Part shown: piece by piece, positions 1-64,000 of the stretch | How positions within the stretch are numbered: position 1 is the first letter of the stretch | Layout of the letters: every line of letters starts with the position of its first letter | Assembly (NCBI GenBank): GCA_950097015.1 | Contig: CATNEN010000038.1 | Span: forward strand, 33,480,001-33,544,000 | Length of the DNA: 64,000 nucleotides | Reading direction: 5' to 3' | Origin: Macrostomum hystrix | Taxonomy: Eukaryota; Animalia; Platyhelminthes | Translations under genes and position numbers: made by a program | Notes under the pieces: model-generated | Databases searched by the model: none | Told to the model about the DNA's origin: nothing | The model's input: the letters and a program-made list of their open reading frames with translations, nothing else

Positions 1-914
1 GGCATGGAGAGTGTAATCGGACTGCCAAGTAACATTGGAATGCTTTTTGATGTTTCTGTCACAGTTGCTTATTCAAACAAAGCTCTCGCGGAGTGTGTGT
101 CTCCTTTCAATTAGCAACGATCATGCTCTCTGTTTCTAAGCTAGCGCAGATCGTCCAGCAATACGGAAGCAACGAGCCAATTCAGAGCTACAGACGGAGT
201 CCGAAAGCTCCCAGATTTCTCATTCTAATCATTGTACCTGTTAGTAGTGTCTTGGCTAATTATCTGTTTTCAAAGTTTATTTTTAAGAACTTTTCGAATG
301 TCACTCGCGCTGCAGATGCAGCGAACTGTCTTAATTACCTTCTGAAACCGAATACAAGTTGTGGAGTGCTTACAAAATTCTATGTTTGTAAATTAAAAAT
401 CCATTGTGGCGACTGCCCATCCAGGAAGCAACACTCCGCAATTCAGAAGCACCGACTAATTCCTTAAAAGCAGAGTAGAAGCTGAAGATATAACTGAATG
501 ATATTTTTTGTTTTTTCAATGCGTTATTGGGTAATACGAGATTAATTTCTAATGACATTTCAAACAGAAGCCTCAATGCTTTTGTTATTAACAGTTTGTT
601 AGCTTGATTCCATTACAAGTCAGCACACATTGGCGACACCTCTAATAATAATATGAATACTAATAATTGCTATATTATTTGAGCAATAGATATAGCTTGA
701 CTCTCGTGAAGAATTGTCAATAAGATGTCTACTTATTCTCTTCATAAAAATTTGAGGTGTGCGAAGCAAACTAGTAATCAATAATGTGATTTCCCGTGCA
801 CTTGCGTCTGCTAACGAATGCTTTAAAACAGCTACTGTAGTTTATTTGAGTATTTTCTCAACAAAAGCCCGCTTCCCATTAATGGGAATTCCCATCATTA
901 AGTTCCCAGAATTC

Positions 915-1940
915 CCACCCACTGCCAACTAGCACCAACCACTGCCAACTAGCACCACCCACTGCCAACTAGCACCACCCACTGCCAACTAGCACCACCC
1001 ACTGCCAACTAGCACCACCCACTGCCAAATAGCACCACCCACTGCCAACTAGCACCACCCACTGCCAACTAGCACCACCCACTGCCAACTAGCACCACCC
1101 ACTGCTAACTAGCACCACCCACTGCCAACTAGCACCACCCACTGCCAACTAGCACCACCCACTGCCAACTAGCACCACCCACTGCCAACTAGCACCACCC
1201 ACTGCCAACTAGCACCACCCACTGCCAACTAGCACCACCCACTGCCAACTAGCACCACCCACTGCCAAATAGCACCACCCACTGCCAACTAGCACCACCC
1301 ACTGCCAACTAGCACCACCCACTGCCAACTAGCACCACCCACTGCCAACTAGCACCACCCACTGCCAAATAGCACCACCCACTGCCAACTAGCACCACCC
1401 ACTGCAAACTAGCACCACCCACTGCCAACTAGCACCACCCACTGCCAACTAGCACCACCCACTGCCAACTAGCACCACCCACTGCCAACTAGCACCACCC
1501 ACTGCCAAATAGCACCACCCACTGCCAACTAGCACCACCCACTGCCAACTAGCACCACCCACTGCCAACTAGCACCACCCACTGCCAACTAGCACCACCC
1601 ACTGCCAACTAGCACCACCCACTGCCAACTAGCACCACCCACTGCCAACTAGCACCACCCACTGCCAACTAGCACCACCCACTGCCAACTAGCACCACCC
1701 ACTGCCAAATAGCACCACCCACTGCCAACTAGCACCACCCACTGCCAACTAGCACCACCCACTGCCAACTAGCACCACCCACTGCCAACTAGCACCACCC
1801 ACTGCCAACTAGCACCACCCACTGCCAACTAGCACCACCCACTGCCAACTAGCACCACCCACTGCCAAATAGCATCACCCACTGCCAACTAGCACCACCC
1901 ACTGCCAACTAGCACCACCCACTGCCAACTAGCATCACCA
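915..1940. repeat. 20-bp minisatellite (CCACCCACTGCCAACTAGCA)n, ~51 copies
   Basis: Directly visible near-perfect tandem array; inverted shorter copy at 32100-32427. Confidence 0.98.
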
Positions 1941-2292
1941 ATGCGCGTGATAGCTGAAAAAAACTTCAGCGGATACAACTATAGATTCGTATAGGAAACA
2001 AGGTGACAAACATTTTAATAGCATGATTCAATGAGAGCTGATGCAACGCGATGGACAGCGCTTGAGAAATATTGATAGCAGAAAACATTTCTCACTGAAT
2101 TGAGTCGACATGTTTAAATGCATACTTCAAGTCCATCAAGACGGCGTGCAAGAGAGGAAATTAGCTTCAAGTACTGTGCATTAGTTGGTAAAGAGACTTT
2201 CAATTAGAAGCTTTTAGATTTTTAAACTGTTGCCAATAAAAATGCATGTCGTAATATCGGATCTAGAAATTCCTCTCTACCGAAAGCAAGAA

Positions 2293-3231
2293 ATGACTGC
2301 CCATTTTTGCCACGACAGAATCAGTCTCATCCTGCTGCTAATGCTAACGCTCGTAGCTGTGATAGACTCATCTACTGCGAAGGTGATGAACAAGGTGAGG
2401 GCTCATGGACTGACAGTCGAATCATCTAAGTCTCAGCAGCTTCTGACCTATGGTGCGTTGAGCCTCGTGAGCTGCGTGTCGGCCGCTCTGTCCTCCGAGT
2501 CCCAGGAGCCGTCCCGGGCTCCCGTGGCCGAGTTCGACGAGAGCTCCGGCAGCTGCAGGCGACTCGGCCAGCCGATGTTCGCCAACCATTCGCCAGCCGT
2601 GCAGCAGCCTGCTGTGAAGCTGTACGCGAGCTCACGCATCGGAGAGCCCAGACTCGCTCTGTTCTCCATCAAGGCCGGATCGGGAGTCTCTGCGAGGTCG
2701 CTCTACTCGACTCCCGTCGCCGACTGCGGCGCCGGAGGCTTCCTCATGCTGTGGCCGGACTCCGTGCCTCAGGTGGCCAGCTATCGATCGTGCTGGATCG
2801 ATCGACTGACGCAGCTCACCCAGCTGACTGAGCTGATGCCGCGTCGGCAGCTGATCGTCGAGCTGCTGGCCTCATCCGGAGCGAGACTGCTCAGGATCGT
2901 GTTCGACGCGAGCTTCGGCACGAACTGGTTCAGCAAGGCGGCTGTGCTCAGCAGCGAGCCCGACCTCGGCTTGAAGACCGTAACGTACAACTACTTCAGC
3001 ATCGCTGGCTATACAAACCTGAAGGACAACGCAAACAGGGCCTTCTATATCAGCACGCATCACCGAGCCTGCCCCTCTGACAAGGGCTTGCTTGTGATTA
3101 TTGAAAACACTATCGACCCCTGCAGCTGGGCTCGGGTGCCCGCTGCTCCCGGCATCTTCTGCAACCTGGTCCTTGACGAGTGGGGCACCAACAAGCTGGC
3201 AGCTGACTACTTGGTGGTCTTCATCGCCTGA
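2293..3231 (+). CDS. Modular secreted protein family, copy 1 (N-module A + shared core + C-module X)
   Basis: Intronless ORF; ATG 2293 (alternative 2242) precedes hydrophobic signal peptide ISLILLLMLTLVAV; core 2461-2960 near-identical to six other copies; AATAAA at 3245. Confidence 0.85.
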   Translation: MTAHFCHDRISLILLLMLTLVAVIDSSTAKVMNKVRAHGLTVESSKSQQLLTYGALSLVSCVSAALSSESQEPSRAPVAEFDESSGSCRRLGQPMFANHSPAVQQPAVKLYASSRIGEPRLALFSIKAGSGVSARSLYSTPVADCGAGGFLMLWPDSVPQVASYRSCWIDRLTQLTQLTELMPRRQLIVELLASSGARLLRIVFDASFGTNWFSKAAVLSSEPDLGLKTVTYNYFSIAGYTNLKDNANRAFYISTHHRACPSDKGLLVIIENTIDPCSWARVPAAPGIFCNLVLDEWGTNKLAADYLVVFIA

Positions 3232-3585
3232 TGGCAAATTTTCCAATAAAAGCTTTTGATTAACATCTTCGCAATGAATTGGCCAGTCATGTTCGAGAAT
3301 GTTCTGCTAATATGCTAGCAAAGTCGTTTTTATGCCCCTGGCCTTTAAGCTTCAGCCCTTTAAGTATAAAATATTCTGCGTTACGTGTACGCAGAGAGTG
3401 AGTACAAGTGACAGTAAAACCAGAGTTACAAAAAAATGGTGGTTGTCCTTCTGTTTGATTTTTCTCAATGTCGATCGTTTTAATCGTCTTAGGCAAATTT
3501 TTCTTTTTCTTGCCAATTTCAATGATTTCACCCCCGAACGTTACATGCATTAAAAAAAGGCTTCGTTTCTGGAATGCAAGAATTA

Positions 3586-4179
3586 TCATAAAAAACTATG
3601 AAAAAGTCGATGCGGCATCAGCTGGGTGAGTTGCGTCAGTCGATCGATCCAGCACGATCGATAGCTGGCCACCTGAGGCACGGAGTCCGGCCACAGCATG
3701 AGGAAGCCTCCAGCGCCGCAGTCGGCGACGGGAGTCGAGTAGAGCGACCTCGCAGAGACTCCCGATCCGGCCTTGATGGAGAACAGAGCGAGTCTGGGCT
3801 CTCCGATGCGTGAGCTCGCGTACAGCTTCACAGCAGGCTGCTGCACGGCTGGCGAATGGTTGGCGAACATCGGCTGGCCGAGTCGCCTGCAGCTGCCGGA
3901 GCTCTCGTTCAGTTCCACGATCTCGGAGGCGTCAGCTCTCAGAATCGCAGCTGCGAGCAGGCAGGTGGCGAGGTCAGTTGTTTGAGTGACCTGTTGCTCA
4001 GAATGAGACTTCACAATGGCGAGCTCACGATTCAACAGGACTGGCGTCATCTTGCCACATTGTAGGGCTTGAGCTGCCTGTAACTGCAACAGCAGCAACA
4101 GCAGCGCGGTCACCATGGAGACATTCTGGATGTTGGACTGCTTAATATTTAAGCTGATATGTACTACTGCCTCGGACAT
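3586..4179 (-). pseudogene. Modular secreted protein family, copy 2 (unique N-module, core truncated, no C-module)
   Basis: Signal peptide MVTALLLLLLQLQAAQA; core homology 3612-3911 stops after LTQLMP and runs into AT-rich sequence with a stop. Confidence 0.75.
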
Positions 4180-5400
4180 GTAGATTTATCGGAATTTCGG
4201 CATGGGACGCGCCGCAAGTGTTCAGCCCAAGGACTGTAACTACTAAGGTGTTGTTCAGTAGTATCCTAGGTTCAGCTATTCTTCATGAACAGCGCAATCG
4301 GTTGCTGACTTGAATTAAGAGTTAAATTTAAGGAAACAATTAATTACAAAACATTAGCTGTTATGTATTGTTGAGGAAATGGCTATGTAAGGTAGTGGAA
4401 TACCTTACAATCGTGTATTTCCTGTTAAGGTGATAGATTTGAATTGTTTTAAAAAAAATAATTGAGACAGGTTTTAGCGTCTGACGTTTTATTCACAATG
4501 TTAATGCGCAACGCAAGATTCACATTAGTTAGTAAACTGCAGGAAATAATTTGTATACTTAAATAAGTATTAATATAAAATTATTTATTTGTAAATAAAA
4601 CATGCCATATAAAAAACAAACTCTTCTTAGAACAACAATCTTATGCCAGAAACTTTCGTGTTTCGTGATTTCTAGACTATGGAATCTCCAGAAACATTTA
4701 CAGACAAAAGAATGCCATTTATAACAATAGACCACTTTAGTATTTCAAATACATGAATTTTCCATTTTTCAGTATCTTCAAAAATATTCAACTAATCATC
4801 ATCAAAATAAAAAAAACGAGCTGAAATTTTCGCTCTATGCTACGAAACAACTTACAGAAACTGAAAACATTCGGCGCCTTGTAACTAACTCGTATATCGG
4901 GCATAACTGTTGGTTATATTGTTAATTATTGTATATTAAACCAATATCAATTCATCAGAAAAATGCTTATAAAGAGCAATATGTTAGTTGTATATAAATA
5001 GAGAGGCGAGAATCAACATTTAACGACGCGTTTCGCACAACAGTGTGCATCTTCAACTTTATTTTTAACGAATATAGCAAGTAGAGAAGTGAATAAATAT
5101 GAGATTTTTGCGTGTAAATTTAATCAATATTTTAATATTTTCAGTACATATTTGATAGTACTCCTCAGAGTAAACAAAGTAATCAAGAGAGTGAACTTTT
5201 TATGCGTATTACGAGTAACTCTTGTATAACTTTACGCTCGTACATGCATTAACTAGACGATCTATAAATGTAAAATGGTACTGATCGAGTTGACAAATCT
5301 ACCTTTGAATTTTAAATTACGCCAGCTTTCCTGGAAGTTAAGGCAAAACTTTCTCGTGTGCATCTAGTAGAACGCTGTAAAACTTTTTTTCGATCAGCAG

Positions 5401-5745
5401 TCAAGCAGTCTCGTCACAGCAGTACAGCAGGCTATTACTATATTCAACACCAACAATATCCGGAGCCGTCGAGACTCTAGGACCTACGCCAGCAGGTCCT
5501 TCAGCTTGGCCGGATGGATGATTGACTACTGCTGATCGCAAATGCTCCTGATCTTCAATGCGTCGTATCAGTCTCACCTGATCTCTGTGAATGTTATAGA
5601 CACATAATTTTAGTTCAGCAAAGGTAATACAATTCTTATTAAGTGTACCTGTTGTTAGTTGGTAACAAAAACTGCCGTTGAAGTCCACTATCACTTTCGG
5701 AGTTCGAATCAGAATTAGATCTCCTCTCTGTGTCAGCGAATGCAC
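5401..5745 (-). CDS. Probable terminal exon of an uncharacterised gene
   Basis: ttttctcag acceptor immediately before a 114-codon open frame; phase does not directly match the 6764 donor, so an intervening exon (possibly near 6670) is needed. Confidence 0.4.
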   Translation of the reverse strand: MHSLTQRGDLILIRTPKVIVDFNGSFCYQLTTGTLNKNCITFAELKLCVYNIHRDQVRLIRRIEDQEHLRSAVVNHPSGQAEGPAGVGPRVSTAPDIVGVEYSNSLLYCCDETA

Positions 5746-6238
5746 CTGAGAAAATTTATGACTTACGTTATGTCATAATTAGATAAAAAACTGTTCCGTA
5801 TGTATAGTACAATGGTAGAAGTGTGCATATGCGTTCATACACATATATCTAAGAAGTGGACTTAAGTAGGATACACAAAACTACCTAAACCCATCTGATA
5901 TAGATTTAGTAACATACAAGTATTTTACATCCCGTATACATAATCTGTGGATTTAGTCGTCCTTAGAGCTAGACTCAGCTGAAAATAGGGCTTTAAACGC
6001 GGTCACTCGATCGCGTCCCTTTATGTACTTTTGGTGTCGGCCATAGATAAAACGATGACTGCGGTCATTTTTCGATGGCGAAAGGATTGCATAAGGATTA
6101 TTGCGTACCGCTCATAGTTATCCTAAAAAATTGAGCATAGACGAAGTTTCAGTATTTTGTATAAGCACGCTTAGGCCTCGTTTAGGCCATAGAATAATGC
6201 GCTTGTGTAGTACGTCTTAGCCTTGAATAATAGTATAT

Positions 6239-6333
6239 TATTACCCAGGCTTTCAGGGCGATAATGGGAAAGCCAGAGGGCGCCGAAGGCGCCCGAGGGA
6301 TTTCTCATTATCGCCCGCAAAGCCTGGGTAATA
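6239..6333. repeat. ~95-bp imperfect palindrome (hairpin with GCC-GAA-GGC apex)
   Basis: TATTACCCAGGCTTT..GGGCGATAATGGGAAA..GGGCGCC GAA GGCGCCC..TTTCTCATTATCGCCC..AAAGCCTGGGTAATA. Confidence 0.9.
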
Positions 6334-6763
6334 CTGTGATTGTACCATAGACTATGTGGCTTATAGTATGTGGCTATACGTTAAAATACACAAAAATAAT
6401 CCATTATCGGCCCAACTTTTCGGGCCAAAATGACATCGTCTATGGCAATAATCGAATATCAGCCCGCCCGATAGCCACGTAGTCATGGTACAATGATCGC
6501 TGCCACGAGTACAGTCGCCACCATTTGTGTGCCTCTTTCCTCAGAATGCGGTCTTTTGCATGAGACCGGAAAACACCGTCGTGAGTCAATGACCATATGG
6601 CAGTTCCCTTAACTTTGCTTAACATTAATGCTATATTAATAGAATTACATCGAAATATATTAAGGAGCTCTGAAAACAAGCTTTAGTATTTCATAGATAG
6701 AGAATTGTCTCTTAGGGGATATAGCTGAATTTAAAAAATCTGTGAAAATCAACAATAGCTAAC

Positions 6764-7421
6764 CATTTGAGCTTCCAGATTCGCTGCTATCCGTCAAAGA
6801 GGCGCTAGGTGACGAATGCGACGAAAGGCGCTCAGTTGCAGCTGGATCAACGCACATATATTGGCCTCCAGCAACGTCAGTGTTAGGAGCCAAGTTAGAA
6901 GAATCAGGAGATTGCTCATGCAATGTTTCCTCCCCACTCTCTAGTTGTCCGTCAGCTCTTGCTGCCAATAAAGAGCCTTCACGCTGCTGCTGCTGCTGCT
7001 GACAGTCGCTGATAGCCATTGGGTTCTGTGCGGATCCAGGGTTAAAATGAAGATCCGATGATGGGTCCTGGGAAAACAGCTGTGACTCTGTATTGCTCCG
7101 GTATGCACTGTCCGTAGTAGATGCGCCCTGCTGGCGTCCAGTCTTGGTCCTGAGTTCCGGATCCAGACTTTGTGTCTGGTTAGACAAGTGCTGGGAGTCG
7201 CGAGCTCGAATTTGAGACTCCGTCCTGCTCTTGTATGCGCTATTGTAAGCACTGTCTGTAACTGCCGTATCATTTCCCTGGCGCCCAGTTTTGTCTCTTA
7301 GTTTCGGATTGGATTCTTGCTTTGGCTGATCGGCGTCCATTCTCACTGCGCCTGCCTGCATCATCGGCTGGCTGGGAGACTGCTGGCCCAGGCTCTCGAC
7401 GGAGTCGTTCTTATTGTTCAT
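6764..7421 (-). CDS. Probable first coding exon of an uncharacterised S/Q-rich disordered protein
   Basis: ATG-initiated 220-codon ORF in an AT-rich background, polyQ, internal duplicated motif KTGRQ..TDSAY.S.TESQ, GTTAG donor at 6763. Confidence 0.55.
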
Positions 7422-7865
7422 GAGGACACGGTCTAAATGGGTTTGAGTTCTTAGTAAAAACTTTATAAGTCAATAATACTCTTGTGAATACTTTTTCGTC
7501 GGATGCTTGCTTTATCATAGCATTTTAAGTTTTCCGCAGTTTCAAGGATGGAGAATAAATTTATTAAAATATTTTTAGCATCACGGCAATGGTTTCGCAT
7601 GAAAAAAGATTAGGATGGCTCGGCTCGCTGGGTAAGACAATTTTTCCACTTGGTAAAAGCTCGATCTGTGTGCGAGCATTAACAACAAAAAACACATCTG
7701 TACAGATATTCGCTCGTAGCCAGTACAATTATAGCTGTACTCAAAAGATGTCCTATTGTAAGTAAGCAATCTTTAGGCAATTTTACATTGCAAGAAATGT
7801 GCACACTGACGCGCAGTCGGTATATTTCATTACAGCGATTAGATAGAAATATTATAGAAGCATAA

Positions 7866-8057
7866 AAGGTCCCTGAGCTCGATTCCGTGGCGAGGCCACA
7901 TTAATTTGGGCCAGCCATTTTCAAGGCACAGTGAGGTTGCACACTGCCTGTCAATCAGAAGGTCACGTGTACATCTTAGTGGAGTGCGTATCTGCTGCAT
8001 GCTTGCATGCGTGAGTTGAAGAATGAGCAGAACTGCCTCTCGCTTGTTGCGGGTCTA
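7866..8057 (+). mobile_element. Degenerate copy of tRNA-derived SINE family 1
   Basis: AAGGTCCCTGAGCTCGATTCCGTGGCGAGGCCACATT head and GCAGAACTGCCTCTCGCT 3' part shared with fuller copies. Confidence 0.75.
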
Positions 8058-11000
8058 TATGCTGCATGCAGTCATGCCAATTGATGTCCCAGTTCCACAG
8101 CCTTCCCGCGAATAATGTTTTTATAGCTTAGTTATCCTGATGTCTTTCTCATGGCTGAGTAGGAGTATAGCTCACGAGGAAACAGCGCTTGTACCAGTGT
8201 CTGCTGCCCCCTTTATTCCTGCCAGGGCCGCCTCGAAAACCCGGAGATAAACAAGCAGCTGGTGCCTGACGATCATCGTCAGCGATGCTAGCGATGGATA
8301 ACATACCGTCTGCCATCGAGAGCCCATGCAGACAGCAGCAGTGCTACTCAGCTAGCTATGCAGTTATGGGCGGACGGTGCGACCCGTTTCTCCAGGCTTT
8401 GTAACACCTACACATGATACACACTTGGTTCAATCAAGCGCAACTGCAAAAATGGACTACTAAACGTCTCATCTCACTAAGACGAGCTGAACGCCCGCAT
8501 TCGCGATGTGCTCGTGGCAAAGGCCACTAGGAGTGTGGTCGTTGGCGATCGCGGCGAGGCGGATTTTCCTTCCGTACTCGAACCCATGAGCCTGGTGGCA
8601 CGTGATTTGCTGTGGTTTGACGGCATGACGGTCGCGTCGTTGGAGGGCCTGCTGGGATGATGACCTGGGACATTCAATTTAAACCTGCGCCCTAAGTAAT
8701 CTGCCCACCTTTCGTCGTCGCTGCTCGGGCCGCAGCTGCCGCGACCGAGGCGAGAAGGCCACGAAGCTGTGCGGGAACTGGGCCCTACGAGCTAGGCAAT
8801 GATATCCGGTTGAAGCCCTTGATAAAATTGTCCACGCACTAAACTGCCATTTTATGAATTAATAATACAATCAAGAAGAATGCGTTCACTTCGTTGAAAC
8901 ACATTTGCAATTTTGCGTCGGATAACCAAAGTTTAAAACTAAATGTTAATTTTATTATTGCATAATTTGATTGAGCTAAACTCGCAATTTTAATGAGGTA
9001 CCCTACTTTCCCTATTAAAATTGAATGATCGAGTTGAACGAGGCCATATGCCATTTATTGTATGAAGCCCGCGCGGCCTTATTTGTTGGATATGCGCTCG
9101 TAAATTTTAATTTTCCGGATGCAACGCCGCTTTTTTTTAAATTGAACAATCCCGCATAGTTAAAGTTACTGTAACTGTAGCCACCAAATTATTTTCTATC
9201 TATTATTAGGCCGAGCTAAAAAATACCTTGGCCGTGCACTTTAATTCTTCCTCTAAATAAGAAAAAACTCCACATTGTTATAAAAATATAAAAACAGGCC
9301 TAACAAAATATTCTATTTAACAATGATACTGCTTAAGCCTTAGGCTTAGTTGCCTAATTTCTTTCTGTGCTCCTATTGATTAGGCCTAGTCACTACCAGT
9401 GTAAAAACAATACAGGGTCCACTTAAAATTTGCCTGTTAAACCAAATTCGGTGGAAACTATGGAATATGATCTACAATTTTTTATGTATATTTTTATGTG
9501 GAATATGATATACAACAGTGACAACACTAGTGTGAAAGCTTAACTAAGCTTAACATTACCCCAATTTATGGGAAAACAAACAAGTACCCCATAGATCTCA
9601 TTTACTTTTTTATCATTAGGCCTAGCTAATCACAATTTCCCAATTTTATAGTTAGGCCCTAAATTAGTCATCTACTGGCTTAGCTAGGCCCTAACATAGG
9701 TTAAAAACCAAGCATAGGACATAGGCATAGCCACATTTCACATAGGTGGTTAGGCCTATCCATTTCAAATGGATAATATCCTTTATCTAAGTTCTAGGCC
9801 TAACTACTTGCTCTTGTTTTTGGGCTCTTTTATACTAATTTATGCCTCTGCTGTATATATCTATGGTAACCAGTATAACACTTATTATTTAGAAATTAGA
9901 GTAGATTTTACTCATCTGGATTCTGGTAGGGCCTAGCATGTAAGTGTCCAAGCGGCAATACACTATTGACACAAATAGCTCATATGTATATTATTTGCAC
10001 TGGTTAGGCTTTTTTGACAGTCTTATTAATTTCTAGTCCCACTATAGGGCTACTAGTAGATGTCCAAGGTGTCCAATTGCACAAAGGCCTATAAACACCT
10101 TTTACAATTAGGAATCAGGGCCTACTCTTTATACACAATTTCCTTTATAGGTTTATAACATTAGGCCTAGGCCTATGCTCCTGTACTAGTGTTACATTGT
10201 CTCTCTAATTTAATGTAATATTAATATGCTAGTTAGAATTACATGCATTATTTTGTTTGTTCAGTTTTCATTTGTTCATTTATCATTTGTATCATTTATA
10301 GTATCATTTGTTCAGTTTTCCATTAATATTTATAATGGTTTTGTTTTAGTGTACTACATAGTCGTAGTTCGTTCGTATTCAAATGTGCTAATTAGGCCTT
10401 TCCAGGAAGGCTCCCTCTCCCCAGGCTTATTCTACAACTGAGTGCTGGTTGTTATTTTATCAGTGGCTAATTTGAACTGTAGCCGTAGCTATGTTTCAAG
10501 TGAAATCCATTGAGTAGCTCTGTAACCCATCTAAGATATAGCCAGCATTTGCTGTAAAGAGGCAGCTTAATTCAAAGGCCCAATTTATTGCATGAGAGTG
10601 CTTTCTGCTACAAGGTTTTGTAATGATTGATAATTTACCTTACTAATAAAATAAACTGAAACTTTGTAATACTAGGGCCAGGTAATTGAATAATAGGCCT
10701 ATAAGAAAATCCTACTGCTGTTACCAACATTGTTGTATGCCTAACTTTTAGTAAAGCATTGATCCTAATGATGCCACCAAAGTTGTCCTAGTGCTAATTA
10801 CTATTCAAAATTTACTTTCACAATGTTGTTGTATTTCTTAGTTTTTTAATATTCTACAAAAGTTGTTGTACAGTTTACTGTTTTACAGTTATTTGAATAT
10901 AGTGTCTAAGTAATTTCAATATTTTCTTAGAATTAGTCTCTGATAATTTATTTTATATATTTCAAAGAATTTCTTCATAGTGAGATAGGGCCCATGTTTT

Positions 11001-11758
11001 TACAATTCCTAGAAACCATTTTCTAAGAAAATTAGTTTTTTGTTGAACTTTATGTAAAATTTGTTTGAATGCACAAATTTGTTTAATCACACTGAAAATA
11101 AGAGGTTTTAATGAAGTCGCGGAGGTGAGGAGGAGGAGAAGTTTGAGTATAAATACACACAAGCAAAAGAGAGAAGAAATAACCCTCGTTTGAGATGGAG
11201 TTCAGAATAAAGAAAGCTTGAATCTTAAAGTGTTCGTAAAATAAATCTAAACATGTACATATATATGTTGTACACCTTTGTGGCTTTTGCTCTCTTATTA
11301 CTTACATTTTAATAAAGAATACTCCAACTTACAATAAATATGTAAATAGCTTGATTTAGAAATGTACTACAAGACTACAATTGTAGAAGACTACAAAATT
11401 TAACTGTAATATAATGAATACTATTAGATCAGTTGTTACTTAAGTCTTACTAAAGTGGTTATTACTGATGTGGCAAAGTGGACTATTAGCCTATCTACAT
11501 CTACTATGCCACTCTGAGTCATGACCAAGAATAAAGAATGCAGTACACTGGCATTTTATTTGACAATAAAAAACTCAAGGCATATGTTCACATCTGTGTC
11601 TGGTATTTGTGGTGTGTTTTTAGCAGAATGTGCAAAATTGCCTCTTACTGGCTGGCTGGCTGTGAATGACTGTGAATAAAAAGTATTAATTACAGTTTTA
11701 TCATAAATTTTTATGATAAACTTCAGACAGCCTGAAATACCTGAATCAACACAGAAAG

Positions 11759-13300
11759 ATGCCAGGCGAACAACAAGAACAGCAACTGCAGCAGCAGCAA
11801 GCAAAAGCAGGAGACACAAGCAGTGCAGTTTCTAACAAGACAAATTCCAATGAACAAGCCAAGCCAGCTCAAACAGGTGCTACTCAACAGAAGGAGCAGC
11901 AAAAGCAGCAGCAGCAGCATCATGCTAGCCAATATGGCGGCGGCTACCAGCGCCCCATAGGTCAGGGGGCGCCTTGGCCTCCGCCGCCCTACGGTCCGCA
12001 TCATGGCATGGCGTCAGCGGCAGCGCCAGGCGGATGGAGTGCCGGTTCATTCGACGACGGCTCGAATGTACCAGCCGCCTGGGGAGGCTACGGAAGTGGC
12101 TATCACCATCTGGCACATCAGCAGCAGAGGCGTCACTATCCTGCTGGTGGCGGCGTTGACGGTATCGAGCGTGGCATGGCCGGATTGAAGACTGGCTCGG
12201 CTCCGTCCAAGGATTCAGACTTTCCGGCCCTATCGGGCGGCGTCGCTGGTGGCTTTGGGGGCAACGGTGGGCCGTCGGGCAAATCCAATGCTCCGAAATC
12301 TTGGGCCAAAATAGCAGCAGGTTCTAATTCTTCGCAGACGGCGCAGCCGGAAACTCAACAGCAGCAAGATGAGCAACAGCAGCAGCAGCAGCCGCAACCA
12401 ATCCAGCAGCATCAGCAGGGTCAGCAGTTTCAGCACAATAAGCCGCGCGCCCTGGGTCGCGGATTCGCTATGCCGCCACCTCAGATGCCCTATCATCATC
12501 AGCAGCATCACCCGGCCATGTTTGGTCCTCCTCACCACATGCCGCCGCCGCCGATGCCGCTGCAGGCGCCGCCGATGCCGTCTGGCGATCTAGACGAACG
12601 AATTCGCAGCCTAATGCTGAGCGTCAATCCGCCCAGCCTAGAAGTGCCGGAAAATTCCGAGTTCTATGTTATTAAGAGCTACAGCGAAGATGACATTCAT
12701 CGGGCTATTAAATACTCGATCTGGTGCAGCACGCCGCACGGCAATTCTCGGCTTAACAAAGGCTATCAGAGAGCTACACCTCTAGGCGGCAAAGTCTACT
12801 TGCTGTTCTCTGTTAACGGCTCCGGGCACTTCTGCGGCGTCGCACAAATGACTTCGGAGGTTGATAATAGCAAGAAGGCGACAGTTTGGTGCCAGGACAA
12901 ATGGCAGGGCCAATTTAGCATCGCCTGGTTGCTAGTTAAAGATGTGCCAAATAGTCAGTTGCGCCACATTAGGATTGTCAACAACGAGAATAAGCCAGTG
13001 ACCAATTCGCGAGATTGCACTCAGGTAAGAAGGTGGTCAGTTGGCATTAACAAAAATGGATTTCTGTATGTCACTCACTCTACTGACAGTAGATAGTACA
13101 GTATATATGGCTCCTAATCACATTATATTACATTAACTACATTGTCAATTTTGCTCACAAATTTTCCACAGGTGCCAATTGAACAGGGCCGACAGGTGTT
13201 AGCGATCCTTCTGGCCTATCGCAACAGCACGAGCATCTTCGACGACTTCAATCACTACGATAGGCGCGAACAGGAAGGCAGCAGCGGCCCGCCAATGTAG
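11759..13300 (+). CDS. YTHDF: YTH domain family m6A reader (YTHDF-like); exons 11759-13024 and 13172-13300
   Basis: FYVIKSYSEDDIHRAIKYSIWCST...WCQDKW...NKPVTNSRDCTQ|VPIEQGRQVL..TSIFDDF; aromatic cage Trps intact; GT-AG intron phase 0; P/Q/G-rich N-terminus with GMAGLK and KSWAKIA motifs. Confidence 0.95.
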
Positions 13301-14324
13301 GCCTAAAACTATTCGCGCGCCTATTCAATCTACATAAGCTAGTAATCAATGTAGGTTGTCTAATGACCCTAGCAGAGAAGTGCAGCGCACTTATACAAGT
13401 TATAGTCTCTATTTTCATTTGCCCTTTCGTCTGCCTGCTATTATCCCTAAGGATTTTTTGTGCAAAGTCTAACTGGCTCAATTGGCTTGAAAAACTAAAT
13501 GCTAATATCCAACTCAATCCATGATATTGATCTTTCACTAATACCCTTCCCAAGTTATTAGAATGCAGCAAAATTGCCTGAAAATGTTCTATCCCTAAAC
13601 TTTCCATTGATGTTAATTTTGTGTGCAACTTTTTATCTTAAAATGTTTTCCCCTTTTCAGCACGAATTTCCTACTCAGAGTTTAACCTAAATATGAAATG
13701 CGGCTTAATTGTCTTAAAAAAGTGAAGTCTTAAGAAAATCTTAAGAAAAGTCTTAAAAGGAGACTAAATCCTTTTATTTGCTTCTCTGCTTTCAAATGAT
13801 TGTTGATTTTAATAAAATATTTCAAATGTTTGCCGCATATTCAGTTAAACAAATGTGGCTCAGTTTTTTTTCGACAGCAGATTTAATGGGCTTGTTTGTC
13901 TAATGGGCAATGCCTTTTGCAAACTTCTTTGAAATTGTTTAGGTATGCACCTTATTGCTGATTCTTAATCTATGATATATGCTAAATTATCTAATACTCA
14001 TTTAGTAAATCTTTAATCTATTTAATTAAATTCTACGATTTGTCCGCAGTGTCAATATTCTGTTCATTGATTCTTTGTCAAACTATTTATAATTATCTGG
14101 ACTTTTCTTGGGATGTTTTCTGTTCTATCTAACTCTAAGTGGTAGATCTAAGTGCTATAAATGTTCTAGCGTCTCATTGTTTTGTCATATTATTGTCATT
14201 TGGTGCTTTTCCCTTTTCACATATTTCCAGCTAACCCTACTCAAGTAGTAAATGCTGCTCAATCGTTTCATTTATTAGTCTTTTGCCTGCTGCCAGTAAC
14301 CCTGCAATGTCCTGTTCACATGCT

Positions 14325-16860
14325 CATCCTCTTCAGCCTTCTACCACCCCAGTTCTTCAGCCTTCTACCTGCAGTTCTTCAGCCTTCTACCTGCAGTTCT
14401 TCAGCCTTCTACCAATCCAGTTCTTCAGCCTTCTACCAATTCAGTTCTTCAGCCTTCTACCAATTCAGTTCTTCAGCCTTCTACCTGCAGTTCTTCAGCC
14501 TTCTACCTGCAGTTCTTCAGCCTTCTACCTGCAGTTCTTCAGTCTTCTACCAACCCAATTCTTCAGCCTTCTACCCCCAGTTCTTCAGCCTTCTACCTGC
14601 AGTTCTTCAGCCTTCTACCTGCAGTTCTTCAGCCTTCTACCTGCAGTTCTTCAGCCTTCTACCTGCAGTTCGTCAGCCTTCTACCAATCCAGTTCTTCAG
14701 CCTTCTACCAATCCAGTTCTTCAGCCTTCTACCAATTCAGTTCTTCAGCCTTCTACCTGCAGTTCTTCAGCCTTCTACCTGCAGTTCTTCAGCCTTCTAC
14801 CTGCAGTTCTTCAGTCTTCTACCAATCCAGTTCTTCAGCCTTCTACCTGCTGTTCTTCAGCCTACTACCTGCAGTTCTTCAGCCTTCTACCTGCAGTTCT
14901 TCAGCCTTCTACCTGCAGTTCTTCAGCCTTCTACCTGCAGTTCTTCAGCCTTCTACCAATCCAGTTCTTCAGCCTTCTACCAATCCAGTTCTTCAGCCTT
15001 CTACCAATTCAGTTCTTCAGCCTTCTACCAATTCAGTTCTTCAGCCTTCTACCTGCAGTTCTTCAGCCTTCTACCTGCAGTTCTTCAGCCTTCTACCAAC
15101 CCAATTCTTCAGCCTTCTACCCCCAGTTCTTCAGCCTTCTACCTGCAGTTCTTCAGCCTTCTACCTGCAGTTCTTCAGCCTTCTACCTGCAGTTCTTCAG
15201 CCTTCTACCTGCAGTTCGTCAGCCTTCTACCAATCCAGTTCTTCAGCCTTCTACCAATCCAGTTCTTCAGCCTTCTACCAATTCAGTTCTTCAGCCTTCT
15301 ACCTGCAGTTCTTCAGCCTTCTACCTGCAGTTCTTCAGCCTTCTACCTGCAGTTCTTCAGTCTTCTACCAATCCAGTTCTTCAGCCTTCTACCTGCTGTT
15401 CTTCAGCCTACTACCTGCAGTTCTTCAGCCTTCTACCTGCAGTTCTTCAGCCTTCTACCTGCAGTTCTTCAGCCTTCTACCTGCAGTTCGTCAGCCTTCT
15501 ACCAATCCAGTTCTTCAGCCTTCTACCAATCCAGTTCTTCAGCCTTCTACCAATTCAGTTCTTCAGCCTTCTACCTGCAGTTCTTCAGCCTTCTACCTGC
15601 AGTTCTTCAGCCTTCTACCTGCAGTTCTTCAGTCTTCTACCAATCCAGTTCTTCAGCCTTCTACCTGCAGTTCTTCAGCCTTCTGCCTGCAGTTCTTCAG
15701 CCTTCTACCTGCAGTTCTTCAGCCTTCTACCAATCCAGTTCTTCAGCCTTCTACCTGCAGTTCTTCAGCCTTCTACCTGCAGTTCTTCAGCCTTCTACCA
15801 ATCCAGTTCTTCAGCCTTCTACCAATCCAGTTCTTCAGCCTTCTACCAATCCAGTTCTTCAGCCTTCTACCTGCAGTTCTTCAGCCTTCTACCAATCCAG
15901 TTCTTCAGCCTTCTACCAATCCAGTTCTTCAGCCTTCTACCACCAGTTCTTCAGCCTTCTACCTGCAGTTCTTCTGCCTTCTACCAATCCAGTTCTTCAG
16001 CCTTCTACCAATCCAGTTCTTCAGCCTTCTACCACCAGTTCTTCAGCCTTCTACCAATCCAGTTCTTCAGCCTTCTACCAATCCAGTTCTTCAGCCTTCT
16101 ACCTGCAGTTCTTCAGCCTTCTACCAATCCAGTTCTTCAGCCTTCTACCTGCAGTTCTTCTGCCTTCTACCAATCCAGTTCTTCAGCCTTCTACCAATCC
16201 AGTTCTTCAGCCTTCTACCACCAGTTCTTCAGCCTTCTACCAATCCAGTTCTTCAGCCTTCTACCACTAGTTCTTCAGCCTTCTACCTGCAGTTCTTCAG
16301 CCTTCTACCAATCCAGTTCTTCAGCCTTCTACCACCAGTTCTTCAGCCTTCTACCTGCAGTTCTTCAGCCTTCTACCAATCCAGTTCTTCAGCCTTCTAC
16401 CACCCCAGTTCTTCAGCGTTCTACCCCCAGTTCTTCAGCATTCTACCCCCATTTCTTCAGCCTTCTACCCCCCAGTTCTTCAGCATTCTACCCCCATTTC
16501 TTCAGCCTTCTACCCCCCATTTCTTCAGCCTTCTACCCCCCAGTTCTTCAGCCTTCTACCCCCCAGTTCTTCAGCCTTCTACCCCCCAGTTCTTCAGCCT
16601 TCTACCCCCCAGTTCTTCAGCCTTCTACCCCCCAGTTCTTCAGCATTCTACCCCCATTTCTTCAGCCTTCTACCCCCCAGTTCTTCAGCATTCTACCCCC
16701 ATTTCTTCAGCCTTCTACCCCCCATTTCTTCAGCCTTCTACCTCCCAGTTCTTCAGCCTTCTACCCCCAAGTTCTTCAGCCTTTTACCCCCCAGTTCTTC
16801 AGCCTTCTACCCCCCAGTTCTTCAGCCTTCTACCCCCCAGTTCTTCAGCCTTCTACTCCA
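14325..16860. repeat. 22-24-bp satellite (CAGTTCTTCAGCCTTCTACC-TG/AATC/CCC)n with 546-bp higher-order duplication
   Basis: Visible tandem array; diagnostic variants recur at 14551/15097 and 14861/15407. Confidence 0.97.
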
Positions 16861-17539
16861 CACAAGCCTTTAGCTTGTACCCCTAGATCTTTAGTTGTAG
16901 CCCAGTAAAGTTATTCACAGGTTAGTCAAATGAGAACAAATTGAGCAGTGTGCCCCTTAGGCAAGCGAATTCTATTTTCTCTCAAAATATTTGCCTTGGT
17001 TGCTAGAGTCTTACTGCAGTGCAACTGATCAGTTTTCAGGGGCCCCGAATCAATTCAAATCAGTTTTTTAATTGTTAAAAAGTCCCTTTTTTAGAAATCG
17101 TTGCACACCTTTCTTTTTGGCTTTGTGACATGCTAGCGCTAGTTATAAGCACCATTGCTTGCAACTAAGTTTTATTAATATATATATATATATAATTACA
17201 AATTATTCTAAAATTCTAGAATGTTCATAAAAGTGTTTTCTTCTGTCTTGTCACCTACCTTAAGCTCTTTTTTTGTTTTTGATTTCAAATGCGCCTTCCA
17301 ACTGGAAAGAAAACTCTTCGTGACATCTGCCTTCTCTCCCCTGTCTCCATGCTTGTGTGCGCGTCGGTCATTGCGACTCTGGTTTTGTTTCAGTTGATTG
17401 TTGACTAGTATATTCCTGATGCCGAAGTCAGAGGAGACATTTGAAATTAAAATAATAAATAAGAGTTTCATTATAATGTCTTTTCCTTTTCAATTATAGT
17501 ATAAAAATATGGATGCACTACTGAAGTCTTATATGAGAG

Positions 17540-19220
17540 CCTATCAGCTTCCCAGTTCCCATAGACAGTTAATCAGTTTCACAGATCCCCATAGACAGTT
17601 AATCAGCTTCCCAGATCCTTATATACAGTTAATCATCTTCACAGATCCCCATAGACAGTTAATCCGCTTCCCAGATCCTTATAGACAGTTAATCCGCTTC
17701 CCAGATCCTTATAGACAGTTAATCCGCTTCCCAGATCCTTATATACAGTTAATCATCTTCACAGATCCCCATAGACAGTTAATCCGCTTCCCAGATCCTT
17801 ATAGACAGTTAATCAGCTTCCCAGATCCTTATAGACAGTTAATCAGCTTCCCAGATCCTTATATACAATTAATCAGCTTCCCAGATCCCCATAGACAGTT
17901 AATCACCTTCCCAGATCCCCATAGACAGTCAGTCACCTTCCCAGATCCCATAGACAGTTAATCAGTTTCACAGATCCCCATAGACAGTTAATCACCTTCC
18001 CAGATCCCCATAGACAGTTAATCAGCTTCCCAGATCCCCATAGACAGTTAATCACCTTCCCAGATCCCCATAGACAGTCAGTCACCTTCCCAGATCCCCA
18101 TAGACAGTTAATCAGCTTCCCAGATCCCCATAGACAGTTAATCAGCTTCCCAAATCCTTATATACAGTTAATCATCTTCCCAGATTCTTATAGACAGTTA
18201 ATCAGCTTCCCAGATCCTTATAGACAGTTAATCCGCTTCCCAGATCCATATAGACAGTTAATCCGCTTCCCAGATCCTTTGAAGACTGTTAATCAGCTTC
18301 CCAGATCCTTTTAGACAGTTAATCCGCTTCCCAGATCCTTATAGACAGTTAATCAGCTTCCCAGATCCCCATAGACAGTTAATCAGCTTCCCAGATCCTT
18401 ATAGACAGTTAATCAGCTTCCCAGATCCTTATAGACAGTTAATCCGCTTCCCAGATCCTTATATACAGTTAATAATCTTCACAGATCCCCATAGACAGTT
18501 AATCCGCTTCCCAGATCCTTATATACAGTTAATCATCTTCACAGATCCCCATAGACAGTTAATCCGCTTCCCAGATCCTTATAGACAGTTAATCAGCTTC
18601 CCAGATCCTTATAGACAGTTAATCAGCTTCCCAGATCCTTATAGACAGTTAATCAGCTTCCCAGATCCTTATAGACAGTTAATCAGCTTCCCAGATCCTT
18701 ATAGACACTAGACAGTTAATCCGCTTCCCAGATCCTTATAGACAGTTAATCAGCTTCCCAGATCCTTATAGACAGTTAATCCGCTTCCCAGATCCTTATA
18801 TACAGTTAATAATCTTCACAGATCCCCATAGACAGTTAATCCGCTTCCCAGATCCTTATATACAGTTAATCATCTTCACAGATCCCCATAGACAGTTAAT
18901 CCGCTTCCCAGATCCTTATAGACAGTTAATCAGCTTCCCAGATCCTTATAGACAGTTAATCAGCTTCCCAGATCCTTATAGACAGTTAATCAGCTTCCCA
19001 GATCCTTATAGACAGTTAATCAGCTTCCCAGATCCTTATAGACAGTTAATCCGCTTACCAGATCCTTATAGACAGTTAATCAGCTTCCCAGATCCTTATA
19101 GACAGTTAATCAGCTTCCCAGATCCCCATAGACAGTTAATCAGCTTCCCAGATCCTTATAGACAGTTAATCAGCTTCCCAGATCCCCATTAAGAGTCAGT
19201 CAACTTTACAGATCCCCATA
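17540..19220. repeat. 30-bp minisatellite (ATAGACAGTTAATCAGCTTCCCAGATCCTT)n, ~55 copies
   Basis: Visible tandem array ending just before the TRAPPC12 acceptor at 19263. Confidence 0.97.
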
Positions 19221-19263
19221 GGCATAGGCGATAAACAAAGTCGCATCGCATCTTATCCCGCAG

Positions 19264-22200
19264 GATCAGCCAGTCCCGAGCTCCGGCCTGCCCGATGAAG
19301 AGGCGGGCTCGATCGCTGCATCCTCGCTGGCGCCCGCGCCTCCGCACGGCCCCCTGCCGCCAATGCGGCCGGTGGTGAAGTCGGACTCGCAGGCTAATTT
19401 CGTCAGCGCTCCCGACAGTCTCGTGTCGCCCACGGTCCCGGAGACTGTGACTTATGCCAATCCGCTCGTTGATGAAGAAGACGACAGCAATGCCGGCTTG
19501 CCGGACGCCGCCCTAGACAATGACATTGCCAAAGATAAAGCCGCGGCTGATGTAGAAGACGATGAAACCGCGGACAGCCTTGCCAGCTTGTCAAAGGCTT
19601 CGCTGCCATCAGACAGGCGGCAATCCGAGGATCCGCCTAGCGTGATCCGGGTTGTTCGACCTCGCACCACTAGCGAATCTTGCGATGCTGAAGTGTCTCA
19701 GGTGCCCGAAGAAGACCAGCGACTGCAGCAACAGCAGCAGCAGCAGCAGCAGCCACAACACAAGCAGCCGCTGTCTGTGGCTGACTACTTCGCCGATTTG
19801 CAGACAGAAGTCGGCTTTTTGGATGGTGCGTTTCTGTTGCTGACTTCAGGTTGTTTCCAGCTTCCCAGATCTTCAGGTTGAGTTCCCAGTTTGCTTCCCG
19901 GATCTTCAGGTTGGGTTTCCAGCTTCCCAGATCTTCAGGTTGGGTTTCCAGCTTTCCAGATCTTCAGGTTGGGGTTCCAGCTTCCCAGATCTTCAAGTTG
20001 GGTTTCCAGCTTGCCAGATCTTCAGGTTGGGTTTCCAGCTTGCTTACCAGATCTTCCGGTTAGGTTTCCAGCTTGCTTACCAGATCTTCAGGTTGAGTTT
20101 CCAGCTTCCCTCATCTTCGGGTACTAACTTTCCCGACCACTTTCTAATTTCAGTTGGGTCAGATGAAGGTGCAGGATCTGCGGCTGTCGCTGCGGCAGCC
20201 GGCGAGCCGGAGGCGGACCTATTCACTGACAGCATTCGCTCCGGCGAGGCGGAGCGCCGGATGGATGCCTGGCTACCGTTGGAGGCCACCAGGCAGCTGC
20301 TGGACAGCGTAGTGGCTGGCAAACTGGATCCCACTAAGGTAATAATGCTAATTATTAGTGTATTTGCAGGTGGGCACTGATACAACACTTTGTTGACACG
20401 ACCCGCAGCCAGCGAGAGGCAATTCTGCCCATTCCGCTGACTCCTGAGCACACACGCACAAAATAGTATGCACAGGCACACTCTCAAACAGAGCGTGTAC
20501 ATCTGCCCTTAATTTCCCATCTTAGTTAGGTACAAGACTGACCTATATTATAAAAATGTAGCGATTAGTGCAAAAATTAACGTTTTTTATGAAACTCATG
20601 CTTTCAAATACAGCGAACAGCAAAAACGCATTGACAGTTTTACATCGACTGCAAAAGCAGGTATCACGGTTCGTATAGCCATGTCCGCTATCGTTCAGAA
20701 CAGTAACGACTAAGAAGTAACGATTTTTAGAGAAAGTAACGAAAAAATATGCACTAAACGAAATAACTAATGAAACCACGTGTACCCTCAGGTTGACGCC
20801 AGCCAGCTAACTAGGCCATCTCTGCAGCACCTACAGCAGCAGCAACAGCAGCAGCAGCCAAATCCGATGCGAGATCTCCTAGTTCGCTTCTGCGGCGAGT
20901 CCATCGCCCGCGGCTGCGCGCCCAACGCCGACTCCGTGCCGCAGGATGCCACCGGAGCTGCTCAGCTGTTTCGGACCGGTTGCTACCGCGCCTGCCTTGA
21001 CCTGCTGGCTCGCCTCCTGCTCCAGCATCACCAGCAGCAGTTGCAGCATCCGCATCAGCAGCACAGTCCGGCCAGTCTCCGTCTTTGGTTCGCTCGCCTA
21101 TCGCTGCTGCTGCGTACGCGCCAGAGTCAAATTGCTGAAGTCGAGCTGGCGCCGTTTCGCAGCCTCGATGGCCCCGACCTGTACTATGAGTTCTATCCTG
21201 GCCTGTATCCGGGTCGGCGGGGTAGCATGGTGAGCAACGGCCAACGATTTTCCCCGTGTCTGCAGGGTTTTTGCGGTGCCTGTCGGGTTTCTAATGTGTT
21301 TGTATGCTTTTTTATTTTTGTACTGCCTGAAACTCGGACGTCCTTTTAAACAGGACAAGAGATTCGTCAGCTGACTGAGTGTTGCCAAGTAGCTTTGACA
21401 TCTCTTCGCAGTTTTGCATCCGTCCATGATTTCAAAACAATAGTCACTTTTCCTTCAGTAGCCGTTGCCTGTTCGAACTCAATGAGTTCGCGGTCTTCAG
21501 TAATACGAAAACGTATAGCCCCATACGGCAGCAATTACACTTGTACGAGGGGTGTTGCAAAAGTTTCCGGACTAATGCTAATCCTGGTGAAAAATCGTGT
21601 TTGATTTGGCTGAAAATTGATGTCTATGGTATTCAGCCGTAGAAAATACTTTTCCTAAAATGTTACGCAGCTTAGTCAACCACAGCATACATGAGGGCCA
21701 AAATAGGTTGCAACCCTTTGAAGCTGTTGACACGATTTTTCACAAACCAAAAGTGAGCGAAAATGAGTCGACCGAAGAATCCATCGGAGTTCGGGTCTAA
21801 GGAAAGCCAGCGCCACTTTATCATGGCATGCCAACGACAGGACAAAACAGCCGATTTCCGATTTCCACCGATTTTCGCCGATTTCCACCTCTTTGGCCCA
21901 ATGAAGATGCCAATGCGGGGCGAGATCTTCACAACGCGCGAGGAGGTCCTCGAAGCAGCCAACAAGTCTCTACGTCAGTTCGATGCCAGCTTCTGGGGGT
22001 CTGGCTTCGACAAGCTGATTGAGCGCTACCGAAAATGCATCTCCGTAAATGGCGAATACGTGGTTAGCGAGCCAACAATCAACCTGTGGACGCATCCGGC
22101 GATAGAAGCGACAGTGACAGTGATTGGTAGCTGTAACTCGGAAATCGTATTTCATGACTATAATAATCTAGTGTACAATCGCTTGTTACTTTGGACCATC

Positions 22201-23799
22201 AACTCCAAACTTTCTAAAACTTTATAATATAAAATACAGTTGCCTGTTCGTCTGTTTACATTTTTTGCTGAATCAGACTAAGATTATCACCATGACGAGC
22301 ACTAGTCCGGAAACTTTTGCAACAACCCTCGTATTTATGGTGATTGACATTGGCAGTGCGATCCTCTGGAAGTAGAGGATATAAGAAGATGTGAAGATCT
22401 GATGAGTATGAGTATGAAGATCGAGTTTCAAAATAGAAAACTTTATAACATTCGGTAGAGCAACATGTTAGGCAAGTCATATCAAAAGAACAGCTTTTTA
22501 TCTGCTTTAAATCAAAAGCTGTCACCATTACGATCTGATAAAAAGTGAAATTTTCCTATCTCCGTGGTGTCTTTTTTTCGCGAAAATCAGCCTATGAATA
22601 TTTTTCTAACAAACGTAGTTTCCCGCCCTTCTACTCCTTGGGGTCCTCGACTTAGCTAAAAAGAAATGCCTGATATAGTTACGTAATTGTATACTCAATA
22701 ATATGTATATATTACACTATATTTTCCTATATCTACCAATTTTCCTATTATCTACCAGGTGCCATTTGGGATGCGGCTGCTTCACGCCGAGCTGGGTGGA
22801 GCCGGAGCCCTGGCCCGCCTGTACTTTTTAGTCGCTGTCATCGACAGGATGCTGTGCAACCTGCGCGCCGGCCTGTCCGAGGCGGGACTCGACCTGCCGC
22901 CAATGTCGCCGGAGCAGCGCTCCGCTTCCGTAGATTTGTGGCAACGACGCAAAGCTGCCGTTCTCTATAGCGTTGCTAACAACTTGACAACGGTTGCTAG
23001 GGATCACGCAGCCGCTGCCAGGGTCTACGGCCAGCTGCTAGCGCTGGATCCGGCCAACTCTGAGCGAATATGGGCTGCCCTTGGTCGGCTTTCCATGCAG
23101 GTGATTAGCAAAACGAATAATTAGCAAATTATCTACACCAATGAACACCACTGCGCACCAATTGTCAGTTGCAGTGTATAGTCTGTATCCTGAACCCCAC
23201 TGTCACAGTGTCTGTAAATAGACTGTATTCCTAACCCGACTGTCACAGTGTCTGTATACAGTCTGTATGCTGAATTCCACTGTCACAGTGTCTGTAAATT
23301 GTCTGTATAGTTAACCCCACTGTCACAGTGTCTGTAAGTAGTCTGAAATCCTGACGTTCAAATATCCTGAACTGCGGACCCAACCGTCCAGGTCGGCGAT
23401 CTGCAGTCGGCTCGCCACCACCTTGGCCGGTGCGCGCAGTCGGCGCCCCCTGAACGGCGCGACTTCTACGCCGCCCAGCTGGCCGTGAGTAGCGCCGACT
23501 GGCCCACAGCTCAGCGCCTTCTGCGCTCCGCACTGGAAGCCAATCCGAACAATATCTTGGCTGCCAACAACCTGGCCGTCATCTCCCTGTACACTGGCCA
23601 GCTGCGCGAAGCCATTCGCCTGCTGGAGTCGCTGCTGGAACGCGAGCCACGTCTGGCTATTCACGAAGGCCTAGTGTTCAATCTGTGCACAATGTACGAC
23701 CTGGAGTCAAGCAAGGCTGTGGGTAAAAAGACCCGCCTGTTGGAAACCGTTGCTAGGCATCGGGGCGATAATTTCGATGTGGCCGCTTTTAAGTTTTGA
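19264..23799 (+). CDS. TRAPPC12: TRAPP complex subunit 12 (TTC15); exons 19264-19825, 20154-20338, 20792-21229, 22759-23100, 23392-23799; start exon not located
   Basis: Motifs ERRMDAWLP.EATR, DLYYEFYPGLYPGRRGSM|VPFGMRLLHAEL, TPR ANNLAVISLY, LVFNLCTMYDLESS; all introns GT-AG with consistent phases. Confidence 0.92.
19845..20110. repeat. ~29-33-bp intronic minisatellite (CCAGCTTCCCAGATCTTCAGGTTGGGTTT)n
   Basis: About 8-9 degenerate tandem units filling most of a TRAPPC12 intron. Confidence 0.9.
20350..20510 (-). mobile_element. 3' part of SINE family 1
   Basis: Reverse complement of GTGTGCTCAGGAGTCAGCGGAATGGGCAGAATTGCCTCTCGCTGGCTGCGGGTC. Confidence 0.8.
21544..22333 (+). mobile_element. Internally deleted mariner DNA transposon in a TRAPPC12 intron
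   Basis: TA duplications plus ~34-bp TIRs CGAGGGGTGTTGCAAAAGTTTCCGGACTAATGCT; transposase C-terminal remnant DFHLFGPMK...KLIERYRKCISVNGEYV. Confidence 0.92.
23178..23345. repeat. 40-bp intronic tandem repeat, ~4 copies
   Basis: TGTCACAGTGTCTGTA recurs at 23201, 23241, 23281, 23321. Confidence 0.9.
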
Positions 23800-24544
23800 T
23801 GCGATCAACAACTGTTCCTTGTCCTTTAACAGTTACAATTATTAACAGTAGAATAGTCAAATCGCTGACGTATATTCACATCTGTTTATATTTGTTTAGT
23901 ATTGGTTGTTGATTTTGTTTTGTTATTGGTGCACAGCTAGTCAAAATATATTGTCGCATGCTTAAATGCTTTATCGAAAGATTATTAAATATAATAGACA
24001 TAATTTGGACAGTTCTATCTGCAAATTTCTTGTGGCTTTCTTCAACGGCTCAAAATATTACACGTTTTTACTATTGTCATCTTCTAAGCCATTCTAAATT
24101 GTTCTTCCATCAACAATCATCAGGAATTGCAGCAAAAATTTACTACGCACCACTGCAAACAGTCCCAAAGAACCTCTCGCATACTTGCTTTCACTTGCTT
24201 TGTCTGGCTACAATTCAAGGTTCAAAGTTCTCCTTATGGCTGGTAATGCCCAGCTCAAAAAAACATTTCGTCGCGTCAAGGCTTCGGCAGTCTCTGCGAA
24301 TGGCAGCGGGTGCGAAACTAACAGGGACCTCGCGGCAGCGCCGGACCCTGTGAAGTTGTGCAGCGAATTTAGCACCTGGCTGTGTGGCATTCTGTGTTCC
24401 TACCAGCATCTGCTAGGGTACTTCAGTAGAAATTCGGCTGGAGTGAGGAGGCCTCTTCAGTGCAGTCCACGGACTGAACAGCTTGCTGTGCGCAGCGGCG
24501 TTGTGTCAAGCTTAAATAAAGATACGTTTGATCTTGGCTCCTGT

Positions 24545-25828
24545 GACTTACTTGACTTAGCGGCAGGGAGCCTCCATGACGGACGCAGCGAGGAGGCGGC
24601 CGGTGCCGCCCATATCGCTAACCCCTGGCAGCCGGACGGCCTCCAGCGAGGCGGTGCCGCTCAGGGTGGTCCGTCGGTCGGTTCCGCCGCGTGATCTCCC
24701 TCGCCATAGGCTGGGAAGAAATCAGCTCGGCCGGTATCGCGGAGGAAGTGGGCGAGCTGTGCAATGCTCTCGGGCGAGCAGGCTTCGACTAGGGTCGGCA
24801 CCGGCCCGAGATGTTTTAGCCTAGCCCGGGTGAAGGCCGGGCAGTGGCAGATGAAATGCTCGGCGTTTTCACGTCCGGAGCAGCAGAAGGGACACGTTTC
24901 CTCAGACACGTGGCCTTGGAGGTAGCGGTGTCTGGTGAAGCAGCCATGTCCCGAGAGGGCCATGGTGACTGCTCTCAGGTCTCTGCGATTTAGCCTAAGC
25001 AAGGCTTTACGCAGGTTACTAGAGGGGGTTGGCACCGCAGCCCTGGACTGGCGACAGTTCAGGGTGCTAGACCACCTCCTTCGGTGTTGGGTCTCCATCC
25101 AGCGGTTGATGTTGGAGTTTACCACAGAAATAGGGATCGGGGCCTCCAGGCCCGGGCCCATCAGGGAGCTGGCTGCTCCAGCCTTTGCAAGCTGGTCCGC
25201 CATCTCATTCCCTGTGAGCCCGGCGTGCCCAGGGATCCACATCAGCTCCACCTTGTTAGACTGTGCCAATCCGTTTAACTGGGTGTGGCAGTCTAAGGTG
25301 GTCCTGGAACGAGAGGTGCAGCGGCTGAGGGCCTTGAGAGCTGCTTGACTGTCGGAGTGAAAGAAAATCCTTCGTCCAGCCAGCTCCCTCTGGCGCAGTT
25401 CAGCCACACAGAGACTAATGGCGAGCATTTCGTTTTGGAAAACGCTTGAGCTCTTGCCACAGTGTTGGGAGTGGGTCCAGAGGACGTCACCACCCGAGGC
25501 GACGCACACTCCGAATCCCGAATTACCGTTCATCAGAGAGCCGTCAGTGTAGCAGTGGACCGCTGGGTCATCCCAGCAGTCCTTAACCTCATTGCGAGGA
25601 AGGATGCTGACCTTGTACCTGTGGCTCCGGAGTAAAGTGGCCAGGGCCCCATCCGAGAGGATGTTGAGCCCTCCACACTCGCCCAGAGTTTTCAGGCATA
25701 GGTCAGAGTGAGGCAGAAGGGAGCGCTTCGGGAAGGCTCGCAGCTTCTGGAAGGAGACCCCCGCATCTAGAAGATGCCGGGTGGACTTTGCCGCTTCCCC
25801 CTTGATATAAATGTCAATGGGTGTAGCG
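24545..25828 (-). mobile_element. 5'-truncated non-LTR retrotransposon with RNase H and C-terminal Cys/His finger
   Basis: [41 protein letters not shown]; [12 protein letters not shown]; short AAGT(C) tail; 12-bp TSD CTTGGCTCCTGT at 24533-24544 and 25829-25840. Confidence 0.93.
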
Positions 25829-26109
25829 CTTGGCTCCTGTACTCGGCAGTGGATTGGGTTGGATTCAATTAACTAATTTTCTAGTTCTACGATTTTCGTC
25901 CATACCTGCACACCTATGCACAAGAAGGTGGGCAGATAGGGAAGGACGCTTTTTTAGAGGTCTCACCCTCAGCCATGGCAACTGTCACTCAAGGCGCTAC
26001 AAAACGCGTAAAATTGGGAACACCCGACGTGTTTATTCGCAGTCTTAACAACATAGTTCGGTTTAGCTAAATCTTCTTACTTCAGAGCGTCCAAAAAGCT
26101 TACAAAAAC

Positions 26110-27039
26110 ATGCTTCGAAATTTCACTAAAGCACTATTAGCAACAATCACTATCACGATTTTACCGCTTGAAACAGCAACGCAAGGGGTGTACAAGACTC
26201 CTCGACTTCACGGAATGAAAGTAACACCAAGCCAAGCCAGGCTGCTCCCATCAGCTGGTCCAGTTAAATTTAGCCTCATCAGCTGCGTGTCGGCCGCTCT
26301 GTCGTCCGAGTCCCAGGAGCCGTCCCGGGCTCCCGTGGCCGAGTTCGACGAGAGCTCCGGCAGCTGCAGGCGACTCGGCCAGCCGATGTTCGCCAACCAT
26401 TCGCCAGCTGTGCAGCAGCCTGCTGTGAAGCTGTACGCGAGCTCACGCATCGGAGAGCCCAGACTCGCTCTGTTCTCCATCAAGGCCGGATCAGGAGTCT
26501 CTGCGAGGTCGCTCTACTCGACTCCCGTCGCCGACTGCGGCGCCGGAGGCTTCCTCATGCTGTGGCCGGACTCCGTGCCTCAGGTGGCCAGCTATCGATC
26601 GTGCTGGATCGATCGACTGACGCAGCTCACCCAGCTTACTGAGCTGATGCCGCGTCGGCAGCTGATCGTCGAGCTGCTGGCCTCATCCGGAGCGAGACTG
26701 CTCAGGATCGTGTTCGACGCGAGCTTCGGCACGAACTGGTTCAGCAAGGCGGCTGTGCTCAGCAGCGAGCCTGAACTAAACCTGGGATCAAGGCCTTATT
26801 TGTACTTTAACATTCCTGGATTTTATGCACCTGAAAGTTCGATCGACCGAAGCTTTTATATCCTGACAGGTGAGGGCGGCTGTGGCTCAGACGCTGGCCT
26901 GTTGGCTGTGGTAAACGTCGTTGACGTGTGCAGCTGGGCAAGAGTGGCAAAGCTGCCTGGTATTGTCTACTCGCCGAGCTTCGCCAATTTTGAAAACAGC
27001 AGAATGCTGGCGGAGTACTTTGTTGTGCTGGCAGCCTGA
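26110..27039 (+). CDS. Modular secreted protein family, copy 3 (N-module B + core + C-module Y)
   Basis: ATG-initiated 309 aa ORF with signal peptide; core 26272-26771. Confidence 0.87.
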   Translation: MLRNFTKALLATITITILPLETATQGVYKTPRLHGMKVTPSQARLLPSAGPVKFSLISCVSAALSSESQEPSRAPVAEFDESSGSCRRLGQPMFANHSPAVQQPAVKLYASSRIGEPRLALFSIKAGSGVSARSLYSTPVADCGAGGFLMLWPDSVPQVASYRSCWIDRLTQLTQLTELMPRRQLIVELLASSGARLLRIVFDASFGTNWFSKAAVLSSEPELNLGSRPYLYFNIPGFYAPESSIDRSFYILTGEGGCGSDAGLLAVVNVVDVCSWARVAKLPGIVYSPSFANFENSRMLAEYFVVLAA

Positions 27040-27799
27040 ACTCAACCCATGGTGTTTGAAAGCTAAAACAAAAATTGTTATTAAATGCATAATGCTTTTA
27101 CTGCGTGTCTAAGCAGCCTTGATACTTTTGTGGCTTTTCCTTCTTGAAGCACAAGAATTTCAAACAAAAGTATGCTACATTCTTGTCACTGTTACTGTCA
27201 TAAGGCTTCAAAAAGCTGATGTTTTTGAGTTACAGTTTGCTTATCAGTTCTCAACTCCTTGAGATGTCTTACTAATTCATAAGATAGATTTTGCCACTCA
27301 GTTACCTTTCCACTTACAAGTCAACTGACGACATGTCACGCAATTTTTCAGATTTCTGCCTGCTGTTGTCTTGTTATTCTAGTCTTGTTTCTCCGCTGTT
27401 AACGAATATTTATATAAATTTCAATATAAACTCTGCTTGCGATGATAAGATTTTGAGGCAGGTGTTGTGACTGTCTTTGACCATACTCCCCAACATCATC
27501 GCCTTTCACCTTGTACTGTTCTCTGGTGTGAGGTTCCAAAAGCTAACCTTCAAGGACAATTAAAAGTACAAGGAGAATTAAAAAAAAACTATGACAAAGG
27601 CGAGGCGTCCAAAACAACTATCAGCATACGTTATTGTGCTTTGGCAAAAGCAGTTCAAATATGAAACAAAGACTCAATCATTTCTGGATTCAAAATGCTG
27701 GTTTAATGAAGGCCACAACAAGCAAGCAAGTTGTTGTATTAGTAATATGTATTACTATGTATTACTAGTATTACTATTGTAATATGTTGAATAGTAATA

Positions 27800-27977
27800 T
27801 TAACAATTGCAGGAGGACTGCCGGCAATGGCAGTGTCATTTCGTGACACTAGATCACCAACCAACGGGTAGGCAATTCTGCCCATTCCACCGACTCCTGA
27901 GCACACACAAGTGTGTACATCTGCCCTCATCGTCATCGTCAGGCAGTGTACACTCTCACTACCTTGAAAGTTGACTC
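27800..27977 (-). mobile_element. 3' part of SINE family 1
   Basis: Matches reverse complement of the 29462 copy 3' half including GGCAGTCCTCCTGCAATT. Confidence 0.8.
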
Positions 27978-27989
27978 GTACGCCTGCTA

Positions 27990-28182
27990 TGAGACGCTGC
28001 ACATAATGCAGGGACGTGCGTGTCGCATGATCATGAGCGCCCCGCCATCTGCCCTGCTTTCAACATGCAACCTCTTGCAGCGTCTAACGGTTATCCTTGG
28101 GTCCCCACCACTGTGGAAAACCCCAGTGGTCCATTGCTTCACGGCTGGATCCAAGAAGGACGGTAATCCGGGCTTCAAGGTC
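27990..28182 (+). mobile_element. Decayed fragment of RNase H-bearing LINE
   Basis: LHIMQGRACRMIMSAPPS (post-RT helix-like) and VHCFTAGSKKDGNPGF, which resembles [16 protein letters not shown] of the 24545-25828 LINE. Confidence 0.6.
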
Positions 28183-29084
28183 TGAATCCTTGTCAACGGG
28201 TGCAGATCTGAGAACATCCCGCTGCTCATCCGGTTCCTCTATCAGGGCTACCGAGCTCTCAGTAAGACGAGCGGAGTCTTCGGACCAGCCCACAGCTATA
28301 AGTCAAAAGTGAGTCAAAGTGAGAATTGAACTCATCGGATCATGTTCGACAGTTCAATTCATATATAGGACGCATGCATATATATACAGCTCAGATAAGT
28401 AATCGCTTATCTATGTGCAACAGGAGAAGCGGATTGTCTGAGAAGCAGTCTCAAGTGAGCAACGGTTCATGGAATCACCATCACCAGTAACGATTTTTTA
28501 AAACTCTTTAAACAAAAATCGATACAAAAACTCATTTAATTTGAGTGCGGCACAATAGATCAATTAAAAAAGGACCGTGCTCAACCGGCTGATTGATTTC
28601 GCAGCGGTCACTTAGTGTGTCAGTCGATGTCATTGATTCCATCGACATGCGCTGCGGAATTGCTATAAATTCAGAAAGTGACACTTGAGAACACTGATTG
28701 ACAGGTGAGCTTTCAGACTCGAAGGTCTTTGACAAATGTTTCAACGAATATTGCATTAAAACTCTTCTAATCTACTCTTCAATGGAAAATGAGGCGTAAG
28801 TTTTTAATATAATTAATAATTTATTTTTCTGAATCAAAGGGCTTCACCTTCAAGTGTTGATCCAGTAAGATATTATTTTATAAATTAGCAGTCCTAAATT
28901 GATTAACTCGCCAAATTTCATTTAGCTGGCAGCAGAACTTGAGCGGTCGGCAGGTGGCTAACGAAGCTTTTAATCACCAACAGCTCGAGGCAACATTGAG
29001 GTGCGTGTGTCCATTGCCTCATTGCAGCTCTTAGGAACGATTTACTTTTATAGCATTGATTTATACATGTGTAACCACACACAC

Positions 29085-29350
29085 GGATTGTAGCCTAGTG
29101 GTTGGAGCGACTCACGACTTGAGATCAGGGGTTTGATTCCCGACTCAACTGAATTGCCTCATCAGTTCACCCGGCTGTTAAATATTACCCCAGCATTAGT
29201 TGTGGTAATTTACGGTTGTGGCGTCTCCCAGTCCATGGACTGAACAGCCGTACGCAGCCTTCAAGATGCGCAGCGCGATAGCCGCGGCTATGATATCGAC
29301 TGAACATCTGAACTTATTTATGGGGCAGGTGTAATAAATTATTATTAATA
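29085..29350 (+). mobile_element. Probable tRNA-derived SINE family 2
   Basis: A-box-like TAGCCTAGTGG, B-box-like GGTTTGATTCCC, central CAGTTCACCCGGCTGTTAAAT, ATT-rich tail; similar head on the minus strand near 45160-45200. Confidence 0.5.
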
Positions 29351-29461
29351 CGAGTATTATTAATAATAATTTATTATCCGCCTAGTTGTTGCGCCTACAT
29401 GCTATCTAAGTTCTATCCCTAAAAAATGAATGATTTTAATGTGCTGTCTCAGTAGACTTAA

Positions 29462-29809
29462 GGGTTATTGGTAAAGCGGTTAACGCGTCTACCTCTGACA
29501 CCAAGGTCCCTGAGCTCGATTCCGCGGTGAGGCCACATTAAATTGGGGCGCAGCAGCGGAGAGAAGGCTTGGGGGCTTGTCGTGCAATTTACGCCAACCT
29601 TCAAGGCACAGTGAAAGTAAAAACTGCCTGACAATGAGAAAGTCAGGGCAGATGAACACCTCTGTGTGAGCATGTGTCTATCTGTGTGCATGTGTGCTGA
29701 GGAGTCAGCGGAATGGGCAGAATTGCCTACCCACTGGCTGGGGATCTAGTGTCACCAAATGATGTTCCATTGCCGGCAGTCCTCCTGCAATTATTATTAT
29801 TATTATTAT
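29462..29809 (+). mobile_element. Near full-length SINE family 1
   Basis: A-box TGGTAAAGCGG, B-box-like GCTCGATTCC, conserved body, (ATT)n tail. Confidence 0.88.
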
Positions 29810-29845
29810 AACTATTCTCAGTAGACTTATGTATTTACATTGTAG

Positions 29846-29919
29846 CAGACCAACAGCGAAAACATTTTTTTCATGATTTAAGAAACCCTTCGGCAAACGA
29901 ATTGCTCTTCGCTGTTGCT

Positions 29920-29951
<32 letters not shown>

Positions 29952-30375
29952 GCCATCGAGCCCTCGAGCGGTATTCGCACATCGATGCCACCAGTGCGGC
30001 AGCGGCTTCCATAGTCAGTCGGAGCTGAACGCTCACTTCGCGGCCAGGCACGCTGGAGAGACGCTGCCGCGAGAGCTGACCGACGCCAAGTCGTGGAACT
30101 CAGCAGCCCTGTCCGACTCTCGCCTGGCCTCCGTGGCGGTTCGACTGCCCAGCGACGCCTCTGTGCTGGTCGGCTTCCGCTGTCCGGACTGCGGCCACCT
30201 GGCCAAGTGGCCGACGGAGCTGCAGAAGCACGCCATGGTGCACTCGGCTGCCCGGCCCCACGTCTGCGCGGTGTGCGGCCGAGCCTACAAATGGAAGTGG
30301 GACCTAGCCAGACACTTCCGACGCTGCCACGGCTGCCTTGTGAACCCCTACCAGAAGAGGCAGCGCAATTTGTAG
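29846..30375 (+). CDS. Terminal exon of a C2H2 zinc-finger protein (3 fingers, polyQ)
   Basis: CHQC..HFAARH, CPDC..HAMVH, linker SAARPH, CAVC..HFRRCH; tgtag acceptor at 29845; possible micro first exon ATGAGGC|GTAAG at 28789-28795. Confidence 0.82.
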
Positions 30376-30810
30376 GCTACATTAGCCCACTAGCCACTGC
30401 CGTGCTGAACTGCTCGTTACTTCTTCCTCTTAGTACTTTGCATTGTTCCTTTTGTGAGGCCGCGGTTTCAGTGAAGGCATAAAATTGTAAATTTTGGATT
30501 TTAGATTATGATAAAATTTAAACTGAAGTTATTATTGTACAGTATGTGTCAGCCTTAATATAGAACCTTTAACTTTTAGGCTAATGTGTATACTCGTAAT
30601 GAAATGAAAAACGCAGGCTGCACTCATTAAAGAATGGCTTTTGTGCCAGATAGCCCTGCTGCTAATATTGTTGCAATGTTTAACAGAAAAGTCTAATTGT
30701 CATAAATTCCACGTAACAAGAAAACGACTCAAGGCACGGCGCACAGATCCACTCTGCGCTGTGTGCAAACAAAAAAGTTAAGAGTCGACCAATGCTGGGC
30801 ATAAACTGGC

Positions 30811-31746
30811 TCACACCACATAAACTATCAAGAAGGCTGCGTGTTTTCTGTCGCTAGCGAATGTGGCAAAGTTCGGCTTGAATATGATTCCAGGAATACG
30901 GGCCACTCTTGCCCAGCTGCACACGTCAACGACGTTTACCACAGCCAACAGGCCAGCGTCTGAGCCACAGCCGCCCTCACTTGTCAGGATATAAAAGCTT
31001 CGGTCGATCGAACTACCAGGAGCATAAAACCCAGGAATGTTAAAGTACAAATAAGGCCTTGATCCCAGGTTTAGTTGGGGCTCGCTGCTGAGCACAGCCG
31101 CCTTGCTGAACCAGTTCGTGCCGAAGCTCGCGTCGAACACGATCCTGAGCAGTCTCGCTCCGGATGAGGCCAGCAGCTCGACGATCAGCTGCCGACGCGG
31201 CATCAGCTCAGTCAGCTCGATGAGCTGCGTCAGTCGATCGATCCAGCACGATCGATAGCTGGCCACCTGAGGCACGGAGTCTGGCCACAGCATGAGGAAG
31301 CCTCCGGCGCCGCAGTCGGCGACGGGAGTCGAGTAGAGCGACCTCGCAGAGACTCCCGATCCGGCCTTGATGGAGAACAGAGCGAGTCTGGGCTCTCCGA
31401 TGCGTGAGCTCGCGTACAGCTTCACAGCAGGCTGCTGCACGGCTGGCGAATGGTTGGCGAACATCGGCTGGCCGAGTCGCCTGCAGCTGCCGGAGCTCTC
31501 GTCGAACTCGGCCACGGGAGCCCGGGACGGCTCCTGGGACTCGGAGGACAGAGCGGCCGACACGCAGCTCACGAGGCTCAACGCACCATAGGTCAGAAGC
31601 TGCTGAGACTTAGATGATTCGACTGTCAGTCCATGAGCCCTCACCTGGTTCATCACCTTCGCAGTAGATGAGTCTATCACAGCTACGAGCGTTAGCATTA
31701 GCAGCAGGATGAGACTGATTCTGTCGTGGCAAAAATGGGCAGTCAT
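30811..31746 (-). CDS. Modular secreted protein family, copy 4 (N-module A + core + C-module Y with a distinct tail)
   Basis: N-terminus and upstream DNA ~99% identical to copy 1; C-module matches copy 3 up to CSWARVA. Confidence 0.87.
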   Translation of the reverse strand: MTAHFCHDRISLILLLMLTLVAVIDSSTAKVMNQVRAHGLTVESSKSQQLLTYGALSLVSCVSAALSSESQEPSRAPVAEFDESSGSCRRLGQPMFANHSPAVQQPAVKLYASSRIGEPRLALFSIKAGSGVSARSLYSTPVADCGAGGFLMLWPDSVPQVASYRSCWIDRLTQLIELTELMPRRQLIVELLASSGARLLRIVFDASFGTNWFSKAAVLSSEPQLNLGSRPYLYFNIPGFYAPGSSIDRSFYILTSEGGCGSDAGLLAVVNVVDVCSWARVARIPGIIFKPNFATFASDRKHAAFLIVYVV

Positions 31747-32099
31747 TTCTTGCTTTCGGTAGAGAAGAATTTCTAGATCCGATATTACGACATGCATTTT
31801 TATTGGCAACAGTTGAAAAATCTAAAAGCTTCTAATTGAAAGTCTCTTTACCAACTAATACACAGTACTTGAAGCTAATTTCCTCTCTTGCACGCCGTCT
31901 TGATGGACTTGAAGTATGCATTTAAACATGTCGACTCAATTCAGTGAGAAATGTTTTCTGCTATCAATATTTCTCAAGCGCTGTCCATCGCGTTGCATCA
32001 GCTCTCATTGAATCATGTTATTAAAATGTTTGTCACCTTGTTTCCTATACGAATCTATAGTTGTATCCGCTGAAGTTTTTTTCAGATATCACGCGCATT

Positions 32100-32427
32100 G
32101 GTGGTGCTATAGTTGGCAGTGGGTGGTGCTAGTTGGCAGTGGGTGATGCTAGTTGGCAGTGGGTGGTGCTAGTTGGCAGTGGGTGATGCTAGTTGGCAGT
32201 GGGTGGTGCTAGTTGGCAGTGGGTGGTGCTAGTTGGCAGTGGGTGGTGCTAGTTGGCAGTGGGTGATGCTAGTTGGCAGTGGGTGGTGCTAGTTGGCAGT
32301 GGGTGGTGCTAGTTGGCAGTGGGTGGTGCTAGTTGGCAGTGGGTGATGCTAGTTGGCAGTGGGTGGTGCTAGTTGGCAGTGGGTGGTGCTAGTTGGCAGT
32401 GGGTGGTGCTAGTTGGCAGTGGGTGGT
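32100..32427. repeat. Inverted copy of the 20-bp minisatellite, ~16 units
   Basis: (GGGTGGTGCTAGTTGGCAGT)n is the reverse complement of the 915-1940 unit. Confidence 0.97.
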
Positions 32428-32597
32428 TCTTCCAGATTCGTTAAACGCGTGAGTAACAGTAGACAGAAGACAAAGTTAGTAGACGAACTTTATTTCAACC
32501 TTAATTTCAGCTAACCTATTGGTGCTAGGAGCTTTCAGCTCAAGCAGAGCTTCCAGTCAAAACAATACAGCGACTTCTCGAAGCGCAAAGCGATTCC

Positions 32598-33518
32598 CTA
32601 AGCAACAAACACAACAAAATATTCGGCCAGACGTCTATTTGAGACAAAGTAGGAGATAGCTTGATTGTAGATAATGGCAGGCAGCGCGGGGGCCTTGGCC
32701 CAGTTGCAGGGATCAACTCTGTCCACTACAGCAAGCAGCCCGAGGTCGGTTTCGCAGGCGCCCTCGCCTGTGATGATGTAGAAATTCCGGACAATTGAGG
32801 AACCTGGTTTATAATACCCTGAAATGCTAAAGTACACGTAAGATCTTGAGGCCAAGTTGAGGTTGGGCTCGCTGCTGAGCACAGCCGCCTTGCTGAACCA
32901 GTTCGTGCCGAAGCTCGCGTCGAACACGATCCTGAGCAGTCTCGCTCCGGATGAGGCCAGCAGCTCGACGATCAGCTGCCGACGCGGCATCAGCTCAGTC
33001 AGCTGGGTGAGCTGCGTCAGTCGATCGATCCAGCACGATCGATAGCTGGCCACCTGAGGCACGGAGTCCGGCCACAGCATGAGGAAGCCTCCGGCGCCGC
33101 AGTCGGCGACGGGAGTCGAGTAGAGCGACCTCGCAGAGACTCCTGATCCGGCCTTGATGGAGAACAGAGCGAGTCTGGGCTCTCCGATGCGTGAGCTCGC
33201 GTACAGCTTCACAGCAGGCTGCTGCACAGCTGGCGAATGGTTGGCGAACATCGGCTGGCCGAGTCGCCTGCAGCTGCCGGAGCTCTCGTTGAACTCGGCC
33301 ACGGGAGCCCGGGACGGCTCCTGGGACTCGGAGGACAGAGCGGCATTCGCGCAGCTGATGGAACTACTAATTCGTGTAAGCAGTAAGTGCGTGGCCGGTG
33401 ACTTTAGAGTCACATGCTGAGATAGAATGCGATTCACGCAGTCAAATCGAGTCTTAGCGCTGATTTGAGCAATCGAGCTGAGAAGCACTGCGTAGACTAG
33501 CGACTTTACCGGCCTCAT
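32598..33518 (-). CDS. Modular secreted protein family, copy 5 (N-module C + core + C-module Z)
   Basis: ATG-initiated 306 aa ORF with signal peptide; core 32867-33343. Confidence 0.87.
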   Translation of the reverse strand: MRPVKSLVYAVLLSSIAQISAKTRFDCVNRILSQHVTLKSPATHLLLTRISSSISCANAALSSESQEPSRAPVAEFNESSGSCRRLGQPMFANHSPAVQQPAVKLYASSRIGEPRLALFSIKAGSGVSARSLYSTPVADCGAGGFLMLWPDSVPQVASYRSCWIDRLTQLTQLTELMPRRQLIVELLASSGARLLRIVFDASFGTNWFSKAAVLSSEPNLNLASRSYVYFSISGYYKPGSSIVRNFYIITGEGACETDLGLLAVVDRVDPCNWAKAPALPAIIYNQAISYFVSNRRLAEYFVVFVA

Positions 33519-34773
33519 TTTGGTGCCACGAGTAAGTTTGTCTTCCTGTCCCTTGGCAAAAGTTTTTTATGCACAATTTGAGCCACTTAGCATTGCTGAT
33601 TGGCTTCTCATTTGCAATCGCTATTTGAGGCTGGTATGCAGAGAGCTGCATGGAAATTTGACAGTGATGCTTTAATAGCTTTTTCTGTCATATTTCAATT
33701 ATGTCTTACCTGTCAATCAAAAAAGGTTAGGTTGAGCCATTGTTTGAACTGCTTTTTGTGATAAAAAAATAGGGGGAAGCTTCATGAAGTTTTCACACCA
33801 TGAAATGCTTTTAGCGTGTTTTTGACAAGCACGGGTATTTTTAGGCGTAAATTTTGATTTGTTCATTTAACTCTTCTGTGACTTTAATTGATACACAAGC
33901 TAGAAAGTTTATATTTTACTGGACTACAAAGACTACTGACTAGTGACATGATAATCGTGCATTTCTTTTCTGTTCATCGTCAAATTATTTTTGTACTTGG
34001 TGACTTCCTCATGACTATTGTAGCTCGTATATGCACAATCACCGACGTCAGTTGATAAATTTAGAAACCAGATGATTTCTCACGTGTTTTGCGGCTTTTT
34101 TGCACAGGTTCTTGGCTTTTAAAAGAGGCACCAATGGTTCTAGTTGGCACGCCATACTTACTACTAATAGCTAGGCCTCACATTTATCTGTTTTTACACG
34201 TCTTCATGTTATTAATTTTTGTCTACTCCATTTAATTACAAACTTCAACCTGCAGATTTCAAAGACCTGTGAGCATGGCTCCAATGATCAGCTATATGGG
34301 AATAAGTTGCGTGAAAAGTTGTCAACAAATGTTGGGTTAAGTCTTATGATATACAATCAGTGTGTAACACATGCATGTTTTAATGCCATGCGGAGGGGCT
34401 AATGGCCTATATTTATAAGAGGGTGCTCACAGTCCTATACAGGCCGTCCTGTATGAAATATTCAGAAGCACAATGGACCTAAACTATTAGAAAATAAGAA
34501 GAAAATACGACTCTTGTCAAGTCTCAAGCTTATACGTCATTTTTGGAGGCCTCAGAATTTTAGCCTGTTCTAACATTTGCTATGAACTGAAAAAACTAGG
34601 AAAGATGAAATAAAGGGTGAGGTCCTGAATTTTGCCATAGCAACGGTCGTAAATGCATCGCACCCACCCAATAAGGCTAAAAAATGCTGCTCGAGAGAAA
34701 GCATTCACACAACTTTTTAAAAAACTGTTCTCACAAAAACTAACTGGTCTTGAAATCGAGTAGAGGCGATAAG

Positions 34774-35715
34774 ATGCTGCAGATTGAATCGGCCGGAGTA
34801 CTTTTAGCAACCATCTTCCTGATGCTACAAGGTCTTCCGAATGCAGCTACTACTGAATGTGTGTACAGGACGCCTCGAATTTACGGGTTGAAAATAGCAT
34901 CCACACAAGCCAGGCTGCTCCCATCAGCTGGTCCAGCTAAATTGAGCCTCATCAGCTGCGTGTCGGCCGCTCTGTCGTCCGAGTCCCAGGAGCCGTCCCG
35001 GGCTCCCGTGGCCGAGTTCGACGAGAGCTCCGGCAGCTGCAGGCGACTCGGCCAGCCGATGTTCACCAACCATTCGCCAGCTGTGCAGCAGCCTGCTGTG
35101 AAGCTGTACGCGAGCTCACGCATCGGAGAGCCCAGACTCGCTCTGTTCTCCATCAAGGCCGGATCGGGAGTCTCTGCGAGGTCGCTCTACTCGACTCCCG
35201 TCGCCGACTGTGGCGCCGGAGGCTTCCTCATGCTGTGGCCGGACTCCGTGCCTCAGGTGGCCAGCTATCGATCGTGCTGGATCGATCGACTGACGCAGCT
35301 CATCGAGCTGACTGAGCTGATGCCGCGTCGGCAGCTGATCGTCGAGCTGCTGGCCTCATCCGGAGCGAGACTGCTCAGGATCGTGTTCGACGCGAGCTTC
35401 GGCACGAACTGGTTCAGCAAGGCGGCTGTGCTCAGCAGCGAGCCCGACCTCGGCTTGAAGAACGTGACGTACAACTACTTCAGCATCGCTGGCTACACAA
35501 AACTGAACAACAACGCGAACAGATCCTTCTATATCAGCACGCATCACCAAGCCTGCTCCTCTGACAAGGGCTTGCTTGTGATTATTGAAAACACCATCGA
35601 CCCCTGCAGCTGGGCTCGGGTGCCCGCTGCTCCCGGCATCTTCTGCAACCTGGTCCTTGGCGAGTGGAGCACCAACAATCTGGCAGCTGACTACTTGGTG
35701 GTCTTCATCGCCTAA
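34774..35715 (+). CDS. Modular secreted protein family, copy 6 (N-module B' + core + C-module X)
   Basis: ATG 34774, signal peptide; QARLLPSAGP shared with copy 3; C-module ~94% DNA-identical to copy 1. Confidence 0.87.
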   Translation: MLQIESAGVLLATIFLMLQGLPNAATTECVYRTPRIYGLKIASTQARLLPSAGPAKLSLISCVSAALSSESQEPSRAPVAEFDESSGSCRRLGQPMFTNHSPAVQQPAVKLYASSRIGEPRLALFSIKAGSGVSARSLYSTPVADCGAGGFLMLWPDSVPQVASYRSCWIDRLTQLIELTELMPRRQLIVELLASSGARLLRIVFDASFGTNWFSKAAVLSSEPDLGLKNVTYNYFSIAGYTKLNNNANRSFYISTHHQACSSDKGLLVIIENTIDPCSWARVPAAPGIFCNLVLGEWSTNNLAADYLVVFIA

Positions 35716-36391
35716 CCCTCTCTTGCTGTCTTTATTGATTTTTTTACATTTTTCGCTGGAATTTTTGGGATTGAGATATAAAATTTCGTTTTAACATTTG
35801 TCATCTTGCATAAAGGATTGAGATGTCAAAACGTCAGCGTCCCGCTCCTTATTTCTTCGTTTTTGTGTTTAGTCTTTCTCATTTGCCTATTGAAAATTGA
35901 CAGATTCTAGTCAAGAAAGTTCAAATCGCAGGAATAGGTAAGCATCATGAGTTGCATGCATGTGTCAATTTCAGGTTCAAGTGAATTGTTGGTATTGTCT
36001 GTCTCTGAGCATCGAGTGATATTTCTCTTCGAAAAATATTTTGATTGAAGCCTGTCAACCCAAGGGATTCTGAAGAATAGGCAAGCTGAGAACACTAAAA
36101 GTATCTATTGAGTTGGCTTGCTTATTGTAAGGCGTAGATGAATGACGCGATTGTACAATATTTAGTATAGAGCATGCAAAGTTAATGTTGTATAAGTGGT
36201 CCGTTACATTTTAAAAGATGGGAAGAAATTCTCGCCCATACAATGGTAGATTATATAGTATGTTATGGCCATTATTTAACGCCGAAACATACTATATAAT
36301 TGCATTGTATATATAGCATACCAGTAGCCAATTATAATTATTTATTTGAGTTAAGCAATGACAACTTTTGTCATTGCTTAACTCTGCCTAC

Positions 36392-37819
36392 TACACCTTT
36401 TTCCATTCTATTTTGGCAATCGTGCAATCAAAGTCAAAATCTTTTCATTCAATTCAGACAGTTTATGGTAGTTCTTGGCCGGAAGTGCATTCAATTCCGA
36501 CAAATGTGCTTTCAAAAGCGACAATTTTCAAACAAAGCAAACAAGCTACCACGAGAAACCGACACTTTGCAATCAATTCAAACAATTCGCAATCAATTCC
36601 GACAGTTGGCTATGAATTGGCTTTTTCTGTCCTCCTATCGATGGCTCATACTGCGAAATTTCCAATCAATTCCGACAAATTTCAATCTATTTAGACAAGC
36701 TACTTTTTACTTTACTAGGGCCAGGGCTAAATTCCATAGACACATTATGGAGAGAAACTGTTCAGCTGAAGTTGTAAACCGCCCGAAAGTTTACGTCGAT
36801 GAATTTGGGTTCGACTGCTGGACATGGAGGTCGCAGGGCCGTGCTCAACAGGGTCAGAGAGCATATCGGCGTGTTGCAGGATCGAAGGGCCCACGACTGA
36901 CGGTCTGTTGTGCAGTTTTACCTGGTATCGGAGTACTGCACTTCCAGACGTACCCAACCGGCATGACAAAAAAAGATTCGCGGAATTTCTTAACATCTTG
37001 GTCGGCAACATACAAGAAGCATTCAACCAGCCAGCCTTTGTCATTTATGACAACGTAAGTAGTCATAACGACGGAGAAGATCAGGAACTTCCTTGAGTTA
37101 TCGAGATGCGACGCCTGCCTCCCTATAGCCCATTCCTGACACCCGTCGAGAATGCGATATCGGCTTGGAAGGCTGCGATTAAAGTCGAGCTAGCCACAAA
37201 CATCGACGCCTTTCTGAACCCCGACCAGCAAGCTCTTGCTGGACGAACCAAAGCAGCATATCGGCGTGATATGCTTGAGGGAGTAACGAATAGTACTGTA
37301 AACGTCGTCACCGGAGCCAACTGCACGGCTTGGTACAACCAGTCTGACTTATGTACCGCGCTGCATTGCGGAAGTGCCGATTGATGGCTAAAATCTGACT
37401 GCTGAATCTTTATGAACCTCATGAACTCTGCTGACTGTTTCAGTTTTAGTTGTCCTGTTGCATTTTGAAGTATACTGTAAATGTACAGTACATGTAGTAT
37501 GTACTCCAATGGCTTGTCTAAATAGATTAAAATTTGTCGGAATTGATTGGAAATTTCGCAGTATGAGCCATAGATAGGAGGACAGAAAAAGCCAATTCAT
37601 AGCCAACTGTCGGAATTGATTGCGAATTGTTTGAATTGATTGCAAAGTGTCGGTTTCTCGTGGTAGCTTGTTTGCTTTGTTTGAAAATTGTCGCTTTTGA
37701 AAGCACATTTGTCGGAATTGAATGCACTTCCGGCCAAGAACTACCATAAACTGTCTGAATTGATGAAAAGATTTTGACTTTGATTGCACGATTGCCAAAA
37801 TAGAATGGAAAAAGGTGTA
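36392..37819 (+). mobile_element. Defective IS630/Tc1-superfamily DNA transposon with ~307-bp TIRs
   Basis: TA...TA flanks; TIRs 36394-36700 and 37512-37817; DDE motifs VYVDEFGF, IYDNVSSH, LPPYSPFLTPVE broken by a frameshift and a stop. Confidence 0.9.
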
Positions 37820-37859
37820 GATCTGTCATTACTTAATGCTACTAAAATTAGGCAACCAG

Positions 37860-38470
37860 TCGACCATAGACAAACTTTCAGGCTTTGCTGCAGTGGGCCA
37901 TAGACAAAGATTTAGGCCTTGACGCTGAACGAATATCTGCGCTTTTTCTACTATACACTTAAGAAGACTAATGGTAGTTTGTATGCCCCCTCTAGCTTGA
38001 TATGCTGGAGGGCTGGGATGCAAAGGTACTTCAGCATGATCCTAAAGCGTCCGCTTAATATCGTGTCTGGAGAAGACTTTGTTAGCTCAAATCGGATGTT
38101 GCGTGTTAAGATACGCGAATTTCATAATTCAGGTGGAACAACTAAGCAGTTTCTACCGATCGAGGAAGCAGATCTGGAAAAAGTCAAGGCATACTTTGAT
38201 AGAACCACAGCCGGACGCTTACAGGACGAGGTGGTATTCACCATTCTCTATAGTCTTGGGGAAAGAGGACAAGAACACCTTAAGCATGTGTCCATGTGTC
38301 CATGACAGTCAGCAGGGCTCTTAAGCGGAAGGGCGAAGCGGAGACTGCGATCTCTACACTAACGAGTGTGTCAGCTGATCCTACACATGGACAGATGGAT
38401 GATATGTTCGATAGGACACCGAGCATGTTTGCCGGTTGCTCATTCCAGCACTGCACTATTACGACGTAAC
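37860..38470 (+). mobile_element. Deleted Crypton-type (DUF3504/ZMYM-KCTD1-like tyrosine recombinase) fragment
   Basis: LNEYLRFFYYTLKKTNGSLYAPSSL..RAGMQRYF..LQDEVVFTILYSLGERGQE; C-terminal MFAGCSFQHCTI motif follows a deletion. Confidence 0.75.
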
Positions 38471-39399
38471 TTTACGAAGTGATGCTCTAATTGTCATCCT
38501 TAGGATTGCAATAAGGCTAGACACTTTGTTTTATTGTTTATTATCATGTTTTCAAGTTGTCTCCCTATAAAGTTATAACAAATATAACACAGCATATGAA
38601 AAAATTGTCTATGGTCAAAAAGTTTTCGTTCAGCGCTAAGGAATGACAAAATAGTGCGTGTCATTATTGAACGGATAAGTTTTATTTGATATGTTAATTG
38701 GTACATATTATGTAAGCGATCAACGATCAGTAAACACACACGAAAAAACACAAAAATCTCGGTACCAGTAAGTCCGGTTATCATTCCGCCAGGTACTGAG
38801 AAGTCGTTTCTCCTTTCCTTAACTCACTGTCCAAATAGCTGCTTCGTAGGACATAGTCTATGATAGTCTGGAAAAATTAAACAGACATGAAACCTTTAGC
38901 TCTTACTACAGACATAAATGTATATAGCTCGTATAATATATATAATTTTTCTAAAAATTACATTTTATGTGGCTTTTGTGGGGGTCTGACATCACACCCC
39001 CGGAAAAGCACAGAAAATACCATAGACAAAACGATAAGAAAAGAAGAAAAAAGTTATCGGTAAAAAGGACTGTATCGATGCACGGACAGAAAAACACGCC
39101 ATCAAGGAAACTATCAGACGCATCACCTAAAACGAGCTATCATCAATGCCTCATGTTCGAGCCAACCTGAACATTAAAGTAATGAATTTTTAGCCATGCC
39201 AGTTGACGGAACTGAAGATCTCTCAGAGACCATTGTCGCACAATTATCTGCACTTTCTCTTAAAAACTTCAATCCATTTTTGACATTTTTATGAAGGTAG
39301 CAACACACAAATCTATAATAGTGAATTTGGCAGGAAATACCAGGCAAAAAAAATCCACAAAAATAAATTATTAACCATAAAATTTTGTCGCACAGACGC

Positions 39400-40322
39400 A
39401 TGCGAGCGGCCATCTATCAAGCGGCAGCACTGGTTCTGCTGTCTGTCCTTGGTCGAACAGAAGTAGCCACAAGTAGTGTTTTAATGAAGTTCGAAAACCT
39501 TTAAAAGTAGCGGCACCCAGTGAAGTGGAGTTTCTGAGGGACAGCTGGGACAGCCTCATCACTTGTGTATCGGCCGCTCTGTCGTCCGAGTCCCAGGAAC
39601 CGTCTCTGGCTCCCGTGGCCGAGTTCGACGAGAGCTCCGGCAGCTGCAGGCGACTCGGCCAGCCGATGTTCGCCAACCATTCGCCAGCCGTGCAGCAGCC
39701 TGCTGTGAAGCTGTACGCGAGATCACGCATCGGAGAGCCCAGACTCGCTCTGTTCTCCATCAAGGCCGGATCGGGAGTCTCTGCGAGGTCGCTCTACTCG
39801 ACTCCCGTCGCCGACTGTGGCGCCGGAGGCTTCCTCATGCTGTGGCCGGACTCCGTGCCTCAGGTGGCCAGCTATCGATCGTGCTGGATCGATCGACTGA
39901 CGCAGCTCACCCAGCTGACTGAGCTGATGCCGCGTCGGCAGCTGATCGTCGAGCTGCTGGCCTCATCCGGAGCGAGACTGCTCAGGATCGTGTTCGACGC
40001 GAGCTTCGGCACGAACTGGTTCAGCTCAAAAGCTATTGTCTCAAGTGATCCAGATCTGGGACTGTTCTCTCTATTTTATAATGAGTTTTCTATCGCTGGA
40101 GTCTTTGATCCTGAGAATAAAATAGACAGAGTGTTTTACGTCAGCAAGCAGCACAACTCCTGCCCCTATGACACGGGCTTGCAAGTTGTAACTGATTCTG
40201 TCAGCGAAATTGGCGGCTGGGCTCAGGTGCCTGCTGCTCCTGTCATACTTTACAATCTTCGGCTGCAGTCTTCGGTGAGCCATCGGATGCTGGCGGAGCA
40301 CTATGTCATTTATATTGCATAG
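39400..40322 (+). pseudogene. Modular secreted protein family, copy 7 (N-module D + core + C-module W), frameshifted near 39475
   Basis: ATG 39400 gives signal peptide MRAAIYQAAALVLLSVLG in a different frame from the CFNEVRKPLKV..core frame, which begins after TAG 39474-39476. Confidence 0.75.
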
Positions 40323-41014
40323 AGAAATTAATTTTATTAATTAATTAGTTAATGTTTTCTGCCATGTACACGTGCCGGAAATCGAGCGCTCATAAGTTAC
40401 CATTAGCCAGTGTTTAATACCCTGCATTTCTAATGTTGATTCTCTTTAATACAAAAAACAGCTAACATAGACCCTACTCGTATGATTCAGACGCTAAGAC
40501 GATTCACCCCTTCCTATGGCCACGGTAATCTATAGAGGAACGCGACGTGTAAGAGTTGAAGACGATATTAAACATGTTAGCTCGACAAGCTTGAAGGTAC
40601 AAGCTCAAAAACTCACTTCGGCAATCCAGTGTTGATTGACAGTACTAAAACTTTTTCATCGAAGCATACCGATGTGAGATGTTGAACAGAATATACACCC
40701 AGATCTCAAACGTCTCAAGCTAAACGAAGCCTCTCCTTAACTTTCTCAAAATTTCGATGCAATCAAAAGATTTTTCGGGAAAATGTAAACAGCATATTTT
40801 TTTGGATATCAAATGCGAAGTACTTTACACGTAAAAGTCAGCTGGGTATTTTTATTTTGGCATATTTAACTGAAAAATAATCCAAGAGCGTCTTTGTAGG
40901 CGCACGCGTACAGGTTACTGAAAAACAATGTTGAATATTTTATTCGAAATAAATATTCGAAATGAGTGGTAGAGGAAAATACGCTGAGAGTTGAAAACAA
41001 TTTTCAGATACAAA

Positions 41015-41160
41015 GTGATCCTGAACTCGACTCCGAGCTACTTGGGGCGCAGCCGCGCAGAGAAGGCTTGAGAAGAGTCGTGAATGACGCCCTTATTAGG
41101 AGTCAGTGGAACAGGCAGAATTGCTTCTCGCTGGCTGAGTGTCTATTGCCGCTAAATGAT
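41015..41160 (+). mobile_element. Internally deleted SINE family 1 copy
   Basis: GGGGCGCAGCCGCGCAGAGAAGGCTTG and AGTCAGTGGAACAGGCAGAATTGC segments. Confidence 0.65.
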
Positions 41161-41303
41161 GAGCCAATATTAGTATTACATCTGATTGGGTCACTGCTTT
41201 GCTCTATCCAAGTCCTTTCTTTTAATTGGTTGTCATCTCACTGCTACTCTTAATCTTCGATGCTCCTACCATTTGACTCTGTCCCACTCGTACTTTAGTC
41301 CTC

Positions 41304-43490
41304 TCATTGTTCTTGGAAAGTTCTCTCAGCCAGCACTCTAAAATAACCCGTGGCTGCATCCGCCTCAGCCATGCTGCAGAGCTGCACGGATTTCAACGCC
41401 TGCCATCCGACGAAGCCGCCATCGTTTGGCACCAGACCGTCCGTCGACAGACGACACTGGCGCTGTTGTCGGCGTGGCAGCCGGGTTGACTTTGCCAGCG
41501 TCAGGTGCGGCTTCCAGGCTGGCTCTGGTAGAGCAGTCAGTCCAGCTGTGCTGAATGCTGTCAGCAAACTTTCTCTGACACTGCGGAGCCAGCACAATGC
41601 CTCGTTCTCCACAATGGACACAAACAACACCCGCTTGTTGAAGGCGCCAAGGCCAGCAAATTTTAGACGGCAAATTTCACAGCCTGCAGCTCCGGCTGCT
41701 TGGCAACTGCATCGCCGAGATGGCAGGCTGACAGACTCCAAAACTTGGCCAGCACTAGGTTATTGAAAGGTATTGTATCCATTTTTTAATTCCAATACAG
41801 TCATAAATACAAGCTGATGAACACTCGTTTGGCTTGTCCAAAAAAATCGTAAAATACGTTCGTACTCACAGCGCCACTTCATTCTTGTCAGTCAGTGAGA
41901 AAACGAATAAGGTTACATGCACCTTGGCGGCGGGCACAGCAGCGCGTTTCATTGCTGGATTGGCGTTGATGAAATGCTGTTGCAGCTGGGCAAAGTTGAA
42001 TCGAGTCTGTAGGGTGAAAGATTTTGAAGCAAAATGGGATGTTTTACTGCTTTATCCACCGTAACTTTGTGGGTCGCAAAGTTAGAGTTTGCGAAGCATG
42101 TGGTGCTTGGAATATCGGAAGGTTCGTGATTTTTGGACAGCTTGTGGCGTTCGCGATATCTTGGAGAGTTTGTGGCGATCCTGACTTGTTAGAAAGTTTG
42201 TGGCGATCGTGACTTGTTAGAAAGTTTGTGGCGATCGTGACTTGTTAGAAAGTTTGTGGCGATCTTGATTTGTTAGAAAGTTTGTGGCGATCTTGATTTC
42301 TAAGAGTTTATGACGATCGTGATTTGTTAGAAAGTTTGTGGCGATCGTGACTTATTAGAAAGTTTATGGCGATCCTGATTTGTTAGAAAGTTTGTGGCGA
42401 TCGTGATTTGTTAGAAAGTTTGTGGCGATCGTGATTTGTTAGAAAGTTTGTGGCGATCGTGATTTGTTAGAAAGTTTGTGGCGATCTTGATTTCTAAGAG
42501 TTTGTGGCGATCGTGACTTATTAGAAAGTTTATGGCGATCCTGATTTGTTAGAAAGTTTGTGGCGATCGTGATTTGTTAGAGAGTTTGTGGCGATCGTGA
42601 TTTGTTAGAAAGTTTGTGGCGATCGTGATTTGTTAGAAAGTTTGTGGCGATCGTGATTTGTTAGAAAGTTTGTGGCGATCGTGATTTGTTAGAAAGTTTG
42701 TGGCGATCGTGACTTATTAGAAAGTTTATGGCGATCCTGATTTGTTAGAAAGTTTGTGGCGATCGTGATTTGTTAGAAAGTTTGTGGCGATCGTGATTTG
42801 TTAGAAAGTTTGTGGCGATCTTGATTTCTAAGAGTTTGTGGCGATCGTGACTTATTAGAAAGTTTATGGCGATCCTGATTTGTTAGAAAGTTTGTGGCGA
42901 TCGTGATTTGTTAGAGAGTTTGTGGCGATCGTGATTTGTTAGAAAGTTTGTGGCGATCGTGATCTGTTAGAAAGTTTGTGGCGATCGTGATTTGTTAGAA
43001 AGTTTGTGGCGATCGTGATCTGTTAGAAAGTTTGTGGCGATCGTGATTTGTTAGAAAGTTTGTGGCGATCGTGATCTGTTAGAAAGTTTGTGGCGATCCT
43101 GATTTTTAAGAGTTTGTGGCGATCGTGATTTCTAAGAGTTTGTGGCAATCCTGATTTGTTAGAAAGTTTGTGGCGATCCTGATTTTTAAGAGTTTATGGT
43201 GATAGTGATTTGTTAGAAAGTTTGTGGCGATCGTGATTTGTTAGAGAGTTTGTGGCGCTCGTGATTTGTTGCATAGTTTGTGGCGTTAAGGGCGTCTTGT
43301 CTGTCGCTACATCGTGTCTGAGGCTTTAGGAGGGTTTCTGAGATTCAATGGTTCTGTGTTGTCACTCGTCATGCAAGTTTATATATTGAATTACCTCCTT
43401 ATCTGTGATCTGGATCGCTAGAAAATGACTGGGTCTGGCCTTCAGCAGTTTATTTTCTGACGATGTCGTTTTCGTCGAATCAGTCACCAT
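41304..43490 (-). CDS. AKAP7-like 2H phosphoesterase, 227 aa; exons 43490-43395, 42006-41870, 41754-41304
   Basis: RPSHFLAIQITDKE N-terminus, both HxT motifs (KVHVTLF, KPHLTLAK), QLCSM..TGYF end; GT-AG introns with consistent phases. Confidence 0.88.
42160..43290. repeat. 28-bp intronic minisatellite (TTTGTTAGAAAGTTTGTGGCGATCGTGA)n, ~40 copies
   Basis: Visible tandem array within intron 1 of the AKAP7-like gene. Confidence 0.97.
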
Positions 43491-44561
43491 TCGAGCCAAC
43501 TGTATAATTAAAGAAGTAGCAATTATTTCAGAGAAATAAACAATTATGATGACTGTTCAAGAGTGTTTTTTTAGGATCGTCCTGAAAATGTTCATTGGCT
43601 CAGAATGTTTAAAAAAGTATTTTTGTGACTTTCACTGGAAGCTATAACATAGTAACTTACACACAGTCTATTAAGGTAGCAAGGAAAGCCGTATGCCAAT
43701 TTGATCATTAGCTGCAGTGTCAGACTGCAGGTGTCTTGACAAAGTCTCAGCGTGGCAGACCTATACAGATGAAGGCCTGTGCAGCTTGCAGATAACCGAG
43801 CTTGTAAAGGAGTGTACATTGAGCAGGAGGAGATGATGAGATTGTCAAAGATTTTTTTGCTGGCGAGCCTTAACCGCTGGAAATTATAACAAAAATGTGG
43901 ATTAGAAGTTTAAGCAAAACCAACGCAGTAAAACAAGCGCAACCGCTCTTCATCAAGATTGCACACCAAAAAACTCTGACGTGAAGTTAAAGTTAGATAA
44001 TAAAATAAAAGCGACCGGACAACGGCTGAGAAAAACCACGCGGTGTGTAAAATGCCTCGGGCTAAAGAACTGAATAGAATAACACACTAGCGAGACCTTA
44101 GGCGTGACTGGTCTAGTAGCTTCAACTGACTACAATCTACGTGAATTCCATACGAATGAATCATAAATAAATAGACTTGATGAAGCGGGCAGACAGCGCA
44201 CAATAAGAAAGGCGCTGTGGCATTGTGGCAAGTGTACATGTAAAGCACAATGGCCAGGCAAGATGACGAAAGCTTAGTGGTAGAACAGCTCAAAGACTCG
44301 AACTCTAACTTGACGAATAAACGCAGCCAGCAAGCCAACATTGCCAGTACTAAAGCAGCGCACATGCTCATGCTAGGACACGTGCGCATTCCTATCTTTG
44401 CCAGTGTCTGCTCAGACGAGCTTGAGTCAGCGCTTCTTTAGTAAATTGTACGAGAATTCGCATTTCTCCTTTAGTCGTGGCTTCCGCATTGCTGACGCGC
44501 AGCAAAACCGGGATCCAATAAAGTCAGGAAGCGGCTGGTGAAACTTCAGGAAACAGTCAAC

Positions 44562-47500
44562 ATGCCTTCGCTGGAGATTCCGGAAGATCTAGAGGATGCC
44601 ATTGGCGTAAGCAAAAATCGACCTCATGCACAGTAACACAATTTTGTACATCTCCACTGAATTTTTGAGTTCCGAGCATATATTGGGCACCCTCCCTGTG
44701 CATAGTAGGGTTGACCCTCAGGGTTGCAAATAGCACAAGCCTCCTAACTCCTTAAGTCTTCTTTCCCCAACTGTGCCCCAAATCAATGTGATCTCTCCGC
44801 GGATTCGGTGCCAGAGGCAGGCAGGCAGGCGCGTTAACCGCTCTGCAACTCAACCTCCCCAAGAATCAATTTGAAAATAGGATCGACCTATAAATACAAA
44901 GAACTTATAATAAAAAATAGTTTTTTTAATTATTGGGTCGGATTCGCAGCCAACAGCACAGCTGCAGTTATTGCGCTGCGCATCTGAAGGCAGCGTACAG
45001 CTTTTCAGCCTACTGGAGGGAAGCCACACCATCCTCGATTAACTCATATAATGCGCGTACCTATTTAAAAACTGAGTGAACTGAAAGAATGTAGAGTTAA
45101 TTATTTTGCCGAAGAGTAAAAATGTGTGTCAAAGACACACCGATTGTTCCACTGGAATGAGGAATCGAACGCCCGACCACCAAGTCGCGTGTCTAACGCT
45201 CATATCACAAGTGATAAGTGATAAGATTTAACAAATCATGAAAATGACAGTGACACTTAGAAGTCAGTTCCTTTTTATCGTTTCAAAACAACTACAATAA
45301 TGAGCACATGTCCCATGTCTAAATTTCACATGCAGAAATTTGTTTCGATTGACACACGAGATGAGCAAAAGCTGCAGAGCTACAGCGAAGTGGCCGAACT
45401 GCTCAGCAGGTACGCGAAGAACGCCAAGTGCTACGCAAGCTTCCCGAACGACACCAAAGCATTCGCCGACAGGGTCAACAAGGCTTTGAAGACGTTGGAC
45501 ATCTACATGGAGATGACCACATACAATGATGCGTTTGGCCAATGTGGCAAGCAGTGGAAGGAGACTACAGAGGTATTTACAATTTCATTTAAAATGCTGC
45601 TTCTGAAATTCTAGAGAAGCTAGTCTAGTATAAGCTCTCCTAATATATCAACCAAATTAATCTGACCACAGCAAGTCGCTGAATTCATTACCAACCTGAT
45701 GAAGTCATTGGACGAGCTGCGAGTGACGGCGGCTACAACTTCAAAGCCAGTCAAGACCAAGGAAGTTGGAGCCAAAGCCACAACAGTCAAGGATCTCCTA
45801 GCCGGCAGGGTATGAAAATCAGCTTCGTTAAACTATCGTTCAATTTTCATTCGTCCATCCCAATTATGGGTTCCAAAGCTGTCTAACGTGTTTGCCTCGC
45901 GCACCAGGTCCCTGAGCTCGATTCCGTGGTGAGGCCACATTAATTTGTGGCGCAGCCGTGGAGAGAAGGCTTGTGGGCTTGTCGCGCAATTAACGCCATT
46001 TGGGGTCAATCTCTAAGGCCCAGTGAAAGTGTACACTGCTTGACATTGAGAAGGACAGGGCAGATGTACACCTGTGTGAGCGTGTGCCTGCGTACAGTAT
46101 CTATGTGCGTGTGTGCTCAGGAGTCAGCGAAATGGGCATAATTGCCTCCTCGCTGGCTTCTGGTCTAGTGCCACCAATTGATGTTTCATTACACGCAGTC
46201 CTGCTGCAGTTATTATGATGATGATTATTATTTTAACCATGCAGAATCGAATTCGCGCCGACGAAGAGGTGACTCTGGTTGGTGACGCATTTGGCAAGAC
46301 TGGCTTCGTCCGGGTCGACACAGCGAGTGGCGACAGAGCAGTCGTGCCACTCATCAACCTCGTTGCTAGTGGAGAAAATACAGAGCTATTGACCTTCTTT
46401 ATGAGGTTGGTCCAAATATCATTGTACTATTCAATAGAAACCGGTTCTAGTTTGACCAACACTTTTCCTTACAGTTCTGTTGAAAAGACGAAGCAATATC
46501 TGGAGAAAACTCGTAAGGAAGTAACGGCAAAGTTTTGGGCTCTGGCGCGCTCCTACTTTCAATCGAGAAGCAAGCAAGAGTTCGTGGTGAGCTTTCTAGA
46601 AAACTACTATAATCCTCTTGAAGATATTGTTATACGCGTACTAACAATGTGATAGAAGAATCACTGTTCTACATTCTCAGACACTTGTCGATAGCAAGAG
46701 CTGGAAACAAGCCACGGAAATTCTATTAAAGATGGACGACGGCAGTACCGGTTTCAGCTTTCGATCCTGTATTAACGGCATACTGGGGAATGCAGTAGGA
46801 AAATGTAAGCGTCTCTTCATTATAAAGATAATATTAAGATTCTCAGGGACTGATATGCAGAAAACATAATTTCGTGACAGTCGACGCGCAGACATAGAGG
46901 ATACAATTCTGCCCGATTTCGTTGACCACACACGCACACATAATATGAACTCAGATACGTATGCAGGCACACACAGGGTGTGTACGTTTTCTCTTTCTTT
47001 CTACACTTTCTAATCATCAGAACAACATCGTCAAAGAAAGTCATACTCTCACAATGTCTAGGAGATTAGCTCTATGGACGAAAAAGTCCAAAGTCTTTTC
47101 TCTGAAAACGACTGAAACTCAGATAATTTTGTCAACCTCAATTAAAGAAAGTAAGAAAAAAGATTTTAAACCTTTGATTGCAGCGTTGCCTGCTTCGTTC
47201 GAGATCAGTGCTGAGGAGACTGAGGCACTGAACGAAATAATTTCCCGTTTTCAATCGCTGGTCCAACTGCTGTCACAGTCATCGAATTCGCTTCGCCCAA
47301 TGGACAAGATTTGGGGTGAAGACTGGCAAAGGATATTGCTGAGGTTTGTTAAAATCAGAAAACATTTGATCACATTCTCAAAAACGAAGAGAAGATCGGA
47401 TATTAAAAAATGAATCTATCTGAAAATCACCACAAACCGAAAATTATTTTAGCGTTCACAGTCTGCATCGTCAGTTATCGACCACCGACATACAGCGAAC

Positions 47501-50500
47501 ATCGACGCTGCAAGGCAACAGCGAAGATTATCAGCTACAAACAGTGCAGCAGCACACAACAAGAAAGCTTGTGATGGCTAGTAACAGCTACGAAACGACA
47601 GTTGCATCCATATCGGAGCAGCAGCAGCAGCACTCGTATAATTCAATGCGCTCACAAGATAGTGCGCTGCAGCAGATGTTCGGCAAGCTAGACCATACAG
47701 ACAACGAGGTGGACATTCACCGCGTGTCACGATCAAGGGGATCTTCAATTACTAGCGACTCTGGAAAATGGCCGACACCACCGCAACTGAGTCAAAGAGC
47801 ACCAGCTATGAAGAATACTTCATCGCCTCTGCCATCACCGGCTCTGATGAGCGCTCGCATGGAGTCGAGGGTAAACATAACTAGATATTGAAAAATAATA
47901 AATTGCTAGTTAATGCTCGTACGATTGATAACAAATCTATAATGCTAATTTGAACTTTGCTCTTTTATTTTCAGGAGTCCCGGCGTGGCATCGTCGATGA
48001 CTTTTGCAACTACGAGCGTCGAAACAGCGATGCGTCTGTAAAAACTGGTAGCGTTGGAATCGTGAGCGAAGAAGAGTTCGCTGAGCTACGAAAGCAGCTA
48101 CAAGAGGCAAAGCGTCAGCTAGCCCGCATAGAGATACAGAATGCGCAAACCTCTGATAGCCAGATTATCAAGGACATAGAACAGAAATCTGTACGCTTTA
48201 ATCTAAGCGCATCACCAGCGTCACCAACAAGGACAGTAATAGACGTTGGCTGCCATGGAGATCTCGCACTGTCAACCAGCTGGGCCAGAGCTGGCAAGGA
48301 ATCAGAGGAGCGCATGATTGTCTGCCGCACAGTCGCCCCAGTCATCAGCGCATCTGGATTTAACAAGGAGGTCGTTCATAAAGAAAACAGCTTGGCATTT
48401 CAAGAGCCACCCAAGCCATTAGTTACAGAGAGCGTCAACTTTTGCCATCCAGAGACGCCGATCGTAGACTGCGGCGCCAACTTGGAAGTCAAAGTAAGGG
48501 ACAGCTCTGCCATCTTCCGCGAGATTCCAAAGGCACTGGTCACCAGCAGTGTGTTAATCAGCAAGGAGTTTCTCAATGGTGGGGTTAGCTTCCGTGAAGA
48601 AAGACCAGCTTTCTCCAATACGTTTGCTAGTCTGGAAGTCAGCTGCCGAGACAGTTTGGTCATCTTCCGCGAGACGCCAAAGGCACTGGTCACCAGCAGT
48701 GTGTTAATCAGCAAGGAGTTTCTCAATGGTGGGGTTAGCTTCCGTGAAGAAAGACCAGCTTTCTCCAATACGTTTGCTAGTCTGGAAGTCAGCTGCCGAG
48801 ACAGTTTGGTCATCTTCCGCGAGACGCCAAAGGCCGTAGCCACAAGCAGTGTGATTATCGGCAAGGAGTTATTGAATGGCCGAGCAAGCTTCCGCGAAGA
48901 GCGACCAGCCTTAGCCAACACCTTTGCCGCCAAAGTGATGGAACAGGTGGCACAGTCAGCTAGCGCTAAGATTGACTACAAAGCCAGCAATTGCCGAGCT
49001 GTTGCATCAGTGACGACACATAGAGGAGTGAAATTTCAACCAGATGCAATCAGCAGCGATATGAAATCATTAGGAAAACCAATTGTAGACAATGGCGTGT
49101 TCAGAATCAACGAAATGATCGACTCGTGGACGGATATGCAAATCAAAAGTAAGAACTGAGGCTAAAGTAGATGTTTCTATACGTAGAACGTAGAAAACAC
49201 TTAGAAAACGTAGAAAACACTTAGAAAACGTAGAAAACACTTCAAGCTATATCTCTGAGATTTGGAACAGGAAGGGGTCTACTTATTTTTCTCCCTTCTA
49301 AACAGAGCCGGCAGCCAGCGGTGCTCACTTTGTTTTGGAAAGACGCGACGCGCGCACACAAAAGAACACAGCCCGAACGCCTCAGGTTGAGTGCGGCGTC
49401 GGTGCCAATCTAGACGAAGGCGTCGGGCGGCTGCAACAGCCGCAGCAGGAGGCCGCATCGGTGCAGACAACACAGTCGTCTCACACAGTCGAATGCGGCG
49501 CAATCGGCAATGTGATCGAAGTTGTCATCAGTGAAAAGCGACGCAGGACACGCGGAACGGATATGTGCGACAGGCAGACAATCTGTGACACAGGCGTGTG
49601 GGCCAGCACCGTTCAGATGGTTAAAGTTGAGGTTAGTTCGTTGGTGGGACGTGGCGAGCGTACGCTTGGAGGAATGCTTTTTCCTGCAGTCAGGCTCTGC
49701 ACACTATATGCTGTCTAGAATGTACTAGTTTACTACATCTATTTGTAAGCTGAATTTGAAATTTTATCGAAAACGTCATAGCACTCATGATCCCACACAA
49801 GAAACAAAATTTAAACTCTTTGTAACTACTTTTTTACCTGAAACACGAATATCACAGACAGAGGACTTGGCAAGAAGAAGGCGCCAGCCACAGTCGGCAA
49901 AAGTACCCACACTGCCGCCGAAGCCAGCCGTTCAACAGAAGCCGCAACAACTGCAGATGCAGCCGCCTCCGCCGCAACCGCCGAAGCCACAGCAGCAGCA
50001 GCCGCAGCCACCCCAGCCATCGAAGCAGCAGCAGCCGCAGCCGCAGCCACCCCAGCCATCGAAGCAGCAGCCGGCACTGCAGCAGCCCGATAAGCCGCAA
50101 CTGCAGAAGCAGCCACAGCCTTCCACAATAATTCAGCCGCACTTTAGAACCAAGAGTGAAGACATACCAGATAAGGAGTGGAGATTCCCGATCAACAGAC
50201 AGGATTTTCGGTACGCATAAAGAAAGTAGTTCAGTTAAAATCACAGATTATGACATATTTCAACACGGTGATTAACGAATACTCGTACATGATGGAACTA
50301 AATAGATGTAGAGCCAATAGCTGGGAAACGAAAAAAGAATCAGAAAAACATGATTGATTTGTATTTTTTCATCGTTCCGATCACCATTAGTGAGGTCAGT
50401 TTAATATGTAAATCAGTTATACAAGCGTAGAATAATTATTGTCAACCAGGTACTCATTTTACGTTTGCATCACTGCAGACAAGATCCAACGAGTCAGCCA

Positions 50501-50585
50501 GAGTCCCCAGATCCGCAGGCTTCAAAGCCAAGACAGTCCCAACCACGGCCAAGGCATTCGTCACTACCCAGACTGAGGAAGCATA

Positions 50586-50618
<33 letters not shown>

Positions 50619-50806
50619 CAAATTCACCACCACCAGAGACACAGATAGGCATTCCAGCCGGGATGGTCAGCATGCAGGCCAAGGTGGAGCCGGCAACATG
50701 GGGGCAGGACAGCCGACATCAGTGGAGCAGTCGCAGCATACACATTGGCACCAGACCAGCCTCAAGTATGAGCAACCAGAGGTCAAGCAGGTCGCAGATA
50801 GTTTGA
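44562..50806 (+). CDS. Multi-exon gene with plakin-like helical/SH3 N-terminus and low-complexity P/Q C-terminus; middle exons only partly resolved
   Basis: Phase-consistent exons 44562-44606, 45336-45572, 45672-45809, 46245-46405; later exons start near 46474, 46681, 47021, 47453, 47975, 49305, 49858, 50479; ATTVKDLLAGRNRIRADEEVTLVGD..VRVDTASGDRAVVP resembles a plakin SH3. Confidence 0.55.
44705..44860 (-). mobile_element. 5' head of SINE family 1
   Basis: Reverse complement reads GGGGAGGTTGAGTTGCAGAGCGGTTAACGCG...CACATTGATTTGGGGCACAG. Confidence 0.65.
45868..46232 (+). mobile_element. Near full-length SINE family 1 (intronic)
   Basis: Head, body and TTA/TGA tail match the 29462 and 53672 copies. 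Confidence 0.88.
48483..48930 (+). repeat. 150-bp (50 aa) in-frame coding tandem repeat, 3 copies
   Basis: CATCTTCCGCGAG at 48511, 48661, 48811 within the 47957-49159 ORF. Confidence 0.92.
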
Positions 50807-52761
50807 AGATATAACCATTTAGCAGATTATTGCTAAATACAAACTTGAAAACCCTTTATAAGATTGATGCTAAAAGTGACTTAATTGCCTAATAACTTTT
50901 CACTTGACAAAGACTTTAGTTCTACATAAAAAATAATAAATGCTATAAGAAATATCTCTTATTAGTAAGTGATAAACCATTATACTTATTAAAACATTTT
51001 GGATGTTCCTAAATAGTGCTCAAACATAAAAATTGCCGATCCAACTTATCAAATGCTGTTATTTCTGCTAGTAAAAAGAAAACAACTAGGTAATACAGTA
51101 CAACTAAATTAGTTATTTTAGTTCTGCCTCTGGAAAGGCAGAATACTAGCTTAAACATTGCCACTGTGTTATACCAAATATTTAGCCAACAATAAATAGC
51201 TAAAAAATTAACATCAAAATTATTTTTTTCGTTTCAACCCTCTGATGCTTTTGATATATACCTATTATTCATAGTTATATTACCTATGATTCATAACTCA
51301 ATTACTCAATGACAGATTGTAACAAATTATTTGTCTGCCATCATCAATGTAATGACCAATAAAGTAAACGATCGTTTTTTTAACTTTTACATCTCATTGA
51401 CTTACATATTTAAGCATTGAACACTTAGTTTATAAAAATTGAACAAAAAATATACATACATTAAAACGATTTCTTTAGCATTGTTCTATTGTTATTATAA
51501 GCGAGAGAATCCGTACTATATCTCTAATTAAATAATTTTATTAAGTACAGTAATACGAACTGCACTTAACAGTTGCCAGCCGCTTGGTCTCCTCAGTGTT
51601 TTTCCACATACAGACACAGTATAATAGAATACGATACTGTAATACACCTAGTCGAAAGAGTAACGTTTCGAAGAAAAGGGGGGATTTAAATACGAGCGTC
51701 ATTACTGAAAGTTCCGTTAATTGCGGATCACGTTATAAGCACCACCGATTGCTTTAGTGCATTATCCCACATACTTATCACTTTCCCACTTTCGTAACCA
51801 ATCTGTGTATTATGATTTAATTATTTTTTTATTACTGAACAATCCTTTGCCATACAGAGAGATTTTAACATTATTGTGATTGATGGCTGATGCTTCCGGT
51901 AACAGACAATGTGATCCTAGATAAATCGAACATTCTTTTCTATGACTGCTGGCTAAAGTTTTAAGTCAATAATTTTTAGGATGAACGCTCCTTATAAGAA
52001 GTAAGAAGTTTAAGTACAATAAGATTTTTGTAAACTCGCGTCTGGTATGCGCATACATAATTTTTTTCGTTAGAGATTTAAGAAGTCGTGCTGGAACAAA
52101 CTAACGATATTTTTTTTATTCTGTGGTTTGCGTATTATTGCAGACGAAGAACTAGTTTATTCCGGAAAAGGGGTTGGTTTATAATTTAAATTACTGCCTA
52201 TAATATTACAGCAAAATAAGTAAATAACATATTCTTTTTGCATTCTTTTCACATTGAAGGGAAATAATTTCTCAATGTTTTGCGATGGCTTAATTCAGAT
52301 AGACTGACTGAGCGAGTTACTACGAGGAAAAGTTGTATACTTCAATGTGACAACGAACAAACACGAGGGTGAGCGCATGTGAATCTCCAAAAATGTATGT
52401 GATGGAACATGTGGTGCAATACGCGACTATACGGCAAGTAGCAGAATGGCTCTGAAAAATCACAAAAAACAATAACAACGTTCGTTGGAGGTCGCGAATC
52501 ACGGAATCATGAATTGTTTGTATTCTATCTGCATTTTATGAAATCGAACCACAAATTAAAAGCGTATCAGAAATATATGTTAAAACCGATTTTTTCATGC
52601 ATAGATAAAAATTGAGTAGTCGAAATTGATAAGTTGCTACTCGACTCTACTCATGGAGATCCTCCAGGTGCAGTTTTAACTACTCTCTACTCTGATCCTC
52701 GGGTGCAATAATTCGCTACTCGTTACTCAAGTCCTGTACTGTCATCCAGTCTCGCAGGTTT

Positions 52762-54399
52762 TCAGACGAGGCTTCGGATTGCGCAGACAGCAATAGTAGT
52801 CAGCGTAGCCAGCCGTGAGGCGGTTTTTGCCTGCGGGCCATCAGTCGCTGTGTTGCACAAGTCCTCGGAGCAGAAGCAGTACTCGGCGGTATAGTTGACT
52901 GGGTTAGTAACGAAGCGACAACCGTCGGAATGGTCCAGCCAGCTGCTTTTGTTACCCGTGTTGGTGTCCTCGGCTGTGTTGTAGCAGATCCGAAGCACCG
53001 TGTGCACGTTCGCACCAACCTCTGGTTGAGTTTTCGATGGGAGGAGTTGATTAAATTGACTGAAGCCAACATGCATTTCAAAATGCAAAAAACTTGGAAC
53101 CAGATGATGAAAGAATGATGAAGGAATCCAAGGATTTGGGAATCCAATTGGATTTGGGAATCCAAGGATTTGGGAATCCAAGGATTTGGGAATCCAAGGA
53201 TTTGGGAATCCAATTGGATTTGGGAATCCAAGGATTTGGGAATCCAAGGATTTGGGAATCCAATTGGATTTGGGAATCCAAGGATTTGGGAATCCAAGGA
53301 TTTGGGAATCCAAAGATTTGGGAATGCAAGGATTTGGGAATCCAAGGATTTCGGAATCCAAGGATTTAGGAATCCAAGGATTTTGAATTCAGTATTTCTC
53401 AGCTCGTTTAGAAACTAAAGACAAAATATTGCGATCCAGTTTGCAAAATGTTAAACTGCTCGAGTCACTCACTATGCGAGTACTGCACCTGAGTCTGGCT
53501 GGCGCATTTGCCTGTACTCCGAGGCACCGCGCAGGTGGCCCTGCCGGCAATGGCCAGGCATTTGAATAGCGACACGCCAGGCAGGTAGGAGGCCCGGCAT
53601 TGGTGGCAGGTCAGGGTCTCGTTTTCTGTTCGATAGCCATTGAATTCATTGTTATATTTATAACCAATGTTGGGGGGTGAGTGGCAGACCGGTTAACGCG
53701 TCTGACTCTCGCACCAAGGTCCCTGAGCTCGATTCCACGGCGAGGCCACATTTATTTGGGACGCAGCCGCGGAGAGAGTTGGAAGCTTTTGTCGCGCAAT
53801 TTACGCCCTTGAGGGTCAACCTCCAAGGCACAGTTAGAGTGTACACTGCCTGACGATGAGAAAGTCAGGGCAGATGTACACACACCTGTGTGAGCGTGTG
53901 CCTGCGTACAGTATCTGTGTGCGCGTGTGCTCAGGAGTCAGCTAAATGGGGCAGAACTGCCTCATCGCTGGCTGCGGATCTAGTGTCACCAAATTATGGG
54001 CAATTGCTCACAGCCCTCCTGCAATTATTATTACTAATTGCATATACCCAGGGATGTACAGAGTGAATTGGCGTTGAATGAAAAAAAACTGGACCTTCTG
54101 TCAGAATCATTGAATGTCTCGATGTTTTGGAGTCTTGACTATTTATATATCATGTCCCTGACCTGCTTCGCATTAGTCAGAGATCAAATGTTTCGCGTTT
54201 AAAATTTCAGTAAATTCGGTTAAGATTATATAGCTAGCTCACCTGCCAGCAGATCATTGCCAAACTGCTGCTTAGATTGGCGCCTTACTGCTGTTGCTTG
54301 AGTATCATCTGCTCCACAGAACACTGTAGCCTGCAACAGCAGCAGCAGCAGCAGCAGCAGAGGTTGAATTTTCAAAGATTGGTCGCATAACAAAGTCAT
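52762..54399 (-). CDS. Ly6/uPAR three-finger (quiver/sleepless-like), probably GPI-anchored, 189 aa; exons 54399-54243, 53625-53473, 53021-52762
   Basis: Poly-Leu signal peptide, LTCHQC start, 10 Cys, CFCSEDLCN motif, hydrophobic C-terminus; two phase-1 GT-AG introns. Confidence 0.88.
53120..53385. repeat. 16/18-bp intronic minisatellite (GGAATCCAAGGATTTG)n
   Basis: Visible tandem array in intron 2 of the Ly6 gene. Confidence 0.95.
53672..54033 (+). mobile_element. Full-length SINE family 1 (antisense in Ly6 intron 1)
   Basis: GGGGGGTGAGTGGCAGACCGGTTAACGCG head, B-box-like GCTCGATTCC, (ATT)n tail. Confidence 0.9.
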
Positions 54400-55381
54400 G
54401 ATTGACTAATATTATCGTAATTCTTGTGGCGTTCGGCGTGCGACCGACAATCATTTAGGGGAAAAACTTCGCAGAAATAGACACAAAAAATATATGGTTG
54501 AAGGACAAGCACAGGGGGTGGGGTAGAGTGAATGGCCAAGAAAAGCAAACAGCTTCTTCCACCAAAACCCGGGCTATCCAAGCCTCCTAGCTGCATCTGC
54601 CAATCCAGTCTCGCGACTGGTTGTCCAGTCTCGAACAAAGAATAGGAACTAGAAGCTTCGACTTCGATTCTTCTAGAATGATATCAGCTGTCTGTGCGCA
54701 TCTGCGCGGCCAGATTGCAAAGCCCTGTCACACTGATGGAAGGGGATTAAAATGAGGCAAAGAGAGGCCTCTGCTGCAGATATTCCGCGGTCTGCAGCTG
54801 AGGAGAAAACAGAATTCTTATAAAACCTGAAGCTTGCTTGGTTCCTTTTTTCTTGTCTTTTTTTCGACCTCACTTTGCCTGTCTTTGATCCTCATTAAAT
54901 CTCAGTTTCAATAATGTAAAGTTTCCCTTTAGATAACGTTAATGTGACATGAACGGCAGAATATGCAACAGAGGCAGAAAACTTTCTGTACGCCTGTTAG
55001 TTTTGCATTGCATAGCTCTCATTTTAGTGTTTCATTCATTCAGTTCTTACAGATTAAAAAACATTCACAGTATATTTGAATACTCGAAATGCAAGATGTA
55101 CAAAGAAACTAACGAGTACGTTAAAACAAACTAGGGATTGAATGCAATAATTTAAATTAGGCGACGGATAGTTACTTTTTAGGTAGATGTGGGACTTATC
55201 ATTATCAGTATTCCATTCCATTACATTTATATAAACATCCTCAGATCCATATTGCGACATCATAAGTTTCTATTTTTAGAAACAAACTAATGACGTCATC
55301 TTCTATTTATAGATTGTTTTGACGCCATAATCTATTTATAGAAAGTTAGCAAAGCGCACCAAGTAGGCCAATGTTCACTGG

Positions 55382-56422
55382 TCAGATCTCAGCCGCTTTT
55401 CTAATTAGCAGCTTTCTCTCCTCGGCTAGTCGCCAGTTGTCCAACAGGCGGGCTAATTCAGCCAGACAGGCGTCGCTGGGAGCGGAGTAGCCGGGTAGAT
55501 CTGGAATGCCCGCCGCGTTCGGCATCCGGTTCAACAGACTGAGCGACTGCAGCCAGCGATAGCCAGGCTGGAACTTCTGGTCACGGCGCAGCATTTGGCC
55601 CAGCCTGCGCCACCGCTGACGCACAAGATCGTCGTGATCAGCTACTAGCCGAGAATTGGACAACATGTTAGACAGTTCGAATTGACGCAGCGATGATAGC
55701 AGACTGGAGCAGGCCTTGAATACGTTAATAATAACAGAGGATCTGGTGGCTGACTGATATGAGGATCTAAGAAGACTGTCTAGGAAAATACAGGACCTGA
55801 ATAATCAAGGGATATGAAAAAAGTTATCCTAAATTAAATGAAATCCGAAAAATTAGGGAACCAACCTCGATGATTCGGATCTAAAGGATGTGGGAAAAAA
55901 AGACCCACTTTAAGGAGCAGGGAAAATAAAGCACCTAACTTAAGGATTTGGGGAAAACCATGAAACAATCACAAGGGATTCGAGGAATATGAGGGACTAA
56001 TCTCAAAGATTTAGACAAGAGAACAATTGAATAGACAAACAGGATATGCAATCAGTGTCACCTGTTCGCCAATAGGAAACTGTTGCGCCAGTTTGCGCGC
56101 AGAAAACACACTGGGCTGGGTCTTGTGCAGCAGCAGAAGCTGCCCCTTGGCGCCCAGTGTGAGAACGCAGAGCTGTTTTCTACCTGGCTCGCATCTGATC
56201 GATATGTTGCTAGGCTTCTTTGTAGAATTTTGCTGCTGCTGCTGCTGCTCGTTCTCTAGCTGGGAAGCCGATGTCGACAACGTGGAATTCCCGGTGCAGA
56301 ACTGGGAAACTAGTAAAATAGGCCGATAAAAGGCTAGCAAATGCTGCTGCTGCAGCGGGCAGCGCAAAGCATCGGAAAACACGGTCAACTGAGGTAGCGG
56401 CGATGGAATTAAGAATAGGCAT
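55382..56422 (-). CDS. Neugrin-like paralog 2; exons ~56422-56062 and 55714-55382; 5' frame unresolved
   Basis: VLTLGAKGQLLLLHKTQPSVFSARKLAQQFPIGEQ|ACSSLLSS..VADHDDLVRQRW aligns with paralog 1 and the neugrin pattern; ATG 56422 is out of frame with the domain. Confidence 0.6.
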
Positions 56423-56579
56423 GAAACAATTTTTCATTTCCAATTCTGATTATCAAATGTTAAATCTACTTCGTCATTTAAAAACTTATTTGCATTCGAA
56501 ATCAATCAAAACTGTTCAATCATTTTTGAACGTCTTCTTAGGGACCTTTTTCTCTCACCCGCATTCTCCTAGTCATTAA

Positions 56580-57432
56580 ATTTCTCCCATTCGCGTTCTC
56601 CCAGTCATTTCGTTTCTCCCACGTACATTTTCCCAGACATTCCATTTCTCCCACCTACATTTTTCTAGTCATTCCATTTCTTCCACCGACATTCTTCTAG
56701 TCATTCCATTTCTCCCACCTACATTCTTCTAGTCATTCCATTTCTCCCACCGACATTCTTCTAGTCATTCCATTTCTCCCACCTACATTCTTCTAGTCAT
56801 TCCGTTTCTCCCACCTACATTCTTCAAGTCATTCCATTTCTCCCACCTACATTCTTCTAGTCATTCCATTTCTCCCACCTACATTCTTCTAGTCATTCCG
56901 TTTCTCCCACCTACATTCTTCTAGTCATTCCATTTCTCCCACCTACATTCTTCAAGTCATTCCATTTCTCCCACCTACATTTTTCTAGTCATTCCATTTC
57001 TCCCACCTACATTCTTCAAGTCATTCCATTTCTCCCACCTACATTCTTCAAGTCATTCCATTTTTCCCACCGACATTCTTCTAGTCATTCCATTTCTCCC
57101 ACCGACATTCTTCTAGTCATTCCGTTTCTCCCACCTACATTCTTCTAGTCATTCCGTTTCTCCCACCGACATTCTTCTAGTCATTCCATTTCTCCCACCG
57201 ACATTCTTCTAGTCATTCCATTTCTCCCACCGACATTCTTCTAGTCATTCCATTTCTCCCACCTACAATCTTCTAGTCATTCCGTTTCTCCCACCTACAT
57301 TTTTCTAGTCATTCCATTTCTCCCACCTACAATCAATTCTAGTCATTCCATTTCTCCCACCTACAATCAATTCTAGTCATTCCATTTCTCCCACCGACAT
57401 TCTTCTAGTCATTCCGTTTCTCCCACCTACAT
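56580..57432. repeat. 32-bp minisatellite (TTTCTCCCACCTACATTCTTCTAGTCATTCCA)n, ~26 copies
   Basis: Visible tandem array between the two neugrin-like genes. Confidence 0.96.
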
Positions 57433-57673
57433 TATACCAGATATTAAGCTTTATCAGATATTGCATTCTCTATGCCATTTCTATAAGAATATTTTGTAAA
57501 TATAAAAAATGAATGCCATACTAAGTAGCCAGCCGGGTTATAAAACATTACAGAGTGAAATGCACCACATTTATATATTTTGCTCAATTCACAGTTTGTT
57601 ACTAAACATCTAATTTAGCCATATAGTTGCATGAACCTAGACTAAGTACAAATTGGTCAATTATATTAACGCT

Positions 57674-60600
57674 CTACTTGTCGTATAGAAATTTGTCTGT
57701 AAAATCCAGTCTTTCCAATTGCCGCTTAAACTTGTACTTCTCATTCAACTGACGGGATTCCTTCGGTTTTAGCAGACGGGCCTGCAGATCGGCTAGCTCC
57801 TGGCGAGCTGCTGAGAGCTCCGCTGGCGATGATGACAGAGCGGCCTCTGCCTGGAAGACAAAGATCAGGGGTGGTCACGAAATCTAAGAGGTTGGCGGTT
57901 TCCCTTTGAGGATCTGGGAGAGAAACGGTTCCAATTTGAGGATCTGGGAGAGAAACAGTTCCAATTTGAGGATCTGGGAGAGAAACGGCTCCAATTTGAG
58001 GATCTGGGAGAGAAACGGTTCCAATTTGAGGACCTGGGAGAGAAACGGCTCCAATTTGAGGATCTGGGAGAGAAACGGTTCCAATTTGAGGATCTGGGAG
58101 AAAAACGGCTCCAATTAGAGAATCTGGGAGAGAGGCGGTTTCAATTTGAGGATCTGGGAGAGAAACGGTTCCAATTTGAGGATCTGGGAGTGAAACAGTT
58201 CCAATTTGAATATCTGGGAGAGAAACGGTTCCAATTTGAGGATCTGGGAGTGAAACAGTTCCAATTTGAATATCTGGGAGAGAAACGGTTCCAATTTGAG
58301 GACCTGGGAGAGAAACGGTTCCAATTTGAGGATCTGGGAGTGAAACAGTTCCAATTTGAGGATCTGGGAGAGAAACGGCTCCAATTTGAGGATCTGGGAG
58401 AGAAACGGTTCCAATTTGATGATCTGGGAGAGAAACGGCTCCAATTTGAGGATCTGGGAGAGAAACGGTTCCAATTTGAGGATCTGGGAGAGAAACGGTT
58501 CCAATTTGAGGATCTGGGAGTGAAACAGTTCCAATTTGAGGATCTGGGAGAGAAACAGTTCCAATTTGAGGATCTGGGAGAGAAACGGCTCCAATTTGAG
58601 GACCAGGGAGAGAAACGGCTCCAATTTGAGGACCAGGGAGAGAAACGGCTCCAATTTGAGGATCTGGGAGAGAAACGGTTCCAATTTGAGGATCTGGGAG
58701 AGAAACGGTTCCAATTTGAGGATCTGGGAGTGAAACAGTTCCAATTTGAGGATCTGGGAGAGAAACAGTTCCAATTTGAGGATCTGGGAGAGAAACGGCT
58801 CCAATTTGAGGATCTGGGAGAGAAACGGTTCCAATTTGAGGATCTGGGAGAGAAACGGTTCCAATTTGAGGATCTGGGAGTGAAACAGTTCCAATTTGAG
58901 GATCTGGGAGAGAAACAGTTCCAATTTGAGGATCTGGGAGAGAAACGGCTCCAATTTGAGGATCTGGGAGAGAAACGGTTCCAATTTGAGGATCTGGGAG
59001 AGAAACGGCTCCAATTTGAGGATCTGGGAGAGAAACGGTTCTAATTTGAGGATCTGGGAGAGAAACGGTTCGAATTTGAGGATTGGGAAGGATGTCGGTA
59101 TCAAATTTGGGATTTGGGAGAAAGGAGGTTTCAATTTGAGGAGTGGGAGGGAGGAGATTTAACTTTTGGGATCACCGAGGGAAGCGGTTCTAAACTGAGG
59201 ATCTGGGAGGTTGGCTATTCCATTTCCCTCTGAGGATCTGGGAGAGACGCGGTTTAAACTTGGGGACCAGTGAGGTTGGCGGTTCCAATCTGAGGATCTG
59301 GGAGGCAAATTACAAACCTCGGACAGGAAGCTACTGTCGCCATAGTATTTGGCAGCGATGCGCTCCATCTGGCCAGGAACAGCGCCGTCCGGCCGGAGCT
59401 GCCGCGGCTCGCAGTCATCAGCCCAATAGTGCGCCAGATCTGGGTGGCCAGCAGCGAAGCGCAGCAGCGCCAGCTTGCTGGCGTCGCCCAGAAGCCAGGA
59501 GAGGCCGAGGCGAGCTGTCACAAGCGGTGGACGCTCCAGTGCCGGCCAAACCCGCAGCCGGGTGTTGCTGTCTCGTCGCTGAATATCGGCCGGCCAGCGG
59601 AGTTCGACAAAGTTGGCCAGCAGCCGGCGGGCGGCGTCAGCAGTCAGTGGAAAGACTTCGGCCAGTGCAGCAGGCTGCCACAGCTGGCGGTGGAGGAAGA
59701 ATTACATGCAATAAACTGCCGCGATATTATTGCTAATCCTGCTTCGTAATTATAAAAAATTATTTGAGACATTGAGATTATTGCTTAGTTCGTCACTGAG
59801 TTTGTCCCTGAGTTCGATTCCGCTGCGAAGCCACATTTTTAAGGGGCAGCCGCGGAGAGAAGGCTTGGGGGCTTGTCGTGCAATTTATTCTATTGAGGGC
59901 CAACCTCCAACGCACACTGAGAGCGTACACTGCCTGAAGATGAGAAAGTCAGGGCAGATGTACACACATATGAGTGTGTGCCTGCGTACAGTATCGTGTG
60001 TGCTCAGGAGTCAGCGAAATGAGCAGAATTGCCTCCTCGCTGGCAGCGGGTCTAGTGTCACATAATAATGTCCCATTGACCGCAGCCCTCATGCTAATAA
60101 AATTAATTTCTAATATTAATTATTAATGCTGAGCAGCTATAAAATTATAACAGAACATCTAATCAAAATTGATTGATTGACACTGTAAATTGGTTCCGTG
60201 GTTCTCTGCTAAAGGGTTCATTGGTTGCCTACTTGCCTGCTTTTATAAACTTATTTACCACCTCGGTCAAAGTCCTATTGATTTTTTATGTCTGAAACGT
60301 AACGATTTTTGCTTTGCTCTACTAATAGTAGTATGAATTAGTATTGGGATCAGTTTTTATAAAATGCTACTTTTAAGAGCCATCACACACCTCAGGATCT
60401 GTGCGATTAAGCAGAACAGCTTGCCTCTCGGCGCAGTAGAGCAGCACGGATGTTTCACCAGCTCCCGGCGCCGGCAGGTAGCGACGCGACGCCGCACGAA
60501 TCGCCGCAGCCCGATTAGCTCGTCGTTTGGCCACGGCTAGCTCGTCCTGGAGGCCAGCGGCCCTCTTTGGTGACGCAACCAGGCCAGAGAGATCGTCAAG

Positions 60601-60816
60601 CGTGGACTCTGTAACCGACGTCAACTTTTCGGAGCCTATCAGCTCGTCTTTGGCTGAAAATTCGATGCCAGTCTGAGAACGCAACGGTGATTGGCGACGA
60701 CCGCGACGGCGCCCACCGCTGCTGGTGCAAAGTGGCGCTAGCTTAGGAAATGCGCAACGCTGCGCTAATCCTACTACTGATAGTAGCGTAATTTGAGAAT
60801 TCTGCAATAAAGGCAT
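57674..60816 (-). CDS. NGRN: Neugrin-like mitochondrial protein, 322 aa; exons 60816-60391, 59683-59318, 57850-57674
   Basis: Arg-rich presequence-like N-terminus; RRYLP..SVLLYCAERQAVLLNRTDPE|LWQPAALAEVFPLTADAARRLL resembles the neugrin/Rrg9 domain; phase-0 GT-AG introns. Confidence 0.7.
57885..59305. repeat. 30-bp intronic minisatellite (CCAATTTGAGGATCTGGGAGAGAAACGGTT)n, ~45 copies with degenerate ends
   Basis: Fills almost the whole intron 57851-59317. Confidence 0.97.
59800..60099 (+). mobile_element. SINE family 1 copy (antisense in neugrin intron 1)
   Basis: GTCCCTGAGTTCGATTCC B-box and conserved body. Confidence 0.85.
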
Positions 60817-63800
60817 CCTTAATTTTAGCAAGCGGAGGTCATTGATTTACAAGCAGGATAGACCTACAAAACTTTTGGATGATATTAGTGCTTGCTTAAT
60901 ATTAATTGCTTAACCTAAGTAGGGCAAAAAATATTAAACATAATCATTACATTAACATTAGTCTATTACCTTGCATACCATTTTGTTTCACTAGCCTTAT
61001 CATGCCAAACAAAACAATAATCTAGAGCTATGTCTCTAAAAATAAAAAAGTTATACAAAGAAATTTAATTAATATATAATTAATAACACAATTAGTTAAT
61101 TACACAATGGGGTGATAGCAATGGTAGCAAGGATGACAGTGTAAATAGACCTTGAAGTCAAACTAGTTTTCAGAAAGAACTAGAAAATTGTTTGTCTCTT
61201 TTGACGGGCACTGGCCACTGGGATTCTTTAATTAATTTCTGAAGTTTACTATTAGTATATATGTACAGATTTAGGTATAAGATAGTAGGGTAATGTATCA
61301 TCAACTGAACAGTGTATCTTCAAAACCGAACAAGAATTTTGACTTCTTCCTTGGTCTCATGCAAGACAGAAACAAGCTATTGTGTTTCACAGAACAACTA
61401 ATTTGAAAGTTGAAGAAATTATCTACAAGCTGAGGCATGATGTGCAATGAAACATTAAGAGGAAAGAAAGATATTGATGTTTCAGTAGAAATTTTTATTG
61501 CAAAAGCATATTTTTTAACAACATTTTTTCAGTATGTACTTTAGACATACATGGCTGAACCGGCTGGGTAAAACGAGTGCCAAGCAAGGTAAGTTGCAAA
61601 AACCAATCAACCAAGTGCAAAAAAATCAAAGGGGGGACCAAGGGACAAAAAAGGAAGGCGTGAAGAAAAGGAAAAAGGGGAGAGAAAAAGAGAGCAAATG
61701 AGAGCAAACTAAGTCGTAAATAGAGCAAAAACTAAGTCGCATGGCCAGCTAAGATTTGGGAGGTTGCGCATGTATGTACTTCAGACGAAGATTGTATGTG
61801 TTTGCTTGCCAATTAAATGACCATAAATGTAGTTATTTATAGAGCATGAAAAATGCTTTCAAATTACATAATTCATGATAGTTCACTCCTTAGGCCTAAA
61901 ATAAGATTAAACCACTCACTCAAATTGTAAAACCAAACATCAAATTCTCGGTTTGATTTGAAGATACATGAAAATCATTGTTCGGTTTTAGATAAAAAGC
62001 AGGAATAACTTTTTTCTATTTGATAAAATAGCAAAAGCAGATACTTTTTAGAAAGATGTAACTGTTTTCTATAACTTGGCTTTTGATTTATCATCATATC
62101 TTAAATAGAAAATCTGTAGTTAAAAAAATTAAAAGTTAAAAGGTTTGAAGTTAAAAAAATACACATTCTTGTTTGCTTGATGATACATTACCCTACATGT
62201 TTATTCTTTTGAGGTGGTTTACAAGCCTGAGTTCTTTATGATATTACCTTGAATTGAATTACCTTTATGATAAAATAAAGCATGCCCTGTGACAACACAA
62301 GTGTATTGTCATTGCTACATTTTTTATCTACTAAGTCTGAGGCCACAAGCTACCCTTGCTTGCATGTATTGAAAGTTACAATCAGTTCAAACTTATATTT
62401 TGCCACTATAAATGCTGTAGTGAATGATTTTAATTGTTTTAAGTTGTTTTAGTTGCTTTTATGGCTAACAAGTTTGGAGACATAATTAGCAGATTTGATG
62501 GTACCAGACAAAGAGACTAGAAACCATGCTCAACTGCTCAAAGACAGATATAAGAGTTAATTGTAAAATGGTTAGCTATATGTGTATACATTTTTGATGA
62601 CAGACTTGTGAAAGCAAAAAAAAAGATTTTTTTAATTAAAGCATTCAAAAGGGCCTACTAGGCCCCTAGTAAAAAATTTTTATGATGGCTCAATATCTAG
62701 AATGATTTATATTGACCCTAAAACAATTATGTAAAATCTGGTGCTTGTATAAAAAAGTACACAATTTTAATGCTTGAGTGTTCTTACCCCAATGCAGAAG
62801 AATCTAATTAAACAAAAATTAGGCCTAATTTACAAACCAACTTAGGGCCTAATAGGATTTTGGGTTATTGGGCCTTATGACCAATGTAATGCCATACCCA
62901 CTAGGCCTACCTACAGTTTCAGAGCTAAAAATCATGAATCTAGGGAAGATCGTGGTCCCCCTGAACTTCATTTTACCATGGCTATGCTGCTAGCTTACCT
63001 AGCTATTCGCCAATTGCACCAGAAAAGAAAGAAAATGCAACTAAGCACAGTATATATTATAAAAAACAGTAAACAGCATTGTCTGAATTTTGGGGAATAA
63101 ATATTAAGGCCCAAAAGGCCAAAGATAGGCTGAACCTTAATAAGAATTAAAAAAATGTAACGATAGGTTTAACTAATAATAAAGGCGCATGTGCCTAATT
63201 GCTGGTCTGGTGTATGCGACGCAAAAAGAAAGGCAGAATTGCTTTTTTCCGCAATTTCCACTAGAAATCTCTCCAGTGGATTTTTGCAGGACATTAGCGA
63301 AAACATGAGATAAGCCTCATGCAATTGTTGATCCTTAGTATTAGTAGTATTCAGGCCTACTATAATTCATTATTCACTAAAATCGGCTCGTGTTAATCAC
63401 GTTATGCAAGCGCGTACGCACATGCTTGCTACTGCTACTTCTCTGAAAAGTGATTAAATTAGCGCTTAAACTAAAAAAATTAAGTTCTGCAATAAAAATT
63501 GGTCTAGTAATATTTTATCACGTTTGAGTAGCTACGAGATAAAAGCTCGTAATTTCGAGCTCGTAATTAAAAGCTCGTAATTAGTAGCTCGTAATTTCGT
63601 TGTTCTACTGTTCCTATGTCTAATTAGTTCAGGGACAATTTCAAACATCGATCTGCGATACAATTTCAATGTGCAGTGGAACTAGAGTGCAATAAATCTC
63701 GTGAATGTCGTACTGGTCATTTCGGTAAAAAGGTTGACGTAGGCCTCTAGTTAGTTGTTAGTTCTCAGAATATAGTAGTTTACAAAGTGTCCAAACTAGT

Positions 63801-64000
63801 CCAAATCAATTTGTCTAAGTCATTGACTTAAGTTATGAATATCTTATCAATTAGCCTAATCATAGGGTCAGGTCTATTCATTAGCTGTACACTTAAAAAT
63901 CTCTAGAACAGACGTAAGGAAATCTATGTAAATAAAAAATATATATATTTGTTCTCGGTACCTGAACACTTCGTCATCTTACAACTTCGTCATCCAGATG

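Follow-up and report, generated by a model that had tools for sequence, protein, structure and literature searches.

How can neighbouring genes share a central segment that is nearly identical, and at the same time carry beginnings and ends of several deeply diverged kinds, joined in different pairings? This question is raised by a gene cluster of the flatworm Macrostomum hystrix, analysed here in a stretch of 64,000 nucleotides (assembly GCA_950097015.1, contig CATNEN010000038.1, positions 33,480,001–33,544,000 of the forward strand), hereafter the window. The sequence-only reading of this DNA had recognised seven genes with a common core and had proposed that the core serves to re-pair variable N- and C-terminal modules.

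Gene cluster and shared core

The seven ORFs were recovered in the places reported, and all share the near-identical core of about 500 bp. A search for further copies, suggested in that reading, added an eighth gene (c0) and a fragment (f0) just left of the window, and at least 57 matches to the family across the M. hystrix genome. The cluster thus extends beyond the window and comprises nine core-bearing copies over ~47 kb. Because the ORFs are uninterrupted (306–313 aa) in six of the seven window copies, these six genes are considered intronless. The features are as follows, in coordinates of the window except for c0 and f0, which are given on L034.

L034:3636–4009, + strand: f0, fragment left of the window; 98% copy of the c2 N-module plus half a core
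L034:5405–6328, − strand: c0, eighth gene, left of the window; pairing C-X
915–1939, unstranded: 20-bp minisatellite, 51 copies (TRF); distal part of the 5' flank common to the A-module genes c1 and c4
1611–2292, + strand: upstream flank of c1, common to c4 (BLASTN, 1611–2961 versus 32430–31078)
2293–3231, + strand: c1, intact, 312 aa; pairing A-X; N-module A 2293–2457, core 2458–2966, C-module X 2967–3231
3586–4179, − strand: c2, truncated, 197 aa; N-module E and core positions ~75–380 with a 9-bp deletion, without C-module
26110–27039, + strand: c3, intact, 309 aa; pairing B-Y; core 26269–26777
30811–31746, − strand: c4, intact, 311 aa; pairing A-Y; core 31078–31581
31747–32430, − strand: upstream flank of c4, common to c1; holds 16 copies of the 20-bp minisatellite (32100–32427; TRF)
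32598–33518, − strand: c5, intact, 306 aa; pairing C-Z; core 32853–33360
34774–35715, + strand: c6, intact, 313 aa; pairing B'-X; core 34942–35450
39400–39504, + strand: short ORF upstream of c7, signal-peptide-like, N-module D; frame differs from that of the core ORF
39525–40322, + strand: c7, core 39552–40025 and C-module W; no in-frame start codon in the assembly

Genes c1 and c2 are arranged tail-to-tail. The N-module of c2 had been taken as an orphan, and its counterpart in f0 removes it from that category. Copy c7 had been assigned the pairing D-W; its core and module W were found as described, but the ORF of the putative signal peptide is out of frame with the core ORF.

The common core is 470–509 bp long, and any two copies differ at 5–19 bases (96.0–99.0% identity). 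Its synonymous divergence is 0.008–0.06 among the copies of the cluster, versus 0.62–0.98 to the dispersed paralogues L008 and L009. Mean pairwise identity rises from ~0.45 to 0.98–1.00 and falls again to ~0.55, each change taking place within one or two intervals of 30 nt. Five N-classes have almost one 5' core edge and three C-classes have exactly one 3' edge; the edges are uneven in c7, where the 3' edge lies 33 nt earlier, and in c2 and f0, where the 5' edge lies ~75 nt later. The edges consist of ordinary codons, and the core codes for the PAN domain together with the first half of the domain at the C-terminus.

Cores of at least 96% identity are confined to this cluster, and the copies on contigs C3, C11 and C39 reach 77–82% (n = 3). 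Between L008 and L009, identity is 64–80% over the core block and 30–64% outside it, and the core thus appears to be the block best conserved across the family, also when dispersed, non-exchanging paralogues are compared. An intrinsically conserved block is what a passive gene conversion limited by similarity predicts. Third-position GC content is 0.81–0.83 in the homogenised core versus 0.69–0.73 in the cores of L008 and L009, a difference which would fit GC-biased conversion. Within the core, all four gametes are present at sites 129, 260 and 352, which indicates repeated exchange inside it, and the variants 352T/354G are carried by c4 and c6 alone.

Pairing and divergence of the terminal modules

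Module A is common to c1 and c4, module C to c5 and c0, module X to c1, c6 and c0, and module Y to c3 and c4; Z was found only in c5 and W only in c7. The A tract of c1 and c4 includes 680 bp of upstream DNA, and runs from the core to the 20-bp minisatellite found upstream of both genes (1353 bp at 98.5% identity). The sharing of A and of X between the genes of the window agrees with the pairings proposed previously, but two of the equivalences on which those pairings relied do not hold over the full modules. B of c3 and B' of c6 differ at 56 of the first 90 nt, and Y of c3 and c4, 97% identical over 180 nt, differs at 42 of the last 90 nt; the final ~90 nt of c4 are a tail without any other occurrence in the genome.

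Between classes, the N- and C-modules are as divergent as had been claimed: synonymous sites are saturated and dN is 0.5–1.3, and these ends retain the invariant residues of the family. Modules of the same class show dS of 0–0.09. The N-module is near-identical in c1 and c4 (dS 0) and in c0 and c5 (dS 0.02), yet the C-modules of the same genes are synonymously saturated, and the reverse was also observed. Incongruence between N- and C-module trees, proposed as a check in the sequence-only reading, was found in both directions: every clade of the N-tree was rejected by AU tests on the C data and vice versa (p 1.4e-5 to 3e-74). This conflict, together with genes near-identical at one end and saturated at the other, shows that sequence has been exchanged with junctions in the core or at its edge, and the statement that duplication and divergence are insufficient is upheld.

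Breakpoints were located at six or more positions, some of them inside the N- and C-modules, in place of the two positions envisaged before, and many varied breakpoints are as expected from tracts of differing lengths. In c1, c6 and c0 alike, the homology of X extends no further than the stop codon, so recent crossovers cannot account for this module. Flanking DNA travels with module A only; the homology of X, C, B and Y stops at or inside the ORF, the flanks are unique, those on the 3' side of c1 and c4 occurring once in the genome. The genes are therefore old residents of their positions and not recent segmental duplicates, and simple segmental duplication was rejected for most modules on these grounds.

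Two further possibilities were considered. Distances suggest that the C-module classes predate the split from L008 and L009, but the AU test on the C-module data did not reject a monophyletic cluster (p 0.41). No case was made for positive selection, the counts being too small: X of c0 and c6 differs by 10 non-synonymous and 0 synonymous changes, a contrast not significant alone (p ~0.06).

Origin of the mosaic

We consider it probable that these genes are old tandem paralogues in which interlocus gene conversion homogenises the best-conserved block, among the clustered copies only, and in which the ends are now and then re-paired by a crossover or a one-sided tract within this block. In the germline, interlocus (ectopic) gene conversion would repeatedly overwrite the sequence in which the copies have retained enough similarity for pairing; this being the best-conserved block of the family, a near-identical core would result in all nine clustered copies, and the N- and C-modules would persist as ancient lineages that can no longer be aligned with one another. 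Conversion would likewise homogenise the modules within each class. Crossovers with their junction in the core would re-pair the modules, by unequal exchange between direct copies or by inversion between inverted ones; alternatively, a one-sided conversion tract could extend between one anchor in the core and another in a flanking repeat. Either way, the outcome would be the pairings A-X, A-Y, B-Y, B'-X, C-X and C-Z. The mosaic, the contrast in age, the incongruence and the restriction to the cluster are direct observations, from which we infer by which molecular route (conversion or crossover) and when the re-pairing came about, and whether it brought a benefit.

Three properties expected of gene conversion were observed: the core is younger than its saturated ends and than the split of the paralogues, the trees of different segments conflict and the core violates the four-gamete condition, and homogenisation is limited to the linked copies. 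On this reading, the cluster represents a very clean case of known gene conversion and unequal recombination, and not a new mechanism. The coincident core edges are tidier than in most conversion mosaics; they are explained by the conservation profile, and selection for fixed module boundaries would be an alternative explanation.

A different reading, which we judge improbable, is that of a selected generator of diversity, in which the identity of the core is preserved for its use as a recombination hub, and the variable ends of a recognition protein are re-paired by frequent exchange in the germline; somatic exchange or a reversible c4/c6 inversion could also be involved. The sharp edges, coincident across classes, are in accordance with this reading, as are the chimeric pairings in mixed orientations, since an exchange between the inverted neighbours c4 (−) and c6 (+), the only carriers of 352T/354G, would yield A-X and B'-Y. 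The truncated copies c2 and f0 might act as donors, dN exceeds dS in some same-class pairs (among them the X modules of c0 and c6, with the non-significant count given above), and the structural models suggest a weak likeness to lectin-type domains. Against it, no recombinase gene and no signal-like motif was found at the core edges, and the only enzyme ORFs nearby in the window are remnants of transposons, one of RNase H/RT and one of a DDE_3 transposase. Mosaics of this kind, seen as partial-gene tracts of high identity, also occur in other clusters of the family in M. hystrix, which speaks for a general process. The proposal of the core as a homology hub is retained as regards exchange with junctions in the core or at its edge; a purpose-built combinatorial generator is unsupported, as breakpoints also lie inside the modules and the core is an intrinsically conserved block.

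A single c4/c6 inversion was also evaluated as the source of the reciprocal chimeras. Its geometry and the 352T/354G variants fit, but the parental arrangement that it predicts is not mirrored in the flanks of c1 and c3, and the few SNPs of the core do not locate a crossover. We also judge it improbable that the core is maintained as a hub and that exchange, including inversion between the oppositely oriented cores of c4 and c6, is frequent enough for N- and C-module pairings to differ between individuals or cells. If this were true, a flatworm would draw on secreted, lectin-like proteins in a combinatorial repertoire, in a way comparable with Sp185/333 of sea urchins or the FREPs of snails.

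The published assembly of M. hystrix SR1 was built with canu on noisy long reads from PacBio and then polished using Arrow and pilon (PMC10468722). The assembler might have switched copies inside the core, or short-read polishing might have made the cores appear identical, which we hold to be very unlikely. Polishing can indeed blur near-identical repeats, the frame problem of c7 could be a leftover indel error, and Logan contigs of public runs break at the core, so that the linkage from N- to C-module is not bridged by them. However, a repeat of 0.5 kb is far below the size of PacBio reads and the contig spans 35 Mb (PMC10468722). At the local scale, the N/core and core/C junctions are confirmed by raw-read unitigs of run X1, in which a 243-nt stretch of the core forms a single path at ~9 times the single-copy depth, which places the identity in the reads themselves. 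In that run the single collapsed core unitig has a word depth of 749, the unique flanks 77–87 and modules A, C and Y 144–149, values which, as flagged by the tool itself, are no measure of copy number. The classes were counted as A twice, C twice, B, B' and D at the N-terminal side versus X three times, Y twice, Z and W at the C-terminal side, and the unitig depths agree (144–149 for A, C and Y versus 77–110 for unique parts). As these counts cannot pair one class to one class in any phasing, shuffling survives any mis-join. Mixing of haplotypes is unlikely too, since the sequenced line is inbred (F ~0.998).

Contigs of run X2 cover c5 and ~230 nt downstream. In runs X3 and X4 the core is joined to an AT-rich sequence of 56–85 nt that was absent from the window, from its 114-kb neighbourhood and from the assembly. 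For the selfing species M. hystrix, an inbred line, long-read data, Iso-Seq and positional RNA-Seq are available.

That no exchange took place, the core being held constant by very strong purifying selection in the best-conserved part of the family, or the ends having been hypermutated after a recent burst of duplication, is hardly credible, as synonymous sites of the core are identical too, the ends show no instability (one and the same module stays near-identical in genes saturated at their other end), the invariant residues kept in between-class ends point to old divergence under constraint, and the dS contrast and the AU tests contradict it.

Protein family and comparison with known systems

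The proteins are predicted to consist of a signal peptide, a PAN/apple domain, assigned at fold level only, and an unnamed domain of ~190 aa with weak fibrinogen/TLDc-like fold matches. The family occurs in flatworms, molluscs, echinoderms and hemichordates, and the closest database proteins are those of M. lignano (~29% identical). Residues 22–116 of the model match leech anti-platelet protein (Z 6.3, rmsd 2.8 over 80 residues), and also plasminogen and further PAN modules; the profile PF00024 (PAN) matches 7 of 91 relatives and none of the proteins of the window. The C-terminal domain was modelled with confidence (pLDDT 94.6), and its best 13 fold matches are all FReD, intelectin or TLDc structures (Z 4.2–5.4; next match Z 2.8). 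The C-terminal domain of the window proteins had no match in Pfam, PF00147 (Fibrinogen_C) included, its sequence profile found no solved structure in the PDB, and Foldseek with this domain returned nothing significant (E-values 0.3 or worse). None of the nine proteins was present by exact look-up in a collection of 15 billion proteins, and a word-based search for homologues gave no match. The family is large and unstudied, and its variable C-terminal half is a reasonable place to seek binding specificity.

Trypanosome VSG, Neisseria pilE/pilS and plasmid shufflons work with an expression site and silent donors, or with a site-specific recombinase. The cluster resembles them in that conserved segments could provide homology for swapping variable ones, in its truncated copies and in its inverted repeats, which could flip a segment. 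It differs in that each of six copies forms a complete gene, with a start and a signal peptide of its own, and in that no recombinase was found.

The small Sp185/333 (SpTransformer) genes of the purple sea urchin likewise code for secreted proteins, lie tightly clustered in mixed orientation and are mosaics of common blocks; repeats at the edges of shared segments have been proposed to promote duplication or conversion (PMC3091723), and in M. hystrix the 20-bp minisatellite bounds the shared A segment. Sequence and fold are unrelated, and Sp185/333 genes and flanks are similar throughout, whereas in M. hystrix the core alone is common and most flanks are unique. Sp185/333 has a documented immune role. 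The FREPs of the snail Biomphalaria are reported to be diversified by point mutation and gene conversion (PMC3313920). They are likewise a secreted invertebrate multigene family with an N-terminal binding module and a C-terminal fibrinogen-like architecture, part of whose diversity is attributed to gene conversion. The present proteins differ from FREPs in having no IgSF domain, no Pfam Fibrinogen_C match and a fold match of only Z ~5.

The closest parallels are interlocus gene conversion with concerted evolution and the hybrid genes produced by NAHR, for which the globin, opsin, RHD/RHCE and KIR genes are textbook cases. As in those families, identity tracts are bounded by diverged sequence, paralogues are much younger within the tract than outside it, linked copies only are affected, segment trees disagree, and chimeric genes have their junctions in the common tract. 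Unlike in the textbook cases, one short tract is present in nine copies with at least five N-classes and at least four C-classes attached, it splits a protein domain mid-way, and the host is a flatworm family without a described function. The tracts in other clusters of the family suggest that such mosaics may be common across the genome of M. hystrix, and the rate of ectopic conversion genome-wide may be the more interesting question. The cluster is an unusually legible natural example of how conversion and unequal recombination can leave a tandem family with a constant scaffold to which exchangeable ends are attached. Since the exchange junctions fall mid-way in a folded domain, it also shows which domain halves tolerate swapping.

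Gene copies, shared core and module boundaries

The assembly of the free-living flatworm Macrostomum hystrix searched in this study comprised 220,453,370 bp in 42 contigs, the longest of 35,345,953 bp; the window covers positions 33,480,001-33,544,000 of contig C38. It derives from the inbred line SR1 (F about 0.998) and was built with canu from PacBio reads and polished with Arrow and pilon (PMC10468722). The seven open reading frames of the sequence-only reading (copies c1 to c7) were all recovered by ORF listing in the positions claimed for them. The cores were compared by BLASTN, the copies against each other and c3 against the window with 40 kb of left flank, and this flank (L034) yielded two further copies:

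L034:5405-6328, minus strand, eighth complete gene (c0)
L034:3636-4009, plus strand, fragment (f0)

A core of 470–509 bp was present in every copy. The N-modules fall into classes A, B, B', C, D and E, and the C-modules into X, Y, Z and W. Any two copies differed at 5–19 core positions. Mean identity in 30-nt windows over 21 pairs was 0.43–0.54 in the N-part, 0.97–1.00 in the core and 0.51–0.71 in the C-part, with transitions at the core edges one or two windows wide. On codon alignments (Nei-Gojobori), core dS was 0.008–0.06, or about 0.1 for c7 because of its earlier 3' core edge. Between classes, the N- and C-modules were saturated in dS, with dN of 0.5–1.3; within a class, module dS was 0–0.09.

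Module limits were mapped as stretches where copies were at least 93% identical in 45-nt windows, together with difference counts. Sharing of modules was borne out, but the copies are less cleanly modular than had been proposed. B and B' are alike only over the last 60–90 nt of the N-module. In module Y, c3 and c4 show 97% identity over 180 nt and about 53% over the final 90 nt. The core is left 33 nt early in c7 and entered about 75 nt late in c2 and f0. The N-module of c2, formerly regarded as an orphan, has a 98% copy in f0. In c7 (39400-39530), a signal-peptide-like ORF (39400-39504) lies in a frame different from that of the core ORF, with a short T run nearby, reflecting either a real frameshift or pseudogene or an indel that persisted after the long-read assembly was polished.

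Repeats and mobile-element remnants, and unrelated genes interleaved with the cluster, were also located:

L034:4589-4930, microsatellite, (GAGTA)n with roughly 69 units, spacer of the tail-to-tail pair f0/c0
11759-13096, plus strand, unrelated gene, its YTH-domain protein containing long Q-rich stretches
14330-16860, minisatellite array, period 22 bp, 111 copies, giving rise in two frames to spurious ORFs some 900 aa long
17543-19185, minisatellite array, period 30 bp, 55 copies
24661-25533, minus strand, ORF matching RNase H and reverse-transcriptase-like sequences, the remnant of a retroelement close upstream of c3
29902-30375, plus strand, small C2H2 zinc-finger ORF, unrelated
36300-37820, DDE_3 (Tc1/mariner-type) transposase remnant between c6 and c7, flanked by 310-bp inverted repeats of 99% identity (36391-36700 and 37512-37820)
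42167-43285, minisatellite array, period 28 bp, 40 copies

Encoded proteins and transcription

Intact copies encode an N-terminal hydrophobic stretch of the kind seen in signal peptides, with no membrane-like segment after it, and the cluster proteins had no Pfam match. A profile from 17 paralogues matched 907 cluster representatives. Macrostomum lignano supplied the best matches, and further ones belong to Mytilus, Nucella, Acanthaster and Ptychodera; PF00024 PAN is present in some of the matched sequences. In the AlphaFold model, residues 22–116 form a PAN/apple fold (Z 6.3 against leech anti-platelet protein). The C-terminal domain was predicted confidently (pLDDT 94.6); its sole fold matches were fibrinogen-like, intelectin and TLDc domains (Z 4.2–5.4, with nothing further above Z 2.8), and Foldseek and a PDB sequence profile returned no significant match for it. 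The ESM Atlas agreed, with PAN plus Fibrinogen_C/COLFI clusters from molluscs and cnidarians. The core codes for the PAN domain and runs on to the middle of the C-terminal domain. The C-module codes for the second half of the latter, including a conserved cysteine pair; the swap junction therefore falls inside a domain. By likeness to fibrinogen-type lectins, binding specificity may reside in the variable half.

Public sequencing runs (X1 to X4) were used in the form of Logan contigs. These break at the core and never bridge an N-module to a C-module. Runs X2–X4 each gave 40–46 Mb of contigs restricted to genic parts, one contig being adapter-terminated; they resemble RNA-Seq data of the same study, although this run type is a guess. 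Contigs of X2 span c5 from the N-module to a point about 230 nt past the stop codon, and the W gene (c7 type) is present in X3 and X4 at a depth above 100. With this reservation, the coverage suggests that the cluster genes are transcribed. The W-gene contig of X3 and X4 diverges from the reference roughly 36 nt into the core (core position ~37; window 31545 / 33332), just after CCCAG at an acceptor-like CCCAG|G join. The AT-rich extension of 56–85 nt beyond this point had no match in the window, in the 114-kb surroundings or in the assembly. It may represent either a 5' exon spliced on from DNA missing in the assembly or a chimeric contig.

Exchange between copies

Copies c1 and c4 have module A in common at dS 0 but carry the C-modules X and Y, respectively; c0 and c5 have module C in common at dS 0.02 but carry X and Z. 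Module X is common to c0, c1 and c6, whose N-modules are C, A and B'. By maximum likelihood, the N, core and C segments gave conflicting trees, and the predicted incongruence between N and C trees was confirmed, every N-clade being rejected on C data and vice versa (AU p 1.4e-5 to 3e-74). All four gametes are present at core variable sites 129, 260 and 352, hence exchange has been repeated within the core too. Sequence exchange between copies is required.

That the mosaic was created by misassembly is highly improbable. Logan contigs confirm all the local junctions (Y/core, core/A and Z/core). In run X1 a 243-nt core stretch forms a single path at a word depth of 749, against 77–87 in unique flanks and 144–149 in the A, C and Y segments; all these depths are a matter of consistency only, not copy numbers. 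The module counts (A twice, C twice, B, B' and D, against X three times, Y twice, Z and W) make pairing of one class to one class impossible, whatever the phasing across the cores. The PacBio reads far exceed 0.5 kb, and the line is inbred (PMC10468722).

Conservation of the core and re-pairing of the ends

Two dispersed paralogues, L008 (contig C11) and L009 (contig C39), have a core dS of 0.6–1.0 against the cluster. Their mutual nucleotide identity is 64–80% in the core block, 30–42% in the N-part and 51–64% in the C-part; the core is therefore the stretch best conserved in the family anyway, and is the only one where old paralogues remain similar enough for pairing. Cores at least 96% identical occur only in the nine clustered copies, three copies elsewhere having 77–82%. 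GC3 is 0.81–0.83 in the cluster cores versus 0.69–0.73 in those of L008 and L009. Together, conservation, proximity and GC3 carry the signature of interlocus gene conversion that is restricted both by similarity and by distance. A dispersed core-like copy (L010; G000:C3:3796621-3797218) of 82% nucleotide identity contains in-frame stops and is a pseudogene that escaped homogenisation. The genome holds at least 57 family matches, and other family clusters likewise show partial-gene tracts of high identity. In the cluster L039 on contig C7 (G000:C7:8883501-8889500), positions 2014-2448 and 4520-4954 of two otherwise diverged genes share 435 bp at 97%, the same kind of partial homogenisation. Such mosaics may thus be a feature of the genome at large more than a device confined to this one locus.

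The DNA around most cluster genes is unique, and c1 and c4 each have a 3' flank that occurs once in the genome. Homology of X ceases at the stop codon in every one of the three genes that carry it, and C homology 21 bp upstream of the start codon. These genes have therefore long been in place, and conversion has probably kept modules of the same class alike too. Module A is the exception: c1 and c4 have in common a 1353-bp tract of 98.5% identity, running from the 3' core edge across the N-module and then some 350 bp of unique DNA upstream of it, into a 20-bp minisatellite. This repeat, strongly strand-skewed, forms the outer edge of the tract about 350 bp upstream of both A genes:

915-1939, 20-bp minisatellite, 51 copies, before c1
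32100-32427, 20-bp minisatellite, 16 copies, before c4

With the core at one end and the minisatellite at the other, the A tract is anchored in repeated DNA on both sides.

Crossover in the core can produce chimeras, giving unequal exchange between direct copies and inversion between inverted ones. The orientation of the cluster from f0 to c7 (+ - + - + - - + +) implies that inversions have occurred. Through an inversion between c4 and c6, A-Y/B'-X and A-X/B'-Y would be converted into each other. This is geometrically correct, and the core variants 352T/354G are shared by these two copies alone. Such an inversion may have taken place, though the flanks do not demonstrate it.

The core had been put forward as an exchange hub that generates a combinatorial repertoire of secreted proteins. 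Exchange mediated by the core was supported; the repertoire was not demonstrated, and it is unlikely that the cluster generates one as a selected or ongoing process. The locus is a very clear case of an already known process.
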